From Elusimicrobiota bacterium (GTDB lineage Bacteria; Elusimicrobiota; Elusimicrobia; FEN-1173): a DNA stretch of 64,000 bases. The DNA is taken from the NCBI GenBank assembly GCA_016715645.1, contig JADJZR010000007.1, forward strand, positions 116,221 to 180,220, in the 5' to 3' direction. A program made the position numbers and the translations under genes. Shown here piece after piece: positions 1 through 64,000 of the stretch. Position 1 is the stretch's first letter. Every line of letters starts with the position of its first letter. The notes beneath the pieces are model-generated. The model did no database searches, was not told where the DNA came from, and saw only the letters and a list, made by a program, of their open reading frames with translations.

Positions 1-2056
1 CCCGACGGTCCCCGCTTCCCGGAGAAAAGGCCTTGGGAACCGTTCGAACCTGGACACGGCCTCGGCCAAGACTCCAAAAACGGAGGGCCAAAGCCACCGC
101 CTCATTTTCCGCGATAAAACGAATCTCCGTGTCGCGACCCCGAGACGATAAACAGGCTCGGGCCAATGCTCCCAAACTCTTCCAATCCGCACCAACGGGA
201 ACCACCCACACCCGCGCATTTTCATCGTTCACCACCTGAGCCAGTCTCCCTTTCCACCCTTCGCCGGCCTTGGCGTAGGCGTCGAGCAGGCTCAGCAAAG
301 ATTGTTTTGATTTCACGGCGGAACGATCCCGCACAGCCGCCTCGTCCAACGCCGCCACAAAGACAAACCGAGCGGTGGCGTTCCTCAACTGCGCGTCAAC
401 GGGCTCCGGCAGACTTATTACGGCACGAAGGGCGGTTTCTGAATTTCCCATCGCTCCACTGCCGTTTTTTCCCTCGACATGGTCCCCATCGGATGAAGAG
501 GGCGGAGCTCGGAAGAAGTCATGGCGATAATGTAACACCAACCCAATGATTATGAACACCACGCCGAGGGCAGGTCCCCACCCTCCCCACGCAATCAGAA
601 ATCCCCCCGACCCATAAAAAGACATCAGGAAATGGGCAAGCCGTGTTAAATCTTTTCCCTGATCCGAAAGCGAATGGGAACCAACAAACACAGGTTCCAA
701 AATGACCGCCAGCACAGGGATCAACCACATGTCCGGAAAGGGCACTCCGAAGGAGGCGAACAACCACGAAACAACAAAAAAAGGCGCAACCCAATGGAGA
801 AAGAACTCCCACAACGCTGTAAATGCAAATTCCAAGTGTTTGGAATATTTATAATTCGGCGAGATTTTAAACAATCTCGCAACACCCTTCCAGACCGATT
901 TCGTTAGGGGCGTTTGAGCCAGAACAGCCGGTGGTAAAGAGAGCGTTGGATTGTAGTCACCCATCAGAAGAATCAGTCGTTTGGCGGTGCGTGTTTTCCA
1001 TTCCGGATCCTGTAGAAACTTTGATGGCATTTCAAGGAGGATATTGGGTAGCGCTCCGGGTGTGAGAGCGGCTCCCATCCCTTCGGCGATGGGATTAAAG
1101 GATGGATCAATTATTCCAAACAGGTTGTAATTCCGAACAGCCTCTCGATGTTTTTCGAATTCCTCATCGGATGCATTCAGGACGACGTCAAACGAAACCA
1201 TGGCCTCGCCCCGGGTCGGAGCAACGACGACTTCAAACGTTCCATCCTTTTTAACTCGCGCATGAACCCCGGCGGATATTTTTTGGTCGTACAAGGTAAC
1301 GAGCTCTTCCGTGACTATTTTGTTTAACTCCTCGAGTGAAGTCCCCCTAAAAAGGATGGGATGGCCTGGATACTCAGACAATTCTTCCCGCCCAGCGGCT
1401 CCCATTTCCTCTGGTGGGGAAAGCGAGTCCAGATAGGCCCAAAGACCGCCGGCCTTTAATTTAATGGCGTGCCAATGGAGGTGCCGTTGAGACGCTCCGC
1501 TAAAGGGGCCATTAATCATAACCCCAAATTCAGGACCAAGTGCCTGGGCCGATAGAAGAAAATCCATGAACCGGTTGTCGCGATCGTAAAGATTAGGAAC
1601 AGGATCCTCAGAAATGAATTGAAAATGAGGATACCCATACTCGCCAAGATTAACGGTGGCACGATAAACATTCCGGCCCGTTCCTTGAACCTGCACAAAG
1701 AATTCATCGGAATTAGCCCCCATAAGACGACAAAACACACATTTATCATCCGGGTGTCCTTCACGTATGTCTCGAGGGTGGCGTGCGAACTCAGACAAGC
1801 GACGGGGTTTATCGTAGTCCGCGCGTTCGGCCACATCCACTAAAACTATTTTAATTCCATTGGCTTCAATAACATTTTCGCGGTCCCGGGATTCGTACAG
1901 ATATGGAAAATACGGTTTCCCGTTAGGGCGGCCTTCCCGGACGAGCCTGCCCCGTGTGGCATGGAAAGCGGACAGGAGCCTATCCTTGGCAAACCCCGGT
2001 CTCCCCACTGCCGTGATATCAACGTGTGGAAGCCCACTCTCCCGATCAGCAACCAC
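1..2056 (-). CDS. HIT-family (histidine-triad) nucleotide hydrolase/transferase domain fused to a multi-pass membrane region. Partial: the 3' end runs off the window start. Absent from the supplied ORF track
   Basis: My own minus-strand translation (codon first bases at 2056, 1840, 1837 ...) is open from the TAG at 2072-2074 down to nt 2. It contains KCVFCRLMG and GVMINGPFSGASQRHLHWHAI (Hint-type CxFC and N-G..Q..H-x-H-x-H motifs). Hydrophobic helices follow: FAFTALWEFFLHWVAPFFVVSWLF, IPVLAVILEPVFV and GGFLIAWGGWGPALGVVFIIIGLVL. The start is unresolved (GTG 2056, GTG 1840, or read-in from the upstream gene). Confidence 0.6.
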   Translation of the reverse strand, partial: MVADRESGLPHVDITAVGRPGFAKDRLLSAFHATRGRLVREGRPNGKPYFPYLYESRDRENVIEANGIKIVLVDVAERADYDKPRRLSEFARHPRDIREGHPDDKCVFCRLMGANSDEFFVQVQGTGRNVYRATVNLGEYGYPHFQFISEDPVPNLYDRDNRFMDFLLSAQALGPEFGVMINGPFSGASQRHLHWHAIKLKAGGLWAYLDSLSPPEEMGAAGREELSEYPGHPILFRGTSLEELNKIVTEELVTLYDQKISAGVHARVKKDGTFEVVVAPTRGEAMVSFDVVLNASDEEFEKHREAVRNYNLFGIIDPSFNPIAEGMGAALTPGALPNILLEMPSKFLQDPEWKTRTAKRLILLMGDYNPTLSLPPAVLAQTPLTKSVWKGVARLFKISPNYKYSKHLEFAFTALWEFFLHWVAPFFVVSWLFASFGVPFPDMWLIPVLAVILEPVFVGSHSLSDQGKDLTRLAHFLMSFYGSGGFLIAWGGWGPALGVVFIIIGLVLHYRHDFFRAPPSSSDGDHVEGKNGSGAMGNSETALRAVISLPEPVDAQLRNATARFVFVAALDEAAVRDRSAVKSKQSLLSLLDAYAKAGEGWKGRLAQVVNDENARVWVVPVGADWKSLGALARACLSSRGRDTEIRFIAENEAVALALRFWSLGRGRVQVRTVPKAFSPGSGDRR

Positions 2057-4053
2057 TTTAAGGGGATCCAGCTAATGATCTTACCTGCCAACATTTTTAG
2101 GAAGGCAATCACTCTTTTCCGCATGCTATCTTCCGTTGGCAAAGGATGGAAATCAACTATTTTTTGTTTGTTGAAAGAAACCACATAGGGCTTGCCTTGC
2201 CATTGAACCTCACAAGTTTTCTTTCCATCGGCGGAGTCTTTTATTTTTATTTTTGGGAGGACCTGTTTAATGTTGTTAAAACCAAGAAGGCTCGCTGTTT
2301 CTCTATAAATGTCGGCGAAAATTTTTGCTCGGACCTGTGGATCTTGTTCTTTGACCGCCGCTGTTAATGCGGAAAGGAAAGACAACTTTTCGACGTTGGC
2401 GGGGGAAGTGGCCAGAAAGAGCTTTTGGCCTTGGAAGAGGCTTTCCAGTGGAGTTTTTTCCTGGGAAAAGACGCTTAGGTAAGCCGATCCTTGGGCCGTA
2501 TCGATCTTATCGATCCGAGGAGTAAAGCGGACCACCGTGACGCCTGCACGGGTGAGTTGATCGGTTAAACCGGAAGAATGGAACCCCCCGGTCACAAGCA
2601 CGGCGGGCTTGGAGGGATTGTTTTTCATCTCCCTCAACACATTGTCCGACATGGCGGTATCCCGGGCCTGGGCTTCCCAGTAGAACGTCTCAAAATCCTG
2701 AAGGTTAAGCCTCTCCTGGATTAAAATGTCTTTACTCAAAGAGGTGTATTGATTCCACTCTTCCGTTGTAAGGGAAAAGGCCGCCAGTTTTTTGGCTAAC
2801 CCTAAAACCGTTGTTTCCTCCACCAACCGTTTTTCGGAAGGGCTTTTGATCCGTAGGGCCAGAATCGCTCCTTCAAGAGCCCGTAAATCTGTGAACAATG
2901 TCTCCGGATCAATTTTGTCCGCCATCAGGACATACCGGATGTACATTTCCATCTGTGGAAAGCGGTGGAGGTCAACCCCGTTTTGGGCGCACAGGGCGCG
3001 GAGGTCACCATAGAATTCCGAATACCGGATTTTGCCGAGTCGGTAAGACGTGCTTTTTTGGGTCAACTTTTCGATGTCTCCGGCGTTCAACCGGCGCAGG
3101 AGGACCCCCAACAAATCCTCTCGCTCCCGATCCACTTGTTTAAAATCAAGCCGGCCTTCGAGGTCCAGGGCTTCCTGGAACCAAACCAAGGAGGGCCCCA
3201 CAGCCTTTTTGGGCGCATCGGATAAAAGGGCGCGAATATAAGTCCCGAGCGGCGTTGTTTCGTTGTGGAAAGACTGGGCGAGTTTGACGAATGCGAGAAG
3301 GGTTTGATTCAACCCTTCCTCGCACCGTCGATCCAGGTCCGCCTGAACTCGCTTGAGTGTCTCTTGCATTCCCCTTTGGCGGGGCTCGGCCTGTTGGTAA
3401 GCCGCCACGTTGGCCCGGTAATGGGCCGGATCATCCACACCAACGATGGGAGGGAACGCCCGGTTTCCCGTGATGGCCGAATGGACGGGGCCTGAAATGT
3501 CGTTGACCCGAAGCAAATAGTCCGCCACGGTTCGCAGGATGTCCGGCCGGGAAAACCGGCGCAATCCCCCAATCTCAATGGGCCCGTAAGCCCCCTCCAA
3601 AGCAACAAGGCCAATGGACCCGTTTGAAACAAGGGACTCGATGGCGCGCCCAATTTTCCGTTGGGCGGCTTCGTTGTGATGGACATCTTGAATGTGAATG
3701 ACAACACGGGAAGAGTGGGAAGCGTGAGGCGACGTTATCTTTCGCACGGACCCGCATTCGAGTGGAAGAGGGAAACCAAGGGGATTCCCAACAGACTGAG
3801 AATCCGCCGGGTCGGGAGAAACCAACGTGATCCGATGGGGAGTCGGCAATGCCGCCAGTTGGAGCCGTCCTGCCCGCTCTGCTACCGATCTTTGGCGAAC
3901 CGATTGGGTCCGCCGTTCGTCCCAAAAGGCGGATTCGGCTCTCAAAGACCCCACTGAGCCGTGGACCCAGAGCCCTGTCGCGAAAACAAAAAAAAGTTTT
4001 CTAAATTTTTGTTTCCCCATGGATTCACCGCCCCATGAGTAATAGTGTAACAC
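1846..4053 (-). CDS. Secreted protein of unknown function, Tiki/TraB/ChaN-like by motif pattern; paralogue of the ORF at 20886..23423
   Basis: 735-aa ORF with a signal-like segment from M12 (MGKQKFRKLFFVFATGLWVHG, ATG at 4020). Blocks shared with the 845-aa ORF: FWDERR/FWKERR, VVIHIQDVHHNEAAQ/LVVHIQDVHEQREAQ, LVALEGAYG/LVGLEGATG, VLVTGGFHSSGLTD/LLLAGGFHTQGMTD, VVRFTP/VVFTP. The family assignment is inference only. The last ~70 codons overlap a more protein-like frame (see findings). Confidence 0.7.
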   Translation of the reverse strand: MLHYYSWGGESMGKQKFRKLFFVFATGLWVHGSVGSLRAESAFWDERRTQSVRQRSVAERAGRLQLAALPTPHRITLVSPDPADSQSVGNPLGFPLPLECGSVRKITSPHASHSSRVVIHIQDVHHNEAAQRKIGRAIESLVSNGSIGLVALEGAYGPIEIGGLRRFSRPDILRTVADYLLRVNDISGPVHSAITGNRAFPPIVGVDDPAHYRANVAAYQQAEPRQRGMQETLKRVQADLDRRCEEGLNQTLLAFVKLAQSFHNETTPLGTYIRALLSDAPKKAVGPSLVWFQEALDLEGRLDFKQVDREREDLLGVLLRRLNAGDIEKLTQKSTSYRLGKIRYSEFYGDLRALCAQNGVDLHRFPQMEMYIRYVLMADKIDPETLFTDLRALEGAILALRIKSPSEKRLVEETTVLGLAKKLAAFSLTTEEWNQYTSLSKDILIQERLNLQDFETFYWEAQARDTAMSDNVLREMKNNPSKPAVLVTGGFHSSGLTDQLTRAGVTVVRFTPRIDKIDTAQGSAYLSVFSQEKTPLESLFQGQKLFLATSPANVEKLSFLSALTAAVKEQDPQVRAKIFADIYRETASLLGFNNIKQVLPKIKIKDSADGKKTCEVQWQGKPYVVSFNKQKIVDFHPLPTEDSMRKRVIAFLKMLAGKIISWIPLKWLLIGRVGFHTLISRQWGDRGLPRIGSCPLSMPHGAGSSGKAALTGNRIFHICTNPGTAKMLLKPMELK

Positions 4054-4062
4054 AGCGGGATT

Positions 4063-4085
4063 AAGATTGTCTTAAGAAGTTGTAA
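4063..4085 (-). promoter_or_regulatory. Conserved upstream element shared with the paralogous operon (copy A)
   Basis: aagattgtcttaagaagttgtaa matches 23497..23519 (aagattcccttaagaacttgtaa) at 20 of 23 positions. It lies about 40 nt upstream of the likely start at 4020 and contains the 6-3-6 palindrome ttaagattgtcttaa (4061-4075). Confidence 0.4.
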
Positions 4086-4105
4086 ATTATTAGTAACAGG
4101 TCAGG

Positions 4106-4972
4106 CTATTCTTTGATGCCTTCGAGGACAATGCCTTTAATGATTTGTTTCTGGAATAAAAGAAACATAATCATCATGGGAAGAATGGAGATGACGGCGC
4201 CCGCCATCAGAAGGCCGAAACTGCCGCCGAACTGGCCGTTGAGCACGGCCAAAACAAGAGGCACGGTGCGCATTTTGGAGTCGTGAATGATGATGAGGGG
4301 CCACACAAAATTGTTCCATTGTTGCATAAACATAAAGATGGACAGGGACGCCAACGCGGGCCGACACAAAGGAAGAATAATCCGCCAATAAATATAAAAC
4401 TCTTTGCACCCATCGATACGGGCCGAGTCCAAAAGGTCGTTGGGGATTTCTCGAATGAATTGGCGCATTAAAAATATGCCGAAGGCTCCCGCCATGGTTG
4501 GAATAATCAGCCCTTGAAAGGTGCTGAGCCAACCCAACTTTTTTATGAGCACAAACGCCGGAACAATGTTCACTTGCCACGGAACCATCATGGAACCCAG
4601 CAGAAGAAGGAAAATTTTGTCCCGACCCCAGAACTTGTGTTTCGCGAAGGCATACCCCGCCATGGAACAAAAGAAAAGGTTCGTCACCGTCACAGCGCCT
4701 GCCACGATGACGCTGTTCAAGATGTAGCGTTTCATGGGGACCAACCGGAAGAGGTCTCGAAAAGATTCGAACGTGGGGTGGTGAACCGCGAAGCTCGGCG
4801 GATAACTCAAAATCTCCGCCCGGGGCTTGATGGAGGTAAGGACCATCCACACAAACGGCAACACCATGACCAACACCCCCAACAAAAGCCCCCCGTACAA
4901 GAGAGTGTTTTTTCCCCAACGTTCAAAACGTATATACGCGGTGCTTGGATAATGACCGGCGGCACGTGCCAT
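4106..4972 (-). CDS. Carbohydrate ABC transporter permease (MalG/UgpE-like)
   Basis: 288 aa, multi-TM, with an EAA-loop-type segment DLLDSARIDGCKEFYIYWRIILPLCRPALA. It is adjacent to a second permease and a solute-binding protein. Confidence 0.9.
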   Translation of the reverse strand: MARAAGHYPSTAYIRFERWGKNTLLYGGLLLGVLVMVLPFVWMVLTSIKPRAEILSYPPSFAVHHPTFESFRDLFRLVPMKRYILNSVIVAGAVTVTNLFFCSMAGYAFAKHKFWGRDKIFLLLLGSMMVPWQVNIVPAFVLIKKLGWLSTFQGLIIPTMAGAFGIFLMRQFIREIPNDLLDSARIDGCKEFYIYWRIILPLCRPALASLSIFMFMQQWNNFVWPLIIIHDSKMRTVPLVLAVLNGQFGGSFGLLMAGAVISILPMMIMFLLFQKQIIKGIVLEGIKE

Positions 4973-4975
4973 GGA

Positions 4976-5923
4976 TTATTCCTTCAACCGAAGAAACTTA
5001 AGGTTTGTCAAAGTGAGCACAAAAATGAGGAGAAACAACATGTAGGCGATCGCCGACGCGTACCCCATCTCAAATCGCTCAAAACCACGCTCATACAGGT
5101 AGGTGACAATCGTGAGCGCGGAATGGAGAACGCCCCCCACATACTCCGTCCCTTGGGTGAGAATGTAGACCTGGTCAAACACTTGGAATGACCCGATGAC
5201 GGACATCAACACCACAAAAACGATCGCGGGACGTAGAAGAGGAAGTGTAATGTGCCAGAAGTTTCGCAGTCCCGACGCGCCATCGATCTCGGCGGCTTCG
5301 TAAATGGTCCGAGGGATTCCCTGCAATCCCGCTAAAAAGATGATGAAGTTATAACCGATCCCGCCCCAAATGCTCATGAGCATGATGGCCGGAAGAGTGG
5401 TTTTCGGGTTGGTCAACCAATCCACCGGGGGGATGCCCATCTTCACCAGGACGAAATTGATGAGTCCGTAGGTCCCCCCCGCATACAGCCATTTCCACAC
5501 AACGGAAATGGCCACGATGGCGGTGATGGTCGGCAAAAAGTAAATCGTTCGGAACAGATATTTCATGAACCGAATTTTTACCGAATCGACCCACACCGCC
5601 AACAACAAAGAAAGGGCCACACCAATGGGAACGGTTCCGGCCACATACATCAAGGTGTTGCGAACCGCAATCCAGAATAGACGATCCTCGAAAATAAGGC
5701 GGTAATAGTTGTTCAGTCCGACCCATTTCGGCGGCTGAAGCACATTGTACTGAGTGAAGCTCAAGAAAAGAGACGCGACGATCGGCATGAAAACAAAAAC
5801 TGAGATAATCAAAACGGCGGGAAGAATAAACAAATAACCCGGAATCATTTTTTTGAACTCGGCAAAAAATAACAGCCGACCGGCGGGGTCCCGCGCTTTT
5901 AATTTGTTTAGAAAAAACATCAT
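4976..5923 (-). CDS. Carbohydrate ABC transporter permease (MalF/UgpA-like)
   Basis: 315 aa, multi-TM, with EAA loop YEAAEIDGASGLRNFWHITLPLLRPAI. Confidence 0.9.
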   Translation of the reverse strand: MMFFLNKLKARDPAGRLLFFAEFKKMIPGYLFILPAVLIISVFVFMPIVASLFLSFTQYNVLQPPKWVGLNNYYRLIFEDRLFWIAVRNTLMYVAGTVPIGVALSLLLAVWVDSVKIRFMKYLFRTIYFLPTITAIVAISVVWKWLYAGGTYGLINFVLVKMGIPPVDWLTNPKTTLPAIMLMSIWGGIGYNFIIFLAGLQGIPRTIYEAAEIDGASGLRNFWHITLPLLRPAIVFVVLMSVIGSFQVFDQVYILTQGTEYVGGVLHSALTIVTYLYERGFERFEMGYASAIAYMLFLLIFVLTLTNLKFLRLKE

Positions 5924-5951
5924 TTAGAGTGCGCTCCTCTCTGGAAAAACC

Positions 5952-5988
5952 CTTCCGGTCCCCCTTTCGCTGAAAGGGGGACCGGAAG
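5952..5988 (-). terminator. Intra-operon stem-loop with U-tract (attenuator or partial terminator) between GH130 and the permease genes
   Basis: A perfect 16-bp stem, cttccggtcccccttt / aaagggggaccggaag, has a 5-nt loop. On the minus strand it is followed by GGTTTTTCC, then GAGGAG and the ATG of the permease. Confidence 0.6.
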
Positions 5989-5996
5989 CATCAATA

Positions 5997-6923
5997 TCAA
6001 TTGGGGAAGCTGTGGGTCTTGATGAACTGGAGAATGTCGCCGATTTTGGCCTCGGCCATGGAAATACAGGTATCGGCGCAACCGTAATACAAGCGCAGTT
6101 TGTCACCGTCCACCACCGCCGAGCTGGGGAAAACAACGTTCGGAACGTCCCCCACCCGCTCGTACGTTTCCGTGGGCGCCAACAAATAATCCTGAGTTCG
6201 ATAAATGACTTTCCAAGGTTTTTCCAGATCCAAGAGAGCGCCGCCGGCGTAGTAGAGGTAACCGTTGCAACTGGTCCACACGCCGTGATAGATCAGCAAC
6301 CATCCCTCTTTCGTTTCAATGGGCACCGGGCCAGGCCCCACCTTGGTCGACTGCCAGCCGCCCCGGGGTCCAAACACGAAACGGTGATGGCCCCAATGAA
6401 CCAGGTCCGGGCTGGACGCATAAAATACGTCTCCAAAAGGCGTGTGGCCCCGGTCGCTGGGACGATGCAACATGGCGTATTTCCCATTAATTTTTCGGGG
6501 GAAAATGACGCAATTGCGGTTCGCCGTGGCGGTGGGGTTTTCCATTTGGTGATACGTCTTAAAGTCTTTTGTCCACGCCAACCCAATGCACGGCCCCTGG
6601 GCGCCCGCGTTGCACCACGTGACGTAAAACTTGTCCTCCAGCTGAGTCACGCGAGGATCGTAACTGTGGGGGGTCATCACCACTTCCGGATCGTCGCTGA
6701 TCATTTTGATCGGGTTGGGGTCAATGGTCCAATTGATGCCATCTTTGCTGAACCCGGAATGGAGGACGTAATGCATGTTGACTTCGTCCACGCGGAACAC
6801 CCCGGCGTAACCATCCCCAAATCGCACGATCGCGCTGTTGTGGATGCTGTTGGCCCGCGGAACCGCCTTGGCCGTTATAATGGGATTGTTTTTGTACCTC
6901 TGGAATACGGTTTCGTTTGCCAT
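5997..6923 (-). CDS. GH130 family beta-mannoside phosphorylase/glycosidase
   Basis: 308 aa with a GH130-typical N-terminus, FQRYKNNPIITAKAVPRANSIHNSAIVRFGDGYAGVFRVDE. The later blocks YDPRVTQLEDKFYVTW and MLHRPSDRG are typical of this beta-propeller family. Confidence 0.8.
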   Translation of the reverse strand: MANETVFQRYKNNPIITAKAVPRANSIHNSAIVRFGDGYAGVFRVDEVNMHYVLHSGFSKDGINWTIDPNPIKMISDDPEVVMTPHSYDPRVTQLEDKFYVTWCNAGAQGPCIGLAWTKDFKTYHQMENPTATANRNCVIFPRKINGKYAMLHRPSDRGHTPFGDVFYASSPDLVHWGHHRFVFGPRGGWQSTKVGPGPVPIETKEGWLLIYHGVWTSCNGYLYYAGGALLDLEKPWKVIYRTQDYLLAPTETYERVGDVPNVVFPSSAVVDGDKLRLYYGCADTCISMAEAKIGDILQFIKTHSFPN

Positions 6924-6924
6924 G

Positions 6925-8157
6925 TTATTTTTCTATCCTTTCGTTCATCGCTTTGGCCGCATCGGCCAGAAGTTTTTTGGGATCTTCACCCCGGACGACG
7001 GCCTTTTGAATGGCCTCGACCACAAAACGAGTACTGTCGTTCCACCCCAACACCGAAGGGGGCGCTTTGGCTTCACGGGCCTGGGCCACCAACACCTCTT
7101 TCATTTCAGGCTCTATGGGCAAAGAATCCCAGGCCTTCATGTTGGGCGGCATGTAGATATTGTGGCTTTTGGCGACTTCAACGTAAATAGCCTGTTGAAT
7201 ATCTTCCCGTGAAAGAAACTTGATAAATTCCCACGCATCATTTTTTTTGCCGGACCGCTCAAAGATGCCCATCGCCCGGCCACCGATGAATCCCGTCCGC
7301 TTGCCCGACGGACCCGCCATCAACGGAGCAATGGACCACTTGCCGTTCAATTCCGGCGCATCCGCGGGCAAACTGTTTATCAACCAGTTGCCGGAGATTC
7401 CCAAAGGAAAATCTCCCGATCTCATCCCTTGAGCCACGCCCTGACCGGCTTTAGGAACATCGTATTTTCGATACAAGTCCGCGTAGAACGACAACGCTTT
7501 CTCGGCCTCAGGTTGATCCAAGTTGGAACTGGTTTTGTCCGCGTTATAATAATCTCCCCCCGCCTGCCACAGAAAAGGCGCAAACCCAATCCAATCCATA
7601 GATCCCCAATCCATCAGCAACCCTTGTTTTTTTGGCGATAAACGTTTGAGGGTGGCCACCAGATCGTCCCAGGTGGCTGGAGGCGTGGGAACCAAATCTT
7701 TTCGGTAATACAGGAGCTGAAGGGTCATGTCAAACGGAAGGGAATACACGGCCCCCCGGTATTCGACCGCTTCCCAAATGGACGGAAACGTCCCGGCTTG
7801 CAAGGCGCTGAGTTCGTCAGGAAAAGTCTTTCTTAAATCCACCATTTGACCTTTTGACCCGAACTCCGTTCCCCACGTGAGGCCCATGGTCCCGATATCC
7901 GGCGTCACATCGCCGGCCATGGCGGTTAAGTACTTGCTGTGAGCTTCGGCCCAGGCCATGGATTCGCAACGGACATCGATTCCTGTTGCTGGTGTAAATT
8001 TTTCCTGGGCCAGCCGTTGGAGGATTTGGGCCTCCTCTTCCGAACCCACATGCCAAAACAGGACGTGCTTTTTCTCCGCCGGAACCGTTGTGGAAGAACA
8101 CGCCGCCAACCCGGCCATTAACCCAATAGACAAAACAAAACAATTCATATTTCGCAT
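6925..8157 (-). CDS. Extracellular solute-binding lipoprotein of a sugar ABC transporter
   Basis: 410 aa with lipobox LMAGLAAC. SBP family-1-like composition, and the gene directly precedes GH130 and the two permeases. Confidence 0.9.
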   Translation of the reverse strand: MRNMNCFVLSIGLMAGLAACSSTTVPAEKKHVLFWHVGSEEEAQILQRLAQEKFTPATGIDVRCESMAWAEAHSKYLTAMAGDVTPDIGTMGLTWGTEFGSKGQMVDLRKTFPDELSALQAGTFPSIWEAVEYRGAVYSLPFDMTLQLLYYRKDLVPTPPATWDDLVATLKRLSPKKQGLLMDWGSMDWIGFAPFLWQAGGDYYNADKTSSNLDQPEAEKALSFYADLYRKYDVPKAGQGVAQGMRSGDFPLGISGNWLINSLPADAPELNGKWSIAPLMAGPSGKRTGFIGGRAMGIFERSGKKNDAWEFIKFLSREDIQQAIYVEVAKSHNIYMPPNMKAWDSLPIEPEMKEVLVAQAREAKAPPSVLGWNDSTRFVVEAIQKAVVRGEDPKKLLADAAKAMNERIEK

Positions 8158-8184
8158 GCGCGGACCGCCTTATTTTATTGGAAG

Positions 8185-9036
8185 TTAAAATCCCATGGAG
8201 ACGGAAGTGGTCCATTCCGAACCGGCGCCCACACTCCGTCCATCGAAAATTTGCCCGTATCCGAGACTCAAATTAAAGCTTTTGTTTTCTCCCTGACGGG
8301 TTAACAACCCTGTTCCATCAGAGGCGATATTCAGCGAAAGGTTCCACTTATTATATTCTTGCCCGTCCGGCTGAGAGGGTAAATCCCGCGCGCCGCTGAG
8401 CAAGCCCTTGGCCATAAGCCAAGACGTGGCAAAGAAACCGCCTTCCAACGTCGACAACAAACTTCGTTTGTCCTTGGCCAGTTCGGCGTTGGCGTAGAAC
8501 CGCGACCAGCTCACCCCTGATTCCGATGGGGGCATCGGAACAAACGTTTTACCCACCGACAATCGCGCTTCCGGGTTCCATTCTCCCGAACCCAGTTCAG
8601 GGTCCCGCTGAGTGGAATACCCCAACGGAAAACGGGTCCCCACTATGCCGCTAAAAACCACCGGTTGTTCCGTGAACCGCCACTTCACGGCCACCATCCC
8701 GTCTTGAATGCCGGAATTTGTCAGTTTCGAATAGTCGTCCGTGTACTCAACAACCTTGTGGTTAATGGACGAAATAAGGTTGAGGCGTGGTTTAAGCCCA
8801 TACTCCACGTAAATTTTCGTTGCAAACTCGCTGTATCCTCCCTGAAACGGAGTGTCGCGTTCGTTTCCATTCACATCAAAACTGGAGTCGTCCCAGTAAA
8901 AATTTGTCCCCACTTCCGAATACCATCGGCCCGGATCCAACGTCCAGGCCCCGGCCCAAACCGACGCGGATGTCCCCAACAAGAGAACCGCCACGACACC
9001 AACCCAAACCGCATTTAATAAAAATTTAATTCTCAT
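8185..9036 (-). CDS. Outer-membrane beta-barrel protein, function unknown
   Basis: 283 aa with a signal peptide (LLGTSASVWA), alternating beta-strand pattern and a terminal aromatic residue (SVSMGF). Confidence 0.5.
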   Translation of the reverse strand: MRIKFLLNAVWVGVVAVLLLGTSASVWAGAWTLDPGRWYSEVGTNFYWDDSSFDVNGNERDTPFQGGYSEFATKIYVEYGLKPRLNLISSINHKVVEYTDDYSKLTNSGIQDGMVAVKWRFTEQPVVFSGIVGTRFPLGYSTQRDPELGSGEWNPEARLSVGKTFVPMPPSESGVSWSRFYANAELAKDKRSLLSTLEGGFFATSWLMAKGLLSGARDLPSQPDGQEYNKWNLSLNIASDGTGLLTRQGENKSFNLSLGYGQIFDGRSVGAGSEWTTSVSMGF

Positions 9037-9971
9037 CAGAACCCCACACTGTCCACATAGATGGGCCCGTCGTAGTCGGGACCAGCGGAACTGTCTCCAA
9101 CTCCCACCTTAACCCCAACCATCGCAACCTTTTTGTAGTCAAATCCGGGAGTAGGTTCGGGAGGATCCTCACCTGGGCTGAACTTCACCTCAAACCAAGC
9201 TCCCCCCACTAGGTTAAAGTACGGACCATATTCGCTTCGCCCTTGGGTGTCTTTAACAAACAATTGAACTCCGTTGGGATGAGCGTCGTCTCCCCGGGCC
9301 TCGGCGGGAGCGTACACCCAGGCCGATATCTCCACAAGATCCAAGTCGATGAATCCCATGGGCACGCCCACGGGGGAAAGGTTCTTAAACTCCACATAGA
9401 CCTCCCCCTTTGAAAGTTCCGGGTGCCCCCCCGCCCGCAAATCGACATTTAACTGCAAAGCCCCTGAACCGCCATAGGTTTGGACGCCCGTTTGAATAAT
9501 GGATAACACCGACCGGCTGTCTTGATAGGTTTGAGGAACCCACTGTTGAACGCCGGTTTCAAAATCGTATTCGCCTGTCAGCGGAAGTGTCACGCCCGCC
9601 CCGGGAGTTTGGAACGTACGATCGTAACTGTACAGGGTCTCACCCGCGCTGGAACGATTCTTGACCCGAAAATGGTAAAGCGTGGAAGGCGCTAATCCCG
9701 ACAATGTCACCTCGTGAGTCGTCATCGCAGACCCGCCAACGCCGCCCACGGATCCATACAGAGTGTCGGGACCATACTGAATCTCGGATGTCGTAGGTTC
9801 GCTGGTGGTCCAATAAACAACAGCCGATGTTCCGGCCACTTGGCCGACCAACGGATCGGACGTGGACGGGGCCGCTCCCATAAACCGGTCTTTTGATTGG
9901 CAACCCGCCACCGTTAAGAAAAAAAGAATCGGTGCCCGAAATACGAAATCCAGGCGACGGGGCAATGTCAT
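9036..9971 (-). CDS. Lipoprotein with an Fn3 / purple-acid-phosphatase-N-like domain and a CBM-like beta-sandwich
   Basis: 311 aa with lipobox LTVAGC. Fn3-like block: VVYWTTSEPTTSEIQYGPDTLYGS...HEVTLSGLAPSTLYHFRV. The C-terminal domain ends GPIYVDSVGF, similar to GPVFIDNVRLEN of the next CBM-like gene. Confidence 0.5.
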   Translation of the reverse strand: MTLPRRLDFVFRAPILFFLTVAGCQSKDRFMGAAPSTSDPLVGQVAGTSAVVYWTTSEPTTSEIQYGPDTLYGSVGGVGGSAMTTHEVTLSGLAPSTLYHFRVKNRSSAGETLYSYDRTFQTPGAGVTLPLTGEYDFETGVQQWVPQTYQDSRSVLSIIQTGVQTYGGSGALQLNVDLRAGGHPELSKGEVYVEFKNLSPVGVPMGFIDLDLVEISAWVYAPAEARGDDAHPNGVQLFVKDTQGRSEYGPYFNLVGGAWFEVKFSPGEDPPEPTPGFDYKKVAMVGVKVGVGDSSAGPDYDGPIYVDSVGF

Positions 9972-10405
9972 TGAAATTCCACCCGATAAACCAGTCCCGC
10001 ATACTGACGATCACCAAAGGTTAACGATAGGCCCGAAGCCGGTTTGGTTGTATAAGCGTCGGCCACGTTGTAAGCCCAAATAAAACCGGCGGCAATTAAT
10101 AGGTAATTGGTCATGTCCACGCGCCGATTGTAATCGGCGTAACTGCCGTTTCCCGCTTGATAATCGTCGTAAGCGTCTTTAGCAGAGGAGTAAGTGAAGT
10201 AGGCTCCCACCAAAGCGGCGGCTTCGGCTGTAGCAATGCACGTTCCCCGGGCGGGGTAACCTTTATACCACTGCCCCCACCCGGGGACGAAAAAAGATCG
10301 ATGAGCGGCGTCCCGGTCAATGGTTTCCATGGCCTTGCCATTTTCGGCGCGCACACCGCCAAAAACAGCAACGACCAACACCATTGCCCACAACCATCGC
10401 CTCAT
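9968..10405 (-). CDS. Small secreted/membrane protein, DUF5683-like
   Basis: 145 aa with a signal peptide. The motif FFVPGWGQWYKG is followed by a hydrophobic helix. The family call is from memory of the PGxGQxY motif only. Confidence 0.4.
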   Translation of the reverse strand: MRRWLWAMVLVVAVFGGVRAENGKAMETIDRDAAHRSFFVPGWGQWYKGYPARGTCIATAEAAALVGAYFTYSSAKDAYDDYQAGNGSYADYNRRVDMTNYLLIAAGFIWAYNVADAYTTKPASGLSLTFGDRQYAGLVYRVEFQ

Positions 10406-10441
10406 CGCCGGATCTCTTCTCTCACGCGCATTTTAAGAATT

Positions 10442-11145
10442 CTACTTTGCGGGCTTTAAAGGCGCGTTTTCCAAACGAACGTTGTCGATGAAAACCGGCC
10501 CTTCGTAGGGGGGGCCGTTCACGGAAACGCGAACCCCAAGCTTTCGCACATCGCTGATCAATTCCGGAGTCAACCGGGCTTTCCAGCCGGTGCTGTCGGG
10601 AGCCACATTGGCCTGAATGGTCGTCCACGTACCGGGAACAAGTTCCACCGGTTGGCGCATTTCCGTCCACGCCCAATTGTCGCCCACGGTGAGAATAATC
10701 TCCGCTTTCATTCTCTTAGGCGCCTCCGCTGGCACATACACATCCGCCATGAGGTAGGGGAAGGGACTGAAATCCATGTAACTGCTGGAATCCTGTTCGA
10801 TTTCCACATACGCCCCGCTCCACATTTTGGGGGAAATTTCGTGGCCATTTTCAACGCTTTTTTTCCATCCGAAGCGAATTCGCCGCCCACCGCCACTTCC
10901 ACGGACGCATTGTCGGATTTTTCAAACGCCCAGTCGGGGATCCGCCATCCGTCACTGTCCACCTCAAAACTAAAGAGGACCTTCCCATCCTGTTTTTTTG
11001 ATGATTTCTTTTTATCCGCCGATTTTGCCGATTTCGTGGCGGGTTCCTTCTTTTCAGCCGCCGCCTTTTCAGCGGCCCACAACGGAGAAACCGACAACAG
11101 CGCCCCCGACAACAGGACCATCATCGAACGACGAACATGATTCAT
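10442..11145 (-). pseudogene. CBM-like secreted protein split by a one-base frameshift in a homopolymer run
   Basis: ORF 10708..11145 (signal peptide, then VLFSFEVDSDGWRIPDWAF...ALKMATKFPPK) continues sensibly only in the frame of ORF 10442..10825 (MWSGAYVEIEQ...GPVFIDNVRLEN). The junction lies in tttt/ggggg at 10825-10833. Confidence 0.5.
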
Positions 11146-11171
11146 TTTGACATCCTCCTTTGTTATAAAAA

Positions 11172-12791
11172 TTATGGGGTCATCCGTTCAAACCATCCGG
11201 CCATCACATCTTCCGCCAGTTTTCCCCGGATGGTTAAATCTTCCGTCACAGGCCGCGTGTTGGTGGGGAAATAATGCCACCAGTAAAATCCCTTAAACCA
11301 GTCCCGCGGCGTTAACTCCCGATACGAAGCCTCAAAACAGTCCGCCTGCTGTTGTCTGTCCTTCACGTTGGTCAACTCGATCCAGGGCTGTTTGCCGGCT
11401 CCTTCCACGCTCGGGTAACCCAACTCCGTGAAAAGGACCGGTTTGCCCAACTTGCTGGAAACCAACCACTGCTGAATCCCTTCGGCGTGCCCTCGCCAAC
11501 CGTCGGTCAGTTCTTTGAGCGTGGGCTTGTTTCCCTCGGCAATGGGAAAATAGGCGTCAATCCCGATGTAGTCCAAAGCGTCCCAGAACGTGACATTTTT
11601 ATACTCATCCCAGTTAGCCGAATACACCAGGGGACCCGAAAATTCGTTCCGCACCTCTTTTATGAGCCGCCGCCAGTTGTCGTCTTGTTCCCAGGTGGTA
11701 GCGCCTTTCAATTCCACCCCCACCGAAAAGGCCTCCACATTGTATTTGTGAGCGAACGCGGCGTACCGCCTAATGAATTTTGTGTAGTTGTTGAACCACG
11801 CCTGTTTGGAAGGATAAAAATCGCCCCGGTAGGTTCCGTCCCGAATGTCCAAGTGGGGCTTGAGGAGAACTTTCATGCCCAGTTCATGGGCTTTGTTGAT
11901 GCAGTAGGCCAGGGCGTAATCCGAGGGTGTCTGACCGCCGAGAGGATTGTCGGGGCCCATTTCCGTTGACGTGGGAGACTCTTGAAACCATGTCACCAAT
12001 AACGCAATATGGCCCACGTGCTTGGATTTGAGCCATTCCATTGTCCGATCGGCCGCGGGGGTGGCCAACTCGGACTCGTGCCAGGATGTCAGGTTAACCC
12101 CGCGATGGAACTCGGTCAGCGTGATCGGGCCTGGGGAAGGCAAAGCTTTTGGCAGTTTGGTGGGCAACGCCGCGGCCGCATCGACTCCGTCGCTTGCCCG
12201 CCAGGGAAAAACTTCCCCAATAGGCTTATCGTCGTGATTTCTAATTTTGAGCCCATAGGCTTCAAATTCCCAAATGGAAACCCCCCAGTTGGGGTTGGCG
12301 CGGCGCAACACCTCCAACCGCAAAAAAGAAGCGGTGGTGGGCTTCACTTTCACTTTTTCTACGCCGCCCACTCCTTTGTCTTGCCGAAAAATTTGGGCCC
12401 ATTTATTGCCATCTTCCGACGAATAGAGCTGGTAAGATTCGGCGTAGGCCCGTTCCCACCGAATCGTCACTTCCGAAACCACTTTGGACGATCCAAATCC
12501 GATAACAATCCATTGAGCGTCCTTGGCGTCCGAAGCCCATCGGGTTTTAAGATTACCGTCGATCAACGCATTGGGATTGGGGTCCGGTGCCCAGGTGGGC
12601 GTCATGTCAAACGACGACACCTTGGCCGAATTCGCTTTCAGATAAACCATGGGCGCCGCCGCTCGGGCGGCCACCGCCCCAGCAACAACAAAAAGAGAAA
12701 GGGTCATCTGACTTATAGTGCGACTGAGCGATGTCATGTGTAGTACTCCATAGGTGTCTGTCCCCTCGAATAAACCAACCGAAGGGGACAC
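11172..12791 (-). CDS. Secreted F5/8-type-C (CBM32) domain + clan GH-A-like (beta/alpha)8 glycoside hydrolase, probable mannan/glycan hydrolase
   Basis: The discoidin block is NALIDGNLKTRWASDAKDAQWIVIGFGSSKVVSEVTIRWERAYAESYQLYSSEDGNKW. The TIM-barrel-like part has FSVGVELKG and VLFTELGYPS (a candidate nucleophile E-x-G). The likely start is M19 (12737), which gives a signal peptide. Confidence 0.7.
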   Translation of the reverse strand: MSPSVGLFEGTDTYGVLHMTSLSRTISQMTLSLFVVAGAVAARAAAPMVYLKANSAKVSSFDMTPTWAPDPNPNALIDGNLKTRWASDAKDAQWIVIGFGSSKVVSEVTIRWERAYAESYQLYSSEDGNKWAQIFRQDKGVGGVEKVKVKPTTASFLRLEVLRRANPNWGVSIWEFEAYGLKIRNHDDKPIGEVFPWRASDGVDAAAALPTKLPKALPSPGPITLTEFHRGVNLTSWHESELATPAADRTMEWLKSKHVGHIALLVTWFQESPTSTEMGPDNPLGGQTPSDYALAYCINKAHELGMKVLLKPHLDIRDGTYRGDFYPSKQAWFNNYTKFIRRYAAFAHKYNVEAFSVGVELKGATTWEQDDNWRRLIKEVRNEFSGPLVYSANWDEYKNVTFWDALDYIGIDAYFPIAEGNKPTLKELTDGWRGHAEGIQQWLVSSKLGKPVLFTELGYPSVEGAGKQPWIELTNVKDRQQQADCFEASYRELTPRDWFKGFYWWHYFPTNTRPVTEDLTIRGKLAEDVMAGWFERMTP

Positions 12792-12919
12792 GGTGAACCG
12801 TCGCCCTTAATCAAATGAAATAACGTCCCGCCTGTCAAGACAAACCCGAGAGTGGCCCCCCAGGATTATCTTTCCCTTAAACTAAACATTGATGACAACG
12901 AACCCTCGGAGCTCGAGCA

Positions 12920-15900
12920 TTACGCCGCGATAAAGGACAGCCTCAAGGAATTGACGTCGGTTTCAATGGACGTTCCCGCTTGCGTTAATTTGCCCAACAT
13001 GTTGATGATGTAAACAAGCAGGTTTTCCCTGGCGAATCCCTCCGGCATGTTGTCAAAGCTAAACCGATTCTCATACATAGAAACAATGGCGATGGTTCCG
13101 GAAGTTAAAATCTTGTGGACAGGAGCCAAACTTCCCACAACACCTCCAAAATCGATTCTCCCATCATCGGTCAAATAGTTGCCCTGATGCACAAAGAATG
13201 TTCCCTGCATGGGCCCCCGAGATTCCACTTGTTGAGCTTTTAGAAAACCCTCCAATTCGCTGGGAGTAATGGACGTGTCTCCGCTCATCAAGAAAAGAGT
13301 AACGGTTGCTTTTTCCTCCGCCTCTCTCAGTTCTTTCTTCCACCGATTGATCCCGTCTTCCCCAGCGGCAGGATCCCAACCCACATTTCCATCCTCACCG
13401 CGAACCACAGGAGCCAACATGAATTGGTGTTGGACGTCGTCCACCCGCCCATTTTCATTATTGCGAGCCGCAATGGTTTGGACGGCGGCTTCGCGACTAT
13501 AGAGGCCAAGGGCATGCGAACGGGATTCATCGCTCATCCCCATTTGGTCAGCCAAAACAGCCAGGGCGATCATTTCGTTCCGTTGACGCTCAGCGGAGTA
13601 ATTGCCCGTGGATGTGCGATTGTGCCCATGGAGGCGCGCCAACGTGAAGGCCACGTCGAGAAAAAGCTTTTGCGCTGTTGGCTTGTTTTTAGGAGTGCGC
13701 GCCCACTGTGTAAATTCACCCAATTCGCCATCGGTCCAGTAAGCGTTGGCACGCAAGAAAACGTCGGCCGTTAAAGTGTCAAATTTTTTGGCAGCGCGCG
13801 CGGCGGGCGGCGCCACAGTTCCTTCCCCCGAATAACGGATGAAGCTGGGAAGAGTGTTTGGCGTTTGCACCGGTTCAACCTTCACGCCCTTTTCCCGCCC
13901 AAATTGTTGGACTGTGGCCGCTGGAACCACTTGGTCGGTCACTGAAAGCAACGCCGGCCTTGTCGGGAATAAAGCGGTATTTCGAACTGTTACTTTGTTC
14001 CCTTCGAACGTAATTGAAATGTTTTCCACTCCTAATACTCGGACTTTCTGGCTGTCTGCCCCAATGACGGTAACTCCGGCACCATCTGCTTGGATAGTCA
14101 TTTTAGAATCCCAGACTACCGTGGGGGTTTCCGAGTCTTTGTCGTACGCCTCCTTGACGTTTTTGACACCTTGCGCAAGGGAGGTTTGTATAACGAGCAG
14201 CTGACCCATGTTTGAGAAAACAACCGCAACATCGTCCACCCCTTCCACGGCAATCTCCCTTTCGGTGTCTGCAACCAAGATTGTATCTTTCGATCCCGTT
14301 GTGGACCCGGCCCCTATCCTTCGGTTTCCATGCTCATCCGTTGGGATGGACTTAACTTTTCTCAAAGCATCAAAACTTCCGATATCAATCCACTCGAAAC
14401 TGCCTGGAACCACGATCCCCTGAACCCCTGAATCTTCTGTTTCAAGAGTCATGGGGACCAGGAGAGCATAGTCGACTGAGTTGTGTACTTGTCTATCTTC
14501 CGTCGGATGCTTAATTTTTGACGGAAACGAATTAAAAATATTACGGGCATTTTCCATTTCACCATCTTGAATCGCCTTGACTAGCGCTTCGTACTTTGCG
14601 AAAAGTTCTGGTTGAAATTTCTCCAAGGCCTTTTCCATCGATTCAATGGAGAAAACCAGCATTCCGGAATTCCAATAACGCGTCGCATCTCCAGTTTCTT
14701 GTTCTTGCACCATTTGTCCCGCTAGCTCTGCCGAAGGTTTTTCAGTGAATAGCTTAATTTTGTATCCAACACCAACTTGGGATTGGGTGTTGGCCTCAAT
14801 CGCTCCAAAGGGGGTCCATTCTGCGGGAGGGGCCACTTCTCCAGTCTTCAAATCGATAGGGTTGATCCCAATGGTCACGATGTTGTTCGCTTTAGGGTCC
14901 TGAGCCAAAGCGATGGCCTTATCCATTGTTCGACGAAATTGTTCCGTATCTGGAATGATATGGTCTGCGGTTAACATCGTGAGGGTGGCATTTGGATTCT
15001 GTTTCTTAATATTGGCCATTGCAAATAAAATGGCGGGAAGAGTGTTCCTTCGGCCCGGCTCAATCAGCAGGTTCTCTAAAGGCATATCCGGTAATTGGTT
15101 TTTTAATGGGGTTTCGACATCCGAGCCGGCAACTATAAAGAAATTCTTTACATCGATAAAACTAGAGAAAGCGCCGCTTATTTTTTCTGTCACCCGACGA
15201 AAAGTAGCTTGGATCATTGTGACGCCCATTCCGCTCAACTCGGATAGGGTTTTGTTAAGCGGCCAAAATCGGGAACTCGCTCCACCCGCCAAGGTAATGG
15301 ACGCGACACGCGTCATGTCCGCGGTGGGCTGATCCGGCGGGGCGCGGGTGTCGGTGTCTGCCGCTTGTTTCTTTATTTTGGCGATCCACCATGCTGGAGA
15401 GGATGTAACGTCAGGAAGCCCGAGCAGGAAATCGAATGTGCTCTGAACTCCTTTCCACCAGTCGACGCGATATATTTCTTGACTTAAAACAATTGGCAAC
15501 AGCCACGCGGGAGTTTCGGGGCGGACAGTGATGCTGGCGGTCGTATCGGTTCGGGTTGTTTCAGCAAACCACCGGGCGTCTGTTGGTCTTCCAAATTTAA
15601 CGGTCACAGTTCTTTTGCCGATTTTTAATGTGGCTTCGTTAGAGTTTTGGTCAAAAGTGGGGTCGTAAGAGAACCGCCTGAATCCGTCAGCAAGATCTTT
15701 TATGTTACCCTCTCCTTCAAAAGGCACCTTAAGAGCCCTGTAGGCCATTAACGCAACCCCGGTGTAGGGCAATGCAATCACCGCCAACAGGCCCAGAGAC
15801 CAAATCAGCAACCCTCCAACAAAAGGAATTGCGTTTGCAACGAAAATGAAACCAACCCCCGTTGCGAATACAATGGAGGGTATTCCCACCGCCAACTTTC

Positions 15901-18900
15901 TTGCCGTGGAGTAGGGCTTTGCGATCAAAGGTTTCACACCGGTTTCGGATGCAGAGAGGAACGCCGTTTCTTTTTCTTTGGCGGGCAATTTAGCGAAATC
16001 CACGATTTGTAAGAGGACACCCCTCCCTTGCGTTCGACCCAAAGCTTCCCTTTCCGCTTCGGAAACCCCCTCCGTAGCCTCTCCGCGAGAAAGCCTGCCC
16101 GCCTGGTTAGCCCGAGATTTGCCCCTCTCAGGCGTGGTAAAGAAATATTGCCGAATTTCTTTGTCATTTCCCGATCCACGGAAGTTAACCACTTCTCCAT
16201 CTGCAAGATAACATTTAATTCCAGTTTTAAAGTTCATGCGAACGATGGGAGAATCGGCTAAAACGTTGGCTAACATCCCCTCCAGCAACCTTTTCTTGCC
16301 AACCATTAATTTAGCTTCATCGCTCTCGGCATTCCACACTTTAATTTGGTCTTTATTGTCATCGAGAAGAACAACGGAACCGTCGTTACTGAATTCCACC
16401 CACACAGCCTTGTCCACGATAATCCCATTTGTTGTGGGTGAGAATGTATTCTGCATGATCGCATTAAATTCTTTTTGATGTTCTCCGAATTCATAGCGCA
16501 CAACCGAAGACTCACCGGGTAAAGGGCGAACATCGTTATCGACTATGTCAAGAAGGTCCCTTTTCTTTTCACCGGCCAGGGACAGAACAGCCAGTTCAAC
16601 CACGGTCGCGTCTCTCGTGGGAACAGCCTCAAGATTTCCAATTTTTGTTGCCGTTAAAAATCCTCCGTTCGCTTCCCCACCAACCACCATGTCATATTGC
16701 CCCCCTTCGACGGCTGCGTTCATGGAAGCAATAACATACGGAGACCCCACGTCCGTTAAAGCCACCGTAAAACCTTCGCGCTCAAGGTAAGCCACAACCC
16801 CGGGATTCACTGTGTTTGGCAAGGAAATGTGGGGATTTCTTGCGCCGCTCTTCTCTTTTAAGTAGACCGCCGTCAATGCCACCAGGACATCGCCAGGGAC
16901 AAACCGGAAAGAAATTTGATCCCCGTTTCGGACGACAACCAAAACGAGCGGTCTGTCAGAATCGCCGTCAGTGGAAAAAATGTAGCGCACCGTATCGTTC
17001 AGGTTGAGTTGTCTGAAAATAGCCAAAATCCTGTTCAACTGTTCCTGTGTAATACCTTCGGTATCAACCGGAACAAAATCATCAGTTGCGCCAAAACCAA
17101 CGACCGTGGAGATTCCCTTTTCAACCTTGGAACGATTAAGAAAAACTCGCACAATGTTCTGGACCATTTCACGCCCAACAGCGGAATGTTCGTAGAAGGC
17201 GGCACTGGGAAGACCAGCCACGGGGCCAAAAAATCGACTGTAGCGCCGTTCGGACGTTTCCCTTGCCTCTTTCTGATAGTCCCTGATTTGGTCTGGTCTT
17301 GGTACACGGGTGGGTTTCAACAGACCGTAATCGTCAAATTGAGAATCTTGGAGGGTCCGGCGATACACTAATTCACTTATTTTTTCAGCGGTTAATCTGG
17401 CGATCGTAGCGTTGTCATCTGGAGTTGTTTCTCCGACAGCGCTCCCCCCTTTCATTCCATTAAGCCCCGTTTTGATATGACTTCCAGTCACCATAAAAAA
17501 CAGGCCCTTTGCCTGCATTGCAACGTAGGTCAAAAATGGCGTTGGGATTCTTCCGCAGTAGAAGGGTTGACCTTCCATGTCAAGGATCGCGCGGGCCACG
17601 GCGGTCTCCATCCGTTTGGTGGAGGGCCGATTGTCTCCGCCAAAATAAATTTGGCTGCCGGTTTCACTTCCAAGATGAGAAAAATGGGTGCGCGCTACGG
17701 CGTAGGCGGCAAGATCGGTTAACTCGTGCTCGGGCCCACGCACACCGCTGGTCCCAAATGCGGGATAATTTGGGAAATAAATCATGGCTTGGATTAAATT
17801 CTGGGCCTCCCGACGGCGGAGTTCTGGGATCAACATTTTAAGATTTGTTCCCCGAGGAACCGTTTTTTTACTAAGGTAGGAAGTCACACCTTGGGAAACT
17901 ATCCTCTGTTTGGTTTCCCCCGTGAGTTTAATGTTAGCGTAGGAGGCCAAGAGATCGTATTTATTTTTTTCTTGAGATGAAACTATTTTAACCATAAACA
18001 TATGGATCGACATGGCCTGATCAGCGATACCTCTCATGTGATCTGTTTGTCCCTGGTACATCATGGCATGGAAAAACTGGCGGGACCTTTCTCCCAGGCT
18101 CGACCCTAAATATTCTCGGCTGTATTGGTCGTTTAGCAGGTTGCCAACTTCGGCGACGTACGCCTCGGCCATTTTTGAGTCTTCCAGGGCGAGACTGTTG
18201 AGCGAACCAACCACGTCGTCAACGCGTCCCTCGCGCAGGTCCACCACAAGCTGCCGAATCCCAGGAAGCTCAATTTGACCTAATGCAAAATCAATGCTTA
18301 GGGCGGTTTTAAGGGCACCCTGGACGTCTTCAAGTACCCGTCTCGTTCGAATCAATCGCCCCCTGTATGGATTTCCGATTAGACCGGCACCCGCGACAGC
18401 AGCATCCAAGCTTAATATGGCCCTTCCAAGGCTATCCACTTGGTCTTGGTAGGCTTTTTTCCTGTCGGTCTCCGTGTCGTTACTATGCGCACTAACGAAA
18501 CGACTCAAGGTGACAAAAAGTTTTTGAGAATAATTGGGATCCTTAGCGATCTGGGCAATGTCCAGGACGAACGCATCCGGCTTTCTTGGATCGGGTTTCG
18601 TGGTCTCGCTTGCGGCCAAACGAAGGTCTTGAATCCACGTGGAACCTTGTTGAGGAATCGCTTTGATTAATCGGAGAAGATCCCCGACAAATTCGTTCCA
18701 GTTGTTGTCCATTGAAGGTTCACCCAACGAAGGATTCATTCTTCTGAAAATTTGGGCCCCACGTGATTTTGTTGCGCCAAGAACAATCAATTCGAGTGCC
18801 GCCTGTTCAGGCTTCCCCGTTTTGATAAGGGATAAAATATCTTCAGCCGCCTTAGGTACGTCAACAACTGGTTGGATTAAATCGCTACCTACCATAACGC

Positions 18901-20920
18901 TGTTTATATTATTAAGCGATTTGATTAAATTATTCAATTGGCCGGCAATTTCGCCTGTCCCAAAAACCCCGTTTCTTTGCAAATTATCAGCAAAGGAAAT
19001 AAAGTTGGACCGATATTCAACCCACTCAGCCCGAAGTTCGCCTGATCTCATCCCTATAAGCCTGAGGATATCTGCACGCTCTGCTTGTTCTATACGCCCA
19101 AAATTAGAGGCAATAGCATTAACTTCCTCATCGGTTGTGGCCAACGCCAACCGCACAATAAAAGAATTGGCAATCCTCGTCTTTTCCGATTGCGCCATCC
19201 CACCCTGGGCTACGTAACCACTGTCTACCCTAGGAGGATTGCCAGCATTATCGTAACCCAGGATTTCCCCACTCGAAATTTGTCGACTGGTTTCGCGTAT
19301 GAGCCGAATAGTATAAGGACGGACAAACAACCCTTGAATATCAACAGAAGAAATCCCGGCACTTTCAAGATTATTGATGACCAGTCCGGCAACATCAATA
19401 ACGTCCCCTAAATTGCCGTCCCGTTGCAATTCAAAAAGACCACTAACTAAACGACCTACACCCACAACAAAACCTCTTTGTTCAATTGCCCCGGAATTGA
19501 GCTGTTGTTGGAGCGTTTGAAGTTCCTCAAAGATTTCCTTCGCCTTGTCCTCTTTGGCTTGGTAAGGCATTCCGTCCATGGCCATGGGTTGCACTGGAAC
19601 GGTGGCTCTGAAAAGAGTTGCTTCTCCTTTTGTGGAAACTATTCTGTATCCAATTCCTTTGGGAACCATGACCGTCTGTCCACGAGTCAGAGTTAATTTA
19701 CTCCCATCATCCATTTGGAGCAGTAAAGGCATTTCCGCTTCAAGGACGATTAAAGTTTCAACATCGTGATATGGGGGTTGATTGTGGTTTTGCCCCATTG
19801 CAATATTTATCCGACTCAACTGAAATTCAGGCACGTCTCCGAGTTCGCGGTAAACTGTTTCTGTTTCCGCCACCTGAACCCCATCCCGCACCAACGGAGG
19901 TTCGCCTTGGAAAACCACGGTGTTCATCAGTTCAGGAACGTCCACATGCTTTGGCGTCAAACCACCGCGAAGAACGTTGTTCGAGTTGGCCATGATTTCC
20001 ATTCCGACCCCATCCAGATACGCATGGGGCACACCCGCACTCAAATACATGGCCTGCCCTGGATTCAAACGAATAAGGTTTAACAGATATACCGAAAACA
20101 CCCCCCGATCGTGGTGTCCCTCTGTAGAAAACTCAGCATCCGAACGAAGAACCCAGTATTCGGCTGAGTTTTTGGGAAACGGGGTCTTATTGTTAACCTC
20201 ACGCAACCGCTGGATTAGGGGAGATAAAATGGTGTTTACTTGTTCTTGGGGAAGCCCCATTATATTCCCATAAAGAGTTTTTAAATTCCCTTCAGACGGC
20301 ACTGAAACAAAATCAGTTGCTCCTTGAATGGTCATCAGTTCCGCATTTGCATTGATCGCCCCTGCAATTTCGTTTAACGGCCTGAAACCTCGAAGACCAT
20401 AAAATTCGGTCACCGCAACGATCAGTTCCGGTTTGTGATTGGGATCTTTGTAATTCCGATTTCCAGCCCTAACATCTATCCCTTCTTGATTTTCCCTATC
20501 AAATCCAGCTTGCGCTTGCTCCGCGTTCGGGTGCACCTGGATGGAGAGAGGTTTGCCCGCCGCCAACACCTTAAAGAGGAATGGCAGTTGTCCGTTGTAA
20601 AGTCCCCGAGCGTGGGGAGACATGATCCCCTCTCCGGCCCGCTCGACCAAACGACCCATATCGATCTTTGTGCTTTTAGGCAAAATAGCCGTTGAGGGGA
20701 GATCCGGATGGGCTCCTATCCAGACCTCCGCATATGGGCTATCGCCCGCTGGAATGCCCAACAGATTCGGGATAAACGCATCTTCTCCCCGTTGTCCCCA
20801 AGCGTAATTTTGGACCCCCGTTTCGAGAATTACGGGGTAAGGTCTGGCGGCATATTCCTCTAAAATGCGAGCCTTTTGGCGAAAATTAAAAAATGTTTTC
20901 GATGTCGGAACCTTTCCCAA
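12920..20920 (-). CDS. Giant multidomain protein: type I phosphomannose isomerase + unknown ~600 aa + phosphomannomutase + 2 TM helices + mannose-1-phosphate guanylyltransferase + unknown ~400 aa
   Basis: Uninterrupted 2666 codons. PMI motifs: LSIQVHPN, YKDPNHKPE, VPHAYL, EIMANSNNVLRGGLTPK. Phosphohexomutase motifs: FGTSGVRG, TGSHIK, FSTDGDSDR, GGEANGG, RGSGNDKEIRQYF. TM segment at aa 1676-1728. GMP motifs: ITLAGGASSRFWPL, LIEPGRRNTLPAI, LTADHII, WNSGMLVF, EWIDIGSF. Confidence 0.9.
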   Translation of the reverse strand: MGKVPTSKTFFNFRQKARILEEYAARPYPVILETGVQNYAWGQRGEDAFIPNLLGIPAGDSPYAEVWIGAHPDLPSTAILPKSTKIDMGRLVERAGEGIMSPHARGLYNGQLPFLFKVLAAGKPLSIQVHPNAEQAQAGFDRENQEGIDVRAGNRNYKDPNHKPELIVAVTEFYGLRGFRPLNEIAGAINANAELMTIQGATDFVSVPSEGNLKTLYGNIMGLPQEQVNTILSPLIQRLREVNNKTPFPKNSAEYWVLRSDAEFSTEGHHDRGVFSVYLLNLIRLNPGQAMYLSAGVPHAYLDGVGMEIMANSNNVLRGGLTPKHVDVPELMNTVVFQGEPPLVRDGVQVAETETVYRELGDVPEFQLSRINIAMGQNHNQPPYHDVETLIVLEAEMPLLLQMDDGSKLTLTRGQTVMVPKGIGYRIVSTKGEATLFRATVPVQPMAMDGMPYQAKEDKAKEIFEELQTLQQQLNSGAIEQRGFVVGVGRLVSGLFELQRDGNLGDVIDVAGLVINNLESAGISSVDIQGLFVRPYTIRLIRETSRQISSGEILGYDNAGNPPRVDSGYVAQGGMAQSEKTRIANSFIVRLALATTDEEVNAIASNFGRIEQAERADILRLIGMRSGELRAEWVEYRSNFISFADNLQRNGVFGTGEIAGQLNNLIKSLNNINSVMVGSDLIQPVVDVPKAAEDILSLIKTGKPEQAALELIVLGATKSRGAQIFRRMNPSLGEPSMDNNWNEFVGDLLRLIKAIPQQGSTWIQDLRLAASETTKPDPRKPDAFVLDIAQIAKDPNYSQKLFVTLSRFVSAHSNDTETDRKKAYQDQVDSLGRAILSLDAAVAGAGLIGNPYRGRLIRTRRVLEDVQGALKTALSIDFALGQIELPGIRQLVVDLREGRVDDVVGSLNSLALEDSKMAEAYVAEVGNLLNDQYSREYLGSSLGERSRQFFHAMMYQGQTDHMRGIADQAMSIHMFMVKIVSSQEKNKYDLLASYANIKLTGETKQRIVSQGVTSYLSKKTVPRGTNLKMLIPELRRREAQNLIQAMIYFPNYPAFGTSGVRGPEHELTDLAAYAVARTHFSHLGSETGSQIYFGGDNRPSTKRMETAVARAILDMEGQPFYCGRIPTPFLTYVAMQAKGLFFMVTGSHIKTGLNGMKGGSAVGETTPDDNATIARLTAEKISELVYRRTLQDSQFDDYGLLKPTRVPRPDQIRDYQKEARETSERRYSRFFGPVAGLPSAAFYEHSAVGREMVQNIVRVFLNRSKVEKGISTVVGFGATDDFVPVDTEGITQEQLNRILAIFRQLNLNDTVRYIFSTDGDSDRPLVLVVVRNGDQISFRFVPGDVLVALTAVYLKEKSGARNPHISLPNTVNPGVVAYLEREGFTVALTDVGSPYVIASMNAAVEGGQYDMVVGGEANGGFLTATKIGNLEAVPTRDATVVELAVLSLAGEKKRDLLDIVDNDVRPLPGESSVVRYEFGEHQKEFNAIMQNTFSPTTNGIIVDKAVWVEFSNDGSVVLLDDNKDQIKVWNAESDEAKLMVGKKRLLEGMLANVLADSPIVRMNFKTGIKCYLADGEVVNFRGSGNDKEIRQYFFTTPERGKSRANQAGRLSRGEATEGVSEAEREALGRTQGRGVLLQIVDFAKLPAKEKETAFLSASETGVKPLIAKPYSTARKLAVGIPSIVFATGVGFIFVANAIPFVGGLLIWSLGLLAVIALPYTGVALMAYRALKVPFEGEGNIKDLADGFRRFSYDPTFDQNSNEATLKIGKRTVTVKFGRPTDARWFAETTRTDTTASITVRPETPAWLLPIVLSQEIYRVDWWKGVQSTFDFLLGLPDVTSSPAWWIAKIKKQAADTDTRAPPDQPTADMTRVASITLAGGASSRFWPLNKTLSELSGMGVTMIQATFRRVTEKISGAFSSFIDVKNFFIVAGSDVETPLKNQLPDMPLENLLIEPGRRNTLPAILFAMANIKKQNPNATLTMLTADHIIPDTEQFRRTMDKAIALAQDPKANNIVTIGINPIDLKTGEVAPPAEWTPFGAIEANTQSQVGVGYKIKLFTEKPSAELAGQMVQEQETGDATRYWNSGMLVFSIESMEKALEKFQPELFAKYEALVKAIQDGEMENARNIFNSFPSKIKHPTEDRQVHNSVDYALLVPMTLETEDSGVQGIVVPGSFEWIDIGSFDALRKVKSIPTDEHGNRRIGAGSTTGSKDTILVADTEREIAVEGVDDVAVVFSNMGQLLVIQTSLAQGVKNVKEAYDKDSETPTVVWDSKMTIQADGAGVTVIGADSQKVRVLGVENISITFEGNKVTVRNTALFPTRPALLSVTDQVVPAATVQQFGREKGVKVEPVQTPNTLPSFIRYSGEGTVAPPAARAAKKFDTLTADVFLRANAYWTDGELGEFTQWARTPKNKPTAQKLFLDVAFTLARLHGHNRTSTGNYSAERQRNEMIALAVLADQMGMSDESRSHALGLYSREAAVQTIAARNNENGRVDDVQHQFMLAPVVRGEDGNVGWDPAAGEDGINRWKKELREAEEKATVTLFLMSGDTSITPSELEGFLKAQQVESRGPMQGTFFVHQGNYLTDDGRIDFGGVVGSLAPVHKILTSGTIAIVSMYENRFSFDNMPEGFARENLLVYIINMLGKLTQAGTSIETDVNSLRLSFIAA

Positions 20921-23423
20921 TAGGAAGCAGGGTCGTCACGCCGAAAACCAGGTTTGTTGCCGCGAAAGCCTGCAGGGCCGAACTGTCAACACCCGCCCAT
21001 ATCAATAGGCCCGCTAAAGCCGCAAAAAATATGTTGGCCAGGGGCCCCGCAATAGCCACCCAGGCGTTATTTCGAAACCCCAGGTCATCCGTTTGAGCCC
21101 AAACGCCCTCTCGACCGAACATTAACTTTCCACTCTTGCCACCCAAGAAAGAATAAACCCCCAAATGGCCGGCAACTTCGTGCAACAACACACCAAGCAG
21201 GCCAAAAACTCCCACCGATACTAAAGCGGCATAGGTTAAGCCAAAAATGGAAACAGACGCGGCCACGACACCAAGCCCACCAATCACCAGTTGCCCAGTT
21301 TTCATGAAATTTCGAGTCTGTGTGGCCTCGGTTGAAGGCGGTCTGTTCTGTCCTGAAAACAGGTCGACAACTTTTGCGACGAGCGCCATCGGAGAAAAAT
21401 AACTCGCGATGCCTCTTTCCTCAACATAAATCGCAAAATTACTGACTTTGCCCGAGAAAGCGGCGACCAATTTTCCTAATCTGCCTTTATTTTCGCTCCC
21501 TTCCCCAACGGCGACCGAAACCTGTCTGCCTTCAGTTTTCGTGAAATACACACCTCCATCACTACTCTCAACTTCCGATTGGCTCAAAGCTTCAACTGCG
21601 GGAGTCGTTTGCTTGCCCCCGAGAGCCGCAAGCGTCAGTTTTAAAAGCGCTTTAACGGATTCAGCTGCCCTCTCGTAGCCAGGTGTGGCGATTTTGACAG
21701 AAGCGTTGATCGATGCTTTGGTGGTGATTTTCTCTTGGGTGAACAATTTTTCCAGTGCGGGGCGATCTTTTAGGAAATCCAGGTAATGGGAATCGGAAGA
21801 AACTTCCGTGAGCGTGGGGGTGAACACCACGTAAGACACTTTTCCTTTTTTCAACAAATCGGTCATGCCTTGGGTGTGGAAACCGCCGGCTAACAGAAGG
21901 CCGGTTTTTTGGTTTGTTTCTTTCATTTTAGCTAACAGGTTGTTGACCAACGTTTCGTCACGTTTTAAGGCCGCTTGGCAAAACCCTTCAAAAGAAACCA
22001 GGTCTTTGGGCAAGTCGCCCTTATAGTTGTCCGCCCCCGGGGCTATTTGGTCCATACGGGCGGCCATGTTCATGACGCGGTCCCGTGTCCGTTGATAAAT
22101 TTCCCAGTCTCGGGGCGCCATTTTGAACGCCGTCAGGTTAGCCAGGCTGTGCAGGTCTTGGGCCAGCTCATACACAGCCCGCTCGTCCGCGGACCGGACA
22201 AGGGTCGAGGCCACTTGGTCTTGGATCATGTCCAGCTCTTCCAGCAGAGCTTCCGGTTTGATTTGTTCCGATGCCAACACATACTTTATATAGGACGCCA
22301 TGGCCGGAAACCGGGACAGGGACACACCCCGAGCCTCGCAAATGGTTTGAAGCGAATCGTAATATGCCCCATAGGTCAAGTGGCCGGACTTATAAAGAAG
22401 AGTGCGCTGGACCAGCGCGGAAATTTCTTTTTCCGACAGGGCCTTGGTGAGACTTTCAATCAGTCGGGTTCGTTCTCGTTCCACGTCGGCAAAATCGATG
22501 CCTTTTTCCATGGCCAAACACTTTTTGAACGCCGCCATCGCGGGATACTTTTTCTCAATTTTCACCGACTTTTCCATAAGAGCCACAAAGTCCGGTAAGG
22601 GCATTGAATCGGTGCGGTAACGGGCCTGGGCCTCATCAAAACTCTTTAGCGCGGGAGAATACACCTTCGGTTTCGCCTGGGACAGACGGTATTCCCAGCT
22701 TTTAATCCGGTCTTGCACCCGCTGTTGGATAGGCAGGGACTCTTTAAAGGAGTTGAGATTTTTCAAATAAACGTTGACCTCTTCAATTCCCCAGAGGGTG
22801 GGTTCTTTTTCCATGGTCCAGCCCGCGTGCTCGCCGCCGCCAATCAAATGTTCCTGCAGAAAGAAATCCGCCACATCTCCAATGACCGCTTGGTTGGGGA
22901 AGGTCCGATAAGGAACCAAATCAAACGCTCCCGTCGCTCCCTCCAATCCAACCAGAGACACGGCCCCTGTGTTGACCACTTCGCTGATCAGTCCGGAAAT
23001 GTTCATTTGGGCTTCCCGTTGTTCGTGGACGTCTTGGATGTGGACCACAAGCGGGCGGTCCGAGGCGTTGGGCGCGAAATAGGCGGCGGAAATGCTTCCG
23101 TGAGCCGACGAAATATTGTTGAGCCAAGCGGGCATCAACTTAATTTGTTCGGGCGACAACACCGATCGTGCCGCCAACATATGCGCCTGCCCCCCACCGG
23201 CGGAGCCGGCCATGGCGGAATCAAAGGACCCCACCAAAGGAAGCGCATCAGCCAAAGCGCCCTGGGCCCCAGGGGCCATAGCGTATTGAACGCCCTGGCC
23301 GGTCGAATTTTTTGTCCGAGCGGCGTCGCGCCGTTCTTTCCAAAAATTGGCTTCCACCAACGGTGCGGACACCGTCGAAAACAAAAACGCGATCCCCACG
23401 AACGCGGCAATAAATTTTTTCAT
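20886..23423 (-). CDS. Secreted Tiki/ChaN-like protein (paralogue of 1846..4053) with a C-terminal M50/site-2-protease-like membrane module
   Basis: 845 aa with signal peptide MKKFIAAFVGIAFLFSTVSAPLVEA. Paralogy blocks are as listed for 1846..4053. The C-terminal ~145 aa are hydrophobic and carry LLHEVAGH (HExxH inside a TM helix, nt 21165-21182) and NLVFGVTTLLPIGKGSDIENIF (N..LLP..x.D-type second M50 motif). It overlaps the giant gene start by 35 nt. Confidence 0.8.
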   Translation of the reverse strand: MKKFIAAFVGIAFLFSTVSAPLVEANFWKERRDAARTKNSTGQGVQYAMAPGAQGALADALPLVGSFDSAMAGSAGGGQAHMLAARSVLSPEQIKLMPAWLNNISSAHGSISAAYFAPNASDRPLVVHIQDVHEQREAQMNISGLISEVVNTGAVSLVGLEGATGAFDLVPYRTFPNQAVIGDVADFFLQEHLIGGGEHAGWTMEKEPTLWGIEEVNVYLKNLNSFKESLPIQQRVQDRIKSWEYRLSQAKPKVYSPALKSFDEAQARYRTDSMPLPDFVALMEKSVKIEKKYPAMAAFKKCLAMEKGIDFADVERERTRLIESLTKALSEKEISALVQRTLLYKSGHLTYGAYYDSLQTICEARGVSLSRFPAMASYIKYVLASEQIKPEALLEELDMIQDQVASTLVRSADERAVYELAQDLHSLANLTAFKMAPRDWEIYQRTRDRVMNMAARMDQIAPGADNYKGDLPKDLVSFEGFCQAALKRDETLVNNLLAKMKETNQKTGLLLAGGFHTQGMTDLLKKGKVSYVVFTPTLTEVSSDSHYLDFLKDRPALEKLFTQEKITTKASINASVKIATPGYERAAESVKALLKLTLAALGGKQTTPAVEALSQSEVESSDGGVYFTKTEGRQVSVAVGEGSENKGRLGKLVAAFSGKVSNFAIYVEERGIASYFSPMALVAKVVDLFSGQNRPPSTEATQTRNFMKTGQLVIGGLGVVAASVSIFGLTYAALVSVGVFGLLGVLLHEVAGHLGVYSFLGGKSGKLMFGREGVWAQTDDLGFRNNAWVAIAGPLANIFFAALAGLLIWAGVDSSALQAFAATNLVFGVTTLLPIGKGSDIENIF

Positions 23424-23496
23424 TGAAAGCTCCTTAATCTCAGTAAAGGCTTAGATTGCCCACTTTCCATGTCCAGAATGTATCATACCCCCCCAA

Positions 23497-23519
23497 AAGA
23501 TTCCCTTAAGAACTTGTAA
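23497..23519 (-). promoter_or_regulatory. Conserved upstream element shared with the paralogous operon (copy B)
   Basis: aagattcccttaagaacttgtaa matches 4063..4085 at 20 of 23 positions. A TATGAT hexamer (minus strand) lies between it and the start at 23423. The IS end begins 28 nt further upstream. Confidence 0.4.
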
Positions 23520-23741
23520 CATTTTTGTAAACTTTTTGGGGTCAAGTCTTGAGTTTGTTCCTGTGTTCCGTAACATCAAAAGGAACAATTTGGGAACGCA
23601 AAAGGATGCGCCGTCGGAAGGCCTTTTAAAAAAATGGCTCAGACCGTTGGGCCGTTATGCCCGGCGGGCCCCCTGGGGGTCGGCCACGCGGCCCGGGCGC
23701 AACGTGATTGTGGGAATGCCGGCGTTTGTCCGGCATTCGCT

Positions 23742-25025
23742 TTACAACATCGGCCGTGGGGCCGTTTCGGACGGGAGGGTTTTTCCACCCGTTTTCTCCA
23801 CAATGACGTAATGGACCATCTCGCGGCCCGCGTCATTGAGGATATAAAGCTCCGTGTGGGGGCGCCGGGGGCCCGTGGGGGGCCGGATGGCCACGGTGAT
23901 CTTGCGACGTAACGCCGCCCCCGGCGCCGCGTAGGACCGCCCCTGATACTGAATCCGACCGCAGTTATCCACATACCGTTTGTGATGGATGGCGAAAACC
24001 AGGTCCAGTGTCCCGGTATTCGTGAGGGGCCGCAAATACGTTCGGTTTTCTTGGATAGCACGGGCCCACCGCTTATTCGGCGTTTCTTTGGTTTCGTCGT
24101 GCAAGTGGTATGCGTTGTAGTAGGCCACTTCATCCGTCAGGATCCGGTTCGCTTCGGCCAAGCTTTTGGTTCGGTATCGTTCGCACAACAACGGAATTCG
24201 CCTCTGGAAATAGTCAAACCGCTTCTCGATTTTTCCCTTCGCCTCCGGATACCTCTTCGCCGTGAATTTCACATCCACCTGTTGTGTCCGAAGCGCCCGC
24301 ACAAACTGGGTCTCGATGTCATCGGGATGTTTGAAAATCAGGTGGTTATCCACGTAATACGCCAGCGGGCACCCCACCGTTTCCAACGTCGTGCGCACTT
24401 GCGTCAAATGATCCCATGCCGTCTCCTGCTCCACCAGCAACCACCCCACCACTTTGCGACTGTGATCGTCTTCCGTCATGATCAGATCACTGTGCGCTCC
24501 CGTGTGCGGGAGCCAGACATGGGTTGAACTATCGTGTTGGAACAACATCCCAATCCCGTTCTTTTCAAACCGGATATAGGGTTTGCCCACCTTATCGACG
24601 CCCGGTTCGTAGAGCCCTTGCCCGATCGCCCAACGTCGGATCGTGTTGCGATGGATCCTTTGCCCGTAACGCCGCTGGCATTGCTGCGCCAAAAACGCGA
24701 AGTTGATATGCCCACGGAAAAACGGCGATTCTTCCCGGTAATAGCGGATCTCCTCCTCCACATACGCCCTCACAGCTTGTGACAACGCGTTACGTCCGCT
24801 CCCTTCCCGTCCATACAGCCAATCCGGCGACGGTTCTTGTCCGCGGATCTTTAACCACTTCTGTTTCAACTTATTGACCCGGCTTCGGCCCACATTCAAC
24901 AATTTCCCCGCCATTTCTTCCGTCAATTGCCCGACCGCCACCCGTTGGACCAATTGCCACACCAACCGCCAGCTCATCCGTTTATGAAGCTGTTGTTTGC
25001 CTCCAACGGGCCCCTTACGCGTCAT
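23742..25025 (-). CDS. DDE transposase, integrase-core (rve) type with N-terminal HTH
   Basis: The catalytic-triad context is FQHDSS, YYVDNH and PEAKGKIEKRF. I estimate roughly 50% identity to the ORF at 26265..27575. The track ORF extends to 25130, but alignment with copy 2 favours the start MTRKGP at 25025. Confidence 0.85.
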   Translation of the reverse strand: MTRKGPVGGKQQLHKRMSWRLVWQLVQRVAVGQLTEEMAGKLLNVGRSRVNKLKQKWLKIRGQEPSPDWLYGREGSGRNALSQAVRAYVEEEIRYYREESPFFRGHINFAFLAQQCQRRYGQRIHRNTIRRWAIGQGLYEPGVDKVGKPYIRFEKNGIGMLFQHDSSTHVWLPHTGAHSDLIMTEDDHSRKVVGWLLVEQETAWDHLTQVRTTLETVGCPLAYYVDNHLIFKHPDDIETQFVRALRTQQVDVKFTAKRYPEAKGKIEKRFDYFQRRIPLLCERYRTKSLAEANRILTDEVAYYNAYHLHDETKETPNKRWARAIQENRTYLRPLTNTGTLDLVFAIHHKRYVDNCGRIQYQGRSYAAPGAALRRKITVAIRPPTGPRRPHTELYILNDAGREMVHYVIVEKTGGKTLPSETAPRPML

Positions 25026-25260
25026 GTTTTTCCACCCGGGCCTGTGGCTCCTGCGGCCTTCCCATCGATGGACCTGCCGATCTCTCCTGGTTTGGATACA
25101 AGCGTGACAACACGATCCGCCACGTCTCATCCCACCACCGTCGGCGATCCTCCCAGATCAACTGGTCCACCACCGATGAACAACTTCGCCCTTCATGCCG
25201 CGCTTTTTTACACAACAGATTCCACGTGCACCAGGGCAACTCAATTCGTATCCGTTTCAT
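25015..25260 (-). CDS. Ribbon-helix-helix (CopG-like) small protein of IS copy 1
   Basis: 81 aa, MKRIRIELPWCTWNLLCKKARHEGRSCSSVVDQLIWED. This fits a beta-strand plus two-helix RHH layout and resembles MKRLVVHLADELYDPLEREAHKRGTTLTEMVSTYL of copy 2. It overlaps the transposase start by 11 nt. Confidence 0.5.
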   Translation of the reverse strand: MKRIRIELPWCTWNLLCKKARHEGRSCSSVVDQLIWEDRRRWWDETWRIVLSRLYPNQERSAGPSMGRPQEPQARVEKHDA

Positions 25261-25295
25261 GGGGCCTCCTTTTGCCTCTTCTCAGCCCCATTCTT

Positions 25296-25697
25296 TCACG
25301 TCACTCCACTTCGCGCCATATCGTTTTGTTTTGCAAGAATCATCCCGCGGTATTTCCCGTCGGTAAACCGCGTCCACTCGTTTTGTTTTGCAAGAACCCC
25401 TCTTTTTGTCGCGTCTCGCCACTTTTGGCCTTGGCGATTGCGTTCCACGTAGCCCGGGTGCTGAGCTCTCCACTCTCGCCAGTATTGCGGGTGCGCGGCT
25501 CGCCACTGCGCCAGTTTCGCCCCGCGGCTTTCGTCATACCCGATGTTTTTTATTCGCCAGTCCATTTGCACCCGGCGGCGTCGCCACGTTCGGCAGGGTT
25601 CTTTATCACAGGTGATTTGTTGACGGTAAGTTTGCGCACAAGGCAGGAACAGCTCTCCACAACAACGACATTTCTTTCGGCGTCGGCTCATGGACAT
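25296..25697 (-). CDS. Cys-rich zinc-ribbon-like basic protein of IS copy 1
   Basis: 133 aa. CRCCGELFLPCAQTYRQQITCDKEPCR and QWRAAHPQYWREWRAQHPGYVERNR are conserved in copy 2 (CRVCGELFSPYSRSHRRQKVCSKESCR and AWRKKNPGYWREWRNKHPAAVERNR). Confidence 0.6.
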   Translation of the reverse strand: MSMSRRRKKCRCCGELFLPCAQTYRQQITCDKEPCRTWRRRRVQMDWRIKNIGYDESRGAKLAQWRAAHPQYWREWRAQHPGYVERNRQGQKWRDATKRGVLAKQNEWTRFTDGKYRGMILAKQNDMARSGVT

Positions 25698-26049
25698 TCA
25701 CCTCCCCCACAAGCCTACACCCTCTTTTTACCCAAATGCCCGAAATCTAAACCAACCTAAATCCAATCACACCCTCAACTTCAAAAACAGAGTTCCCCCA
25801 GAATTCAACCCCAACTCCCCTTGTCTCCTTTGCGTTCCCACCCGCCTCTTTTGATGGTTACGGTACACTTGAGTTTGTTCCTGTCCTGTCGCGTCAAAAC
25901 GGGACAAATGGGAAGGCAAAGCGGGACACCCCGGACGAGCCTAAAAAACAGCCCCGGACGTGCAATGGGTCCCGCCTTCCCGGTGGGCCCCTCAAGGGGT
26001 CGGCTCCAACCGCGGGAAGTGGGTGATGAGACTTTTTCAGAATAGCTGG

Positions 26050-26268
26050 CTAAATGGGTTTCGAGCCGCTCGCACCGCCAGGGGAACTTGACGACGGTCG
26101 CGCGTGGTAAGCCTTGCATCTCTCCCAGATATATTCGAAATAGACCCTCGGAAATTCACGCCGCAAATAGGTCGACACCATCTCCGTCAGGGTCGTTCCC
26201 CGCTTGTGAGCCTCTCGTTCCAATGGGTCATATAGCTCGTCAGCCAGGTGGACAACCAGCCGTTTCAT
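26050..26268 (-). CDS. Ribbon-helix-helix (CopG-like) small protein of IS copy 2
   Basis: An internal ATG of track ORF 26050..26583 gives the 72-aa protein MKRLVVHLADELYDPLEREAHKRGTTLTEMVSTYLRREF... The start overlaps the transposase stop. Confidence 0.55.
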   Translation of the reverse strand: MKRLVVHLADELYDPLEREAHKRGTTLTEMVSTYLRREFPRVYFEYIWERCKAYHARPSSSSPGGASGSKPI

Positions 26269-27575
26269 GGCCGCGTCTCCCTCTCCGGGGGCAAAGACCT
26301 CCGACGTGTCTGCGGCACAATAAAGTGCGCCAGCGTGCTCCCCCGCCAAATCACGGAAATCTCCGTGTGCGGCCGCCGTGGCCCCGTCGGCAGGCGCAGG
26401 GCCACCGTCACGGTCTGGCGGATGGGCGCGCCTTTGGGAATTCTCCATGTTTGACCACCGAATTCGATGCTCCCCGTCTTGTCCACCACACGCTCGTAAT
26501 GCAACGAGAAAACAAGATCCATCGGCGTTTTGGCCGGAATATCGTTCAAATAGGCCCGCCCGTCCTCCAAGGCTTTCTTCCATCGTTTATCCGGAATTTC
26601 TCCCGTCTCCGCATGCGGGTGTTTCTCGTTGTAGAACGCCACCTCCTCACGCAAGAGCTCGTTGGCTTTCGCCAGAGTCGTGATCTTGTATCGTTCGCAC
26701 AAATACGGAACTCTCGACTGAAAATACCCAAACCGTTTTTCAATTTTTCCCTTCGATTCTGGACGGCGGGGCCCCGCCAATTTCAACGTGATGTCCAAAC
26801 TCTTCAGTGCCCGCGAAAACTGCGTGTGACCTTCTGTCGACGGGGCAAAGATGCTGTGGTTGTCGGTGTAATAGGCCAACGGACATCCAAAGAGCTCCAC
26901 CGTCGATCGCACAGTTTGCAGGTGGTTCCAGGACGTGTCCTGCTCCACCAGAATCGCGCCCACTACCTTGCGACTGTGGTCGTCTTCCGTCATGATCAGC
27001 ACATCGTTTCGTTGGCGCGCCGGAACCCACCCGTGAATGGAACTGTCGTGCTGGAACAGCATCCCGATTCCGCCCATCTCGAAGAGAATGAACGGTTTTC
27101 GACACGTGTCCACCGCAGGGTCGTAATACCCCTGCGCGATCGCCCACCGCCTCAGCGTATCCCGCTGAAACCGCTTGCCAAACCGTTGTTCGCACTGTTG
27201 CGCCAGAAACGCAAAGTTGTAATGCCCACGAAACGGCTTCGGCGCTTCTGTCCGAATGTAGTTCAACTCCTCTTCCAAATACCCGCGCACCTCCGATGGT
27301 AACCGCCCCGCCCCGGTTTCTGGGCGTTGATACAACCACCCTTCCCTCGCACCCTCCCGCCACGTTTTGAGCCATCGGTCCTTCAGCACATACAACCGCG
27401 TTCGGCTGATCCCCAACCATTCCATCGCTTTGGCCGGCGGCATTTTCCTCAGTACGAACTGCTCCACGATGTTCCATACCGTCCGCCAGCTCATTCGCCG
27501 ATGCAACTGGTCCCGACTCCGATGGGTTTTCACTCCCTTGCGTATCCGTTTCTCGTCCATGGGCCCCTCCTTCAT
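26265..27575 (-). CDS. DDE transposase, integrase-core (rve) type with N-terminal HTH
   Basis: 436 aa with FQHDSS, YYTDNH and PESKGKIEKRF. Paralogue of 23742..25025. Confidence 0.85.
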   Translation of the reverse strand: MKEGPMDEKRIRKGVKTHRSRDQLHRRMSWRTVWNIVEQFVLRKMPPAKAMEWLGISRTRLYVLKDRWLKTWREGAREGWLYQRPETGAGRLPSEVRGYLEEELNYIRTEAPKPFRGHYNFAFLAQQCEQRFGKRFQRDTLRRWAIAQGYYDPAVDTCRKPFILFEMGGIGMLFQHDSSIHGWVPARQRNDVLIMTEDDHSRKVVGAILVEQDTSWNHLQTVRSTVELFGCPLAYYTDNHSIFAPSTEGHTQFSRALKSLDITLKLAGPRRPESKGKIEKRFGYFQSRVPYLCERYKITTLAKANELLREEVAFYNEKHPHAETGEIPDKRWKKALEDGRAYLNDIPAKTPMDLVFSLHYERVVDKTGSIEFGGQTWRIPKGAPIRQTVTVALRLPTGPRRPHTEISVIWRGSTLAHFIVPQTRRRSLPPERETRP

Positions 27576-28050
27576 TTTTTAACTCGGGGCGCATTCTCTC
27601 ACCTTCTCGGTGCGCACGTCCATCTCTTTTGTTTTTGCAATCTTCATTGCGACCAGGGACATCCTCAATCCCCTTTGTTTTTGCAATCACGCCAAGAGAT
27701 TCGATTCGACGCATCTTTTCGCTGTGAATCCATTCCAATCCCCTTGGTTTTGCAATCACGCCCCTTTTTTCCCGATTTCGCCTTCTTTGGTCTTCTCGGT
27801 TTCGCTCCACCGCGGCCGGGTGTTTGTTTCGCCACTCCCGCCAATACCCCGGATTCTTTTTGCGCCACGCCGCTCTCTTCTCCGCGCTCGCGCCTACGCT
27901 CAATGGATTTTTCTCTCGCCACAGGCGCCACAATTCAAGCGCCCTCGCTTTTCGGCAGGATTCCTTTGAACAGACTTTTTGTCGTCGATGGGATCGGCTA
28001 TACGGGGAGAACAGCTCGCCGCAGACGCGGCACGTCTTTCGTCTCTTCAT
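26740..28050 (-). CDS. Zinc-ribbon-like protein of IS copy 2; only the first ~150 codons (about 27600-28050) look genuine
   Basis: The N-terminus is homologous to 25296..25697. The frame has no stop until 26740 and therefore runs about 835 nt across the transposase gene. This could be stop loss, a frameshift, or a programmed fusion. Confidence 0.35.
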   Translation of the reverse strand: MKRRKTCRVCGELFSPYSRSHRRQKVCSKESCRKARALELWRLWREKNPLSVGASAEKRAAWRKKNPGYWREWRNKHPAAVERNREDQRRRNREKRGVIAKPRGLEWIHSEKMRRIESLGVIAKTKGIEDVPGRNEDCKNKRDGRAHREGERMRPELKNEGGAHGRETDTQGSENPSESGPVASANELADGMEHRGAVRTEENAAGQSDGMVGDQPNAVVCAEGPMAQNVAGGCEGRVVVSTPRNRGGAVTIGGARVFGRGVELHSDRSAEAVSWALQLCVSGATVRTTVWQAVSAGYAEAVGDRAGVLRPCGGHVSKTVHSLRDGRNRDAVPARQFHSRVGSGAPTKRCADHDGRRPQSQGSGRDSGGAGHVLEPPANCAIDGGALWMSVGLLHRQPQHLCPVDRRSHAVFAGTEEFGHHVEIGGAPPSRIEGKN

Positions 28051-28380
28051 GGGGGTTCACATCCCCATCAAGATTACAGCTTTATTTTATCGGGAACACC
28101 GGGGTAGAGAGGAACTTCCTTGACCCTTCTTTTGAAACCTTTCAGAAAGAACCTGTCAAAAATTTAGACCAGCGCTGAACCCTGTCCCGTTTTCAACGCG
28201 ACAGGACAAGACGGATTACACAGTGTTTCAACCAGGTTCTTCAGGCGATTTGAGCACGATTTTGTGTTGGTAGCGGGGCCGGCACTGAGACTGAATCCGG
28301 GACGTGTGTGTTCCCGCAGGGAGGAAGGCTTTCTTGTATAATTTCTTCGTGGTCAAGTCGTTCACTCGGGGGGAGTATCC

Positions 28381-28677
28381 ATGGCCAACTCAATCAAAAA
28401 AAATCTGATCCCTTTTGCCGCGAAATACGTCTGGTGGAAATCTCCCGACGAAGCGATTGAATACCCAGAACGCGTGGTGGCCTATGTGCTGAATTCAGGG
28501 ACTTTTGAAGATGTTCAAAAAATTGTCGGCCTTATGGGCGAAGACTACTTGAGAGGGGTAGTGGAACGCGCGGAGGTTGGGTGGTTTAATGAAAGATCGT
28601 GGCACTACTGGCACTATCGGCTGGGGATGGCCAAACCAAACGAAGTCCCCGAAATGAAACGGCGGAGAGTCGCTTGA
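28381..28677 (+). CDS. Small protein, putative antitoxin partner of the AbiEii-type nucleotidyltransferase
   Basis: 98 aa. TATAAT at 28337-28342 and GGGGGGAG before the ATG. Its stop overlaps the TTG start of the next gene (TTGA at 28674-28677). The W-rich pattern YVWWKSPDEAIEYPERVV...GTFEDV...GEDYL is one I recall from small ORFs preceding AbiEii genes. Confidence 0.55.
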   Translation: MANSIKKNLIPFAAKYVWWKSPDEAIEYPERVVAYVLNSGTFEDVQKIVGLMGEDYLRGVVERAEVGWFNERSWHYWHYRLGMAKPNEVPEMKRRRVA

Positions 28678-29369
28678 TAAAAAGATTCAAACCTATTAAA
28701 CGCGTATTGCCGAAAGCCCAGTTGAGCCTCTGGCCTCAATTAAAACCCACAACGACTCTTGGCCTTGTGTTGTATGGCGGTACAGCCATCGCCCTTCGAC
28801 TTGGACATCGCTCGTCGGTTGATTTCGATTTCTTCACGAGCGCCCCTTTGGATAAAAAAGCGATTCGTGACCGCCTCCCAATAGTGAACCGGGGCGAAGT
28901 GACCCAAGAAGATCCAAACACGTTAAGCCTCCTTACTCATCCGGTTGGCCTCGAAAGCTCGAACGTAAAATTATCTTTTTTTGGCGGGCTTCGTCTGGGA
29001 CGCGTGGGAACACCGGAGAGAACGCAAGATGAGGTTCTCGATGTGGCCTCCTTGGACGACTTAATGGCAACGAAGTTGGTCGTTATTATGAACCGCATCG
29101 AATCAAAAGATTACCAGGACATTGCGGCCATGATTAGCGCCGGTGTGCGGTTGGATAAGGGGCTCGCGACCGCGACCTTAATGCACCCCCACGCTTTTCA
29201 ACCTCAAGAAAGCCTACGCGCGTTGACTTTTTTTGAGGGGGGAGATTTGAAAAAACTCTCTCGGTCCGAAAAAACGACCCTTATCGAAGCATCACGGAGT
29301 GTTCGAGACCTCCCACCCCTCCCACCCCTGACCCCCTATTTGGGGACTGAACCTCTTCTCTCTGAATAA
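28674..29369 (+). CDS. Nucleotidyltransferase AbiEii/AbiGii (DUF1814) toxin family protein
   Basis: LVLYGGTAIALRLGHRSSVDFDFFT is the family-typical GGTAL..R.S.D.DFF block. The true start is probably TTG 28674 (LIKRFKPIK) rather than the out-of-context ATG at 28599. Confidence 0.75.
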   Translation: MIKRFKPIKRVLPKAQLSLWPQLKPTTTLGLVLYGGTAIALRLGHRSSVDFDFFTSAPLDKKAIRDRLPIVNRGEVTQEDPNTLSLLTHPVGLESSNVKLSFFGGLRLGRVGTPERTQDEVLDVASLDDLMATKLVVIMNRIESKDYQDIAAMISAGVRLDKGLATATLMHPHAFQPQESLRALTFFEGGDLKKLSRSEKTTLIEASRSVRDLPPLPPLTPYLGTEPLLSE

Positions 29370-29614
29370 TAAGGGCCCGCGCAGAAATAAGTTGAACATC
29401 TGGCCGAGTTGATTTTGAGCCGAGCCGACGCGACGAGAGGCGAGCATACCGTGGGGTATGTAAGCCGAGCGACACAAAGGCGCAGGCCAAATGTTGAAGT
29501 TATTATTGAACGGCTCCTAAGGGCCTGTGACGACGTGACCGATGATCAACGCCAGCAAGGGCCCAAATCTTTGCAACAAGTTTGGAACGCGCTTCGTAGA
29601 AAGGGTGGGAAGAT

Positions 29615-31594
29615 TCACGGAGACATCCATTCCCAGGCACTGCGGTGTTCGCCGTGGGTTTGGACATAATCGAGGAACGCTTCGTAGAATTTGTGGCGGC
29701 CGATGGTGGCGGAATCGCCGACCACAATCAACAGACGACGCGCGCGGGTCATGGCCACGTTCATTCGGCGGGTGTCCGACAGAAAACCCACTTCTCCGGT
29801 TTCGTTCGACCGCACCAAAGATAAAAGAATAACCTCTTTCTCCCGGCCCTGGAACCCGTCCACGGTTCCCACCTCCAGTTTCGGGGGCACCGCGTGCCTT
29901 AACTTTCGCACCTGGGCCGCGTAGGGGCTGATCAACGCCGCCCAATGGGGTTTCACGCCCGCTTCAGCCAGTTCGTCCCATAACTTCAACACCAGGCGGG
30001 CTTCACCCTCGTTTTCCCGGCTGTCCAACAGCTCGTTCCACGTTTCCGAATAACCCGTCCCGGCGGTGTCGATAAAAATCAGCCGTGCGCCGGTCAAACC
30101 CGTCGGTGTCACGTGGGGGATGTCCAAAAGCGAATGATCTTTCACGGTGTCGTGGGCGATCAGTTGATTTTTATAAAACTGCGCCGACGAAAAACCCATA
30201 ATTTGTTCGTTCATCCGATACTGGACGCGCAACAGGGTTTGAAGTTGGTCCGGCAAAGTGGGCTGGAGCCGTTCCATCAGCGTGGTGCGAAGGCCACGGT
30301 CCCCGGCTTCTTGGGAATGGATCGTGGGCGGCAACTGCAACGGGTCCCCCGCCATCACCACTTTGCCCGCCAACAAAATCGGGATCCACGACAGGGGTTC
30401 CGTGGATTGGCTGGCTTCGTCCATGCACACCAAATCAAACCGTTCCGAGGCCAAGATCTGCCCGATCCCCCCATGGGTCGCCAGCACCACATCCGCTTGA
30501 TGAATGATCCGCTTTGAAATGGATTTTTCCATGGCCCGGGCTTCTTTCCAGAGGGCTTTGATTTCTTTCTTCAGCGCCTTGTCTTCTTCCATGGTCAATC
30601 GCCCGTGTTTGCGCAGACGTTGAACCGCCAGCCGTTCGCGATCTTGGTCCATGAGTCGAATCACTTTTTGGTCCGGATGTTCGTCCAGTTGGGCCATCAG
30701 GGTGGCGTGACGCAAATTCTCTAAAATCCTCGCCGGGTGGCCCAACCGGACCACGTTCAGGCCCGCGTCCAATAACTTTTCCAACATGTTATCCACCGCA
30801 ATGTTCGACGGCGCCGTGGCCAGCACGGATTTCCCTTGGGCCACCGTTTGGCGAATGATCTCGGCCAACACGGTGGTTTTGCCCGTCCCCGGCGGCCCAT
30901 GAACCAGCGCAATATCCCGTGCCGCCAAAGCCGACCGCACAGCCTGCCGTTGAAACTCGTTAAGCCGTTCGTTAAAAAACGGTCCTGACACCGACGAGGG
31001 GGGAGCAGCGTTTTCTGGGACGGTGACATTCAAGTCCCTCACCTGTCCCTTCGGGACATCCTCTCCCAAGGGGAGAGGAATGGCCTGGCCCAAGGCCGGG
31101 GGCCTGTTGCCGAGCAGGATGTCGCGCAGTTCGCCCAGCCGACCCTTTTCGCGCAAGGCAATGTCCAACGCCCGGCGCATGCGCTTGTAGGTGGCGTCGG
31201 ATCCCAGCAAATCAATCCGGCATTTTCCCGTGGGTTCTTCCAACAAATCGTCGTTAAGAGCCACGGTCACGCGGTAATCTTCCACGGAATATAACGTCCC
31301 GTCCCTGGAAAAGTCACCGTTCACAAACGTCACCCGCACCAGGTCGCCCTGGTCCATGGCATGAAACGGGGAGAGGGCTTCGCCCTGGGCTGGACGGGTG
31401 AGCACAAGAAGGGGCATGTTGCCCACGCCCACGTCCCGTTGCTCAATGGTCAGTCGGGTCACCGTTTTGCCCAACTGCTCGCGCATCTCAACGGGCCAAC
31501 GGTCCAGTTCCCGTTTGTTTTCCTCTTTTTCCGCCTCCCGCTCCATTTCGAGCAGGTCCATGAGGGTGTTAAAATGAAGATCGGGATCGATCAT
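29615..31594 (-). CDS. Superfamily 1B helicase, Upf1/IGHMBP2 (DNA2/NAM7)-like
   Basis: 659 aa. Walker A HGPPGTGKTT, motif II CMDEASQ, then VDGFQGREKEVILLSLVRSN and RRMNVAMTRAR. It has an N-terminal beta-barrel-like region as in IGHMBP2. Confidence 0.85.
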   Translation of the reverse strand: MIDPDLHFNTLMDLLEMEREAEKEENKRELDRWPVEMREQLGKTVTRLTIEQRDVGVGNMPLLVLTRPAQGEALSPFHAMDQGDLVRVTFVNGDFSRDGTLYSVEDYRVTVALNDDLLEEPTGKCRIDLLGSDATYKRMRRALDIALREKGRLGELRDILLGNRPPALGQAIPLPLGEDVPKGQVRDLNVTVPENAAPPSSVSGPFFNERLNEFQRQAVRSALAARDIALVHGPPGTGKTTVLAEIIRQTVAQGKSVLATAPSNIAVDNMLEKLLDAGLNVVRLGHPARILENLRHATLMAQLDEHPDQKVIRLMDQDRERLAVQRLRKHGRLTMEEDKALKKEIKALWKEARAMEKSISKRIIHQADVVLATHGGIGQILASERFDLVCMDEASQSTEPLSWIPILLAGKVVMAGDPLQLPPTIHSQEAGDRGLRTTLMERLQPTLPDQLQTLLRVQYRMNEQIMGFSSAQFYKNQLIAHDTVKDHSLLDIPHVTPTGLTGARLIFIDTAGTGYSETWNELLDSRENEGEARLVLKLWDELAEAGVKPHWAALISPYAAQVRKLRHAVPPKLEVGTVDGFQGREKEVILLSLVRSNETGEVGFLSDTRRMNVAMTRARRLLIVVGDSATIGRHKFYEAFLDYVQTHGEHRSAWEWMSP

Positions 31595-31872
31595 GGGGAA
31601 GGGCGATGGGTCGCATCAATGATTTTCAATGACTCGATCACAGACAGGTTATCGGTTGGCAGGCAAATAACTCTTTCCTTTCCGAAATCATTTTGGAGAG
31701 ACGTGAGCACTTCGTCGAGCCAGGAAGGACCGACGGCCAAAACCCCGCTGAAATCCAGTTCGACCTTCTCACGGGGCCCCGGACGGAGGGTGGACTTCAT
31801 GACAAGGGCCGCCTCTCGCCCGGCCGGGCGCGATGACAGAATTGTTCCGAATTTTTTAATTTGGATTTTCAT
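31591..31872 (-). CDS. STAS-like (DUF4325-type) small protein
   Basis: The internal ATG at 31872 gives the 93-aa protein MKIQIKKFGTILSSRPAGREAALVM...ELDFSGVLAVGPSWLDEVL. It has ATGA overlaps with both neighbours. Confidence 0.65.
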   Translation of the reverse strand: MKIQIKKFGTILSSRPAGREAALVMKSTLRPGPREKVELDFSGVLAVGPSWLDEVLTSLQNDFGKERVICLPTDNLSVIESLKIIDATHRPSP

Positions 31873-32654
31873 TTCAGACTCCACACGACCAGCGTAACGG
31901 TGCCCGGCCAGGGGGTGGTCGGCTTCTCTAAATAGGATCGGCATTCCGGCCCCAAAGGTCCGTAATCGACAAGGCCTTGCCCTGAACGGCAGGCAATACC
32001 GCACTGGGGATACAACGAGAGGGTTCCCCTGACAAACTTTAGACCATTTCCCCTATTTTCGGGGGCTCGGCCAGAAATAACCTGCTCAAACGCCACACGC
32101 AGAGCCTCTTGCTCGCCCACTATTTTCGGCAACACGCGCTCAATGGATCGGAATATTCCCTGCCCCCGGTCAGCAATGAGTGTCCATGCTTTTTTTCCGG
32201 TCACCTGGATTTCGAACCAACATCCCGGGCTGTCCCTCCACTTTCCAAGATTGTGGTCAAAACAGTTGTTCCCAATCTCTCCAACAGCCGAGATAAGCAA
32301 GGGAATTTCACGATCCGACAGACCCTCTTTTGATAGGGCTGAAATTCGGGCCAACCGGCCCAAAAACACATCCCGGGATTCGCACACCCATTGCGAGGGA
32401 CTTTGACCGGGAGGAGCGGCCGACGTCGCCCACCGGATGGCCGCATCGAATCGGGGAATCCCGGCGACGACATAGCGCGTCGTGGGCCCCCGGCCCACCA
32501 CCTCCAATTTTCCCGAAGAAAGCAAGGCGCGCAAATGGTAATGCACCGCCTGCGCGGTAACGCCCAGGTGACGAACCATCTCCACAGGCCGGACCCCCTC
32601 GGCGCACCGGGATCTGATCAGAGCCATGATTTTACGACGGGTGTCTGTTTTCAT
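31869..32654 (-). CDS. Winged-HTH + GHKL (SpoIIAB/RsbW-like) ATPase/kinase
   Basis: 261 aa. HTH segment VEMVRHLGVTAQAVHYHLRALLSSGKLEVV. N box EIGNNCFDHN, G1 ADRGQGI, G2 NRGNGLKFV. Confidence 0.65.
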   Translation of the reverse strand: MKTDTRRKIMALIRSRCAEGVRPVEMVRHLGVTAQAVHYHLRALLSSGKLEVVGRGPTTRYVVAGIPRFDAAIRWATSAAPPGQSPSQWVCESRDVFLGRLARISALSKEGLSDREIPLLISAVGEIGNNCFDHNLGKWRDSPGCWFEIQVTGKKAWTLIADRGQGIFRSIERVLPKIVGEQEALRVAFEQVISGRAPENRGNGLKFVRGTLSLYPQCGIACRSGQGLVDYGPLGPECRSYLEKPTTPWPGTVTLVVWSLK

Positions 32655-32658
32655 ATTT

Positions 32659-32672
32659 TATAGTTTACTATA
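32659..32672. promoter_or_regulatory. Palindrome TATAGT-TT-ACTATA in the AT-rich leader of the GHKL/STAS/helicase operon (candidate operator)
   Basis: tatagtttactata is a perfect 6-2-6 inverted repeat starting 5 nt upstream of the start codon at 32654. It sits inside a roughly 50-nt AT-rich gap. Confidence 0.3.
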
Positions 32673-32714
32673 AATTATAAACAATAATACAACGTCGAGA
32701 ACGGATTCCCATTA

Positions 32715-33071
32715 TCAGGGCCGTTGGATTTGAATACCGGCCCAGGCCAGGCCGGGAAGAGCGCGCTTTTTGACAAGGACCGTCACTGAATTTAAACCGT
32801 AAGCGCCCAGCAACAGGTCGGCGGCTTGTTCGGCCACGGCTTCCGCCAGTTTAAATGTGCGGGGTTCCAACGTGTTTTTAAGTAACGAGCACGCCGCGGC
32901 GTAATCCACGGTGGCATCCAAGGAATCGGTTCGGCCCGCTTCGTTCAGCGGCAAATGCAGAGCCGCGTCCATTTCAATTCGTTGGGCAAAGGCCCGCTCG
33001 GCGTCGGTGCATCCCACTTTCAGCCACAGTTCAAGGCCGGACAAAATAATTTGGTCGGTTGGTTGAGTCAC
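32715..33071 (-). CDS. folB: Dihydroneopterin aldolase
   Basis: 118 aa. ILSGLELWLKVGCTDAERAFAQRIEMDAAL...TVDYAAACSLLKNTLE...FKLAEAVAEQ fits the FolB pattern. Confidence 0.75.
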   Translation of the reverse strand: MTQPTDQIILSGLELWLKVGCTDAERAFAQRIEMDAALHLPLNEAGRTDSLDATVDYAAACSLLKNTLEPRTFKLAEAVAEQAADLLLGAYGLNSVTVLVKKRALPGLAWAGIQIQRP

Positions 33072-34027
33072 GGTTTTAACCCCACGTATTCCAGTTCCAG
33101 GGGTTCGGGACCAATATTTTCAAAGTAGTAGGCCGTGTCGGGTGGAACCGCCACGTATCCGTATTGGATTTCGGTTTCGCTTTGGCCCAGGTAAGCCACC
33201 CCTTTGCCCCGGCGCGGACGAAAAACCATTTTGGCTTTGTTTTCCCGTAACGTCACCGTCCGCGCCCCCACCGGCACAAGGAACCCGCCCGACCGGATCG
33301 GCTGGGCGTCAGGAACTAAATCCAAGGATCGGTAAAACGTCTGAACGTCCGGATCCGCCTTCAAACTATGTTCTTGAGGCACCACAACTCGAACCGACAC
33401 GCCGCGGGTTTTTTTGGGCGTTATTTCACAGGCTTTTAGCAGGGCCACTTCGTCTCGCAAGAGGGCTTCGTTAAGGCCCCGCTCCCCCGGAGGCGTGTTG
33501 TAAAGCAGGTCTAAAATTGTCCGTTCCCGCAGTTCTATAAAAGCGCCTATTGTCTCCCAATAAACCCGACTCTCACTAGGGGGGCCTTCGCCCCCGGGGC
33601 GTTCGCCCCCTTTCACTTCGCGAGGGGTTGCGGTCTTTTCCAAGACCTGGTCGCGCAAGAGTCGGGTTTCGGACTGGTAGCGAACCCACTTTTTTTCAAC
33701 CAGGGCCCGTGCCTCGGGATCCTCGGCCGGCACTTTTCCGAGCGTGGCGGTTCTCTGCATTTTTTGACAAGCGCCACGCAGGCGCCGAAGGTCCTCTTCC
33801 AAAGCAACGGAATTCACCTCGCCACCCGAACTAAACTCTTCATGCAAAACGCGTACTCTTTTTTCGGCGGAGACCATCACTTTTTCATAGTCCATGGGCG
33901 CCGATCGAATCCGTTCGACCGCCAAACGGCGAACATCCTCCTTTTCAGAAACAAAACTCCCCCGGTCCAGACCATACAGGAAGGCCACTATCATCACCAA
34001 CGAAACCGTAACGAGTGTTTTCATCAC
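33068..34027 (-). CDS. Membrane-anchored hypothetical protein with a cupin-like C-terminus
   Basis: 319 aa with an N-terminal TM helix (LVTVSLVMIVAFLYGL) and C-terminal YYFENIGPEPLELEYVG. Confidence 0.45.
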   Translation of the reverse strand: MMKTLVTVSLVMIVAFLYGLDRGSFVSEKEDVRRLAVERIRSAPMDYEKVMVSAEKRVRVLHEEFSSGGEVNSVALEEDLRRLRGACQKMQRTATLGKVPAEDPEARALVEKKWVRYQSETRLLRDQVLEKTATPREVKGGERPGGEGPPSESRVYWETIGAFIELRERTILDLLYNTPPGERGLNEALLRDEVALLKACEITPKKTRGVSVRVVVPQEHSLKADPDVQTFYRSLDLVPDAQPIRSGGFLVPVGARTVTLRENKAKMVFRPRRGKGVAYLGQSETEIQYGYVAVPPDTAYYFENIGPEPLELEYVGLKP

Positions 34028-34698
34028 CGCCTCGCTTTTTTAAGGGCTTTTTCAACAGAGGGCAAGAGAGTGCGCGCCACTCGGTCGTAGCCTTGTTCGT
34101 TCGGGTGAATTCCGTCCGGCAGGTTCAAAGCCGGGTTGCCCGCCACCCCCTCCAACAGAAACGGCACCAACAACGCCCCGCGCCGGTCCGCCACCCGTTT
34201 AAACATTTTACCGTAGTCGGCGGAGTAAAACAGCCCGAAGTTGGGAAACGTTTTCATTCCGCACAACACCACAACAGCCCCCGCGTCTTGGCATCGGCGG
34301 ACAATCTCGTCGAGGTTCTTCTCGATATCGCTCAGACGTTTGCCCTGGAAGGTGTCGTTGGATCCCAGTCCCACAATCACCACATGGGGTTTTTCGGCCA
34401 AACTGAAATCCAACCGGGCGAGCCCGTCGAACGTGGTATCGCCCGAATGGCCCGCGTTGGTCACCGCCACGGAATAGCCCTTTTCTTTTAATAACCGTTC
34501 CAAAACCGCGGGGTACCCGTCCCGGTCGGGATCCACCAAATCTTTCCCCGCCGTCAAACTGTCCCCAAACGCCAAAACACGCATCGCCGCTCCCGGGGTT
34601 GTCGGCACAGACCTCACGGACGGATCACTTTTTTCACAAGCCCCCAAGAACAATACCCCCACGACGGCAAAAAGGGGACGAATGTCTTCCCTATTCAT
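34024..34698 (-). CDS. SGNH/GDSL hydrolase (TesA-like arylesterase/thioesterase)
   Basis: Block I VLAFGDSLTAG, block III GLGSNDT, block V DGIHPN; signal/lipobox LGAC. Confidence 0.8.
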   Translation of the reverse strand: MNREDIRPLFAVVGVLFLGACEKSDPSVRSVPTTPGAAMRVLAFGDSLTAGKDLVDPDRDGYPAVLERLLKEKGYSVAVTNAGHSGDTTFDGLARLDFSLAEKPHVVIVGLGSNDTFQGKRLSDIEKNLDEIVRRCQDAGAVVVLCGMKTFPNFGLFYSADYGKMFKRVADRRGALLVPFLLEGVAGNPALNLPDGIHPNEQGYDRVARTLLPSVEKALKKARR

Positions 34699-37192
34699 GG
34701 CGAAGAGTTTCCATGGGGTGTTGGCCTAAAGAACCCCGTGTGACAATCCACGAAAGCAAAACAATGCTCGCCGCCGCTATGCCCATAAACGCGCCCGTGA
34801 ACAGCGGGAATAGATTCAACCGAAGTTCGAACACACGCTGGAGCAGTAACGCGCTGGCCCCGACCCCCAATACCGACGCGGCCGCCACGCCCGCGCCGGC
34901 GATAATGGCATATTCCGCCAACGCCACCGCCACCACCTGTCCGGGGGACGCACCCAAAGCGCGAAACAGGGCCGATTCGCGTTTTCGCGACGCCAACGAC
35001 GCCAACAAACTCGACATCAAAAGCAAAACGCCCGCCGATAACCCGAAATAGCCCAACGCCCGCACAACCGTTCCCAACCGTTTGAACAAACGGCCCGTCA
35101 AGGCCGCCACGTCCGTCAAATCGATGACCGTGACGTTGGGCAAAACCTCGGCCAACCGATTTTGAAGGTCGGGCAGTCGCTCTTTGGAAACGGCCATTCC
35201 CGTCATGAGCGTGTGAGGCACGTTGTCCAAGAGGCCCGGTTGAAAATAAAAATAAAAAAACGGTTGTCGAACCGACTGGTTGATCGCGCGAAAAGACGAA
35301 AGGGTCGCCTCAAACCGGCGGCCCAACACACTAACGGCAATCCGGTCGCCCCGTCGCAGGCCGAACTTTTTTTTGTACTCATCAAACACCGACACTTGAG
35401 GGCCCGTCACGGCGGGGTCCCACAAGGCGGGTCCTTCCACGACGGTGTCCGTGGGCAAAAGGTCGTCGCCAAAAGTCAAACCAAATTCCCGGGTCAAACG
35501 ATCGCCCGAACCTTTGCGGTCCCCTCGCCGGTTGATTTGCTGAACCGGCACCCCGTTGACCGTCACCACGCGGCCCCGAATCAACGGAAACAAGCGGGCT
35601 CCCGGATTATTTGTTATCTCGTTAAACTCCGTCCGTTGGCCAGGTTGAATATTAATGAAAAAAGTGTTGGGCGCATCGGGTGGAAAACTTTGGATCAGTT
35701 GGGAAAAAAGATTTTTTTCCATAAGAAAGAGGGTCAACAATACCGTCAGTGAAAGGGCCACCGATAGGACCACCGCGTTATTTAAATTGCCGGGCCGCGA
35801 CAAGCCCCGCGCCGCCAACCGCGGGACCAAACCCTTCAAGGACGAAAAAAGTTTCCGAAACAACGCCATTCCCACGCCCACCAAACCGCCCCCCCCGACA
35901 ACCGTGGCCGCCAGGGCGAGCACGAATTGACCCGCCAAAAGAGACCGACCCGTTTGGGCCCAGACCAACAGATAAAAAAGTGTTGCGCCCGCCATTGCCC
36001 ACACGGCCCCTCGAGCGGACCGTAACCCCGTCGCGGGGATATCGTCGGCCAAAATCCGCGCGGGCGAAAGGTCTCCCAGCTTGAGCAGAGGCCAGACCGT
36101 AAACAAAAGACCCGCCCCGATCCCAACACCGGCAGACCGGGCCAACGCCCCGATCGGAAACGCTGGAACCAACCCGCTCGGCAACAGGTCACCGAACAAC
36201 GCCAACAGGAGCGACGCCAGCAATCGGCTCGCGCCCAACGCCAGCCCCAACCCCGCCAATGACAACAGGCCAACCCACCCCAACCACGCCCGATACACAT
36301 ATCGGGTGGGCGCGCCCATGGCAAACATCATGCCCACACTTTTTTCTCCCGCGTTCAGAGCCGCCGAGAGGGCGGTCGCCGCTCCGATCCCTCCCAGCGT
36401 CAACGTCAATAGGGCTAGAAAGTCCAAATACAAAATGGTCCTTTGAATGAATTTGAGAATTCCGGGGTTATCGGTGGACCAACTCGCCACCTCCGTGGTT
36501 TCCGACGACGCCCGGGCCTTGACCTCCGCCAACGCGCCCGCTAAATCCGTTCCCGGCGGCACGTTGAGGTAAAGCGTGTTGGAAGCCCGACTGCCCGGAG
36601 CCATTAATTTTGAATCCCGCAGATCCGCCAGGGAAATAAACACGGTCGGTGAAAGCTCAAAAAAAGAGGTGGGAACGTCGGTTCGGTCCAACACGGTGTC
36701 GGCCACCGTTAAATCCAAGGCGCCGATCCGCAATGTGTCGCCCACGGACAGGGTCCACCCTTTTAGCAACCGGTCTCCCACCACCACCGATCCGGGTTTC
36801 AATACCGACGCGAACGGCCGACCCGATCCCGTTGTGAATTTCCCGTAAAGGGGGTAAGCGTTGCTGACCGCTGACAACGTGACTTGACCTGTTTTTTGAG
36901 CCCGGCGGTGTTGGGCCATCGATAGAGTATCGATGGAGCGGGCGAACGCGGCCGCCGGCCACCGGCGGCGGGCCCACACTTCCACATCGTCCAACACCAC
37001 GTCACTGCCCTTCACGGTGATGTCGGCGGACCACAACTCTTTGGCCTGGGCTGTGACAGTTTTTTTGACCACCCCCGACACTCCCGCCAACGCCATTAAA
37101 CTGGCCGTCCCCACCGCGATGGACAACGAAAAAAGACCGGCGTAAAGGGGCCGGTACCGAATTTCTCGAACCGCGAAACCAAGGGGAGTCAT
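34691..37192 (-). CDS. FtsX-domain ABC transporter permease, YbbP-like (about 10 TM, two FtsX repeats)
   Basis: 833 aa. N-terminal FAVREIRYRPLYAGLFSLSIAVG and two hydrophobic 4-TM clusters separated by large loops. It overlaps the tesA-like gene by 8 nt. Confidence 0.8.
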   Translation of the reverse strand: MTPLGFAVREIRYRPLYAGLFSLSIAVGTASLMALAGVSGVVKKTVTAQAKELWSADITVKGSDVVLDDVEVWARRRWPAAAFARSIDTLSMAQHRRAQKTGQVTLSAVSNAYPLYGKFTTGSGRPFASVLKPGSVVVGDRLLKGWTLSVGDTLRIGALDLTVADTVLDRTDVPTSFFELSPTVFISLADLRDSKLMAPGSRASNTLYLNVPPGTDLAGALAEVKARASSETTEVASWSTDNPGILKFIQRTILYLDFLALLTLTLGGIGAATALSAALNAGEKSVGMMFAMGAPTRYVYRAWLGWVGLLSLAGLGLALGASRLLASLLLALFGDLLPSGLVPAFPIGALARSAGVGIGAGLLFTVWPLLKLGDLSPARILADDIPATGLRSARGAVWAMAGATLFYLLVWAQTGRSLLAGQFVLALAATVVGGGGLVGVGMALFRKLFSSLKGLVPRLAARGLSRPGNLNNAVVLSVALSLTVLLTLFLMEKNLFSQLIQSFPPDAPNTFFINIQPGQRTEFNEITNNPGARLFPLIRGRVVTVNGVPVQQINRRGDRKGSGDRLTREFGLTFGDDLLPTDTVVEGPALWDPAVTGPQVSVFDEYKKKFGLRRGDRIAVSVLGRRFEATLSSFRAINQSVRQPFFYFYFQPGLLDNVPHTLMTGMAVSKERLPDLQNRLAEVLPNVTVIDLTDVAALTGRLFKRLGTVVRALGYFGLSAGVLLLMSSLLASLASRKRESALFRALGASPGQVVAVALAEYAIIAGAGVAAASVLGVGASALLLQRVFELRLNLFPLFTGAFMGIAAASIVLLSWIVTRGSLGQHPMETLRHE

Positions 37193-37497
37193 AAGGGGTG
37201 TGATCGACCCGCTCTAATCATGAACGAAGGCGGGAAAATTCTGTGCCACACACTGTCAAAGGGGACCCCGTACCAACCGGAGAATCCCAATTAATTAGAA
37301 TTTGCCTGCCGGAAATTTAAGATCCAATGACACGGAAACCGTTTTCCCCGGACATCTTAGGTCGTTGACCAGCCCCCCCCCGGAGGGTAAAGAACCCGTA
37401 TCATTGACCCAAGATAGCCCCGCACCGGCCGTCACATTGGACGTCCACGTTCCTTGGCCAAAAGACTGAAGCCGACGGAAGAGTCGTGGCATGGTCA

Positions 37498-38217
37498 TCA
37501 GTAGTTGATCAGGAGCGACAGAAGAGTGAGGCTGTCGTCCCGTTTAAACCCGGCGGGGGGTTCGTGAACATGCTTCCAGATGTAAGAGACCTTCAGGGCC
37601 ATCCGGGTGGACAGGGAGGCTTTGAGGGCGGTCTCGGTGTTAACGCGATACCCGTTGGGATTGTCAAAGTTGTGCAAATATTCACCGTCCTGGAAAAACG
37701 AGGATGTCTTTGAAATCCCCCGCACATATTTGGCATACAAACGACCGGAAACAAAATCGTTACGGGGCGCTTTGACGAGTTGTTCGTTGATGTAACCGCC
37801 GCCGATTTCTCCGAACAGGTCGTCCGCCGCGGTTTTGAGCAGTCCGCGTCCCACACCCACCGAAGCGTCGTAGCGGTGGTTGTACCCCGCGAATCGGTTG
37901 GATTCCCATTGGGCCCGCTCAAACAGGTAATTTCGGCCTGACAATTTCCACTCCGCCTTTTCACCGGCGTCGTACCGTTCCGACGTGCGTTGATTGTCGC
38001 TTTCCACGTTGAGCGCGTGGGCCCACAACTCCAGGGCCTTTTTGTCTTTACTCCAGTTAAACTTCTCGCCGGCGCCCACCGTGCGGGATTGGCTGTTGCC
38101 CCGTGCAGACAAAAAGGTGAGTTGTGTCTCATTCTCCCAATTCTTGGCCGGCTCCTCCGCCGATACCAACGAACAAGTTGCCACTGCAACCGCTGTCAAA
38201 AAAAGGGATCGTTTCAT
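37498..38217 (-). CDS. Outer-membrane beta-barrel protein, DUF481 (YdiY-like)
   Basis: 239 aa with a signal peptide. TQLTFLSARGNSQSRT and the repeated strand pattern fit the family, and the sequence ends in an aromatic residue (LLINY). Confidence 0.55.
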   Translation of the reverse strand: MKRSLFLTAVAVATCSLVSAEEPAKNWENETQLTFLSARGNSQSRTVGAGEKFNWSKDKKALELWAHALNVESDNQRTSERYDAGEKAEWKLSGRNYLFERAQWESNRFAGYNHRYDASVGVGRGLLKTAADDLFGEIGGGYINEQLVKAPRNDFVSGRLYAKYVRGISKTSSFFQDGEYLHNFDNPNGYRVNTETALKASLSTRMALKVSYIWKHVHEPPAGFKRDDSLTLLSLLINY

Positions 38218-38226
38218 GGGGCTTTC

Positions 38227-39291
38227 CTATTGTTTCTTGGTTGCTGAAAGAGTGGCCACAGCCCGACGGTTGGCGGCGCGCCCTTCCGGTGTGGCGTTAT
38301 CAGCTACCGGCGATTCGATTCCGTAACCGACCGCGGTCACCCGTTCGGGCGCGATGCCGAATCGATCCACCAAAGTCTTGCGAATTGATTGGGCCCGTTT
38401 CAACGAAAGAGCCTTGTTCTTTGCGGGCGAACCCACGTTGTCTGTGTAACCCGCAATTTCCACCGTGGTCTCAGGATAGCGTTTCATAAAGTCGGCCGCT
38501 TTTTTTAATTGCGGATCAAATTCGGGACCAAGGTCCGTTTTGCCGGTAACAAATTTCACGTCCAACGTCATCGAAACTTTCTGAGTGGAACACCCGGCAT
38601 GGTCCACCAAGATTCCCGCGGGTGTGTTGGGGCACTGGTCCAAAGCATCGATCACACCGTCCTCATCGCTGTCCACTAACATCGCAACGGCCACCGGGAC
38701 CAGTTCCTGTTTTTCAGGGGCCGGGGATCCACCCCAAAATAAGTTCGCCATAAGGCCCAGCGTGTAGGCAGTCGCTTCCGTCCGATTCTCGCTGGACTGG
38801 TTCAACACGTAATGCAGCCGCGCCAAAGCCCCCACGCTGGCCCAGTCAGCGATGAAATATTCGCCGCCCAGCCCCCCCTGGGCTGCAAAAGCGGTTTGTG
38901 ACTTTTCCTCGCCTGTCGGGTCCAAGCCGCTCACTTCGGCGGCGCCAACGCTCAACAGGGCCACCGGAACCAGCCGACTGTCCGGCCGAAACGAATGCCA
39001 CACTCCCACCGTGACTGGCTCCAAGCGGATTCGGTTCGCCGAAGAATCGTCCTTGACCTTCAACTGGATCGAATCGTAACCCACTACGAGCTCGTTTCGT
39101 TTGCTGAGACCCAAACGAAGCCAGAGGGAGTGGAACAAATCCCCATTGGTCTCACGTTTATCGTCTTTGCGAGCAATGAGATCACCCCATCCGCCAGCCC
39201 CGCCCACACCGATGCGACCCGTGGCATCACCGGCGACCGCCATTGTTGTCAACGCGACTAAAAATATCCCACCGAGAATTTTACGTTTCAT
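38227..39291 (-). CDS. OmpA-family outer-membrane protein with thrombospondin-type-3 Ca-binding repeats
   Basis: C-terminal OmpA domain IAGYTDNVGSPAKNKALSLKRAQSIRKTLV...GRAANRRAV. TSP3 repeat DSDEDGVIDALDQCPNTPAG. N-terminal barrel. Confidence 0.85.
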   Translation of the reverse strand: MKRKILGGIFLVALTTMAVAGDATGRIGVGGAGGWGDLIARKDDKRETNGDLFHSLWLRLGLSKRNELVVGYDSIQLKVKDDSSANRIRLEPVTVGVWHSFRPDSRLVPVALLSVGAAEVSGLDPTGEEKSQTAFAAQGGLGGEYFIADWASVGALARLHYVLNQSSENRTEATAYTLGLMANLFWGGSPAPEKQELVPVAVAMLVDSDEDGVIDALDQCPNTPAGILVDHAGCSTQKVSMTLDVKFVTGKTDLGPEFDPQLKKAADFMKRYPETTVEIAGYTDNVGSPAKNKALSLKRAQSIRKTLVDRFGIAPERVTAVGYGIESPVADNATPEGRAANRRAVATLSATKKQ

Positions 39292-39303
39292 ACCCTATTC
39301 ACC

Positions 39304-39651
39304 CTATTTGTTGGAGTCAGCGATGGTGACGACGTTTGTCCGCGCCACGTTGTTCATCACTTTAATGGCCATAAAAATGGCGAACGCAATGATGATAAAA
39401 TCGAGGACCGTGTTAATGAACGCCCCGTAGCGCAAGGTCACCGCCGGGCCCCCGTCCACGGGAGCGGTCAACGCCAGCGCCTTGTCCTTGATGTCCACGC
39501 CGCCCGTTAAAGCGCCCACCACCGGCATCACCATGTCGTTGACCAACGACGTGACAATTTTACCAAACGCGCCGCCAATCACAACCCCCACCGCCATGTC
39601 CACCACGTTCCCCCGCATGGCGAATTGTTTAAATTCACTGAGGACACTCAT
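39304..39651 (-). CDS. mscL: Large-conductance mechanosensitive channel
   Basis: 115 aa, [37 protein letters not shown]. Confidence 0.9.
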
Positions 39652-39675
39652 GGGACACCCCTGTGTTTGAGATTT

Positions 39676-41274
39676 TTACGAAGCGCTTTGGTAAGCGCGG
39701 TAGTCGATTTGGGGAAACAGGTTGTCGATGGATTCCAGGTGAGACAAAAAGCCTTCGTCCAGACGGATCTCTTGAACGCGATGGAACAAGTCCAGGAAAC
39801 GCCCCACGTGGTCCCGGGTACGTTTTTCGGAATATTGCCGAGCGGTCCCCACGGTCATCAGAAAAGCCCAGTCCGACGATTGGGCCAACAAGAGCTCCCG
39901 AGCCGCTTGGTTGAGATAACGCCGCAACACCCCCTCCGCGTTGGGATGAACGTTAGCCAAATGAATCATCCGCTCCGAGGCGATGTGCAGGTGGGGATAC
40001 ACCCAATCGTTGGAGGCGTTGAGCCACACTTCGTGATAGCCTTTGTCGCCCCAGCTGGAGGGTTCGGGTTCGGCGATTTGGTGTTCGGGAAACTTTTGCA
40101 AATAGTCCACGGCGTGGATGGTTTTGACGGCGGATTGGTCGAAATGCATTTTGCGCAACAAAGAATCCAAAAAGTCCGGCCCCTCAAACCACCAATGACC
40201 GAACAGTTCCGCGTCGTACACCGATGTCACCAGCGGGGGACGGTTCATGACATTTTTTAAATATTCCACTTGCCGCTCACGGTTGAACAAAAAGTTTCCC
40301 GCGTGGCTGGCCGCCGTGGCTCGAGCCCGGGACGGCACATAGGGTTCCTTGTCGGCCAAAGCCACCCGGCCGGTCACGCGGTAATACTTGATCCCCGTGT
40401 TTCGCCGCACACCGTCGTCGTGCAAATAGGGACGAATGTAGTTGTAGTCCAAGTCGTAACCGATGTCGCGGTAAAATTCCCGATAGTTGAAATCGCCGGG
40501 ATACCCCTGTTCGGCGGACCACACCTGGTGGGCCGTTTCCATGTCCCGCCCAAAAAAAGCGACACCGCCCGGAGAATACAACGGCGCGAACACGCCGTAA
40601 CGCGGCCGCGGTTTGGAAAATAGAATTCCGTGGGAATCTAAGAACGAAAACCGGATGCCGTTCTCTTTTAAAATGGTGTCCACGCCGGGTGCGTAGGCGC
40701 ATTCGGGCAACCAAATGCCCCGGGGCGGGCGGCCGAAATGGCGTTGATAATCCTGGACCGCAATGCGCACCTGGGCCCGCCGGGATTCTTCGTGAATCAT
40801 GAGCGGCAAGTAACCGTGCGTGGCCCCACACGTGATGATTTCCAGCAAACCGTAATCTTGAAGGGCTTTAAACCGGGTCAGCAAGCGCCCGCCGCACGCG
40901 TCCACGATTTCTTTGACCCGCCGGAACTTGCCCAAATACATGGCGGCCGTTTCTTGAAACGCCGCGGGCAGAGACCGGGTGCGGACCACCTCTTTTTCAG
41001 CCAGTTCCAATAGTTTTTCCAGTTTCGCGCGGTAACGGGTCATCAACAGATCGTCCGACAACATGTTGCACAAGGGCGGCGTCAGGGACATGCTGAGCCG
41101 GAACGGAATTTTTTCGGACGCCAATCGTTCCAGGATGTCCAGGATGGGAACGTACGTTTCCGTGATCGCTTCGTAAAACCAATCTTCTTCCAAAAAGTCG
41201 GGATATTCCGGATGTCGAACGTACGGCAGGTGCGCGTGGAGAACGAGGTTAAGGTAACCTTGAGGGTCGGACAC
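39676..41274 (-). CDS. GH57-family 1,4-alpha-glucan branching enzyme
   Basis: 532 aa with GH57-typical blocks: YLNLVLHAHLPYVRHPEY, GLLEIITCGATHGYLPL and WLPECAY. Confidence 0.8.
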   Translation of the reverse strand: MSDPQGYLNLVLHAHLPYVRHPEYPDFLEEDWFYEAITETYVPILDILERLASEKIPFRLSMSLTPPLCNMLSDDLLMTRYRAKLEKLLELAEKEVVRTRSLPAAFQETAAMYLGKFRRVKEIVDACGGRLLTRFKALQDYGLLEIITCGATHGYLPLMIHEESRRAQVRIAVQDYQRHFGRPPRGIWLPECAYAPGVDTILKENGIRFSFLDSHGILFSKPRPRYGVFAPLYSPGGVAFFGRDMETAHQVWSAEQGYPGDFNYREFYRDIGYDLDYNYIRPYLHDDGVRRNTGIKYYRVTGRVALADKEPYVPSRARATAASHAGNFLFNRERQVEYLKNVMNRPPLVTSVYDAELFGHWWFEGPDFLDSLLRKMHFDQSAVKTIHAVDYLQKFPEHQIAEPEPSSWGDKGYHEVWLNASNDWVYPHLHIASERMIHLANVHPNAEGVLRRYLNQAARELLLAQSSDWAFLMTVGTARQYSEKRTRDHVGRFLDLFHRVQEIRLDEGFLSHLESIDNLFPQIDYRAYQSAS

Positions 41275-42137
41275 TATTCGCTCTTGTGGGACCGGCGCGT
41301 CACCCGAAACTCGATGGACCGCGATAAGTCACCGTCGCGGTGGGTGGCGTGAATCGGAAACACCTGTTCCCCGTCGGGAAGGGAAAAGCGAAACGAAAAA
41401 GTGCCATCGGGGTTCAACGCCACCGGATGGCCTTGAAACGTTAAGGACGCGTCGGGCTCTGTTGCGCCATACACAATCACTTCCGTGTCGGCCACCAGCC
41501 AAAACCCTTTTTCTTTCTTTAACGACGGCATCCGGCCCCAACTGGCGCCACCCGGCGATGTGGGGATCAACGAGGCCGATGAAACGTTGCGAAGCAGTTC
41601 CCAACGCTGAGCCAAAATCTTGACCACGTCCAACGACCCGGCCCCCAGCCGACCGCCGCCGGAGAGCTCAAACAACCGTTCCCAATCGGCCTGCAAAACG
41701 CCCCACCGTTCGTCGGTGATGTCCGACACCTGGCCGGCCGGCAAGCGGATCCGGTTGGAAATGGCCAGCAACACAAACCGACCGTCGGGCAGAACCAACC
41801 CCAGCTCCGCGTGCCAGTCCCCGTCGGGTTCCGGCGAGTGCACATACCAATTGCGGGCGTCCACCCGAACGTCCACATCGAAAAACCCGGATTTGCCCGA
41901 CCGGCTGGAATGGACTCGAAGAACCGATCGGCCCTGTTTTAACATGTCGCCAAACTGTTTGCGGGCTTCGTCCCAGGTGTAGGGAGCCACTTCCCAATAA
42001 GCGTGGATCCAGCGAGGGTCGCGCGGAAGAATAACCAAACGGGTCACGCCATACTCTTTAGGCAACGGACCGGCGCTGGCCGGAGAAACCGGCCGCGGAG
42101 CGGAACCTGAGGAAGGCGCGTTGACGTGGGACGTCAT
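41274..42137 (-). CDS. DUF4912-domain protein (usual partner of GH57 branching enzyme)
   Basis: 287 aa. YGVTRLVILPRDPRWIHAYWEV is the family-typical opening block. Its stop abuts the GH57 start. Confidence 0.55.
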   Translation of the reverse strand: MTSHVNAPSSGSAPRPVSPASAGPLPKEYGVTRLVILPRDPRWIHAYWEVAPYTWDEARKQFGDMLKQGRSVLRVHSSRSGKSGFFDVDVRVDARNWYVHSPEPDGDWHAELGLVLPDGRFVLLAISNRIRLPAGQVSDITDERWGVLQADWERLFELSGGGRLGAGSLDVVKILAQRWELLRNVSSASLIPTSPGGASWGRMPSLKKEKGFWLVADTEVIVYGATEPDASLTFQGHPVALNPDGTFSFRFSLPDGEQVFPIHATHRDGDLSRSIEFRVTRRSHKSE

Positions 42138-42258
42138 CTTGAAACGGGTGCGATCCTTTGTAAATCCTGTTGTGTGTTACGACTGTCGCCGCGTTGGCCG
42201 GCGGCCGATACTTCTTGGCGATAATCTAGCAAATACGAAAGGAATTGCAAGAAAAATT

Positions 42259-42450
42259 TCACAGCCTATGCAACAGATGGCGCAATCGGACAGCCACCCC
42301 CACGCCCCCCAACACCAAAATCCCATAAACAACCTTCCCGAAAGGTTTATCCAACACCTTCAGCAAGGGCGGTGTCACGATTGCGAATAGTACCAAATAA
42401 AGGACCGCCACCGCCAGCGCGTGCAAAAGAGGCTTAATTTTCGCGTCCAT
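42259..42450 (-). CDS. Small two-TM membrane protein, hypothetical
   Basis: 63 aa with two hydrophobic helices. It overlaps the end of plsC by 17 nt. Confidence 0.3.
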   Translation of the reverse strand: MDAKIKPLLHALAVAVLYLVLFAIVTPPLLKVLDKPFGKVVYGILVLGGVGVAVRLRHLLHRL

Positions 42451-43093
42451 GCTTAACCGTCTCCTGGAGTCCCGCGATCGCGGCCATCACCCGTTGAGCG
42501 AACGCGTCGGCGGGTTCGCCGGGGTTGACCGCCAACGGGGGCCCAAACCGTACCGCCACCGACGGAAACCGCGCCATGCGATGCGTGTTGTGCACATACA
42601 CCGGCACCACCGGCGCACCGGACTGAATCGCCAGCCACCCCACCCCCGCTTTCGGCGGGCCCAACACCCCGTCGCGCCGCCGACGGCCTTCGGGAAACAA
42701 AATCAACGCGCCCCCGGCCGCCAAGAGCCGTTGGGCCGTGCGAAACGCGCCCACGTCGCCACGCGACCGACGCACCGGAAACGCATGGACCCCCCGCAAC
42801 ACGGCCCCGAACAACGGGATCCGAAACAATTCTTCTTTCGCCATAAAATACAACGGGCGATCCAGACTCGAGCCCACCAACGGCGGATCGGCGAACGACG
42901 CGTGGTTGCACGCCAACAACACGGGCCCGGCCGCGGGAACATGTTCCCGTCCGTGCACCGTGCATCGCCACACGACAGCGTACAAAATTCGAAACATCCG
43001 GTGGCCCGTGGCATACAAAATCCGCGACACGAACCCCGCCAGCCCTCCGGGATTCAACGACACCGACGCGGAAACGCTCTCGTCAGCGGACAC
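42434..43093 (-). CDS. plsC: 1-acyl-sn-glycerol-3-phosphate acyltransferase
   Basis: NHASFADP (the HX4D motif) and FPEGRR. Confidence 0.8.
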   Translation of the reverse strand: MSADESVSASVSLNPGGLAGFVSRILYATGHRMFRILYAVVWRCTVHGREHVPAAGPVLLACNHASFADPPLVGSSLDRPLYFMAKEELFRIPLFGAVLRGVHAFPVRRSRGDVGAFRTAQRLLAAGGALILFPEGRRRRDGVLGPPKAGVGWLAIQSGAPVVPVYVHNTHRMARFPSVAVRFGPPLAVNPGEPADAFAQRVMAAIAGLQETVKHGREN

Positions 43094-43823
43094 CGGTTTT
43101 TCGACGCACCCAATCCAACAACATCCGTTTCACGCGCGCTCGGGAATCGCGCGTGGTGTCCAACACCACCGCGTCATCGGCCGCCCTCAACGGTGAAACC
43201 GCCCGGGTCCGGTCACGGTGGTCGCGTTCACGAATGGCCGCCTCGATGGCCGAACGGGGCTCGGATCGGCCGGTGGCCCCCAGTTGCTTCCACCGCCGGC
43301 GGGCGCGTTCTTCCACCGACGCGTCCAGAAAAAATTTGACGTCGGCCCGGGGCAACACCACCGTGCCGATGTCGCGGCCTTCCATGACCACACCGCCGCC
43401 GCGGGCCAACCGCCGCTGAGCGCGCACGAGAAAGGTCCGAACCTCCGGCACCGTGGCCAACCGACTGGCGGCTTGGCTCACATCGGGCGATCGCAATGCC
43501 GCCGACGCGTCGTGACCGTCCACCAACAGGCGCGGCTCGGCTTCGTCGGTAAACGACAGCGCGGTGCGCGCCAACAACGATCGAACCCGGCGGCGATCGT
43601 CGGGCGCAACCCCCGCCCGCACCACCGCCCATGCCACGCCGCGGTACATGGCCCCGGTGTCGATGTAACGCAACGCCAACGCGTTCGCCAGGTCCCGCGC
43701 CGACGTGGATTTTCCCGCCCCCGCCGGCCCGTCAATGGCGATGGTCAAACGGCCGTCCGCCGTGAGCCCTTTTTTATTTTTTGCGGCCGCCGATCGACTG
43801 GCGCTCCCGCGACGGGCCCTCAT
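43083..43823 (-). CDS. cmk: Cytidylate kinase
   Basis: IAIDGPAGAGKSTSARDLANALALRYIDTGAMYR. The ATG at 43823 forms an ATGA overlap with the aroA stop. Confidence 0.9.
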   Translation of the reverse strand: MRARRGSASRSAAAKNKKGLTADGRLTIAIDGPAGAGKSTSARDLANALALRYIDTGAMYRGVAWAVVRAGVAPDDRRRVRSLLARTALSFTDEAEPRLLVDGHDASAALRSPDVSQAASRLATVPEVRTFLVRAQRRLARGGGVVMEGRDIGTVVLPRADVKFFLDASVEERARRRWKQLGATGRSEPRSAIEAAIRERDHRDRTRAVSPLRAADDAVVLDTTRDSRARVKRMLLDWVRRKTGVR

Positions 43824-45130
43824 GATTGGACCCGCACGCGTTCCAGATCTTCCCAAAAAGTGGGGAACGATATTTCCACGCAATCGGCGTTGGCTATTTC
43901 GGTTTCGCCCTCGGCGATCAGACCCGCCACCGCGAACGTCATGGCCAGCCGGTGGTCTCCCGCCGAGTCCAGCCGCGCGCCGCGCAACGGCGTGGGTCCC
44001 TCGATACGAAGCCCGTCAGGCAATTCGTCGATGCGCGCGCCCATTTTCGACAACCCCCGCGCGATGTGGGCCAACCGGTCCGATTCTTTGACCCTCAGTT
44101 CGGCCGCGCCGCGAATTTCCGTCACACCCTGGGCCTGGGTCGCGGCCAACGCCAAAATCGGCACTTCGTCCACCAGCCGGGGCATGATGTCGGCTCCGAA
44201 CGTCACGCCTTTGAGGCCCCGGTGGCGAATGAGCAGGTCCGTGACCGGTTCGCCGCCGGACACCAGCGAACGCTCCCGTTGAATTCCCGCGCCCATTTTT
44301 TCCAACACTTCCACTATTCCGTCGCGGGTGGGATTGGTGTTGACCCCGCGCAACATCAGTTCCGACCCCGGCGCCAACAGGGCCCCCACCATGAAAAAGG
44401 CGGCGCTGGAAATGTCCGAGGGCACCACCCAATCTTGGGGTTTCAAAGACGGTCCCCCCTGCACCGACACCCGCCGCTCATCAACCGTCAACCGCACACC
44501 CGCCGCCGCCATCATTCGTTCCGTATGGTCCCGGGACCGCAGGGGTTCTTCGACGGTCGTGACGCCGTCGGCGTACAAACCGGCCAACAGCACGCAGGAT
44601 TTCACCTGCGCGCTGGCCACCGGACTGATCCATTCAACCGCGCGCAACGGTCGTCGGCCATGAATACGAAGCGGAGCGTAACACCCCTTGCGCGCGGTGA
44701 TGTCGGCCCCCATCGCGGTCAACGGATCCACCACCCGCGCCATGGGCCGTCCCGACAGACTTTTGTCCCCCATCAGTTTGGTGGAAAACGGCTGGCCCGC
44801 CAACACCCCCGACACCAACCGCAACGTGGTGCCTGAATTGCCGCAATAGAGGTGGTCCGCCCGGGGTTCGCGCAAACCGTACAAACCTCGGCCCACCACA
44901 ATCCAGTCTCCCTCGGGATTGGTCTCGATGCTGATCCCCAAGGTTCGGAAGGCTTCCGCCGAGCGTTCGCAATCGTCCGCCGATAACGGACGAACAATTC
45001 GCGACGTGCCCTGGGCCAACGACGATAAAAAAACCGCCCGGTGGGTAATGGATTTGTCCGGCGGCGGCCGCAGTTCGCCCCGCAAAGCTCCACCGGGCAC
45101 CACGACGCGGCTGGATGTGGAAAGAGTCAT
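43820..45130 (-). CDS. aroA: 3-phosphoshikimate 1-carboxyvinyltransferase (EPSP synthase)
   Basis: PPDKSITHRAVFLSSLAQG and LYCGNSGTTLRL. The likely start MTLSTSS at 45130 lies just after the tyrA stop. Confidence 0.9.
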   Translation of the reverse strand: MTLSTSSRVVVPGGALRGELRPPPDKSITHRAVFLSSLAQGTSRIVRPLSADDCERSAEAFRTLGISIETNPEGDWIVVGRGLYGLREPRADHLYCGNSGTTLRLVSGVLAGQPFSTKLMGDKSLSGRPMARVVDPLTAMGADITARKGCYAPLRIHGRRPLRAVEWISPVASAQVKSCVLLAGLYADGVTTVEEPLRSRDHTERMMAAAGVRLTVDERRVSVQGGPSLKPQDWVVPSDISSAAFFMVGALLAPGSELMLRGVNTNPTRDGIVEVLEKMGAGIQRERSLVSGGEPVTDLLIRHRGLKGVTFGADIMPRLVDEVPILALAATQAQGVTEIRGAAELRVKESDRLAHIARGLSKMGARIDELPDGLRIEGPTPLRGARLDSAGDHRLAMTFAVAGLIAEGETEIANADCVEISFPTFWEDLERVRVQS

Positions 45131-45978
45131 GAAAGATCCTTGAGGAACGCGTTGAGCCGTTGGGCCCGGCGCAGGTCGCCTACCCGCCAGCCCTGTCGAA
45201 CCAACCCGTTCAAATTTTTGGAAAAAAGAGAAACGGCCCGGCGAACCGCCCGGTCGTTTAACGTGAAAATGCCCCGCCACAAACCAGGGTCGGCCCCCGC
45301 CACGCGGGTCGCATCGCGGTAACTGCCCGCCGCCAGCTCTTTGGCCAGCCGGACGCCGGCCGGCCCGGCCCCATCGCCCACCGCCAACGTCAACGCGTCA
45401 GCGATCGCGTGGGGCAAATGACTGACCAGCGCCACCACCCGATCGTGGGTGTCGGGGTCCAAGACCCTCACCCGCGCGCCCACGGATTTCCAAAATCGGG
45501 ACGCCTGAACCAATCGGCCTGCATCGGTGCGAGGTGTTTTGGCCAACACGCACACGGTGCCTTGATACAAATCTTCCCGAGCGTTGGCCACGCCGGTTTT
45601 TTCCGATCCCGCCATGGGATGGGCTCCCACAAACGCTGTATGGTTTTGACCCGAAAAAAGTTTTTCCATCTCACGCACGATGGGGCCTTTGACACTGCCC
45701 ACGTCCATGACCAACGCCCCCGCCGGAACCCATCGCCGATGGTGCCGCGCCAACGGAATAATTTTGTCCACAGGCGAACAATAGACCACCACGTCGGCAC
45801 CAGCCAGGGCCCGGGCCGGATCGATGAACCCCTCGTGCAACGCGCCTGCGCGCAAAGCCTCTTTAATTGTTGTGCTCCGCCGCGCCAGACCCGTCACGCG
45901 CCAGCCCCCCCGGCGACGTAGCGCCAACCCCAGGGACCCGCCCATCAGACCCAGGCCCACGATGGTGATTCGTTTCAT
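45127..45978 (-). CDS. tyrA: Prephenate dehydrogenase
   Basis: MKRITIVGLGLMGGSLGLALRR (Rossmann fold), VGSVKG and GAHPMAGSEKTG. The track ORF is extended 5' to 46185. Confidence 0.85.
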   Translation of the reverse strand: MKRITIVGLGLMGGSLGLALRRRGGWRVTGLARRSTTIKEALRAGALHEGFIDPARALAGADVVVYCSPVDKIIPLARHHRRWVPAGALVMDVGSVKGPIVREMEKLFSGQNHTAFVGAHPMAGSEKTGVANAREDLYQGTVCVLAKTPRTDAGRLVQASRFWKSVGARVRVLDPDTHDRVVALVSHLPHAIADALTLAVGDGAGPAGVRLAKELAAGSYRDATRVAGADPGLWRGIFTLNDRAVRRAVSLFSKNLNGLVRQGWRVGDLRRAQRLNAFLKDLS

Positions 45979-46009
45979 TCCGGCGAAGACGGGCGGTCGG
46001 GGAACCCCA

Positions 46010-47029
46010 TCAGAGGGTTCGCCCCACCGCTTCAGCGACCTTTCGCAACCCTTTGAGAATGTCGTGCATTTGGGTGGGCAACATCGCCTGGTGGCCGTCG
46101 GACAACGCCGCCGCCGGGTTCGGATGGCATTCAATGATGATCCCGTCGGCCCCCGCCGCAATGGCCGCCCTCGCCATGGGGACAATGTAATCGCGCACGC
46201 CCACCCCGTGCGAAGGGTCCACCAACACCGGCAAATGGGACAGGGTTTTCAACACGGGCACCGCGTTGAGATCCAGCGTAAACCGCGTGGCCGTTTCAAA
46301 CGTGCGGATCCCCCGCTCGCACAGCATGACGTTTTCGTTGCCTTTGGCCATGATGTATTCCGCCGCCATCAACCACTCTTCGATCGTGGTGGCCATTCCG
46401 CGTTTCAACATGGCGGGTTTGCGCGTGCGGCCCACTTCCCGCAACAAATCGTAGTTTTGCGCGTTGCGCGCGCCGATCTGTAAAATGTCTGCGTATCGTT
46501 CCACCAAATCCACCTGACGCGGGTCCATGACTTCGGTGATGATCGGCAGACCCGTCACCCGACGCGCCTCGGCCAAATATTTCAAAGCCTCTTCGCCCAA
46601 CCCTTGAAACGCGTACGGCGACGTTCGCGGCTTAAACGCCCCGCCCCGCAAAATCTGCACACCGGCTTTTTTTAATTCCTTCGCCGTCACCATCACGTTT
46701 TCGCGGGTGTCCACTGAACAGGGCCCGGCCATGATCACGATCCCTTTGCCCCCCACGGGAACCCCGCGGACATCGATTACGGTGTCGGTTTTTTTGAACA
46801 CGCGACTGACCACTTTGTAGGGTTTCGAAATCGGCGTCACCACCTCCACCTGGGGCATGGACTCGAACAGCTCTTTGTGGGCGATGGCCTTGTTGCCTTC
46901 CCCAATCACACCGATGACCACCCGCTCCGCTCCGCGCGACAGTTGGGGAGTGAACCCGAGCTTCTTAACACGGGCCACCACCGCCTGCACATCGGATTTT
47001 TTTGCGCCGCTTTTCAATGTCACGATCAT
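46010..47029 (-). CDS. aroF: 3-deoxy-7-phosphoheptulonate (DAHP) synthase, type I-beta with an N-terminal ferredoxin/ACT-like domain
   Basis: [25 protein letters not shown] and VDPSH. The ~70-aa N-terminal regulatory-type domain resembles that of the Thermotoga enzyme. Confidence 0.9.
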
Positions 47030-48165
47030 AGGAGTCTCCTTGCTTCACGGAAGGCCGATAAGAACATCCGATTTTCTTCCGGTCGGCCGATGGTCACGCG
47101 GATGTGTTCTGGAAAACCGTATTCGTCCATGGCACGGACGATCATCCCCTGGCGCAGGAGCGCTTCAAACAGTTCGTCGCCCCGGTGCGGGGACACCTGA
47201 ACCAACAAAAAGTTGGCCGCCGATCGAACCGACGGAACGCCCATTCCTTTCAGCGCCCGTTCCATCGCTTTTTTCTCACGGGCCACCAGCGCCACCACCC
47301 GTTTGAGATGGGCCCCGTCGCCCAAAGCCGCCACCCCGGCCGCCTGGGCCGGGATCGAAACGTTAAAGGGCGGGCGCACCCGTTCTAAGGTATCGATCAA
47401 TGCGTCCGGCCCGACCGCGTAACCCAACCGCACCCCGGCCAACCCATACGCCTTCGAAAAGGTCCTCAGAACCACCAGGTTGCGGCCCGCCTTGAAAAAA
47501 TCGATGGCGTTGGGATAATCCGAATTTAACCGGGCGAATTCAAAGTAAGCTTCGTCCACCACCGCCACCACCCGCGCGGGAAGCGTGATCAAAAATTCTT
47601 CCAGTTGCTCCCGGGTGTTGTAGGTTCCCGTGGGGTTGTTGGGATTGGCGATGAACACGAATTTGGTCCGGGCCGTGACGGCCGCGGCCATGGCTTCCAG
47701 GTCGTGTGTCATTACGTTCATAGGTACCGTGACCACCCTCGATCCCATAAGTTCACCGGCCATTCGATACCGCAAAAACGCGTGTTCACTGACCACGATT
47801 TCGTCCCCAGGGCCCAAATAGGCCTTGGCCAACAGCTCAATCAACTCGTCGGAACCCGCTCCCACGCACACCTGGCTGGATTTCACCTTGCACCGTTGCG
47901 CCAACGCCTGGCGAAGGTTTGTGCTGAACCCGTCGGGATACCGGTGAAGTCCCGCCGCCGCCTTTTTCAACGCCGCCAGCGCCTTGGGCGACGGGCCCAA
48001 CGGATTTTCGTTCGAGGCCAGTTTGATCACCCGCTTCAGTTTATACATCCGCTTCACGTTTTCCATGTCGCGGCCGGGGACATAGGGCTCAAAGCCCTGC
48101 ACTTCTTTGCGGGGAGAAAAAACGATGTTTGCATCGGCCACAGTCAGTCCGCCTTGGGATAACAA
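47026..48165 (-). CDS. hisC: Histidinol-phosphate / aromatic aminotransferase (class II PLP)
   Basis: [12 protein letters not shown] and [14 protein letters not shown] (PLP lysine). Confidence 0.85.
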
Positions 48166-49220
48166 CCCAGCATTTTAACCATCTGGGTCGTCCGTTTCAT
48201 TTCCAAAAACAATTTTTGAACCCGGGGTTCCAGGATGTGCCCAAGAAAATCAATGAAAAAAACGTACTGCCACGCCCGGCGTTTGGTGGGCCGAGACTCA
48301 ATTTTGGTCAGGTTGAGATGGGCCGCGCGGAACAGTCCCAACAAATCGTGCAAAGCCCCCACCCGATCGCGAACCGACACCATCAGAGACGTTTTGTCGC
48401 GGCCCGAACCCGACGGGGCCGACACCTGTTTGCCGATGATCAAAAAACGCGTGCGGTTGTCTTTGACGTCCTGAATCGCGGGGGCCAAAATTTTGAGCCG
48501 ATAAAGAGTCGCCGCCAACGGACTGGCGATCGCTGCCACCCCCGACTGCAACGCCGCCTGGGCCGCCGCGTCCGCCGTGGACGCCGCCGTGTCCACAGGA
48601 ACCCCCGCCATGTGGCTTTCCAACCATTTTCGGCACTGGGCCAACGCCTGCGGATGGGAGGCGATCCGTTTAATTTTTCCCGTCCCCGGCGCCGCCATCA
48701 CACAATGGGCGATCGGATCTTGGCGCTCGGCGCAAATGACCAGGTCGGATTCCATGAACATGTCCAACGTGTGATTCACCACCCCTTCGGTGGAATTTTC
48801 AATGGGCACCACGCCGTAGTCGGCCCGGCCGCTTTCCACATCGTCGAACACGTCGCCGATGGATTTTTCGGGAACAAACTCGGCCCGGCCGAAATGTTTC
48901 ACCGCCGCCTGATGCGTGTAGGTGGCCTCCGGCCCGAAATACGACACGGTCAGCCGCTTTTGCAACAGGCGAAAATTGGCGATGAGCGTGTTAAAAATGT
49001 CTTCCACCGCTTCCCGGGGTAAAGGTCCCGCATTGGCCGCCGTCAGCCGGTCGATGATCTGGCGTTCCCGGCCGGCGGCCACGACGTCGGCGTTCTTTTC
49101 GGCTTTCACTCGGCCGATCCGGCGCACGATCTCGGCCCGGGCGTTTAAAGCGGCCAACAGCTGATCGTCAATTTTGTCCACCTGCGACCGCAATTGGTCC
49201 AACCGTTTGTCTTTATACAT
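48144..49220 (-). CDS. pheA: Bifunctional chorismate mutase / prephenate dehydratase
   Basis: Start MYKDKRLDQLRSQVDKIDDQLLAALNARAEI (CM_2 domain). PDT block VSYFGPEATYTHQAA, ESRP and the ACT domain IESRPTKRRAWQYVFFIDF. Confidence 0.9.
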   Translation of the reverse strand: MYKDKRLDQLRSQVDKIDDQLLAALNARAEIVRRIGRVKAEKNADVVAAGRERQIIDRLTAANAGPLPREAVEDIFNTLIANFRLLQKRLTVSYFGPEATYTHQAAVKHFGRAEFVPEKSIGDVFDDVESGRADYGVVPIENSTEGVVNHTLDMFMESDLVICAERQDPIAHCVMAAPGTGKIKRIASHPQALAQCRKWLESHMAGVPVDTAASTADAAAQAALQSGVAAIASPLAATLYRLKILAPAIQDVKDNRTRFLIIGKQVSAPSGSGRDKTSLMVSVRDRVGALHDLLGLFRAAHLNLTKIESRPTKRRAWQYVFFIDFLGHILEPRVQKLFLEMKRTTQMVKMLGCYPKAD

Positions 49221-49227
49221 AGCGCCG

Positions 49228-50337
49228 TCACCCACCTGAAAAGTCACGCCCGGTCGCACCCGCCTCGATACCCCGGGTGGCCAGCAGAAATTCTTCCGGG
49301 TTCGAGGCCGACGCCATCGCGTCGTCCATTTTGACCCGGCCCTGGTTGTAGAGGCCCACCAACGCCTGGTTGAAGGTTTGCATGCCATAAAAATGGCCCG
49401 CGCGAACCGCGTTGTGTATGTCCGAAAAATTATTCTCTTCGATGGCCTTCACGATGAGCGGAGTGACCACCATGATTTCCAAAGCCGCCACCCGCCCACC
49501 CCCGTCGGACACCGGCAACAACCGCTGGCTGATGGCGCCCCGCAATGTTTCCGCCAACTGCAACCGAACCTGGGCTTGCTGGTGGGGCGGGTACAAGTCC
49601 AAAATACGGCTGATGATTTGGATCGTGTTGGTCGTGTGGATCGTGGACAACACCAAATGCCCCGTTTGGGCCGCGGTGATGGCCGCCGAGACGGTTTCCA
49701 AATCGCGCATTTCGCCCACCAAAATCACGTCGGGATCTTCCCGCATGGCCGATCGAAGCGCGTCGGCGTAACTGAGCGTATCAAGACCCAATTCCCGCTG
49801 GTTGACGATGGATTTTTTGTTCTTGTGTACGAACTCGATGGGATCTTCGATGGTCAAAATGTGGGCCTTGCGCTGGGTGTTGATGTGGTCGACCATGGCC
49901 GCCAACGTGGTGGATTTCCCGGACCCGGTCGTGCCGCTGACCAAAATCAAGCCCCGCTGATGATCCGCCAGTTTTTGCACCGCCGACGGAAGACCCAATC
50001 CCTCAATGGTCGGAATCGTTGACGGGATCACCCGCAACGCCAGGTTCACCATCCCCCGTTGCGTGTAAATGTTGGCGCGAAACCGCGCGCCGTTGGCCAC
50101 CGAAAAAGCCAAATCCACCTCGTTTTTTTGTTCAAACTTCGCCCGCAACTTTTCGCCCATGATCAACGCGGCCAACGCCCGCGTGTCCTCGGGCGACAAC
50201 GCTTTGCCGAAACGGGTGGGTTCCAGGTCGCCGTGCAAACGAATCACCGGGACAAACCCCGGCCCCACGTGCAGGTCCGACGCCCGCCGGTCGGTGACCT
50301 CTTTTAACAACGCTTGCAAAACCGGACGCAGTTCCAT
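49228..50337 (-). CDS. pilT: Type IV pilus retraction ATPase PilT family
   Basis: ASDLHV, Walker A GTTGSGKSTT, EDPIEF, and the His-box region LVLSTIHT. Confidence 0.85.
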   Translation of the reverse strand: MELRPVLQALLKEVTDRRASDLHVGPGFVPVIRLHGDLEPTRFGKALSPEDTRALAALIMGEKLRAKFEQKNEVDLAFSVANGARFRANIYTQRGMVNLALRVIPSTIPTIEGLGLPSAVQKLADHQRGLILVSGTTGSGKSTTLAAMVDHINTQRKAHILTIEDPIEFVHKNKKSIVNQRELGLDTLSYADALRSAMREDPDVILVGEMRDLETVSAAITAAQTGHLVLSTIHTTNTIQIISRILDLYPPHQQAQVRLQLAETLRGAISQRLLPVSDGGGRVAALEIMVVTPLIVKAIEENNFSDIHNAVRAGHFYGMQTFNQALVGLYNQGRVKMDDAMASASNPEEFLLATRGIEAGATGRDFSGG

Positions 50338-51473
50338 TATCCCAGCTTCCGGGCCTTGCGCCGCAAGTAGGCGGGACGCCGCAAATCGTCGTCGTTTAAG
50401 ATCAGGTCCACCGCCGACCGATGGGCCGCCGGTCGGGCCGCCGCGGGTTCACCATCGCGCGGCATTCGCCGCGACAACGCCAACCGCGCCGGTTCCCGCC
50501 GAGCCGGGGGAAAACCCGTGGCGATCACCGTCACATTGAACCGATCTTCCAGCGCGTCGTCGAACACCTGACCGTAGAACACATGGGACTCCGCGCTGGC
50601 CGCGTTCTTAATGAAATCCATGGCCGTCTTCACCTCAAACAACGTGATCGACTTGCTTCCGCTGATGTTCACCAACAGGCCTTTGGCCCCGTCGATGGTC
50701 ACGTTTTCCAACAGCGGCGACTGGATCGCCATCTTGGCCGCCTCCAACGCCCGGCCCGACCCACGCGACTCACCCATCCCCATCAACGCTTCCCCCGCGC
50801 CGGACATAATGCTTCGCACATCGGCAAAATCCACGTTGATCAGCCCGTGCCGGGTGATCACGTCGGTGATCGCCTGCACCGCCTGGCGCAACACGTTGTC
50901 GGCCACCCGAAACGCCTCGATGGACGTTGTGGATTCGTCGATGATATCAAACAACCGGTCGTTGGGAATGGCCAAGAGAGTGTCCACGTGAGCGCGCAGT
51001 TCTTCGATGCCCTGGTCCGCTTGATTTTTTCGGACCATCCCTTCAAAATCAAACGGCCGCGTGACCACGCCCACCACCAACGGCGCCGGGTCCAAACTTT
51101 TGGCGATCTGGGCCACGACCGGCGCCGAGCCTGTTCCAGTCCCTCCACCCATGCCCGCCGTCACGAACACCATGTCCGCCCCGGTCATCACTTCAGCCAA
51201 TCGGTCGCGGCTTTCTTCGGTGGCTTGCCGACCCAGAACGGGGTTGCCGCCCACGCCCAATCCTTTCGTAATCCGTTCGCCCAACTGAAGCCGAACGGGC
51301 GCTTTGTTGCGCCGGAGCGCCTGGGAATCGGTGTTGGCCGTAATAAATTCCACATGGGACAGGCCCGCCTCGATCATTCGGTTGACCGCGTTGCCCCCGG
51401 CACCGCCCAGCCCGATCACCTTGATGGATGCGGGTTGTTCGTTGAAATCCTCACTGAATTTAATTTGAACCAT
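50337..51473 (-). CDS. ftsZ: Cell division GTPase FtsZ
   Basis: [17 protein letters not shown] and [13 protein letters not shown]. The true ATG at 51473 overlaps the ftsA stop; the 585-aa track ORF is a 5' over-extension. Confidence 0.95.
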
Positions 51474-52714
51474 CAGAAAAAGTCCTCGACCAACGATTTG
51501 AGACGCTGACCCAACCCCACCCGCCGCGACGCCCGACGACTGCGCGCCCAGTCGCCCAAATGGCGATAGGTGATCAATCCCAACGCGGTGGCGTAACCCG
51601 GATTGGTGACGATGTCGGGCACACCGCCGATGTTTTGGGGCAACCCCATCCGCACGGGCAAATCCAAAATTTGTTCGGCGGCTTGAGCCAACCCTTTTAA
51701 CTGGGCCCCGCCGCCGGTCAAAATCACTCCGCCGCCCGCCACATGATCGGCGTAATTGGACCGCTGGAGTTCCTCGGAAATTAACGAAAAAATCTCTTCC
51801 ACCCGTGGCGCGATGTAGTCGAAAATAGCGGCCCGCTTTAATCGGCGGGGCGTGCGACCGTCCACGCTGGTGTATTCGATTTCTTCGTCCACGTTGCCCT
51901 CGGCCAACGTTCGGCTGGCCGCGCCGTACATCTCTTTGACCTTCTGCGCTTGAACCAGCGACGTTCTCAGCGCGTGGGACAAATCGTGGCTGATCGCATC
52001 CGACCCTACCGCCAGTTCTTTGGTAAACCGCACGCTTCCTTCGGCGTACACCGCCAACCCCGTGGTTTGGCCCCCCAAATCCACCAACAAACACCCGAGC
52101 CCCTTCTCTTCTTGCGTGACCACGGTGTCGCCCACGGCCAACAATCCGTAGATGGGCTCTTCCACATCAAACCCCGCCCGCGCGATGGCTTTCCAGACGT
52201 TGTTCAAATGGCTCTGGCTAGCGGTGACGATGTGAACATCCACTTCCAACAACATGGCTTCCATGCCGATGGGATTGGGCACGCCGTTTTGGCGGTCCAA
52301 AATAAAATCCTGAGGGATCACGTGCACAATTTCCCGGTCCGGGGAAATGGGCACGGCCTTGGTGCTTTCCACCACCTGGTCACGGTCGGAAGCGGTGATT
52401 TCTTTGTCGGTGCGGGCGATGTTCATGGCCCCGTGGTGGTTGAACGTTTGGATGTGTCCGCCCCGAACACCGATGAGAACCCCCTTGGAATGCCCTACCA
52501 GTCCCGCCATTTCTTCGGCGGCTTCCACCGCCCGGGTGATGGAACGGGCGGTTTCGTCGATATTGATGACCACCCCGCCTTTTAAACCGGCGCAGGGCTG
52601 ACGGGCCGCTCCGATGACATCGGTGGTTTCCGCGTCAGGATCGTGACGGGCCACCACCGCCACCACCTGCGAACTGCCGATGTCCAACCCCGTGATGATA
52701 TCCGGTTTAGCCAT
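51473..52714 (-). CDS. ftsA: Cell division protein FtsA
   Basis: [27 protein letters not shown] and [13 protein letters not shown]. Confidence 0.9.
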
Positions 52715-53516
52715 GAGTCTCCTTCCTTTGAACAACCGCTCGGCGGGGTTTGATCACCACCCGCCGGTCGTCCACGAATCGAACGGACTCCACTCCCCCA
52801 GCCGATTCCGGCGCGTCCAAAACACGCTGGAGTCGGCGTGCTTTGGGCCCCACCTCCGCCAAATTGGTTCGCGCGTCGCCCCAATAAACCATCGTCTCGC
52901 CCGCCAACATCAGCACGGCCTCGCCGTCGGCCGATATTTTAAGTTTGTAAAGACGTTGCGTCCAGGACTCTTTTGACTGTTGAAGCGATTCTAAAAAAGC
53001 CAACGCCTCCCCCGCACCCCTTGCGTTGTCCGGCAACGCCAAAATCGGCAATCCCTCGCCGTCGCCGCTTAAGACAAACACCGCTCCGCTTCGATCGATG
53101 CCCTTCCAACGCTCCCCATCGGAAGATCGGGCCACCGGCCGACGCCATTCCAATCGGATCGTGACCGACCGGTCCGCCCCTCGCCGAACACGAACCGACG
53201 CCAACTCGGGAAACCGCTCCATCAGCCGCCGTTGCACCGCACCCGCCGAAAACCCAAAAAAAGGCTGTCCCTCTTTTATCGGCGGTGACGACACCCATCC
53301 ATCGGGGACCGGTCCGTCCACCCTCACCCGGGCAATGACAATTGAATCCGTTTGCCTCCAGGCCCAGTGAGCCGTCCACGCCAACCCCGCCGCCGAGCCG
53401 ACGAACGCGGCCACGCGCACCCATCGGCCCACGGTTTCGGCAAAAGCGCGCCATTGGTAGGTCACCCGCGACCGCCGCACCGTCACTTTTAACTTTTTAC
53501 GTCGCCGGACGGCCAT
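52707..53516 (-). CDS. ftsQ: Cell division protein FtsQ (POTRA)
   Basis: Basic N-terminus, one TM helix and a POTRA-like block IVIARVRVDG. It sits between ddl and ftsA. Confidence 0.7.
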   Translation of the reverse strand: MAVRRRKKLKVTVRRSRVTYQWRAFAETVGRWVRVAAFVGSAAGLAWTAHWAWRQTDSIVIARVRVDGPVPDGWVSSPPIKEGQPFFGFSAGAVQRRLMERFPELASVRVRRGADRSVTIRLEWRRPVARSSDGERWKGIDRSGAVFVLSGDGEGLPILALPDNARGAGEALAFLESLQQSKESWTQRLYKLKISADGEAVLMLAGETMVYWGDARTNLAEVGPKARRLQRVLDAPESAGGVESVRFVDDRRVVIKPRRAVVQRKETHG

Positions 53517-54456
53517 GGGTTTCCAGTGCCAAGGTCAACAACGTTCCCACCAACTCAGCAAAATTCAAACCCACCGCCCGGGCCGCTTCCGGCAACAGCG
53601 ACGTCGCCGTTAAACCGGGCAACGTGTTGACTTCCAACAACGTGGGCCGACCGCGGCGGTCCACGATCAAATCCACCCGTCCGACGTGGCGGCATCCCAA
53701 CACGTGAAACGCCGCCACCGCCAGTTCCTGGGACCGACGGTAGACCGCCGGAGTTAACCGCGCCGGAAGAATGTGCCGCGACCCGCCGGGAGCGTACTTT
53801 GAATGAAAATCGTAAAACGCGTGTTGCGGTAAAATTTCCACCACAGGCAAAATACGGTCGCCCAACAACCCCACCGTGATTTCGGTGCCCGCAACGTATT
53901 CTTCCACCAAGACTTCCGCGTCCACCCGACCCGCGGCTTTTAATCCGGCCTGGAACTCCCGGAGCGTCCGCGCCACGGTGACGCCCACCGCCGATCCTTG
54001 TTCGGCCGGCTTGACCACCAACGGCAACCGCAACCCCAGTCGCGGAGGCGTTGTTAGCTCTCCCGTTGGGACCACTGCCCAACGGGGCGTGGGCAACCCC
54101 GCGCTTTGAAAAATCCGTTTGGCCGACGGTTTGTGCATGGCCAACGCGCTGGCGCGCACACCGCTGCCCGTGTACGGGATCCCCAAGACATCCAACAGCC
54201 CTTGCAACCGACCGTCTTCACCCACGGTACCGTGGGTGGCCAGAAACGCCAAATTGATTCGATGTTCACGGAGAGATTCCGCCACGCGGGGCGACACCTC
54301 GAGCGCGATGGGAGATAAACCCATGCGGCTCAACGCCCGCCGAACCGCCGCCGCTGTCCGGATGGAGATGGCCCGTTCGGACGAAGGACCTCCAAACAGA
54401 ACAGCCACCCGCCGCAACGCCCGCCACCGATTTTTTTGCGCGCCGCGGGTTGTCAC
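53497..54456 (-). CDS. ddl: D-alanine--D-alanine ligase
   Basis: VAVLFGGPSSERAIS, HGTVGEDGRLQGLLDVLGIPYTG and EVNTLPG. Confidence 0.9.
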   Translation of the reverse strand: MTTRGAQKNRWRALRRVAVLFGGPSSERAISIRTAAAVRRALSRMGLSPIALEVSPRVAESLREHRINLAFLATHGTVGEDGRLQGLLDVLGIPYTGSGVRASALAMHKPSAKRIFQSAGLPTPRWAVVPTGELTTPPRLGLRLPLVVKPAEQGSAVGVTVARTLREFQAGLKAAGRVDAEVLVEEYVAGTEITVGLLGDRILPVVEILPQHAFYDFHSKYAPGGSRHILPARLTPAVYRRSQELAVAAFHVLGCRHVGRVDLIVDRRGRPTLLEVNTLPGLTATSLLPEAARAVGLNFAELVGTLLTLALETHGRPAT

Positions 54457-54459
54457 GGG

Positions 54460-55395
54460 TTACTCCCCGACCGTCCACACTTCCAGTTCAAGCCCAACAC
54501 CGAACCGGTCGCGAACCGTCCGGCGAACCGTGTCCATAAGATCGCGCACGTTGGCCGCCGTAGCGCGGTCCACATTTTCAATAAAGTTGGCATGTTTTAA
54601 CGACACCTGGGCGCCGCCCACCCGCAACCCTTTAAGCCCCGCGGCTTCAATAAGCCGGGCGGCGTGGTCGCCAGGGGGATTTTTAAACACGGACCCGCAA
54701 TTTCGTGTGCCCAACGGTTGGCGTTGGGCCCGGCGTTTCAATTGACGGTCAACCGCGGCCAGAATATCATTTTTCGGCCCGGCCCTCAATTGAAGATCGA
54801 CGGAAATAACTGTCACGCCCGCCAAACTGGACCGTCGGTAGGAAAATGACATGTCACCCGGCTGAAGAACCCGAACGCCGCCTTTGGAATCCACCACCGT
54901 GGCCGAGCGCACCCGGCTACCGATGTCGCCTTCGGGCGTCCCGGCGTTGGTTTGAAGCGCCCCCCCCACCGTCCCGGGAATACCGCAGAACGGTTCGACC
55001 CCGGTCAGTCCCCGTTCCGCGGCCGCGCGCGACAGGGTCGGAAGCAGAACCCCCGCCCCCGCGTGGACCACGTCGCCGTCAAACCGCCATCGCTCAAATT
55101 CCCCCCGCAACCGAAACGTCACGCCCCGAATTCCCTTATCGCCGACCAACACATTCGACCCCTGGCCGAGGGGCGTCAGGGGCAACCCATGGGCCAGGGC
55201 CCAGAGGATCAATTGGATCAGCTCGTTTTGATTTTTTAGTTCCAGGTAATAATCGGCCGGACCTCCGATCCCCCAGGTGGTGTGACGCGCCAGGGGCTCA
55301 TCGGTTCTGAGCGAGGGAAAATAAAATCGCAGTTCGTCCGCGAGCAATCCAGCCCTCAACCGAGAGAAGCCAACAGGTGTTCGCCCCATTTCCAC
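54460..55395 (-). CDS. murB: UDP-N-acetylenolpyruvoylglucosamine reductase
   Basis: PLARHTTWGIGGPADY, GQGSNVL and GSVFKNP. Confidence 0.9.
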   Translation of the reverse strand: MEMGRTPVGFSRLRAGLLADELRFYFPSLRTDEPLARHTTWGIGGPADYYLELKNQNELIQLILWALAHGLPLTPLGQGSNVLVGDKGIRGVTFRLRGEFERWRFDGDVVHAGAGVLLPTLSRAAAERGLTGVEPFCGIPGTVGGALQTNAGTPEGDIGSRVRSATVVDSKGGVRVLQPGDMSFSYRRSSLAGVTVISVDLQLRAGPKNDILAAVDRQLKRRAQRQPLGTRNCGSVFKNPPGDHAARLIEAAGLKGLRVGGAQVSLKHANFIENVDRATAANVRDLMDTVRRTVRDRFGVGLELEVWTVGE

Positions 55396-56720
55396 ACATC
55401 GCCGGCGCCCAAGGTGAGAACCACGTCGCCGGGTTTCACCAGGCTCCGCAACAGTTTGGGACCGCCGTCGGCGGGCAGGCGGGTGACCGAGGTTCCCTGG
55501 GCCCGAATGCGGTCAGCCAACCAATCGCTGGTCACGCCTTCTTGGGGCGGTTCACTGGCCGCGTAAATGTCCAACAGTCCCAACACGTCGGCTTTGGCAA
55601 ACGACGTGGCGAATTCCTCGGTCAAAATACGCGTGCGCGAATACCGATGCGGCTGAAACAACACCACCGCTCGCCGGGCGGGAAACCATTCTTTCAACGC
55701 CTGCAAGGTGGCCCGGATTTCCGTGGGATGATGGCCGTAATCGTCCACCACGGCCACGCCGTTTTTTTCGCCTTTCCATTCCAACCGCCGGCCCACACCC
55801 TGAAACGACGCGAGGGCCTGGGCAATGACGGCAAACGGCACGTCCAGCTCCAGCCCCGCCGCCACCGCGGCCAACGAATTGATGACGTTGTGCCGACCGG
55901 ACGCGCTCCATTGGATGTCCCCCAACTTTTCGCTTTTCCGATAGACCGAAAACGCCGTGGCCGCCGGCGCCGGGCGGATGTCCCGGGCCTGAATATCGGC
56001 GTCGGGCGCCAACCCGTAGGTGATCAGAGGTCGTCGGATTTTATCCAAAATTTTACGGGATCCCGTGTCATCAACGCCCACAATCACCCGCCCGTAAAAA
56101 GGCACCCGGTTGGCGAATTGTTCAAACCCCGCCACCAGGCTGGACATCGTACCCCAATAATCCAAATGGTCGTCGTCAATGTTGGTGACGATGGCCAACG
56201 TGGGCGTTAATTTTAGAAACGACCCGTCCGACTCGTCGGCTTCAGCCACCAAATAATCGCCTTTGCCCACCCGCGCGCCCGTGCCCAAATTGTGCATGCG
56301 CCCGCCCACCACCACCGTGGGGTCGAGCCCTCCCGCCTGCAACACCAGAGAGATCAACGACGTGGTGGTGGTTTTACCGTGGGTGCCGCCCACGGCGATG
56401 GTGTATTTGAGCCGAGCCAATTCCGCCAGCATTTCAATCCGCGCGATCACGGGAATTTTAAGCCGGTGGGCTTCCACCACCTCGGGGTTGTCGGGCCGAA
56501 CCGCCGTGGACGTCACCACCACGTGGGCGCCCGACGCTTGATCGGCCCGATGGCCGATGCGCACCGCGGCGCCCATCGACGACAGACGGCGGGTTTCGTC
56601 CGACTCTTTCGCGTCGGACCCGCTGACGGTGTATCCCAACGTCAACAACACTTCGGCGATCCCGCTCATTCCCGCCCCGCCGATGCCCACGAAATGAATG
56701 CGCTGGATTTTTTTAAACAC
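55356..56720 (-). CDS. murC: UDP-N-acetylmuramate--L-alanine ligase
   Basis: IHFVGIGGAGMSGIAE, GTHGKTTTTS and DDYGHHPTEI. Confidence 0.9.
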   Translation of the reverse strand: MFKKIQRIHFVGIGGAGMSGIAEVLLTLGYTVSGSDAKESDETRRLSSMGAAVRIGHRADQASGAHVVVTSTAVRPDNPEVVEAHRLKIPVIARIEMLAELARLKYTIAVGGTHGKTTTTSLISLVLQAGGLDPTVVVGGRMHNLGTGARVGKGDYLVAEADESDGSFLKLTPTLAIVTNIDDDHLDYWGTMSSLVAGFEQFANRVPFYGRVIVGVDDTGSRKILDKIRRPLITYGLAPDADIQARDIRPAPAATAFSVYRKSEKLGDIQWSASGRHNVINSLAAVAAGLELDVPFAVIAQALASFQGVGRRLEWKGEKNGVAVVDDYGHHPTEIRATLQALKEWFPARRAVVLFQPHRYSRTRILTEEFATSFAKADVLGLLDIYAASEPPQEGVTSDWLADRIRAQGTSVTRLPADGGPKLLRSLVKPGDVVLTLGAGDVWKWGEHLLASLG

Positions 56721-56722
56721 GC

Positions 56723-57955
56723 TTACCCCACGTGCAAGAGAAAAAACTTTAAATAATCGGTTTCCGGCATGGCCGGTCGAACCGGGTGGTCCGGACCCGC
56801 GCCGCCCTGATAAACAATTTTCACTTTGCGGCCGGATTCGTGGGCCGCCCGGGCCACAATTTGGCGAAACTCGTCGCGGCCCACGTGTTGCGAACAGCTG
56901 GCCGTGGCCAACAAACCGCCGCCGGTGACCCGTTTGAGTCCCAACGTGTTCAACCGGATATAGGCTTGAATCGCGGCGGGCACATTTTTCTTGGTGGGGG
57001 AAAAACGCGGCGGGTCGAGAACCACGATGTCGTGGGTTTCTTTGCTCTGGGCCAAAAAATCAAACGCGTCGGTTTCGCGCCAGTGGCATCGGTCGGCCCA
57101 CCCGTTGCGTTGGGCCACGCGGCCGGCCAGGTCCAACGCCGCCGCGGAAGAGTCCACCCCCATCACCCGCGCCGCGCCGGCCTTGGCGCAGGCGTGGCCG
57201 AACCCGCCGGTGTGGCAAAACACGTCCAACACCGATCGCCCGTCCGCCCACGCCGCCACGGCGGCTCGGTTCATCCGCTGATCAAAAAAAAATCCCGTTT
57301 TTTGCCCGGCCCGCACATCCGCGGCCATGGCCATGCCATCGGTGGTAAACCAGTGGGTCTCGTCCACCGCGCCGTCCAACACCCGAACCTCTTCGGTGAG
57401 CCCCTCCAACCGACGGGCGGCGGCGTCGTTGCGCAGAACAATGGCTTTCCAAGACCCCGCCGTTTTAAGGGCCTCCACGACCCGCGGCAGAAGAGCGTCG
57501 ATGCCCGCGGAGAACGATTCCACCACGCACACGTCGCCGTATCGATCGATGACCAGGCCGGGCACATCGTCCGACTCCCCGTGTATCCATCGGTAGGCGT
57601 CGTCTTTAAAAAACCGCTTGCGAAGCGACAACGCCAATTGCAGCCGCCCCGCAAAAAAAGACGCGTCAATGGATGTTTCCCGTCGGTCCAAGATCCGCCC
57701 GGCGATGAGGGATCGCGCGTTGTAATAGCCCACACCCAGCCGTTCGTTGCGGGAACTCCAAAACTCCACCAACGCGCCGGGAGCCAATCCTTCCGGCGCT
57801 CGTTCCATTTCGTTGGAAAAAATCCACAGGTGGCCCCGGCGGATTCGCCGGTCTTCTTGGGCTTTTAATCGAACGATCGGCAACCCACCCGGAACAGACG
57901 GCCCTTTGTGCGCTGGATCGGGTTTCACATTCTCCTCCGATTTCGGAATTTTCAT
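56723..57955 (-). CDS. Class I SAM-dependent rRNA (cytosine-C5) methyltransferase, RlmI-like (PUA + MTase)
   Basis: RRIRRGHLWIFSNEM (PUA-type N-terminus), VLDVFCHTGGFG and VLDPPRF. The likely start MKIPKS at 57955 lies just after the queE stop. Confidence 0.75.
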   Translation of the reverse strand: MKIPKSEENVKPDPAHKGPSVPGGLPIVRLKAQEDRRIRRGHLWIFSNEMERAPEGLAPGALVEFWSSRNERLGVGYYNARSLIAGRILDRRETSIDASFFAGRLQLALSLRKRFFKDDAYRWIHGESDDVPGLVIDRYGDVCVVESFSAGIDALLPRVVEALKTAGSWKAIVLRNDAAARRLEGLTEEVRVLDGAVDETHWFTTDGMAMAADVRAGQKTGFFFDQRMNRAAVAAWADGRSVLDVFCHTGGFGHACAKAGAARVMGVDSSAAALDLAGRVAQRNGWADRCHWRETDAFDFLAQSKETHDIVVLDPPRFSPTKKNVPAAIQAYIRLNTLGLKRVTGGGLLATASCSQHVGRDEFRQIVARAAHESGRKVKIVYQGGAGPDHPVRPAMPETDYLKFFLLHVG

Positions 57956-58749
57956 GGAAGTCCCCACAGGGGATGCATTTGAGAAACCAGTTTTACCGTG
58001 GGCAAGCGCGGGCGGGCCCATTCCCAAAATCCCACCAGCCGCGCGGGGGCGGGCGGCACAATCCGCGCGGCCGCCACGGTGCCGGCTTCTTGCAGGCGGC
58101 TTTCCAAGTCCGCCACCGGCGTGACGGGCTGAAGCACCAACGGAGGCGGCGGTGTTAACCGCGACAGAAGGTGGACCGCCGTTTCAAATTCGTCGTCGGT
58201 GGTTTGGTCGGTCAAAACAATTTTAACGAACGCTTTGTCCCCAGCCAACCGTAAAAACTCTTCGTGTTCCGCCCACAGGGGCCGCCCGATGGCGGAAGGC
58301 AATTTGATGTCGGCGGCCACCACGTCGCAAAAGGGGACCAACGGGCGAAATCGGTCCGGATGGGTGGCGCTGGTTTCCAAATAGGTGCGCAAACCCAACG
58401 CCTGAACCGCCGGAAGAAGATCCACCAAAAAATCCGATTGCAACAGGGGTTCCCCGCCGGTCACGCTGACCGCCGAATGGGAACGAACGGCTTGGAGGTC
58501 TTTGATTTTTTGAAGAACGTCGTCCACCGTCAAAGCCGGATGTCCTTCGTGGGCCAAACTTCCCGGTGTGTCGCAGTACCGGCACCGCCACGGGCATCCT
58601 GATAAACGAACAAAAATTTGACGTTGGCCGACATAGAGACCTTCCCCTTGGAGAGATGAAAATATTTCGGTCACCCGGCCCCGCAACGGGAACGCCGGAG
58701 ATTCGGCCAAAACCGGCTCGTGGGACGGTGGGGGGAGATCGGTTGTCAT
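57952..58749 (-). CDS. queE: 7-carboxy-7-deazaguanine synthase (radical SAM)
   Basis: FSSLQGEGLYVGQRQIFVRLSGCPWRCRYCDT (CX3CX2C cluster). Confidence 0.85.
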   Translation of the reverse strand: MTTDLPPPSHEPVLAESPAFPLRGRVTEIFSSLQGEGLYVGQRQIFVRLSGCPWRCRYCDTPGSLAHEGHPALTVDDVLQKIKDLQAVRSHSAVSVTGGEPLLQSDFLVDLLPAVQALGLRTYLETSATHPDRFRPLVPFCDVVAADIKLPSAIGRPLWAEHEEFLRLAGDKAFVKIVLTDQTTDDEFETAVHLLSRLTPPPPLVLQPVTPVADLESRLQEAGTVAAARIVPPAPARLVGFWEWARPRLPTVKLVSQMHPLWGLP

Positions 58750-58834
58750 AAGTTGGGGGAGCGCGGCTTATTTTAGCAAATTCCGTCGCGCGGATGGCTT
58801 TTGAAATAATCGGGGTTGGTCGACAGGGGTGTTT

Positions 58835-59506
58835 CTACACAAGTGCCGGATCCATCTCGCCGGCGCCGCGAAACCCTTTGACCCGCAGTTGGCACGAATC
58901 GCAGGTTCCGCACGGACGGCGTCCGCCGCGGTAACAGGACCATGTGAGTTCGTAGGGAACATGAAGAGATCGGCCCATTCGGACGATTTGGGTTTTTGAC
59001 AATCGCAAGAGCGGCGCCCACAGGCGCGCCGGCCGGCCCGACGCAGGGCTCAACCGCGTACCCAATCGCGCCGCCTTTTGCATGGCGCGCAAATACGCCG
59101 GTCGGCAGTCGGGGTATCCGGAATAGTCCAAGGCGTTGGCGCCGATCACCACGTTGGGAGCGCCGATCGCGTCGGCCCAGGAAAGGGCCAGCGCGAGGAA
59201 AATGGTGTTGCGCGCGGGAACATACGTGTTAGGCAACTCCCGCCCGATCGATGAGGAGCGATGGGTGGGAACCGGAACGCGCGAATCGATCAAACTGGAC
59301 CCGCCCCAGGGCAACCGAAACCGCACCACTTCAACCGGGCATCCCGCCCGGCGCGCGAGGGCCCGGGCGGCGCGCAGTTCTCGTCGATGGCGCTGGCCGT
59401 AGTCAAAGAGCAGGCAACGACAATCCCACTTTTTGACGTGTTGGGCCCAAGCCAGCGCCGTGGCCGAATCCAACCCGCCCGACAACAGAACAATGGCTTT
59501 GTCCAT
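58835..59506 (-). CDS. queC: 7-cyano-7-deazaguanine synthase
   Basis: AIVLLSGGLDSATALAWA (PP-loop) and the C-terminal Zn cluster CGTCDSCQLR. Confidence 0.9.
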   Translation of the reverse strand: MDKAIVLLSGGLDSATALAWAQHVKKWDCRCLLFDYGQRHRRELRAARALARRAGCPVEVVRFRLPWGGSSLIDSRVPVPTHRSSSIGRELPNTYVPARNTIFLALALSWADAIGAPNVVIGANALDYSGYPDCRPAYLRAMQKAARLGTRLSPASGRPARLWAPLLRLSKTQIVRMGRSLHVPYELTWSCYRGGRRPCGTCDSCQLRVKGFRGAGEMDPALV

Positions 59507-60360
59507 CAGCCGTCGATGCCTTCCAAACGGATCCGACGCACCCGCACAAGGGGCCCGCCCATAAACCGCGACCCCCGCCGCGCAAACGAGGCGGGATCGT
59601 CGGAAGAAAAATAGACCAACCGACCTTTGCGTCGGCCGTGCCGCAACAAACCGTCTTGTTCCAGTCTCGACCGCACCGCTTTGGCCGTTTCGTCCGCCGA
59701 ATCGATCAGTTCAACCGATCCCGCCACCCGGCCCAGCACGGACTTGAGCAGAGGATAATGGGTGCATCCCAACACCAAAGCGTCGATCTTGTGTTTCAAA
59801 AGCGGTTTCAAATAAGCGTTCGCCACCCGGCGGGTCACGTCGTGGTTCAACCACCCTTCTTCGACCAAGGGCACAAACAACGGACAGGCGCGGGCGAACA
59901 CACGCACGTTTTTGTCCAACCGTTTCAGGGCCATTTCGTAGGCGCGGCTGTTGACGGTGGCTTCCGTGCCGATGACGCCCACCCGCCCCGACCGGGTGGA
60001 CGCCAAGGCCGCCCGGGCCCCCGGTTCGATCACCCCGATCACCGACACCGGCATAAATGCGCGCAAGTCCGGCAAGGCCAACGCGCTGGCGGTGTTGCAG
60101 GCGGCGACCATCATTTTGACTTTCTTGCGACGGAAAAAACCCGCGATTTCCAACGAAAACCGTTTCACCGCTTCCGGCGATTTACTCCCGTAGGGAACCC
60201 GGGCCGTGTCGCCCACATAAATAAAGCTCTCCCGAGGCAACAGCTGGACCAACGCGCGCAACACGGTCAGCCCCCCGACGCCTGAATCAAAAACACCGAT
60301 GGGATGTTGTGAGTTCATTGTCTTTGGGTCTCCTCCCAGCTTATTATAATTAAATCCCAC
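59506..60360 (-). CDS. murI: Glutamate racemase
   Basis: IGVFDSGVGGLTVL, ACNTAS and LGCTHYP. Confidence 0.9.
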   Translation of the reverse strand: MGFNYNKLGGDPKTMNSQHPIGVFDSGVGGLTVLRALVQLLPRESFIYVGDTARVPYGSKSPEAVKRFSLEIAGFFRRKKVKMMVAACNTASALALPDLRAFMPVSVIGVIEPGARAALASTRSGRVGVIGTEATVNSRAYEMALKRLDKNVRVFARACPLFVPLVEEGWLNHDVTRRVANAYLKPLLKHKIDALVLGCTHYPLLKSVLGRVAGSVELIDSADETAKAVRSRLEQDGLLRHGRRKGRLVYFSSDDPASFARRGSRFMGGPLVRVRRIRLEGIDG

Positions 60361-60387
60361 CTCATCGAGTGGGCGGGGGAAGGGGGG

Positions 60388-62796
60388 TCAACGTTGAATA
60401 GCGAGTTTGAGAGTTTGGGTTCCCTCGGACGAGGAAGAAACAGCGAAATAGACACCGCTGGCCACGCGTTCTCCGTCATCGTTTGTGCCGTCCCAGGACA
60501 CGGTCCCTGAATCGGTCGCGGTCATTTGACGAACCCGTTGGCCTGCGACGGTGAACAGGGTGACCGCGGCGTTGGGCGGAAAATCCACAAATGTCATGAC
60601 CGGCGCGTTGAGTCCCGGCCGAAACGGGTTGGGATACGCCCGGCCTTGAACAGAGGGCCGCGCGACGTTATTGGATGAAAATGCGCCGAACTGGGCGAAA
60701 TGACCTCGAGCTTGGTTTCCAATGCCGGTAAATCGCCCCCCGACCAACAACACGTTGTTCCCTGCCGATAACGCATAGACGTTGTCGTTGGCCTGGGGGT
60801 TCCAGTCGATGGCGGCGCCGGTGATGGTATCGAGGGCGGCCAAATAGGGACGCGCGGAACCTCCGATCACATCAAAAAGGCCTCCCGCATAAACCGCGTC
60901 GCCGTCCACCGCCAGGGCCCGAACATGGTGGTCGGCGTTGGGGTTCCAGGACGGCACGACTTGGCCGGACAGGTTGAGCGCGGCCAAGCGGTTTCTGTCT
61001 TCTCCGCCGATCACGGTAAATTCGCCGCCCACGTACACCCGGTCGCTGGATTGCGCCAGTGCATGAACAGCCCCGTTGGCCCCAGTGGCCCAGCCCGATA
61101 TTAAATGGCCCGACGTGTCCAAGGCGGCCACTCGATCGATGAATTGACCATCGACGGTTGTGAAATCCCCTCCCACAAAAATTCGGTCGGATCCCGCGGC
61201 GATGGCGCGAACGGGTCCGTTGGGTTCCGGAGCCCACGACGCCAATGCGGCGGCGGACCCGTTTAAAGCCGCAAGATTTGATCGGTTTTGTCCACCGATG
61301 GCGCTGAAATCGCCGCCCGCATAAACCGTGGTCGCCGTGACTGCAAGGGCTCGAACAAGCCCATTGGCGTTGGGGTTCCAAGAAGTGGCCGAACCGGCAG
61401 AACTGAGGGCCGCGATCCGGTTGCGGGGTGATCCACCCACATGCGTGAACGCGCCCCCAACGTAGATCGCCGAACCCAACACGGCCAAGGTGAAAATGGG
61501 GTTATCGGCATTGGGATTCCAGGATGTCACATTTCCCGACTGATCCAACGCGGCCAGGTACCGCCGGGTTTCGCCCCCCACCGTGGTCAGTTCGCCTCCG
61601 ACAAAAACGGTTTGCGCATCCGCCGCAAGGGCTCGCACAGTCCCATTGGCCTGGGGCGCCCAGGTCGACAGCGTTTCCCCGATTCCATTAAATCCCGCCA
61701 CACGCGACACCGGGTTTCCGTTGACCACGGTGAAATCGCCGCCGGCGTAGACAGCGGAGGTGGTTGCCGTTAAAGCGTAAACGGACCCGTTGACCACCGG
61801 ACGCCAAGCGGTTACGTGAGCTGAATTGTTTAGCGCGGCCACATAAGATATGGACTCACCGCCGATCTGGGTAAAGGTTCCCCCCGCGTAGACAGCGGCA
61901 CTTCCGACCGCCACGGCAAACACCGGTTGGTTGGGGGCGGGGACCCAACTTGGGTTGGGGTTCCCATTGTTATCCAACGCGGCCAAGCGCGAAATCGACT
62001 GGCCTCCTATGTTTGTAAAAGCCCCCCCCGCGTAGATTGTTTGGGTGGTGGCAGCCAGGGCATAGACTGTATCGTTGGGCTGGGGGTCCCACGCGGGAAC
62101 AACAACGCCGGCCACGTCCAAGGCGGCCAAGCGGGACCGATTTTGACCGCCAATAAGCGAAAATTCTCCTCCGACATACAACGTGGATCCGGCATAACTT
62201 AAAGAAAACACGGTGTTGTCAACGTCGGGTGCCCACCCCGGCACAGCCAACCCGTCCGGCCCCACCGATGCGATGCGGGAACGGGAGGCCCCTCCGATTT
62301 CAGAAAAATCGCCCCCCACGTAAACGCTGGTTCCGTTAACAGCGAGGGCGTAAACAATGCCGTTGGGATTCGGCGCCCAGGCGGTGTTCACGGATCCATT
62401 GGCCATCAGGTGAACCAGATTTTCGCGAGCGACGCCGCCCACGCCGGAAAAATCGCCCCCCACATACCATCCCCCCGCCCCATCGGACGCGACAGCATAC
62501 ACGACGCCCGCCACTTTGGAAAATGACGCCGGAGCAACTCCCGTGGCCACGGGCAGGGGCACACCCCCGCCGTGGTTGGGTCCGACAACGGTAAACGATC
62601 CGCCCATGTAGGTTACGGATCCGGCCCGAGCGATGGCGTTGACATCGCCGTTGGTGACCCACAGATCTTCCGGATCAACGGGCACCGCCGCGTAACCGGA
62701 CACGGGACCCAGAAACACCAAAGTCGTCCAGGAAACAAAAGTAAAAACCTTATTAAAGAAAGAGGAGCGTTGTTTCACATCTCCAGTGTAACCCAT
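60388..62796 (-). CDS. Secreted 14-blade beta-propeller repeat protein with a T9SS-type (PNPF / FlgD-Ig-like) C-terminal sorting domain
   Basis: 802 aa with a signal peptide. There are 14 tandem repeats of about 48 aa, consensus VYALA..G..VYVGG.F..IGG..R..LAALD..G....W.P. The tail is YPNPFRPG...VTLFTVAGQRVRQM...VSWDGTNDDGERVASGVYF. Confidence 0.7.
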   Translation of the reverse strand: MGYTGDVKQRSSFFNKVFTFVSWTTLVFLGPVSGYAAVPVDPEDLWVTNGDVNAIARAGSVTYMGGSFTVVGPNHGGGVPLPVATGVAPASFSKVAGVVYAVASDGAGGWYVGGDFSGVGGVARENLVHLMANGSVNTAWAPNPNGIVYALAVNGTSVYVGGDFSEIGGASRSRIASVGPDGLAVPGWAPDVDNTVFSLSYAGSTLYVGGEFSLIGGQNRSRLAALDVAGVVVPAWDPQPNDTVYALAATTQTIYAGGAFTNIGGQSISRLAALDNNGNPNPSWVPAPNQPVFAVAVGSAAVYAGGTFTQIGGESISYVAALNNSAHVTAWRPVVNGSVYALTATTSAVYAGGDFTVVNGNPVSRVAGFNGIGETLSTWAPQANGTVRALAADAQTVFVGGELTTVGGETRRYLAALDQSGNVTSWNPNADNPIFTLAVLGSAIYVGGAFTHVGGSPRNRIAALSSAGSATSWNPNANGLVRALAVTATTVYAGGDFSAIGGQNRSNLAALNGSAAALASWAPEPNGPVRAIAAGSDRIFVGGDFTTVDGQFIDRVAALDTSGHLISGWATGANGAVHALAQSSDRVYVGGEFTVIGGEDRNRLAALNLSGQVVPSWNPNADHHVRALAVDGDAVYAGGLFDVIGGSARPYLAALDTITGAAIDWNPQANDNVYALSAGNNVLLVGGRFTGIGNQARGHFAQFGAFSSNNVARPSVQGRAYPNPFRPGLNAPVMTFVDFPPNAAVTLFTVAGQRVRQMTATDSGTVSWDGTNDDGERVASGVYFAVSSSSEGTQTLKLAIQR

Positions 62797-62953
62797 GAAC
62801 GAAAAAAGTCAAGTCAAATTGTGTTTGGGCATTGAGATTAACCAACACGTCGGATTTGATTCAAGTTCTTCCATAAAGTTCCGATAAAGCCCTGTCTAAA
62901 AAACTTAAGTAATTATCTAAAGACCGTCCCCCATAATGAACTAAAAGAAAAAT

Positions 62954-63034
62954 CGGAGGGAGAGGGATTCGAACCCCCGGGAAGCTTGCGCCCCCACCGG
63001 TTTTCAAGACAACCGCTTTCCAAGTAAGCCTTCC
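62954..63034 (-). tRNA. tRNA-Ser(UGA)-like element. The 3' two-thirds is canonical and the 5' third is degenerate, so it is probably an att-site remnant or pseudogene rather than a functional tRNA
   Basis: The minus strand reads ...CTTGAAAACCGG (anticodon-loop-like, TGA at 63006-63004). This is followed by a long variable arm GGGGGC-GCAA-GCTTCCC, T-arm GGGGG-TTCGAAT-CCCTC, acceptor 3' strand TCCCTCC and discriminator G. The 5' strand GGAAGGC pairs at only 5 of 7 positions, there is no proper D-arm, and the element is 81 nt versus about 88-90 nt for tRNA-Ser. Confidence 0.45.
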
Positions 63035-63063
63035 AGTGGATTCGACGTGATATTCAAGCCGAA

Positions 63064-64000
63064 TCAAGCGACTTGGACCGCCTCCGCGAAACTTGAGTTT
63101 ACAACTTTTCTTACAACCATTAGCTCGTTCCCCGAATTTTTGCTCCCCAAATCCACCGATGACGTGATGATCCCGTCAATGTGCCGAATCTCATCAGAAA
63201 GGACCCGCTTGTCCAGGTGGCCGTAATGCGACTCCGTGGTGGTCACGGTCGAGTGACCAAGCATTTTGGACACTTTATAAATCGGCACTCCGTTGCTGAG
63301 CATGTGGGCGGTGAAACTGTGACGGAGGCAATGGAAAGTAAAATTCGGCACCCGGGCCTCCTGGCAGGCCTCCTTGAACCATCGGGATACCATTTGGCTC
63401 TGCACTTGGTCTAATACGCGCCGTTCGGGCTCGTCCTGGTGGTCCCGGGCGCGTTCCATGAGCAACTTTCGGGCCATCTCAGAGAGTGGCACGTATCGAC
63501 TTCGTTTGGTTTTGGAGTGAGCAACGAATACCATCGGTTCTGGGTAGAAAATAACGTCTTTCATCCGAATGGCACAAATTTCCGACACCCGCATTCCCGT
63601 GTTGAGCCCAATCACATAAAACGGCCAAAGCCGCTCGCTCTTCGCCACGATGGGCGTCAAGCGCTTCTCCTCTTCTGGTAAAAGAAACCTGACCCGCGCC
63701 TTCTCAACCGTCGCCATTTCGACGCCCCAAGCGGGGTTCTCACCAAAGTAGAGGCGCTTTTTCTTCATCCAGTTGATGATGGCCTTCAAGCAGGCGTGAT
63801 AACGATTTACGGTATGAGGCGACACCTGTGGTCTCGATAGGCCTTTGGCGTTCTTGAAGACCCACCGACGGAAGCTCTCCACGTCTCGCGGCGTTATGTC
63901 CCTAATGCGACGGTTGCCAAAATATTTTTTAATCGCTGCAATGTGCGCCCTATCCCCCTTGGCGTGTGATTTTAATGGGAGGGTGTATTCCTCGAAGTAG
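63064..64000 (-). CDS. Tyrosine recombinase / phage-type integrase, 5' end beyond the window
   Basis: ARVRFLLPEEEKRL, GLNTGMRVSEICAI, HCLRHSFTAHMLSNGVPIYKVSKMLGHSTVTTTESHYGHL (R..HxxR..Y catalytic pattern). The frame stays open upstream of the GTG at 63882 to nt 64000 (..AHIAAIKKYFGNRRIRDITPRDVESF..). Confidence 0.85.
   Translation of the reverse strand, partial: YFEEYTLPLKSHAKGDRAHIAAIKKYFGNRRIRDITPRDVESFRRWVFKNAKGLSRPQVSPHTVNRYHACLKAIINWMKKKRLYFGENPAWGVEMATVEKARVRFLLPEEEKRLTPIVAKSERLWPFYVIGLNTGMRVSEICAIRMKDVIFYPEPMVFVAHSKTKRSRYVPLSEMARKLLMERARDHQDEPERRVLDQVQSQMVSRWFKEACQEARVPNFTFHCLRHSFTAHMLSNGVPIYKVSKMLGHSTVTTTESHYGHLDKRVLSDEIRHIDGIITSSVDLGSKNSGNELMVVRKVVNSSFAEAVQVA

Follow-up and report, generated by a model that had tools for sequence, protein, structure and literature searches.

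Two probable members of a giant Tiki-headed fusion protein family within a beta-mannan utilisation cluster of Elusimicrobiota

Beta-mannan loci of the GH130 type are generally known as co-directional sets of genes for a GH113 or GH26 mannanase, an ABC importer, a GH130 phosphorylase, phosphomannomutase (PMM) and mannose-6-phosphate isomerase (PMI). The window examined here, a 64-kb stretch of Elusimicrobiota DNA taken whole, likewise carries a GH113 mannanase, a solute-binding protein (SBP), two permeases, GH130, PMM and PMI in one direction, and related assemblies add GH1 and GH5. Unlike such loci, it encodes PMI, PMM and mannose-1-phosphate guanylyltransferase (GMP) as a single, predictedly membrane-anchored polypeptide of ∼3500 aa behind a Tiki-like head domain, with a HIT-like enzyme similarly fused. 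Bifunctional PMI-GMP enzymes of the ManC/AlgA/XanB type also join the isomerase to the guanylyltransferase. In the present fusion, however, the PMI is of type I and N-terminal among the enzymes, a phosphomannomutase is added, a transmembrane (TM) hairpin splits PMM from GMP, and the head stands in front.

The head has its own closest kin in the Tiki/TraB-PrgY/ChaN/erythromycin-esterase superfamily, whose G-E/D-x-H, E, R and G-x-G-H motifs have counterparts in the same order in the head. It shares with PrgY and Tiki an N-terminal position, a signal-like helix ahead of it and, usually, TM segments behind it. It differs from Tiki, PrgY and ChaN in having ∼280 aa of inserted helical sequence and the conserved segment FWxERR, and its family differs in being joined to thousands of cargo residues, in many copies per genome and with a dedicated, putative promoter element. 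We interpret the window as encoding two giant fusion proteins, embedded in the membrane and belonging to a lineage-specific family, their genes each split by a frameshift and each under its own promoter element, with cargo fitting mannan catabolism; we place the probability of this reading at about three in four.

Layout of the locus and its frame breaks

The features of the window that concern us are these, all on the minus strand.

1..2056, minus: gene A cargo, cut by the window edge (frame analysis, motif, remote homology)
1846..4053, minus: gene A head, the 735-aa ORF (ORF call, alignment, model)
2062..2065, minus: C4 run splitting gene A (C5 in four independent assemblies and L008)
4063..4097, minus: element before gene A, with imperfect repeat GTTACTAA at ∼4091–4098, core at 4063–4085 and −10-like TACACT at 4044–4049
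4106..5923, minus: two ABC permeases (BPD_transp_1; profile match)
5997..6923, minus: GH130 beta-1,4-mannooligosaccharide phosphorylase (profile match)
6925..8157, minus: ABC sugar solute-binding protein (profile match)
8185..10405, minus: three small or unknown genes of 145 aa, 311 aa (FN3/purple-acid-phosphatase-N-like domain) and 283 aa
10442..11145, minus: split gene, 234 aa in relatives, here ORFs of 145 aa and 127 aa (third frameshift at ∼10834)
11172..12791, minus: GH113 beta-mannanase with F5/8 type C (CBM32-like) domain (profile match)
12920..20920, minus: gene B cargo, the 2666-aa ORF (Pfam/NCBIfam domains, hydrophobicity)
20886..23423, minus: gene B head, the 845-aa ORF (ORF call, alignment to A, motifs)
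20894, minus: extra A in gene B, GAAAAC[A]TTTTTTAA, missing in the orthologue L083
23497..23531, minus: element before gene B, with TTTACAA repeat at 23525–23531, core at 23497–23519 and −10-like TATGAT at 23482–23487

The ORFs reported in an earlier note on this DNA were recovered, at 1846–4053, 20886–23423 and 12920–20920, together with an open frame from 2056 that leaves the window at position 1. The beta-mannoside uptake and cleavage genes that it placed between the two heads are also present: GH113 (184.6 bits) with CBM32, GH130 (229 bits), SBP_bac_1/8 and two BPD_transp_1 matches (Pfam), with mannanase, importer and phosphorylase close together and in one direction. They span ∼8.7 kb (4106–12791), not the 19 kb given before, and their synteny is kept in at least five assemblies. 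Nor do the two head modules bracket the cluster as proposed, since in relatives GH1 and GH5 genes extend it beyond gene A, which puts gene A inside. Rfam and tRNA scans of the 64-kb window gave no match.

Each head ORF overlaps an enzyme ORF, and the earlier note took each pair for a two-gene module. Relatives read otherwise. At the gene A junction, C5 rather than C4 was found in four independent assemblies (98%, 96%, 92% and 92% nucleotide identity) and in L008; in L089, at 98.0% nucleotide identity, this is the sole indel across 9282 nt. In L008 (81% amino acid identity) a single ORF of 2051 aa covers both the 735-aa ORF and the HIT frame, the counterpart in L086 and L088 is a single 1767-aa gene, and in L089 and L090 the frame stays open across the junction. 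The terminal ∼70 residues of the 735-aa ORF (∼2062 down to 1846) are out-of-frame read-through, and its translation probably begins with the ATG at 4020, for a product of 724 aa. In gene B, the extra A shifts the frame onto a TAA stop at 20886–20888. In L083 (90.5% amino acid identity) the B head runs in frame into the PMI cargo within one ORF. Fused PMI+PGM genes of 3705, 3571 and 3165 aa have been called in relatives, and the 3165-aa protein has an N-terminus with 61% identity to the 845-aa head. Junction B gave 0 matches in two metagenome scans, one including the extra A and one lacking it, so its comparison was confined to L083 and to the gene lengths of other assemblies. Neither the 724-aa nor the 845-aa product of the window itself turned up in a database look-up.

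Continuous ORFs thus occur in relatives at 81–98% identity, in four independent assemblies for A and in one for B. Judged against these relatives, the two overlapping ORF pairs are two single giant genes, each broken by a 1-nt indel. The two-gene module is not borne out in L008, L083, L086, L088, L089 and L090, which have single ORFs, and both indels are absent from relatives; the proposed tie between head and downstream enzymes proves tighter than had been thought, the two being one polypeptide in every close relative examined. We infer that the indels arose either by error in sequencing or assembly or by very recent mutation, though those at both junctions could be genuine. Pairs annotated as a head ORF overlapping an enzyme ORF in these MAGs should be treated as frameshifted single genes.

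A third frameshift, at ∼10834, has TC5 where a relative has C7. Three frame breaks within ∼34 kb is a high rate. Junction B differs from a simple homopolymer-length change.

The stop codons and overlapping frames could instead mark a genuine two-gene operon, duplicated around the mannoside cluster, in which translational coupling links a secreted or periplasmic Tiki-like sensor or processor to a nucleotide-sugar enzyme made separately and anchored in the membrane. Sec-signal-like N-termini, and TM segments after most heads as in PrgY/Tiki, would suit it. We consider it very unlikely given the continuous ORF in every close relative; moreover, neither the GTG at 2056 nor the TTG at 20920 is preceded by a Shine-Dalgarno as read from the sequence, the last 70 aa of the 735-aa ORF are out of frame to the conserved HIT frame, and cargo elsewhere goes beyond nucleotide-sugar enzymes. 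Another explanation accepts the frameshifts as real and has programmed recoding bypass them, by a slip of +1 on UUU-UAA (20886–20894, as known from prfB) and one of −1 on C-CCC (2062–2065), so setting the ratio of head-only to head-plus-cargo product. Perfect tRNA re-pairing would be possible after the needed slip at both sites, junction B has an A-site stop codon beside a U6 run, and both breaks fall in head–cargo linkers. Yet the sites are not conserved, relatives at 90–98% identity being plainly in frame, the slips would have to go in opposite directions, and the frameshift at a C run in a third gene, unrelated to these two, speaks for assembly error or random mutation. Recoding is in our view extremely unlikely.

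The head domain and its family

The 735-aa and 845-aa proteins are indeed paralogues, as the earlier note had it. Pairwise alignment gave 27% identity over 573 aa (E 2e-62), with FW[DK]ERR, HIQDVH, LEGA and GGFH in common; at so low an identity, assembly duplication of a single locus was rejected. The proposed local duplication around the mannoside cluster gives way to a larger picture, in which these are two among hundreds of ancient paralogues. By tblastn, 333 head copies were confirmed in species-representative genomes, many per MAG and at least 15 in one. The head is always N-terminal, in ORFs of 1000 to >3950 aa. Orthologues are 81–90% identical across species and paralogues 27–40%. All 54 database homologues of the head came with source names labelled Elusimicrobia or Elusimicrobiota, and by these searches the family appears restricted to, and expanded in, Elusimicrobiota. 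A distant subgroup of 720–750 aa was noted; a look-up of its cluster members gave no taxonomy. No description of the head family was found in literature on Elusimicrobia with Tiki, ChaN, giant or fusion proteins, and it is apparently new.

The family N-terminus is a signal-peptide-like helix ending in a conserved (xFA|H/Y)xPExNFWxERR segment. The head proper, of ∼500–560 aa, has candidate catalytic residues in QDVH (H114), E142 of LEGA, R453-D454 and GGFH (H481). Across alignments of 18–55 members these motifs are either unvarying or conserved at 90% or more, and all are found in both window proteins. Profile PF04187 (Tiki/ChaN) matched 17 of 55 family members, the best being P0021 (32 bits, E 1.6e-7, above cut-off). 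The 735-aa protein scored 21.9 bits (E 2e-4), under the 27.7 cut-off, and the 845-aa protein gave no PF04187 match in the Pfam scan. The label 'Tiki-like' is therefore supported for the family, other members of which do pass the Pfam cut-off; for the window's two proteins, membership of the superfamily is supported by transitivity alone. An AF2 model of the head has its core, residues 80–500, at pLDDT ∼90. When the full model was compared with the PDB by Foldseek, EreC (6xcq, 6xcs) ranked 2 and 4, at non-significant values (E 0.2–0.4, TM 0.25), and a profile (HMM) search of PDB sequences with the head gave no match.

Cargo and membrane topology

The gene B head runs from its signal-peptide-like N-terminus and FWKERR through the Tiki/ChaN-like domain (∼100–570) and a linker to four hydrophobic segments (706–835). 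The 2666-aa frame then continues with type I PMI (32–182), a cupin (∼374–433), ∼600 aa without assigned function, a phosphomannomutase-like region (1054–1490, with PGM_PMM domains I and III), a TM hairpin (∼1680–1730), a mannose-1-phosphate guanylyltransferase-like domain (NTP_transferase/GMP, 1875–2270) and an unassigned C-terminus of ∼400 aa. Matches above curated cut-offs were PMI_typeI_cat (107.7 bits), PGM_PMM_I (49.2), PGM_PMM_III (39.4) and NTP_transferase (55.7), and TIGR00218 manA gave 200.5 bits against a cut-off of 116. PMI is marked by QxH/E/H zinc ligands, PMM by TxSH and DGDxDR, and GMP by GGxGxR. The translation has SIQVHPN, KPE and PHAY for PMI, TGSH and DGDSDR for PMM, and AGGASSRFWPL for GMP. 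The PMI-PMM-GMP fusion that the earlier note described is thus borne out at domain level, with a hydrophobic hairpin between PMM and GMP.

Within its hydrophobic segments the 845-aa head carries HEVAGH, AGPLAN and LLPIGKGSD, that is, the HExxH, AGPxxN and LLPxxxxD motifs of Site-2 proteases (M50) in their order. Unlike that family, this membrane domain had no Pfam match at E≤10, M50 included; the likeness is at motif level, and we did not assign the protein to M50. Nor is the feature family-wide, a TM-embedded HExxH being found in 5 of 81 members.

Gene A cargo begins with a HIT-superfamily-like domain (CVFC...HLHWHAI), followed by a soluble region, 3–4 hydrophobic segments (residues 411–504 of the frame) and a conserved C-terminal domain. 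In having HLHWHAI, a motif of HxHxHxx type, after CxFC it resembles HIT NDP-hexose phosphorylases and transferases (GDPGP1/VTC2, Ap4A phosphorylase, DUF4922), and all three orthologues keep the histidine triad after CVFC. Remote homologues add to the likeness. The phmmer relatives P0071 and P0062 match DUF4922, a member of the HIT clan, above cut-off across the aligned part, P0068 has a weak Ap4A_phos_N match, and at the syntenic position in GCA_016714745.1 the head is fused to GDPGP1 domains (GDPGP1_N/C). Among 1.84 billion representatives, 16 relatives of the HIT domain were found, several within other giants. By contrast with GDPGP1/DUF4922-type enzymes, the domain sits inside a giant membrane protein and lacks a direct model match: the HIT region had none in Pfam or NCBIfam even at E≤10, and the HIT ORF none in the PDB (phmmer). 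The earlier 'HIT domain' call accordingly holds by motif and transitive homology to DUF4922/Ap4A-phosphorylase-like proteins and not by direct profile. An hhalign comparison of the region with the GDPGP1 domain of L006 was non-significant (3.9% probability), and an AF2 model from a two-sequence alignment had mean pLDDT 35.8, too low to be of use. The C-terminal tail of the 735-aa ORF matched nothing in Pfam at E≤10.

The specific coupling to nucleotide-sugar or HIT enzymes suggested earlier does not extend to other heads, whose cargo is extremely diverse. Behind the same head we found, among others, glutamate/leucine dehydrogenase, PPDK, IMPase, FBPase, aminotransferase, methyltransferases, GNAT and glycosyltransferases; a Ser/Thr kinase (Pkinase E 6e-67), sigma-factor domains (sigma-70 r2/r4), DnaJ, HEAT and FHA; LMW-PTP, subtilase, NAGPA and GH5; and, in some members, M48 and Rce1-like domains.

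TM segments cluster after most heads, and many members reach up to 20. The N-termini resemble cleavable Sec signal peptides, with a conserved cleavage-like region, which favours the secreted or extracytoplasmic role once proposed for the heads. Against it, cofactor-dependent enzymes of cytoplasmic type follow the head after zero or an even number of TM segments, and the distribution of charges flanking the first TM segment indicates the orientation opposite to the signal-peptide reading. Architecture and charge bias together suggest a head on that side of the membrane where the cytoplasmic-type enzymes are.

If the N-terminus were instead a trafficking signal, these proteins might be exported giant effectors akin to polymorphic toxins, head and signal peptide serving as trafficking module and the C-terminal enzymes acting extracellularly or inside a host or prey cell. 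Such a model would account for the signal-peptide-like, conserved N-termini with hypervariable C-termini, for the eukaryote-like cargo (the kinase, HEAT, DnaJ, FHA, LMW-PTP, subtilase, NAGPA and GH5) and for the many architectures that place head and cargo on one membrane side; huge uncharacterised proteins are also reported to be enriched in Elusimicrobiota (PMC11573180). The family has further traits of polymorphic toxins and MARTX giants in its several paralogues per genome and very large ORFs. We nevertheless judge export unlikely. Much of the cargo is core metabolism needing cytoplasmic cofactors (PMI/PMM/GMP, PPDK, glutamate dehydrogenase, FBPase, aminotransferases), up to 20 TM segments are hard to square with secretion, and orthologues at 81–90% identity keep the same cargo across species, without cassette-like turnover. 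The window cargo fits the adjoining catabolic genes, and informal inspection turned up no immunity-like genes. Unlike toxins of those families, the proteins carry mostly housekeeping cargo, are polytopic and stable as orthologues, and show no known secretion-system domains. Assignment to polymorphic toxins was rejected on the metabolic and regulatory nature of the cargo and its conservation in orthologues.

The head might alternatively act on its own polypeptide. Tiki and PrgY target protein or peptide N-termini, the head's candidate catalytic residues are nearly invariant, and the 845-aa head has S2P-like motifs in its TM segments. The family also includes M48 and Rce1-like domains and sigma-70 r2/r4 cargo, and both window genes break at inter-module linkers. 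One could therefore picture a polyprotein or device of regulated proteolysis, in which the head, with the S2P-like, M48 or Rce1-like domain in some members, cuts the precursor and frees enzymes or sigma-factor cargo. But cleavage sites or repeated linker motifs were not found, and the S2P-like region has neither Pfam support nor wide occurrence. This, too, seems to us improbable.

A shared putative promoter element and a proposed route for mannan catabolism

The earlier note had seen a 23-nt motif upstream of both modules. We confirmed that TTACAASTTCTTAAGNNAATCTT has exactly two copies in the 64 kb (4063–4085 and 23497–23519, both minus), one before each paralogue, where chance would give none. 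Across the family the consensus is gTTTACAAnaaaT-TTACAAsTTCTTAAGnnrATCTT, then a TAnnnT −10 box 13–14 nt later. The element, allowing ≤3 mismatches, had 36 matches in 2.64 Mb, of which ∼34 precede heads (30 automatic assignments plus four by inspection, where the head was absent from the list or the spacing was head-like at a locus end, L033 21976). From the other direction, 76 of 94 heads have it within 350 nt upstream. A TAnnnT box lies 13–14 nt past the motif in 30 of 43 instances, and in a wider window of 6–23 nt in 38 of 43, against a background of ∼10% for that window. An ATG follows the box by 6–8 nt in 19 of the 38, and from this close spacing transcripts would often be leaderless. We infer that the element acts as a family-wide promoter, and the whole family is probably co-regulated by a factor that reads it. 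A scan for the sigma-70 consensus missed these putative promoters for want of a canonical −35.

Going by established functions of the enzyme families, the cargo of both giants would suit the neighbouring beta-mannan genes. The GH113 mannanase would free manno-oligosaccharides, to be imported by the SBP and two permeases, and the GH130 phosphorylase would yield alpha-mannose-1-phosphate. The fused PMM and PMI could then take this to fructose-6-phosphate, or alternatively the fused GMP could make GDP-mannose from it; the HIT/GDPGP1-like cargo of gene A plausibly interconverts NDP-hexose and hexose-1-phosphate. The head may serve as a shared metal-dependent hydrolase or as a regulatory or assembly module at the membrane. 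As a compact unit beside a GH130 system, the PMI-PMM-GMP triple fusion is a candidate for substrate channelling in mannan catabolism.

A bolder extension is that a clade of Elusimicrobiota encodes much of its metabolism and regulation as dozens of giant headed membrane polyproteins, largely leaderless and under one promoter element, with the head and, in some members, S2P-, M48- or Rce1-like segments processing, releasing or switching enzyme and sigma-factor cargo. We regard this as unlikely; if true, it would be a previously unrecognised way to organise and co-regulate a bacterial proteome.

The narrower reading, of giant headed fusions with their own promoter elements, has consequences of its own. 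If the family is real, it would constitute a new family of very large proteins with a directly searchable, regulon-like cis element, and some of the overabundance of huge uncharacterised proteins reported for Elusimicrobiota (PMC11573180) would be accounted for. The family also raises the questions of whether the giant proteins are processed, what reads the promoter element, and why PMI/PMM/GMP, PPDK, glutamate dehydrogenase, FBPase and other core enzymes would be tethered at the membrane behind a hydrolase-like head.

Gene structure at the two loci

Every ORF named in the earlier note was present in the window, all on the minus strand:

1846-4053, minus strand, 735-aa ORF with the gene A head
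from 2056 off the window start, minus strand, open HIT-like frame
20886-23423, minus strand, 845-aa ORF with the gene B head
12920-20920, minus strand, 2666-aa ORF

The 735-aa and 845-aa proteins align over 573 residues at 27% identity (E 2e-62) and have FW[DK]ERR, HIQDVH, LEGA and GGFH in common; judged by this alignment they are true paralogues, as had been proposed, and old ones. Assembly duplication of one locus is ruled out by an identity of only 27%. The proposed PMI-PMM-GMP fusion was also borne out by domain matches, the 2666-aa ORF containing PMI type I (107.7 bits; TIGR00218, 200 bits), PGM_PMM domains I and III and an NTP_transferase/GMP domain, and its PMM and GMP regions being separated by a hydrophobic hairpin.

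The claim that each locus is a two-gene module fell: each is a single gene split by a one-base indel. In a search of 5.8 billion proteins, the sole close homologue of the HIT-like ORF was a 783-aa Elusimicrobia MAG protein. A genome scan located the orthologous module A locus in MAG EBPR_ori4bin.9 (locus L008), where the counterparts of the 735-aa ORF (81% identity) and of the HIT-like frame (74–76%) are joined in a single 2051-aa ORF; junction A reads GGATCCCCCTT there and GGAT-CCCC-TTAAAG in the window. Using the window's permease and GH130 proteins, we recovered five further independent assemblies of the cluster. Two of these (L086, L088) have one 1767-aa gene at the module A position and two (L089, L090) a continuous frame across it; the C run is C5 in all four and C4 in the window, which is the sole indel relative to L089 across 9282 aligned bases (98.0% nucleotide identity). 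Because the C5 of relatives keeps one frame through the junction, the 735-aa ORF ends in ~70 residues of out-of-frame read-through. At module B, locus L083 (same MAG as L008) carries the 845-aa and PMI regions in frame, in one ORF running off the locus end (90.5% amino acid identity); the window differs at the junction by one inserted A at 20894, GAAAAC[A]TTTTTTAA. Gene calls of 3705, 3571 and 3165 aa in three other assemblies contain PMI and PGM_PMM domains, the last being 61% identical to the 845-aa ORF across its first 200 residues.

A third frame break, at ~10834 (TC5 in the window, C7 in a relative), divides a 234-aa gene into ORFs of 145 and 127 aa. Three breaks within ~34 kb, including two in runs of C, suggest indel errors of assembly. 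No ribosome-binding site was recognizable at the downstream ‘starts’, GTG 2056 and TTG 20920. Programmed recoding, for which both junction sequences would permit perfect tRNA re-pairing, is a less probable explanation, since the sites are not conserved and the two junctions would need opposite slip directions. Most simply, the module A and B indels would be errors of sequencing or assembly, or mutations of very recent date.

Cargo of genes A and B and the mannan cluster

The HIT-domain label for gene A cargo stood as to its motif, CxFC...HLHWHAI, kept in all orthologues, and not as to a profile: the ORF gave no direct Pfam or NCBIfam HIT match even at E<=10, hhalign of the region against the GDPGP1 domain was not significant, and its AlphaFold model was too low in confidence to be of use. 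Only 16 relatives of the region were found by phmmer among 1.84 billion representatives, several inside other giants of 2595–5839 aa. DUF4922 scored above cut-off in two of them along the aligned stretch, Ap4A_phos_N matched one weakly, and the syntenic head protein of GCA_016714745.1 has GDPGP1_N/C domains. Together with the conserved motif, these transitive links support a HIT-superfamily, NDP-hexose phosphorylase/transferase-like domain.

The C-terminal end of the 845-aa ORF (residues ~706–845; 20886-21310) has four hydrophobic segments, with HEVAGH, AGPLAN and LLPIGKGSD in successive ones, in the order in which site-2 (M50) proteases of the membrane have them. With no Pfam M50 match in this ORF, and with membrane-embedded HExxH rare among head family members, we call this a resemblance only. 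M48 and Rce1-like membrane protease domains are present in other members.

The mannoside genes placed between the paralogues are there, in about 8.7 kb and not the 19 kb stated: a GH113 mannanase with a CBM32-like domain, several small genes, a sugar-binding protein (SBP), a GH130 mannoside phosphorylase and two ABC permeases. Judged by domain content, GH113 would cut beta-mannan, the SBP and permeases would import the oligosaccharides, and GH130 would release mannose-1-phosphate, which fused PMM and PMI would pass to glycolysis; fused GMP would make GDP-mannose, and the interconversion of NDP-hexose with hexose-1-phosphate may fall to the HIT-like cargo. The 73-nt gap from GH130 to the first permease gene holds a very strong hairpin (5952-5988, minus; 17-bp stem with 11 GC pairs) and, after it, GGTTTTTCC, a feature that could be an intra-operon terminator/attenuator or an mRNA-stabilizing element.

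In relatives the cluster extends through GH1 and GH5 genes to a further headed giant. On the upstream side, the place of a third headed giant in relatives (2395 aa in L083; split as 776+259+1359 aa in GCA_016714745.1) is taken in the window by an insertion:

~23640-29600, mobile-element-like insertion
26265-27575, ORF with integrase-core (rve) matches, inside the insertion
28599-29369, AbiEii toxin gene, inside the insertion

The insertion has overlapping or degraded ORFs and strong negative GC and AT skew. Window G+C rises from about 0.49–0.56 in the first 40 kb to 0.60–0.64 past ~42 kb (42000-64000).

The head family and its putative promoter element

All source-named head homologues from the protein search were from Elusimicrobia or Elusimicrobiota MAGs, and tblastn confirmed 333 head copies in a species-representative genome collection. 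The 80 loci kept include at least 15 heads from GCA_016714745.1, at least 9 from fen_1177 and at least 8 from EBPR_ori4bin.9. The head was N-terminal in all 98 occurrences, in ORFs of 1000 to >3950 aa, and tandem copies were frequent. This family is restricted to a single lineage, in which it has greatly expanded. A distant subgroup (20–25% identity) includes stand-alone heads of ~730 aa and a 4746-aa headed giant, whose cargo includes Radical_SAM (weak match), NUDT9_N, HAD and two UDP-glucose dehydrogenase units. At locus L097, from a more distant lineage, a stand-alone 733-aa head gene (8001-10202, plus) is divergent from that giant (1-7683, minus), so the family reaches past the FWxERR subgroup.

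Against the ChaN/Tiki model the 735-aa ORF scored 21.9 bits, below the 27.7 cut-off; PF04187 (ChaN, Tiki superfamily) matched 17 of 55 members, the best above cut-off (E 1.6e-7). QDVH, the Glu of LEGA, RD and GGFH vary little or not at all across aligned heads, and their order matches that of the catalytic motifs in the Tiki/TraB/ChaN/erythromycin-esterase superfamily. Residues 80–500 of the AlphaFold model were confident, with erythromycin esterase EreC the best meaningful PDB neighbour, at a non-significant match. From these PF04187 matches, ordered motifs, model core and neighbour we infer that the head diverged within that superfamily and has probably kept metal-dependent hydrolase activity.

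The 23-nt motif TTACAASTTCTTAAGNNAATCTT occurs exactly twice in the 64 kb (4063-4085 and 23497-23519, minus; 0 expected by chance), each copy just upstream of one paralogue, as the earlier note had it. With up to 3 mismatches it occurs 36 times in the window and 2.64 Mb of fetched loci; by automatic count, 30 have a listed head ORF no more than 300 nt downstream. Of the other six, four fit by inspection: three (L007 21555, L008 21655, L033 9910) precede heads absent from the list, and L033 21976 is at a locus end, its downstream gene outside the fetched sequence. A position-weight scan found the element ahead of 76 of 94 heads, most often with 48–50 nt between motif start and start codon. It outdoes the proteins in conservation, with 20/23 bases kept between paralogues of 27% amino acid identity. 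The extended consensus is gTTTACAAnaaaT-TTACAAsTTCTTAAGnnrATCTT, with two TTACAA units 11–12 nt apart. A TAnnnT hexamer starts 6–23 nt past the motif in 38 of 43 cases (background for that search span about 10%), exactly 13–14 nt past it in 30. On this evidence the motif is a putative family-wide promoter element. The next ATG lies 6–8 nt beyond the hexamer in 19 of 38, a spacing that would imply leaderless mRNAs for headed genes. Because the motif fills the -35 region and extends upstream of it, with no canonical -35 at family promoters, we infer that a dedicated activator or sigma factor would read it; speculatively, head-sigma fusion proteins of the family are candidate readers.

Two further blocks were noted. 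One of ~80 nt (TTGGCATGGTCCGCTCACTTTAGCGGATCCCTGTGCCATCCGGCCGTTGC-ATTAGCTTATTGAACTCGGG), with an imperfect inverted repeat in it, is conserved upstream of the element in three paralogues of one MAG and is absent from the window:

L083 9709-9788, copy of the ~80-nt block
L083 17080-17159, copy of the ~80-nt block
L008 21555-21634, copy of the ~80-nt block

The other, CTTTTGAkGTTACGGAACA (window 23564-23583, minus; L046 ~37-55; L065 ~9470-9488), is short and conserved, has a GGAAC core like ECF-sigma -35 boxes and lies upstream of the motif at variable distance.

Topology and cargo across the family

The N-termini of 85 heads are Sec-signal-like (n-region net charge +2.6, a hydrophobic core, conserved xFA|(H/Y)xPExNFWxERR), as would suit export of the head. 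In favour of a cytoplasmic head, at least 10 architectures have cofactor-dependent, cytoplasmic-type enzymes after the head with no predicted TM segment, gene B has an even number (four) between head and PMI, and K/R near the first post-head segment number 2.3–2.5 before it vs 1.4–1.7 after, the after-flank being often acidic; all TM segments here are crude hydropathy-based calls. We favour, at a probability of roughly 60%, an N-terminal helix that anchors head and cargo at the cytoplasmic face; whole-protein export is somewhat less probable. About half of the ~85 head N-termini (L001-L085), the window's two not among them, have a conserved Cys in (T/S)(N/Q)C-x-F-A just before PExNFWxERR, perhaps a sorting signal, lipobox-like or of another kind.

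Pfam scans of 54 cargo regions and selected proteins gave core-metabolism domains (PPDK/PEP-utilising, Glu/Leu dehydrogenases, class-V aminotransferase, FBPase GlpX, GATase, inositol monophosphatase, GDPD, aldo-keto reductase, HAD, NUDIX, glucosamine-6-P isomerase, carbohydrate phosphorylase, galactokinase-like GHMP kinase); sugar-nucleotide and glycan domains (SDR epimerase/dehydratase, GT1/GT2/GT4 glycosyltransferases, CofD, NAGPA, GH5); modification and signalling domains (methyltransferases, GNAT, APH, ABC1, Ser/Thr protein kinase, LMW-PTP, FHA, sigma-70 r2/r4); chaperone and repeat domains (DnaJ, HEAT, TPR); and proteases (subtilase, M48, Rce1-like). The neighbourhood test proposed for a nucleotide-sugar/HIT coupling thus went against it: heads precede metabolic, signalling, chaperone and protease cargo too. 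The 2051-aa ORF of L008 has an extra ~555-aa insert (residues ~1057–1611) with HAD phosphatase and aldo-keto-reductase domains, absent from the window, the 1767-aa genes and the database homologue P0055; even orthologues therefore differ by gain and loss of cargo modules.

The head belongs to, or near, a known superfamily, the cargo enzymes and mannan pathway are ordinary, and PMI-GMP fusions are already known. We found no description in the literature of hundreds of giant polytopic proteins with one head and promoter element and unrelated enzymes. Elusimicrobiota have been noted, without characterization, as enriched in huge unannotated proteins (PMC11573180). Because same-cargo orthologues are 81–90% identical across species and paralogue heads 27–40%, the expansion is old and stable, in which the family differs from polymorphic-toxin cassettes. 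The evidence does not bear out a two-gene module specific to nucleotide sugars in the form proposed, and the family that the earlier note flagged is real and unusual.

What the first reader, a model, noticed from the sequence alone, without database searches (positions are those of the whole stretch)
12920..20920. One 8-kb ORF fuses the whole GDP-mannose pathway (type I PMI + PMM + GMP) with two unknown domains and an internal membrane anchor
Seen in the sequence: a single uninterrupted ORF of 2666 codons.
- aa 25-445 (nt 19586-20848) carry type I phosphomannose isomerase signatures: YAWGQ, EVWIGAHP, LSIQVHPN, YKDPNHKPE, VPHAYL, EIMANSNNVLRGGLTPK.
- aa 1051-1600 (nt 16121-17770) carry every alpha-D-phosphohexomutase signature: FGTSGVRG, catalytic-Ser loop TGSHIK, Mg loop FSTDGDSDR, sugar loop GGEANGG, phosphate loop RGSGNDKEIRQYF.
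- aa 1676-1728 (nt 15737-15895) are two hydrophobic helices.
- aa 1870-2265 (nt 14126-15313) carry mannose-1-P guanylyltransferase signatures: ITLAGGASSRFWPL, LIEPGRRNTLPAI, LTADHII, FTEKPS, WNSGMLVF, SVDYALL, EWIDIGSF.
- aa 446-1050 (helical-looking) and aa 2266-2666 match nothing I recognise.

Established knowledge: these three activities are the consecutive steps Fru-6-P -> Man-6-P -> Man-1-P -> GDP-Man. Bifunctional type II PMI-GMP enzymes (AlgA/XanB type) are known. I know of no described protein that joins a type I PMI, a PMM and a GMP, or that places a membrane anchor between PMM and GMP.

Inference: this is a membrane-tethered GDP-mannose production line. The unknown domains may be scaffold, regulatory or glycan-handling parts.
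Basis: partly seen in the sequence, partly recalled or inferred. Interest (0 to 1): 0.9.

Follow-up and report, generated by a model that had tools for sequence, protein, structure and literature searches.

The report
Membrane-anchored mannose enzyme fusion, frameshift-split
The 8-kb ORF is real but is only the rear three-quarters of a 3,500-residue membrane-anchored protein that strings three mannose-phosphate enzymes together at the head of a mannan-digestion gene cluster, and it belongs to a very large, undescribed family of giant modular proteins.

Summary
The 2666-codon ORF and all quoted motifs are present. Profile searches recover type I PMI, phosphomannomutase and mannose-1-P guanylyltransferase in that order.

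The ORF is not a whole gene. The overlapping upstream ORF (20886-23423, 845 aa) is 90% identical to residues 1-846 of a 3497-aa orthologue in an Elusimicrobiota MAG. One extra base (A at 20894) separates the two frames, so the real gene is about 12920-23423 (about 3500 aa, about 7 TM helices).

In five loci, including a rearranged GMP-PMM-PMI relative, such genes directly precede GH113 mannanase genes. In four of these plus the window, an ABC importer and a GH130_2 mannoside phosphorylase follow. Orthologues lacking the GMP module sit in the same locus.

The best reading is therefore a membrane-tethered mannose-1-P hub: PMM and PMI feed Fru-6-P, and GMP optionally makes GDP-mannose. It is not a dedicated biosynthetic line.

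The N-terminal roughly 570 aa define a family of at least 7483 clusters of giant polytopic proteins. Their C-termini are conserved and end in Ala. The centre of this gene looks like a swapped cassette.

The two "unknown" domains remain unassigned.

The parts
12920..23423 (-). Reconstructed complete gene, about 3500 aa, interrupted in this assembly by a 1-nt insertion
   Evidence: The upstream ORF is 90% identical to P0002 aa 1-846. ORF aa 1-619 align to P0002 aa 836-1443. The junction peptide ...GSDIENIF|NFRQKARI... is collinear with P0007 and L001.
20886..20897 (-). Frameshift site: GAAAAC[A]TTTTTTAA. The extra A at 20894 creates the TAA stop at 20886-20888 for the upstream frame.
   Evidence: Pairwise DNA alignment with the syntenic locus L001. 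Six relatives (P0002-P0007) are single ORFs across the N-module/PMI boundary. The junction peptide was read for P0004 and P0007, and for P0002 from the L001 DNA.
23349..23423 (-). N-terminal hydrophobic helix (aa 1-25), followed by the family-invariant NFWxERR motif
   Evidence: Hydropathy. Charge flanks are 2 K/R before the helix and 5 after it. E, W and R are nearly invariant in alignment A1.
21714..23156 (-). N-module (aa ~90-570): conserved leader domain of a giant-protein family, with motifs HIQDxH, LEG and GGFH. Possibly a remote member of the Tiki/ChaN/TraB superfamily.
   Evidence: 7483 representative clusters at E<=1e-3. Invariant columns. AF2 pLDDT is 70-90. Weak PF04187 hits in 4 of 19 members. 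No significant PDB fold match.
20889..21299 (-). Four-helix TM bundle (aa 709-835) carrying HEVAGH, AGPLAN and LLPIGKGSD. Tentatively site-2-protease (M50)-like.
   Evidence: Hydropathy. Motifs are invariant in 4 relatives. Foldseek gives SpoIVFB 8vjl_A prob 0.89 and E 0.8, and MjS2P 3b4r prob 0.72. Sequence profiles are negative.
19586..20848 (-). Type I phosphomannose isomerase module (ORF aa 25-445)
   Evidence: Pfam and NCBIfam hits. 2wfp matches at E 3e-64, with the Gln/His/Glu/His zinc-ligand motifs identical.
17771..19585 (-). Linker (ORF aa 446-1050). Unassigned, looks helical by eye (not computed here), variable in length and fast-evolving.
   Evidence: No Pfam or PDB hit. Identity to all relatives is 20-29% over full-length residues 1401-1800. 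The linker is about 90-100 aa in P0007 (PMI alignment ends at 1436, PMM alignment starts at 1529) and absent in the roughly 1500-aa PMI-PMM family. No tandem repeats.
16121..17770 (-). Phosphomannomutase module (ORF aa 1051-1600), Brucella 4hjh-type subfamily
   Evidence: PGM_PMM_I and III. 4hjh matches at E 2e-43. The Ser loop (TGSHI), Mg loop (STDGDxDRP), sugar loop (EANGG) and phosphate loop (SGN) all align.
15737..15889 (-). TM hairpin (ORF aa 1678-1728)
   Evidence: Hydropathy. The turn is uncharged and the flanks are K/R-rich. The block is conserved in P0002-P0006.
15314..15736 (-). Small conserved domain after the hairpin (ORF aa 1729-1869), function unknown
   Evidence: 33-51% identical in P0002, P0003, P0004 and P0006, including relatives without GMP. 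AF2 pLDDT is only 60-76.
14126..15313 (-). Mannose-1-phosphate guanylyltransferase module (ORF aa 1870-2265)
   Evidence: PF00483 scores 55.7 bits. TIGR01479 GMP part. PDB 2x5s E 1e-23. Foldseek 2cu2 E 6e-9.
12923..14125 (-). C-terminal region (ORF aa 2266-2666). It comprises beta-rich continuation, a helical part, and a family-wide C-terminal module (last ~140 aa, 12923-13342) ending ...SFIAA.
   Evidence: 79-85% identical to P0003 and P0004. 111 of 132 N-module proteins end in Ala. hhalign links the C-terminal clusters: cQ-c4 89%, cQ-c0 53%, aligned to within five residues of the C-terminus. No PDB hit.
11172..12791 (-). GH113 endo-beta-mannanase with an F5/8 type C (discoidin-type, galactose-binding-like) domain, next gene downstream
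   Evidence: Pfam. PDB 4cd6 and 3civ at E 5e-32. Synteny in L001, L004, L005, L006 and L008.
4106..8157 (-). Solute-binding protein (6925-8157), GH130_2 mannoside phosphorylase (5997-6923) and two ABC permeases (4976-5923, 4106-4972)
   Evidence: Pfam. The GH130 matches 4udg at E 8e-115 and 5ayd at E 5e-109. Conserved synteny.

Best explanation
The ORF is the enzyme-bearing part of a single gene of about 3500 aa (12920-23423, minus strand) from an Elusimicrobiota bacterium.

Shown:
- The layout is: N-terminal helix, conserved N-module, 4-TM bundle, type I PMI, variable helical linker, PMM, TM hairpin, small domain, GMP, C-terminal module.
- In this assembly the gene is split by one inserted base at 20894.
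- The three enzyme modules keep their catalytic motifs.
- The gene heads a conserved beta-mannan utilisation locus.

Inferred mechanism:
1. GH113 cuts mannan outside the cell.
2. The ABC system imports manno-oligosaccharides.
3. The GH130_2 phosphorylase releases alpha-mannose-1-phosphate.
4. The membrane-tethered fusion converts Man-1-P through PMM and PMI to fructose-6-phosphate. This pair is kept in every orthologue.
5. In variants with the GMP module, such as this one, part of the Man-1-P goes directly to GDP-mannose.

All large domains probably lie on the cytoplasmic face.

The protein is one member of a very large family of giant polytopic proteins. These share the N-module and a C-terminal module ending in Ala, and carry exchangeable enzyme cassettes between them.
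For: Gene boundary:
- Upstream ORF and orthologue alignments.
- Intact orthologues of 3165-3948 aa come from separate assemblies.

Enzyme identity:
- Pfam and NCBIfam hits.
- PDB alignments with conserved catalytic motifs.

Context:
- GH113, SBP, GH130 and permeases lie downstream in the window.
- The same order is found in L001, L004, L005 and L006.
- P0004 and P0007 lack GMP yet keep the locus.
- The rearranged N-module-GMP-PMM-PMI protein P0051 (31% identity) also precedes two GH113 genes.
- The GH130 is close to characterised mannoside phosphorylases.

Precedent: the Roseburia intestinalis mannan locus encodes GH113, GH130, a PMM and a PMI. These were shown biochemically to convert M1P to M6P to F6P (PMC6385246).

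Topology: seven hydrophobic helices, uncharged short turns, and K/R-rich flanks next to all long domains.

Family:
- N-module search.
- The N-module starts within the first 100 residues in 143 of 149 hits.
- C-terminal Ala in 111 of 132 and hhalign links between C-terminal clusters.
- Mosaic identity profile: 96%, then 22-43%, then 83-93%.
Against: - No expression, activity or read data exist.
- The direction of flux cannot be read from sequence. PMI, PMM and GMP are also the biosynthetic route.
- A terminator-like hairpin lies between the gene and GH113 (12845-12864), so co-transcription is unproven.
- As assembled, the gene is frameshifted. A neighbouring gene carries a second uncompensated frameshift, so the locus could be decaying.
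- The N-terminal helix looks like a signal peptide, and the even TM counts would then put every domain outside the cell. The positive-inside argument is only a rule of thumb.
- The homology of the window's own C-terminus to the family module rests on hhalign probabilities of 89% and 53% only.
Confidence: 0.62

Rival explanations
1. This is a dedicated biosynthetic GDP-mannose assembly line. Fru-6-P is channelled through PMI, PMM and GMP to GDP-mannose at the membrane for envelope glycan synthesis.
For: All three consecutive enzymes are present with intact motifs. The GMP module is retained in the window, P0002 and P0005. Independent fusions of the same three activities occur in other orders: P0051, and P0064 with a ROK kinase. 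This suggests selection for the complete pathway.
Against: No glycosyltransferase or GDP-mannose-consuming gene was found next to the gene. Instead a mannan-degrading and import locus is conserved there. Orthologues at the same position lack GMP, so GDP-mannose cannot be the conserved end product.
Confidence: 0.2
2. This copy is an inactivated gene. The frameshift is genuine, and the 2666-codon ORF is an untranslated or poorly translated remnant.
For: There is an uncompensated +1 insertion at 20894. I see no Shine-Dalgarno-like sequence before the only candidate start, TTG at 20920 (the SD assessment is my reading). A second uncompensated -1 at about 10834 splits the neighbouring 234-aa gene. 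A second giant gene at 1846-4053 also continues in another frame. An IS element and a replaced segment lie just upstream.
Against: 2666 codons stay open downstream of the shift, and every catalytic motif is intact. Any inactivation would therefore be very recent. Both confirmed indels sit next to homopolymer runs, which is the typical signature of consensus errors in assemblies. A +1 slip on AUU-UUU-UAA would restore the exact orthologous reading (inference).
Confidence: 0.15
3. This is a polyprotein. The embedded HExxH membrane module, or another protease, cuts the giant precursor and releases separate PMI, PMM and GMP enzymes.
For: The HEVAGH, AGPLAN and LLPIGKGSD motifs are invariant in four relatives. 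Foldseek resemblance to SpoIVFB and MjS2P has prob 0.89 and 0.72. Cleavage of giant proteins by built-in peptidases has been proposed for Omnitrophota giants (10.1101/2023.11.21.568195).
Against: Foldseek E-values are about 1 on a model region with pLDDT 55-65. Profile searches against PDB and Pfam are negative. P0005 carries the same enzymes without these motifs. No cleavage sites are known.
Confidence: 0.12
4. The protein is an extracytoplasmic enzyme array. The N-terminal helix is a Sec signal, and with 4+2 further TM helices all domains face the periplasm or exterior.
For: The N-terminus is signal-peptide-like, and the number of later TM helices is even. Similar metabolic domains of Omnitrophota giants were predicted to be extracellular.
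Against: GTP and sugar phosphates are cytoplasmic metabolites (established knowledge). The K/R distribution favours a cytoplasmic location. A conserved basic NFWxERR motif directly follows the helix. The authors of those predictions themselves doubted them.
Confidence: 0.05

Closest known systems
Orthologue P0002 (3497 aa) in MAG 'Elusimicrobiota bacterium isolate EBPR_ori4bin.9' (GCA_041917295.1, contig JAYRXX010000057.1)
   Same: It has the same domain order, the same flanking mannan locus, 96% identity over the first 400 aa and 83-93% over the last 300 aa.
   Different: It is uninterrupted. Its central roughly 1900 aa (linker, PMM, hairpin, GMP) are only 22-43% identical to the window and resemble P0005 instead, which is a mosaic pattern.
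Mannan-utilisation locus MULL of Roseburia intestinalis (RiGH113, RiGH130_2, RiPgm, RiGH1_D2 PMI; PMC6385246)
   Same: GH113, a GH130 phosphorylase, an ABC importer, a PMM and a PMI are encoded together. Conversion of M1P to M6P to F6P was shown biochemically.
   Different: There the PMM and PMI are separate soluble proteins with no GMP. Here they are fused, membrane-anchored, and joined to a GMP and to N- and C-terminal modules.
Bifunctional type II PMI-GMP enzymes (AlgA/XanB/ManC, TIGR01479)
   Same: The GMP module aligns to the N-terminal guanylyltransferase part.
   Different: TIGR01479 matches only profile positions 3-354 of 467 and scores below its cutoff. No type II PMI family appears in the Pfam output. 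The PMI here is type I and lies about 1400 residues upstream.
PMI-PMM fusion family of about 1500 aa (e.g. Haliangium ochraceum protein P0030, annotated 'mannose-6-phosphate isomerase, class I')
   Same: Type I PMI is directly followed by a four-domain PMM. Identity is 33-48% in both modules.
   Different: These proteins have no N-module, linker, TM hairpin or recognisable GMP. They carry a different, unassigned C-terminal region of about 550 aa.
Multi-enzyme, membrane-anchored giant proteins of Omnitrophota (bioRxiv 10.1101/2023.11.21.568195 and 10.64898/2026.06.07.730766)
   Same: Many metabolic enzyme domains, PGM/PMM among them, are strung between TM helices in one polypeptide. Extracellular CAZymes are encoded nearby.
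   Different: Those studies treat proteins of at least 10,000 aa in another phylum. I found no mention of a PMI-PMM-GMP unit, of this N-module, or of the C-terminal Ala module in the passages read.

Membership tests
Type I phosphomannose isomerase (PF20511 / TIGR00218) | Profile match above the curated cutoff | tested here: met
   PF20511 scores 107.7 bits against a cutoff of 22. TIGR00218 scores 200.5 against 116.2.
Type I phosphomannose isomerase (PF20511 / TIGR00218) | Zinc-ligand motifs (Gln/His in LSIQVHPN, Glu in HKPE, His in PHAYL) | tested here: met
   The motifs are identical in the alignment to Salmonella PMI 2wfp. The ligand assignment is from my knowledge of the family.
Type I phosphomannose isomerase (PF20511 / TIGR00218) | Man-6-P / Fru-6-P isomerase activity | not testable with these tools
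   This needs an enzyme assay.
alpha-D-phosphohexomutase (PMM/PGM) | Four-domain architecture | tested here: inconclusive
   Pfam domains I and III are above cutoff. Domains II and IV were not called in the window protein, although the alignment to 4hjh spans residues 10-453 of that 481-residue chain.
alpha-D-phosphohexomutase (PMM/PGM) | Catalytic Ser loop, Mg loop, sugar loop and phosphate loop | tested here: met
   TGSHI, STDGDSDRP, GEANGG and RGSGN align to the same loops of Brucella PMM 4hjh.
Mannose-1-phosphate guanylyltransferase (NTP_transferase fold) | Profile match and the GGxxxR...EP..RNT...DH...EKP...NSG signature | tested here: met
   PF00483 scores 55.7 against 21.2. PDB 2x5s E 1e-23. 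Foldseek 2cu2 E 6e-9. Motifs located.
Mannose-1-phosphate guanylyltransferase (NTP_transferase fold) | Specificity for GTP and Man-1-P | not testable with these tools
   This needs an enzyme assay.
Bifunctional type II PMI-GMP (TIGR01479) | C-terminal type II PMI cupin domain, with whole-protein score above cutoff | tested here: not met
   The score is 142.8 bits against a cutoff of 372.95, and only profile positions 3-354 of 467 are matched.
Beta-mannan utilisation locus (MULL-like) | Co-located mannanase, oligosaccharide ABC importer, GH130 phosphorylase, PMM and PMI | tested here: met
   Synteny is conserved in four other loci.
Beta-mannan utilisation locus (MULL-like) | Induction by mannan and co-transcription | not testable with these tools
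   No expression data exist. A weak terminator-like hairpin lies at 12845-12864.
Site-2 protease (peptidase M50) | HExxH and NxxPxxxxDG motifs in TM helices, plus a profile match | tested here: inconclusive
   HEVAGH and AGPLAN are present. The third motif is a variant, LLPIGKGSD. Foldseek prob is 0.89 but E is 0.8. Pfam M50 reaches E 4.8 in 1 of 4 members, and the PDB profile search is negative.
Tiki/ChaN/TraB superfamily (for the N-module) | Paired GxxH-type motifs with a conserved Glu, plus a profile or fold match | tested here: inconclusive
   HIQDxH, LEG and GGFH are invariant. PF04187 hits 4 of 19 members, all below cutoff (best E 2e-4), and TraB hits 1 of 19. There is no significant PDB fold hit.
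Omnitrophota-type multi-enzyme giant proteins | Several distinct enzyme families tiled in one TM-anchored polypeptide | tested here: met
   Three enzyme families and about 7 TM helices.
Omnitrophota-type multi-enzyme giant proteins | Length of at least 10,000 aa and Omnitrophota origin, as catalogued in the preprints | tested here: not met
   The protein is about 3500 aa. The nearest relatives are Elusimicrobiota.

The most novel reading that the evidence does not exclude
The N-module and the Ala-terminated C-terminal module may define a general, previously undescribed 'chassis'. It would be used by Elusimicrobiota, Omnitrophota and relatives to hang interchangeable enzyme cassettes on the cytoplasmic membrane, with cassettes swapped by recombination between conserved ends. 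The PMI-PMM-GMP cargo would be the first case in which the cargo's pathway and its genomic partner, a mannan import and phosphorolysis locus, are both readable. That would make the function of the whole family experimentally approachable.
Probability: 0.35. Interest if true: 0.8.

Novelty: new variant of a known kind. Interest (0 to 1): 0.62.

Why it matters
- **Rare fusion type.** This is a natural fusion of three consecutive sugar-phosphate enzymes with membrane anchors, placed beside the importer and phosphorylase that would supply its substrate. Such an arrangement is a candidate for substrate channelling and a ready-made design for engineered GDP-mannose or mannan-conversion modules.
- **Readable cargo in a dark family.** The protein gives an interpretable cargo to a family of at least 7483 clusters of giant membrane proteins that are otherwise almost entirely without annotation.
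- **Annotation warnings.** One base can hide a quarter of a giant gene. Database names such as 'mannose-6-phosphate isomerase, class I' conceal multi-enzyme architectures.

Tried and rejected
Searches that added little:
- Word-seeded homologue searches with the C-terminal 401 aa and with the N-module returned only 1 and 3 proteins.
- The window protein is not on record by exact look-up, and neither is P0030.
The single-protein scan found only the known MAG plus one Planctomycetia locus.
- Two metagenome scans, one with the linker protein and one with the junction DNA allowing or omitting the extra base, found nothing. The frameshift therefore could not be checked against another assembly.

Structure prediction:
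- AF2 of ORF aa 1661-2666 with 6 sequences failed, with mean pLDDT 46. Its fold search recovered only the GMP fold.
- PDB sequence and profile searches of the C-terminus, the TM bundle, the P0030 tail and the second giant gene's continuation were all empty.
- The AF2 model of the N-module was reasonable, but Foldseek found no significant PDB match.

Ideas rejected:
- Assembly chimera. The same architecture occurs in four other assemblies.
- Programmed frameshifting as a conserved feature. All relatives are in frame.
- Tandem-repeat origin of the linker.
- tRNA or Rfam features in the window.

Not obtained: no topology predictor was available, so topology rests on hydropathy and charge counts.
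Full report
**Observation**

The minus-strand ORF 12920..20920 has 2666 codons. At the local base composition, the chance of no stop over that length is about 1e-61.

Profile searches place the domains as follows:
- Type I PMI: PF20511 at aa 32-182, and TIGR00218 at aa 33-425 above its cutoff.
- Phosphohexomutase: PGM_PMM_I at aa 1054-1178 and PGM_PMM_III at aa 1343-1464.
- Nucleotidyltransferase: PF00483 at aa 1875-2190, matching the GMP half of TIGR01479.

The nearest solved structures are Salmonella PMI 2wfp (E 8e-63), Brucella PMM 4hjh (3e-40) and Thermotoga GMP 2x5s (1e-23). The PMI zinc-ligand motifs are identical to those of 2wfp. The four PMM loops align to 4hjh. The unusual TGSHI serine loop is a trait of that subfamily, not a defect.

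**The ORF is not the whole gene**

All close relatives (P0002-P0007, 3165-3948 aa) carry 760-980 residues in front of the PMI. In the window, the ORF just upstream (20886..23423, 845 aa) overlaps the big ORF by 35 nt. It is 90% identical to residues 1-846 of P0002, and it also matches the N-termini of P0003-P0007.

The two frames join as ...GSDIENIF | NFRQKARI.... This is collinear with ...GSDIENFFNFRQRARI... in the syntenic locus L001 and with the equivalent stretch of P0007. The only difference is an extra A at 20894, in GAAAAC[A]TTTTTTAA.

The reconstructed protein is 3500 aa, against 3497 aa for P0002. The listed TTG start has no evident ribosome-binding site (my reading).

A second uncompensated indel (-1 at about 10834) splits the neighbouring 234-aa gene into ORFs 10708-11145 and 10442-10825. 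A second giant gene, at 1846-4053, also continues in another frame. Both confirmed indels lie next to homopolymer runs. I think consensus error is more likely than decay, but two metagenome scans found no second copy against which to check.

**Organism and reality of the architecture**

The syntenic contig belongs to 'Elusimicrobiota bacterium isolate EBPR_ori4bin.9'. Other relatives are named Elusimicrobia/Elusimicrobiota.

The rest of the window is ordinary chromosome. It contains a dcw cluster with ftsA/ftsZ, aromatic amino-acid genes and a GH57 branching enzyme.

Intact genes with the order N-module, PMI, PMM (and optionally GMP) occur in four other assemblies. This excludes a chimera.

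**Anatomy**

Hydropathy gives seven hydrophobic helices. In full-length numbering they are:
- an N-terminal helix at residues 1-25;
- a four-helix bundle at 711-834;
- a hairpin at 2512-2562, which is ORF aa 1678-1728.

The short turns carry no K or R, whereas the flanks next to every long domain are K/R-rich. This favours all soluble domains lying on the cytoplasmic side. That placement fits their substrates, but it is only an inference.

The four-helix bundle carries HEVAGH, AGPLAN and LLPIGKGSD, all invariant in four relatives. These motifs resemble site-2 proteases. Foldseek gives SpoIVFB prob 0.89 and MjS2P prob 0.72, but with E about 1. Sequence profiles are negative. This assignment stays tentative.

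The linker (ORF aa 446-1050) has no match and no repeats. It is the fastest-evolving part, and it is short or absent in relatives.

The hairpin and the roughly 140-aa domain after it are conserved even in relatives without GMP.

The C-terminal 346 aa are 79-85% identical to P0003 and P0004 but have no PDB relative. The AF2 model of this half was too poor to use, with mean pLDDT 46. Only its GMP part found a fold match.

**Context and function**

Directly downstream, on the same strand, lie the following genes:
- a GH113 mannanase with an F5/8 type C (discoidin-type) carbohydrate-binding-like domain;
- small unknown genes;
- an fn3 protein;
- a solute-binding protein;
- a GH130 enzyme;
- two ABC permeases.

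The GH130 is very close to the characterised mannoside phosphorylases UhgbMP and RaMP2 (E 8e-115 and 5e-109). The GH113 resembles endo-beta-1,4-mannanases.

The same gene order follows the orthologues P0002, P0005, P0007 and P0004. P0004 and P0007 have no GMP module. P0051 is only about 31% identical and is ordered N-module, GMP, PMM, PMI. It also precedes two GH113 genes and follows a LacI regulator. The Omnitrophota protein P0064 (ROK-PMM-GMP-PMI) shows no such neighbours in the part of its contig that is available.

In Roseburia intestinalis, a mannan locus encodes GH113, GH130, a PMM and a PMI. Those enzymes were shown to convert the phosphorolysis product M1P to M6P and then F6P (PMC6385246).

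The best-supported reading is therefore a Man-1-P hub for imported manno-oligosaccharides. PMM plus PMI form the conserved catabolic core, and GMP is an optional shunt to GDP-mannose. A purely biosynthetic line remains possible but fits the context less well.

**A much larger family**

The first roughly 570 residues of the upstream ORF hit 7483 representative clusters at E<=1e-3, and 2362 at E<=1e-30.
- The module starts within the first 100 residues in 143 of 149 top hits.
- The median protein length is 2258 aa and the maximum is 7806 aa.
- The median number of hydrophobic blocks per protein is 12.

Invariant motifs are HIQDxH, LEG and GGFH. Pfam gives only sub-threshold ChaN/TraB (Tiki superfamily) hits.

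The AF2 core (pLDDT 70-90) is an alpha/beta unit with a long helical insertion. It has no significant PDB match.

Two such genes lie in the window (20886-23423 and 1846-4053, 27% identical). A third lies in L001.

Of 132 family members of at least 1400 aa, 111 end in Ala, usually as -QA, -AA or -SA. The figure is 10 of 60 for proteins without the module. Profile-profile comparison links the C-terminal roughly 140-aa clusters, mostly aligned through to the C-terminal end. The window's cluster is included, at 89% and 53% probability.

Cargo in 21 sampled members is mostly Pfam-dark.

**Mosaicism**

Against P0002 the window protein is 96% identical over residues 1-400 and 82-91% up to residue 1200. 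Identity falls to 22-43% from 1400 to 3200, then returns to 83-93% at the end. There is no DNA match across 13987-19389, although the flanks are 86-90% identical.

P0002's centre resembles P0005 instead. P0002 and P0003 are near-identical except where GMP is present or absent. This pattern suggests cassette exchange between conserved ends.

**Literature**

Preprints describe membrane-anchored multi-enzyme giant proteins in Omnitrophota that include PGM/PMM domains. My searches found no description of a PMI-PMM-GMP fusion. None of the passages read mentions this N-module or the C-terminal module.

**Verdict**

This is a real, conserved fusion. It is mis-bounded in this assembly and is most likely tied to mannan use. 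It is a new variant within a recently recognised class.

Noticed in passing
window 1846-4053 (-) and 1-2100 (-): A second N-module gene (735-aa ORF) is 27% identical to the first. Its frame ends at 1846, while another frame stays open for 690 codons to the window edge. That frame contains a CVFC...HLHWH (HIT-like, my reading) stretch and TM helices. The L001 counterpart is one 2040-aa gene with HAD and aldo-keto-reductase hits. This may be another frameshift.
   Followed up: partly
window 10442-11145 (-): The gene that is 226-234 aa in relatives, with a weak mannan-binding-domain hit (Mann_GBD_bact), is split here into two overlapping ORFs. The cause is a 1-nt deletion at about 10834 next to a C-run, relative to L001.
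   Followed up: yes
window 23436-29617: This is a variable segment between the helicase gene and the giant gene. It holds unknown ORFs (23742-25130, 26740-28050), an rve-type transposase (26265-27575) and an AbiEii toxin gene on the plus strand (28599-29369). L001 has a third N-module giant (2352 aa) at this position. L006 has almost nothing there: only a 115-aa ORF lies between the helicase and the giant gene.
   Followed up: partly
window 13988-19389 versus flanks: The divergent central cassette of the giant gene has G+C 0.486. The conserved ends are 0.526 and the downstream locus is 0.533. The window as a whole rises to 0.60-0.64 between 42 and 62 kb.
   Followed up: partly
family-wide (P0072-P0219) and window 12923-12925: The last residue is Ala in 111 of 132 N-module proteins, usually after a hydrophobic or amphipathic stretch. 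This is reminiscent of C-terminal recognition tags, but no function was tested.
   Followed up: partly
P0008-P0062 (e.g. P0030, Haliangium ochraceum): A widespread family of about 1500 aa joins type I PMI directly to PMM. It carries an unassigned tail of about 550 aa whose sequence looks nucleotidyltransferase and beta-helix-like by eye. No profile or PDB support was obtained.
   Followed up: partly
window 12845-12864 (-): A weak terminator-like hairpin lies in the 128-nt gap between the giant gene and the GH113 gene. Its presence leaves co-transcription open.
   Followed up: no
window 50337-52735 (-): The mechanically listed FtsZ ORF is 585 aa and its tubulin domain starts at aa 223. It overlaps the ftsA ORF by about 600 nt, so its true start is probably well downstream of the listed GTG.
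   Followed up: no

Follow-up and report, generated by a model that had tools for sequence, protein, structure and literature searches.

A site-2-protease-derived membrane module within a giant Elusimicrobiota protein that carries predicted mannose-metabolism enzymes

Does the 845-aa open reading frame (ORF) at 20886..23423 on the minus strand of the 64,000-nucleotide stretch of Elusimicrobiota DNA analysed here (the window) encode a protein in its own right, and does that protein end in a protease? The original prediction was of a secreted Tiki/ChaN-like protein with a minimal M50 (site-2-protease-like) tail, translationally linked to a separate giant gene whose product it could process. Its observations were confirmed in part and its interpretation was partly supported. 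The ATG-started ORF is present as described and ends in the quoted NLVFGVTTLLPIGKGSDIENIF. A strong Shine-Dalgarno sequence, AAGGAG, lies 6 nt 5' of the ATG at 23423, and the N-terminus MKKFIAAFVGIAFLFSTVSAPLVEA (aa 1-25; 23349..23423, minus strand) is signal-peptide-like, with a hydrophobic segment at aa 3-25; it would be a Sec signal in the account that we favour. The soluble-part motifs LVVHIQDVHEQREAQ, LVGLEGATG and LLAGGFHTQG were all found in this ORF, and the hydrophobic tail corresponds to aa 709-817 followed by a weaker helix up to residue 832.

The 845-aa ORF makes up the N-terminal quarter of one multidomain membrane protein of ~3,500 aa that occurs in a small Elusimicrobiota clade, and its status as a separate gene was not borne out. 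The 35-nt overlap with the following giant ORF (20886-20920) exists, but what had been read as a gene junction is a +1 frame break inside a single coding sequence (12920..23423, minus strand) made up of the 845-aa ORF and a 2,666-aa ORF. Junction DNA was compared in four relatives. At the break site, AAC ATT TTT TAA (20886..20897, minus strand), the window carries one base more than L002, L003 and L004, and the extra base is located within ACATTTTTTAA (20886-20896), where a T6 run occupies 20888-20893 and the stop codon TAA occupies 20886-20888. Removal of one T from the run yields a single 3,500-aa ORF with no internal stops. The resulting T5 reading, ...SDIENIF-NFRQKARILEEY..., equals in length the corresponding segments of P0006 (ENFFSFRQKA) and of L004 (ENFFNFRQRA), a contig (k141_154696) from an Elusimicrobiota MAG. 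Read-through of the form ...LLPIGKGSDIEN(I/F)F into the phosphomannose isomerase (PMI) domain was seen in two Elusimicrobiota MAGs and one metagenome contig, in proteins of 3165-3571 aa. The intact orthologues, which are single ORFs or proteins, measure 3,497 aa (L004), 3,165 aa (P0006) and 3,571 aa (P0005), and the last two are each one protein that is continuous over the junction. The ATG that had been assigned to the giant gene was not recovered; the only upstream in-frame start is a TTG at 20920, which has no Shine-Dalgarno sequence. The stop that appears to end the ORF, the overlap of 35 nt and the start at TTG all follow from one extra base in the T run. The window and its closest relative differ at four places in ways that break the reading frame, each of them in a homopolymer run, so the split most likely reflects an assembly error in a homopolymer; failing that, it would be a recent mutation. 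The other three such indels relative to L002 lie in homopolymers of at least 5 bases, and between them they disrupt genes in both assemblies.

Several other explanations for the break have to be weighed. One is that there are two real genes, a secreted, membrane-bound 845-aa S2P-like protein being coupled to a separate 2,666-aa enzyme that it processes or regulates. The window does have the stop at 20886-20888 and, 35 nt upstream of it, a TTG in frame; neither half is interrupted as an ORF, and L001 likewise has two called genes. We nonetheless consider this arrangement unlikely, given that the coding sequence is continuous at the junction in L002, L003 and L004, that no start other than the unassisted TTG was found ahead of the PMI core, and that the break is a one-base run-length difference like three others between these assemblies. 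L001 has a frame break too, which counts towards a genuine frameshift in the window; it lies 45 codons further on and is accompanied by a ~20-aa deletion, and because the upstream ORF of L001 runs in frame into the PMI N-terminus, the two genomes are broken at different places. With the orthologues fused over the junction, translational linkage to a separate giant gene and processing in trans are not supported.

A programmed +1 ribosomal frameshift on AUU UUU UAA, in the manner of prfB, would also restore the full-length protein, with the P-site UUU re-pairing one base on while the stop occupies the A site. The sequence AAC ATT TTT TAA T would let tRNA-Phe re-pair perfectly in the +1 frame, and the product, ...ENIF-NFRQKA..., has exactly the length of the orthologues. 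Set against this, the shift is not conserved, because three orthologues are in frame at the site; no Shine-Dalgarno-like stimulator lies about 3 nt upstream, and the further homopolymer indels in the same assemblies point to error, such that we regard recoding as highly improbable. The remaining alternative is that a real frameshift has put the gene out of function in this genome, leaving a pseudogene in decay. The frame break itself would fit, as would a ~6-kb mobile insertion directly upstream relative to L002, which comprises two rve-type integrase ORFs and an AbiEii toxin. Against decay, the 10.5 kb contain a single break, the downstream 8 kb are free of stops, and the comparison with L004 shows strong selection signatures, so that we regard it as very unlikely. 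A single giant protein with an M50-derived module, interrupted in the window by one extra base, is therefore the account that, taken as a whole, we hold to be probably correct.

What, then, is the membrane module of this protein? The original assignment of the tail to M50 was upheld by profile search, hhalign and Foldseek, which agree on homology to the M50/site-2-protease core, here truncated and divergent (aa 706-845; 20889..21308, minus strand). An hmmsearch over 1.8 billion proteins retrieved 19 small proteins in addition to the orthologues, with E = 2e-6 to 1e-3 and every one a member of Pfam PF02163, and hhalign of the tail against M50 gave a probability of 99.45% and E = 4e-22, with an alignment that stops at LLPIGK. 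The Pfam models themselves do not recognise the module: Pfam M50 had no match to it in the window at E <= 10, and P0001 reached only E = 3.6 and 7.3 bits against PF02163, compared with a cutoff of 27.2. The AF2 model of the module, with pLDDT >90 across the core, has the three-transmembrane core fold with a beta-hairpin and an AGPxxN helix, and SpoIVFB (8vjl), MjS2P (3b4r) and RseP (7w6x/7w6y) make up its top seven Foldseek matches, at probabilities of up to 1.00; this structural match is partly circular because the AF2 input alignment contained M50 proteins. The dN/dS ratio of the module in the comparison with L004 is 0.08, as opposed to 0.44 for the linker that precedes it. The membrane module therefore descends from the catalytic core of an M50 site-2 protease, carries deviant motifs and is under strong purifying selection.

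The deviations concern the metal-binding motif and the second M50 motif. The HEVAGH sequence is at 21165-21182, as had been reported, and lies within a predicted long membrane helix, but its spacing is not that of HExxH. It reads H-E-x-x-x-H (H748, E749, H753; 21165..21182, minus strand), a six-residue HExxGH variant of the zinc motif, with one residue more than HExxH. HExxGH is shared by all five orthologues, in forms that include HEILGH, HELGGH and HEVAGH, whereas each of the 19 aligned canonical M50 proteins has HExGH, one residue shorter. The conserved middle-helix motif of M50 is represented by AGPLAN (aa 792-797; 21033..21050, minus strand), in which, in the alignment with the 19 M50 proteins, G793 is invariant and N797 nearly so. 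The second motif, N..LLP....DG, does not hold as originally stated. Its degenerate counterpart, TLLPIGKGSD (aa 831-840; 20904..20933, minus strand), retains the invariant P834, but Thr or Ala takes the place of the Asn, the motif lacks its Gly, and the Asp is one position late relative to M50. The window has G-S-D at the positions of L-D-G in M50, and D840 falls in a low-confidence loop beyond the end of the profile alignment. Beyond this point, where all 19 M50 relatives continue after LDG with further helices, the module has none.

Such a module could still be an active intramembrane metalloprotease, acting in cis or on a partner as a self-contained device for regulated intramembrane proteolysis, whereby the enzyme array or a regulator would be released after a signal or a cut made by the exported Tiki-like hydrolase. 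H748, E749, H753, N797, P834 and D840 are conserved in 5/5 orthologues, and the ratio of 0.08 is far under the linker value. The module also retains the beta-hairpin and AGPxxN, elements that site-2 proteases use for substrate handling. In family M49, moreover, the HEXXGH and HEXXH forms both bind zinc and are both active (PMC5805324, PMC9820243). Weighing against activity are the broken HExxH spacing, the lost Asn of NLLP, the displaced Asp in a low-confidence loop and the missing helices; no substrate candidate has been identified. We therefore view this reading as doubtful. Because H, E, H, N and D are conserved inside the bilayer, the evidence suggests that the module still binds a metal, and that it still cleaves something is conceivable, if somewhat less than an even prospect. 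It is quite unlikely that one polypeptide performs regulated intramembrane proteolysis on itself or a partner via a functional HExxGH zinc site, switching or releasing the mannose-enzyme array upon encountering extracellular mannan. In the account that we favour, the main role of the module would be to link the exported domain with the enzymes in the cytoplasm.

Compared with small SpoIVFB-like proteins, MjS2P (3B4R) and RseP, the module has a homologous three-helix core, in which the helix with the metal motif, the AGPxxN helix and the ...LLP... helix are accompanied by a membrane-reentrant beta-hairpin, and with RseP it shares an outside to inside to outside to inside orientation. It differs from M50 proteins in having HExxGH for HExxH, TLLP for NLLP and a late Asp without Gly, and also in its setting, for it sits midway in a 3,500-aa protein that PF02163 does not recognise at this point, and its third core helix is followed only by soluble enzyme, with no PDZ or CBS domain.

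Topology decides on which side of the membrane the enzymes lie. In the AF2 model, one continuous 44-residue helix (716-759) is followed by the beta-hairpin (766-777), two further helices (783-809 and 815-832) and the loop PIGKGSD, which amounts to three passes, the architecture of the S2P core (PMC10202637). Lys and Arg in the loops number 9 inside and 3 outside with three passes, versus 0 inside and 12 outside with four. On the model, the three-pass topology places the PMI, phosphomannomutase (PMM) and mannose-1-phosphate guanylyltransferase-like (GMP) domains in the cytoplasm. If the 49-aa hydrophobic stretch forms a hairpin of two helices and not a single helix, as it could, the enzymes would be outside the cell.

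The PMI domain (19646..20827, minus strand) is of type I (PF20511, E = 7e-31, 107.7 bits; TIGR00218, E = 4e-59, 200.5 bits) and starts about 25 aa past the last membrane helix. Further downstream are phosphomannomutase/phosphoglucomutase domains (16460..17761, minus strand; PF02878, E = 6e-13, 49.2 bits; PF02880, E = 7e-10, 39.4 bits), a 53-aa hydrophobic stretch identified by hydropathy scan (fusion aa 2509-2561; 15740..15898, minus strand), which has an equivalent in P0005 and is probably a two-helix membrane hairpin, and the GMP-like nucleotidyltransferase domain (14117..15301, minus strand; PF00483, E = 7e-15, 55.7 bits). All of these matches are above the models' own cutoffs; the GMP-like domain also matches TIGR01479 (E = 1.4e-41), at 142.8 bits under the equivalog cutoff of 373. 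The cytoplasmic order would thus be PMI, an unknown region, PMM, the membrane hairpin, the GMP-like domain and, at the C-terminus, another unknown region. This part is predicted to have the three activities that bifunctional PMI-GMP enzymes of the TIGR01479 type and the separate PMM of GDP-mannose synthesis have between them, but here all three are in one polypeptide, set apart by a membrane hairpin and by ~1,000 aa of uncharacterised sequence, and are tethered to an exported domain.

On the exported side, the predicted order is the signal peptide, a hydrolase-like domain of ~470 aa (DxH...E...R...GGxH), a variable linker and the three-pass M50-derived module. The linker (aa 561-705; 21309..21743, minus strand) is 65% identical to that of L004, compared with 96% for the flanks, and has low AF2 confidence. 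The exported alpha/beta domain (aa 87-560; 21744..23165, minus strand), with a helical insertion of ~255 aa, has a dN/dS of 0.06 and an AF2 model of pLDDT 93.6 with beta-alpha-beta order. It belongs to an uncharacterised family without a Pfam model that has about 35 members in Omnitrophota and Elusimicrobiota, the stand-alone members of which also have signal-like N-terminal segments; D131, H133, Q139, E161, R488, G513, G514 and H516 are invariant in 33 sequences. The proposed Tiki/ChaN-like character of this domain is plausible at the level of motifs, but no comparison reached significance. Sub-threshold matches to ChaN (PF04187) occur in 5/33 family members, always on the R...GGxH segment, the best with E = 1e-4 to 2e-4 and, at E = 1e-4, 22.9 bits versus a cutoff of 27.7, and one member matches PF01963 at E = 0.03 on the same segment. 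Foldseek with the whole domain model returned nothing at E <0.1, and the erythromycin-esterase-family structures 2rad, 2qgm and 6xcs were among its weak matches (E = 0.5-2.7, TM about 0.2). Profile and sequence searches of the PDB with this domain found nothing, and hhalign against the YbaP (TraB) family gave a probability of 0.3%, though LEGA and R..GxxH were paired.

In pattern, if not in significant alignment, DxH, the Glu 28 residues beyond its His, and GGxH resemble the 2His/2Glu constellation known from the Tiki superfamily. In RRSP this constellation is E3900/H3902/E3930/H4030 (PMC6254334), and the H-to-E spacing of 28 residues is, by pattern, the same. By pattern, the domain resembles the Tiki/TraB-PrgY-GumN/ChaN/erythromycin-esterase superfamily in its modelled alpha/beta core and in (D/E)-x-H, Glu, Arg and GxxH; it has a large helical insertion like erythromycin esterases and would be exported like ChaN and Tiki; it differs in having Asp in place of Glu in the first motif and in that no match reaches a curated threshold. 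From its sequence, the exported domain is weakly indicated to be ChaN/Tiki/erythromycin-esterase-like.

The gene adjoins a GH113 gene, a solute-binding protein, a GH130 and ABC permeases, an arrangement that is kept in L002 and L003. By its gene neighbourhood, the locus reads as a beta-mannan utilisation cluster; the functional tie of the protein to mannan catabolism comes from that neighbourhood only. The neighbouring GH130 phosphorylase would release mannose-1-phosphate from imported beta-mannosides, and the cytoplasmic enzymes would turn it into fructose-6-phosphate or GDP-mannose. Archaeovorins, giant Omnitrophota proteins with sugar-phosphate enzyme domains (bioRxiv 10.1101/2023.11.21.568195), are likewise very long, come from related candidate phyla, combine phosphoglucomutase/phosphomannomutase-type and isomerase domains and are of uncertain sidedness. 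The protein described here differs in being far shorter (3.5 kaa), in its Tiki-like and M50-like front end and in its mannan-utilisation locus; an M50 domain is not mentioned in the Archaeovorin study.

Altogether, the "overlapping genes" at this locus are an annotation trap that goes back to one base in a homopolymer. Site-2 proteases are familiar as signalling proteases that stand alone. In this case, the three-helix core of such a protease is incorporated midway in a giant metabolic protein and is kept under strong selection, where it would join an exported hydrolase-like domain to three cytoplasmic mannose-metabolism enzymes. The protein poses the question of what leads bacteria of candidate phyla to fuse sugar-phosphate enzymes into membrane proteins of giant size, and it offers a natural test case for whether an M50 core with HExxGH can still work, or can be put to use as a transmembrane coupler that does no proteolysis. 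If self-acting proteolysis were true, S2P chemistry would here serve a new purpose, and the protein would be the first M50 member with a six-residue zinc motif.

Comparison with relatives shows that the exported 845-aa ORF and the giant ORF that follows it are, as judged from their sequences, a single gene. The 845-aa minus-strand ORF (20886..23423) is present as originally predicted, with an ATG start, every string quoted from it in its translation and a Sec-signal-like segment at residues 1-25; AAGGAG, a strong ribosome-binding site, precedes the ATG by 6 nt. The original prediction also gave the giant ORF (12920..20920, minus strand, 2,666 aa) an ATG start and linked the two translationally. 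The sole possible start of the giant ORF is instead a TTG without a ribosome-binding site, and the apparent linkage stems from a one-base difference that misled the annotation. When the hydrophobic tail of the 845-aa ORF was used in an exhaustive profile search, it recovered P0001 (64% identical) and two full-length orthologues, P0005 (3,571 aa) and P0006 (3,165 aa), in which the tail homologue occupies residues 628-771 and 740-882, respectively, and which run uninterrupted from ...LLPIGKGSDIENIF or ...LVPFGRGSDIENFF into ...AAKPYPVVLQTGVQNYAWG..., the N-terminus of the phosphomannose isomerase (PMI) domain that the giant ORF of the window encodes. A reference-genome scan added a fourth relative, L004 (Elusimicrobiota MAG, contig k141_154696), with one intact 3,497-aa ORF that shares the N-terminus of the window gene and has the junction ...SDIENFFNFRQRARILDEY...; another relative, L003, is also labelled Elusimicrobia. 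Comparison of the junction DNA shows the window to be exactly one base longer than L002, L003 and L004 in the interval that separates GAAAAC from the conserved sequence downstream, within ACATTTTTTAA; deletion of one T from the window junction yields a 3,500-aa ORF without an internal stop, whose junction (...ENIF-NFRQKA...) is equal in length to those of the relatives. The contig encoding P0001, L001, is in frame across the window's junction into the PMI N-terminus (...PVLLKGIPNKMAWGRG); its frame breaks 45 codons past the junction (L001 4690-4840), with loss of ~20 codons, among them those for the AEVWIGAHP segment. L001 has its break in this gene at another place than the window. Exact-pattern scanning of metagenome contigs, done twice, returned no junction variants, and profile search and reference-genome scan together found only five sequences with such an M50-like core in a giant metabolic protein. 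Directly upstream of its intact orthologue, L004 also carries a 2,395-aa ORF (503..7690) with no Pfam match.

Mapping of L002 genes onto the window revealed three further frame-breaking differences. One splits a 234-aa gene of L002 into two window ORFs (10708..11145 and 10442..10825) at ~10829-10833 on the minus strand, where the window has C5 vs C6 in L002 (the L003 counterpart is 226 aa, with a weak mannan-binding-domain match); the other two split genes in L002 (G7 vs G6, and G7 vs TG5). At every break, a run of at least five identical bases differs in length by a single base, the signature of homopolymer error in both assemblies. We consider it fairly likely that the T-run break in the window gene is an assembly error. 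A real recent frameshift, leaving either a split gene or a pseudogene, is a rather unlikely origin, and programmed +1 frameshifting at the junction is very improbable: the AUU UUU UAA site is compatible with a prfB-like slip, but an upstream stimulator is absent and the site is read in frame in three of the four orthologues.

In the ORF as repaired for the presumed assembly error, the central ~1,850 aa (fusion aa ~1290-3150; window 13960-19510, minus strand) are only 20-40% identical to L004 and P0005 and have no blastn match to either, whereas the ends of the giant gene are 80-97% identical to both at the protein level. This divergent centre, which comprises an unassigned region, phosphomannomutase (PMM), a membrane hairpin and the guanylyltransferase, has a GC content of 0.48-0.49 vs at least 0.53 in the flanks; within it, block 1600-2700 is common to L004 and P0005, and 2700-3150 differs between them. 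The giant gene looks like a mosaic, with divergent internal cassettes exchanged between close relatives. The ~6-kb stretch immediately upstream of the gene (~23540-29580), which is missing from L002, carries rve-type integrase/transposase-like ORFs (23742..25130 and 26265..27575) and an AbiEii toxin gene (28599..29369), and is probably a mobile insertion.

The proposed relationship of the hydrophobic tail to M50 proteases was borne out. Besides the orthologues, a profile search of 1.8 billion proteins recovered 19 proteins of 130-300 aa (E = 2e-6 to 1e-3), all 19 of them Pfam Peptidase_M50, and profile-profile comparison of the tail with M50 proteins gave a probability of 99.45%. Neither the whole window ORF nor the tail alone had an M50 match in Pfam or NCBIfam, and a phmmer search of the tail against PDB sequences returned low-complexity noise only. 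The motifs first ascribed to the tail read differently: what had been taken for a five-residue HExxH is HEVAGH (21165-21182), or H-E-x-x-x-H over six residues, and in the supposed N..LLP....D(G) motif Thr, not Asn, precedes LLP and no Gly follows the Asp. When the fused family is aligned with the 19 M50 proteins, H, E, H, the LLP Pro and the AGPxxN Gly are invariant, and the Asn of AGPxxN nearly so; the fused family has one additional residue between E and GH (HE-VA-GH vs HE-x-GH in M50), Thr or Ala at the position of M50's nearly invariant NLLP Asn, and G-S-D at the M50 L-D-G positions, and its module stops a few residues past G-S-D, where M50 proteins carry two more helices. The AlphaFold2 (AF2) model of the module core (pLDDT >90) has HEVAGH close to the end of an unbroken 44-residue helix (aa 716-759), which is followed by a beta-hairpin (766-777) and helices at 783-809 and 815-832. 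SpoIVFB, M. jannaschii S2P (site-2-protease) and RseP make up its top seven PDB matches, and the architecture matches the three-segment S2P catalytic core described in PMC10202637. Selection is evident in the dN/dS values relative to L004, which are 0.08 for the module, 0.06 for the exported domain and 0.44 for the intervening linker. The tail is a functionally constrained M50 descendant, yet one that falls outside the family's motif definition. The longer motif alone would be no bar to catalysis, because HEXXGH and HEXXH are both active zinc sites in the M49 family (PMC5805324, PMC9820243). The M50 core and the mannose enzymes are of known kinds; what sets the module apart from the M50 family, and is new, is its HExxGH variant, its truncation to a bare three-helix core and its placement within a giant metabolic protein.

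From the single long AF2 helix, the orientation of RseP-type cores, the positive-inside count and the need of the enzymes that follow for sugar phosphate and GTP, we infer that the module makes three passes, in the order outside, in, out, in. Three passes place nine loop Lys/Arg residues inside and three outside; four passes would place none inside and 12 outside. A four-helix (hairpin) topology of the tail was rejected on this count, on the single AF2 helix and on the enzymes' need for substrates from the cytoplasm. A strongly hydrophobic stretch of 53 aa (15740-15898, minus strand), located between PMM and guanylyltransferase and with an equivalent in P0005, is probably a second membrane hairpin.

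A profile of the exported domain (aa ~87-560) recovered 33 proteins, mostly of 500-830 aa and all hypothetical; those named by source are labelled Omnitrophota/Omnitrophica or Elusimicrobia. The only one with a Pfam domain, P0002 (PF02934), was rejected as a homologue, its contig being a chimera that joins an exported-domain fragment to GatB. An N-terminal hydrophobic segment is present in 23 of the 34 exported-domain sequences scanned (the others have none, and some are partial), and an M50-like tail in none of the 34. D131, H133, Q139, E161, R488, G513, G514 and H516 are invariant in 33 sequences, and the AF2 model (pLDDT 93.6) has a beta-alpha-beta core split by a ~255-aa helical insertion. 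The original prediction described this soluble part as Tiki/ChaN-like. The pattern D-x-H / E (+28) / GxxH fits the 2His/2Glu site described for the superfamily (PMC6254334). PF04187 (ChaN) gave sub-threshold matches in five of the 33 members, with E = 2e-4 at best, always in the R...GGxH segment, to which the match remained confined when the helical insert was removed from ten members before the Pfam scan. PF01963 gave one match in the family (E = 0.03), and Foldseek with the whole model placed three erythromycin-esterase-family structures among weak matches, in a list dominated by unrelated long-helix proteins. Profile and single-sequence searches against PDB sequences returned nothing relevant, and hhalign against a TraB alignment of E. 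coli YbaP relatives, itself of low diversity (Neff 2.3), was not significant. The relationship to Tiki/ChaN/erythromycin-esterase proteins is suggestive only. The window also encodes, at the other end of the mannan locus, a 735-aa exported-domain paralogue (1846..4053, minus strand; 27-29% identity) whose N-terminus is likewise signal-like; its core has the family's best ChaN score (PF04187, E = 1e-4, below threshold), and in L002 its counterpart, of >1,296 aa, has a break of its own at a G7 run.

After the tail, the protein continues with a type I PMI, ~600 aa without assignment, PMM/PGM, the 53-aa hydrophobic hairpin, a domain like mannose-1-phosphate guanylyltransferase (GMP) and ~400 aa without assignment. 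A preprint that describes giant Omnitrophota proteins (bioRxiv 10.1101/2023.11.21.568195) mentions sugar-phosphate enzyme domains embedded in them and no M50 domain. Downstream of the giant gene, the locus is conserved in L002 and L003, and encodes a GH113 enzyme with an F5/8-type-C domain, a mannan-binding-like protein, a solute-binding protein, a GH130 phosphorylase and two ABC permeases. Enzymes of GH130 act on beta-mannosides and set mannose-1-phosphate free, which PMM and PMI would pass on to glycolysis and the transferase to GDP-mannose. A stand-alone exported-domain paralogue, P0031, encoded in the L003 genome, the MAG of P0006 (L007; GCA_016714745.1, JADKCG010000025.1, 2747-15914), adjoins a GH113 protein (940 aa) that carries mannan-binding domains; unannotated proteins of 1,126, 499 and >4,538 aa are encoded downstream of it. 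In two Omnitrophota genomes the neighbourhood of exported-domain relatives is unrelated. Altogether, the gene would encode a membrane-spanning megaprotein in which a repurposed S2P core may tie mannose-phosphate enzymes in the cytoplasm to an exported domain of hydrolase or sensor type.
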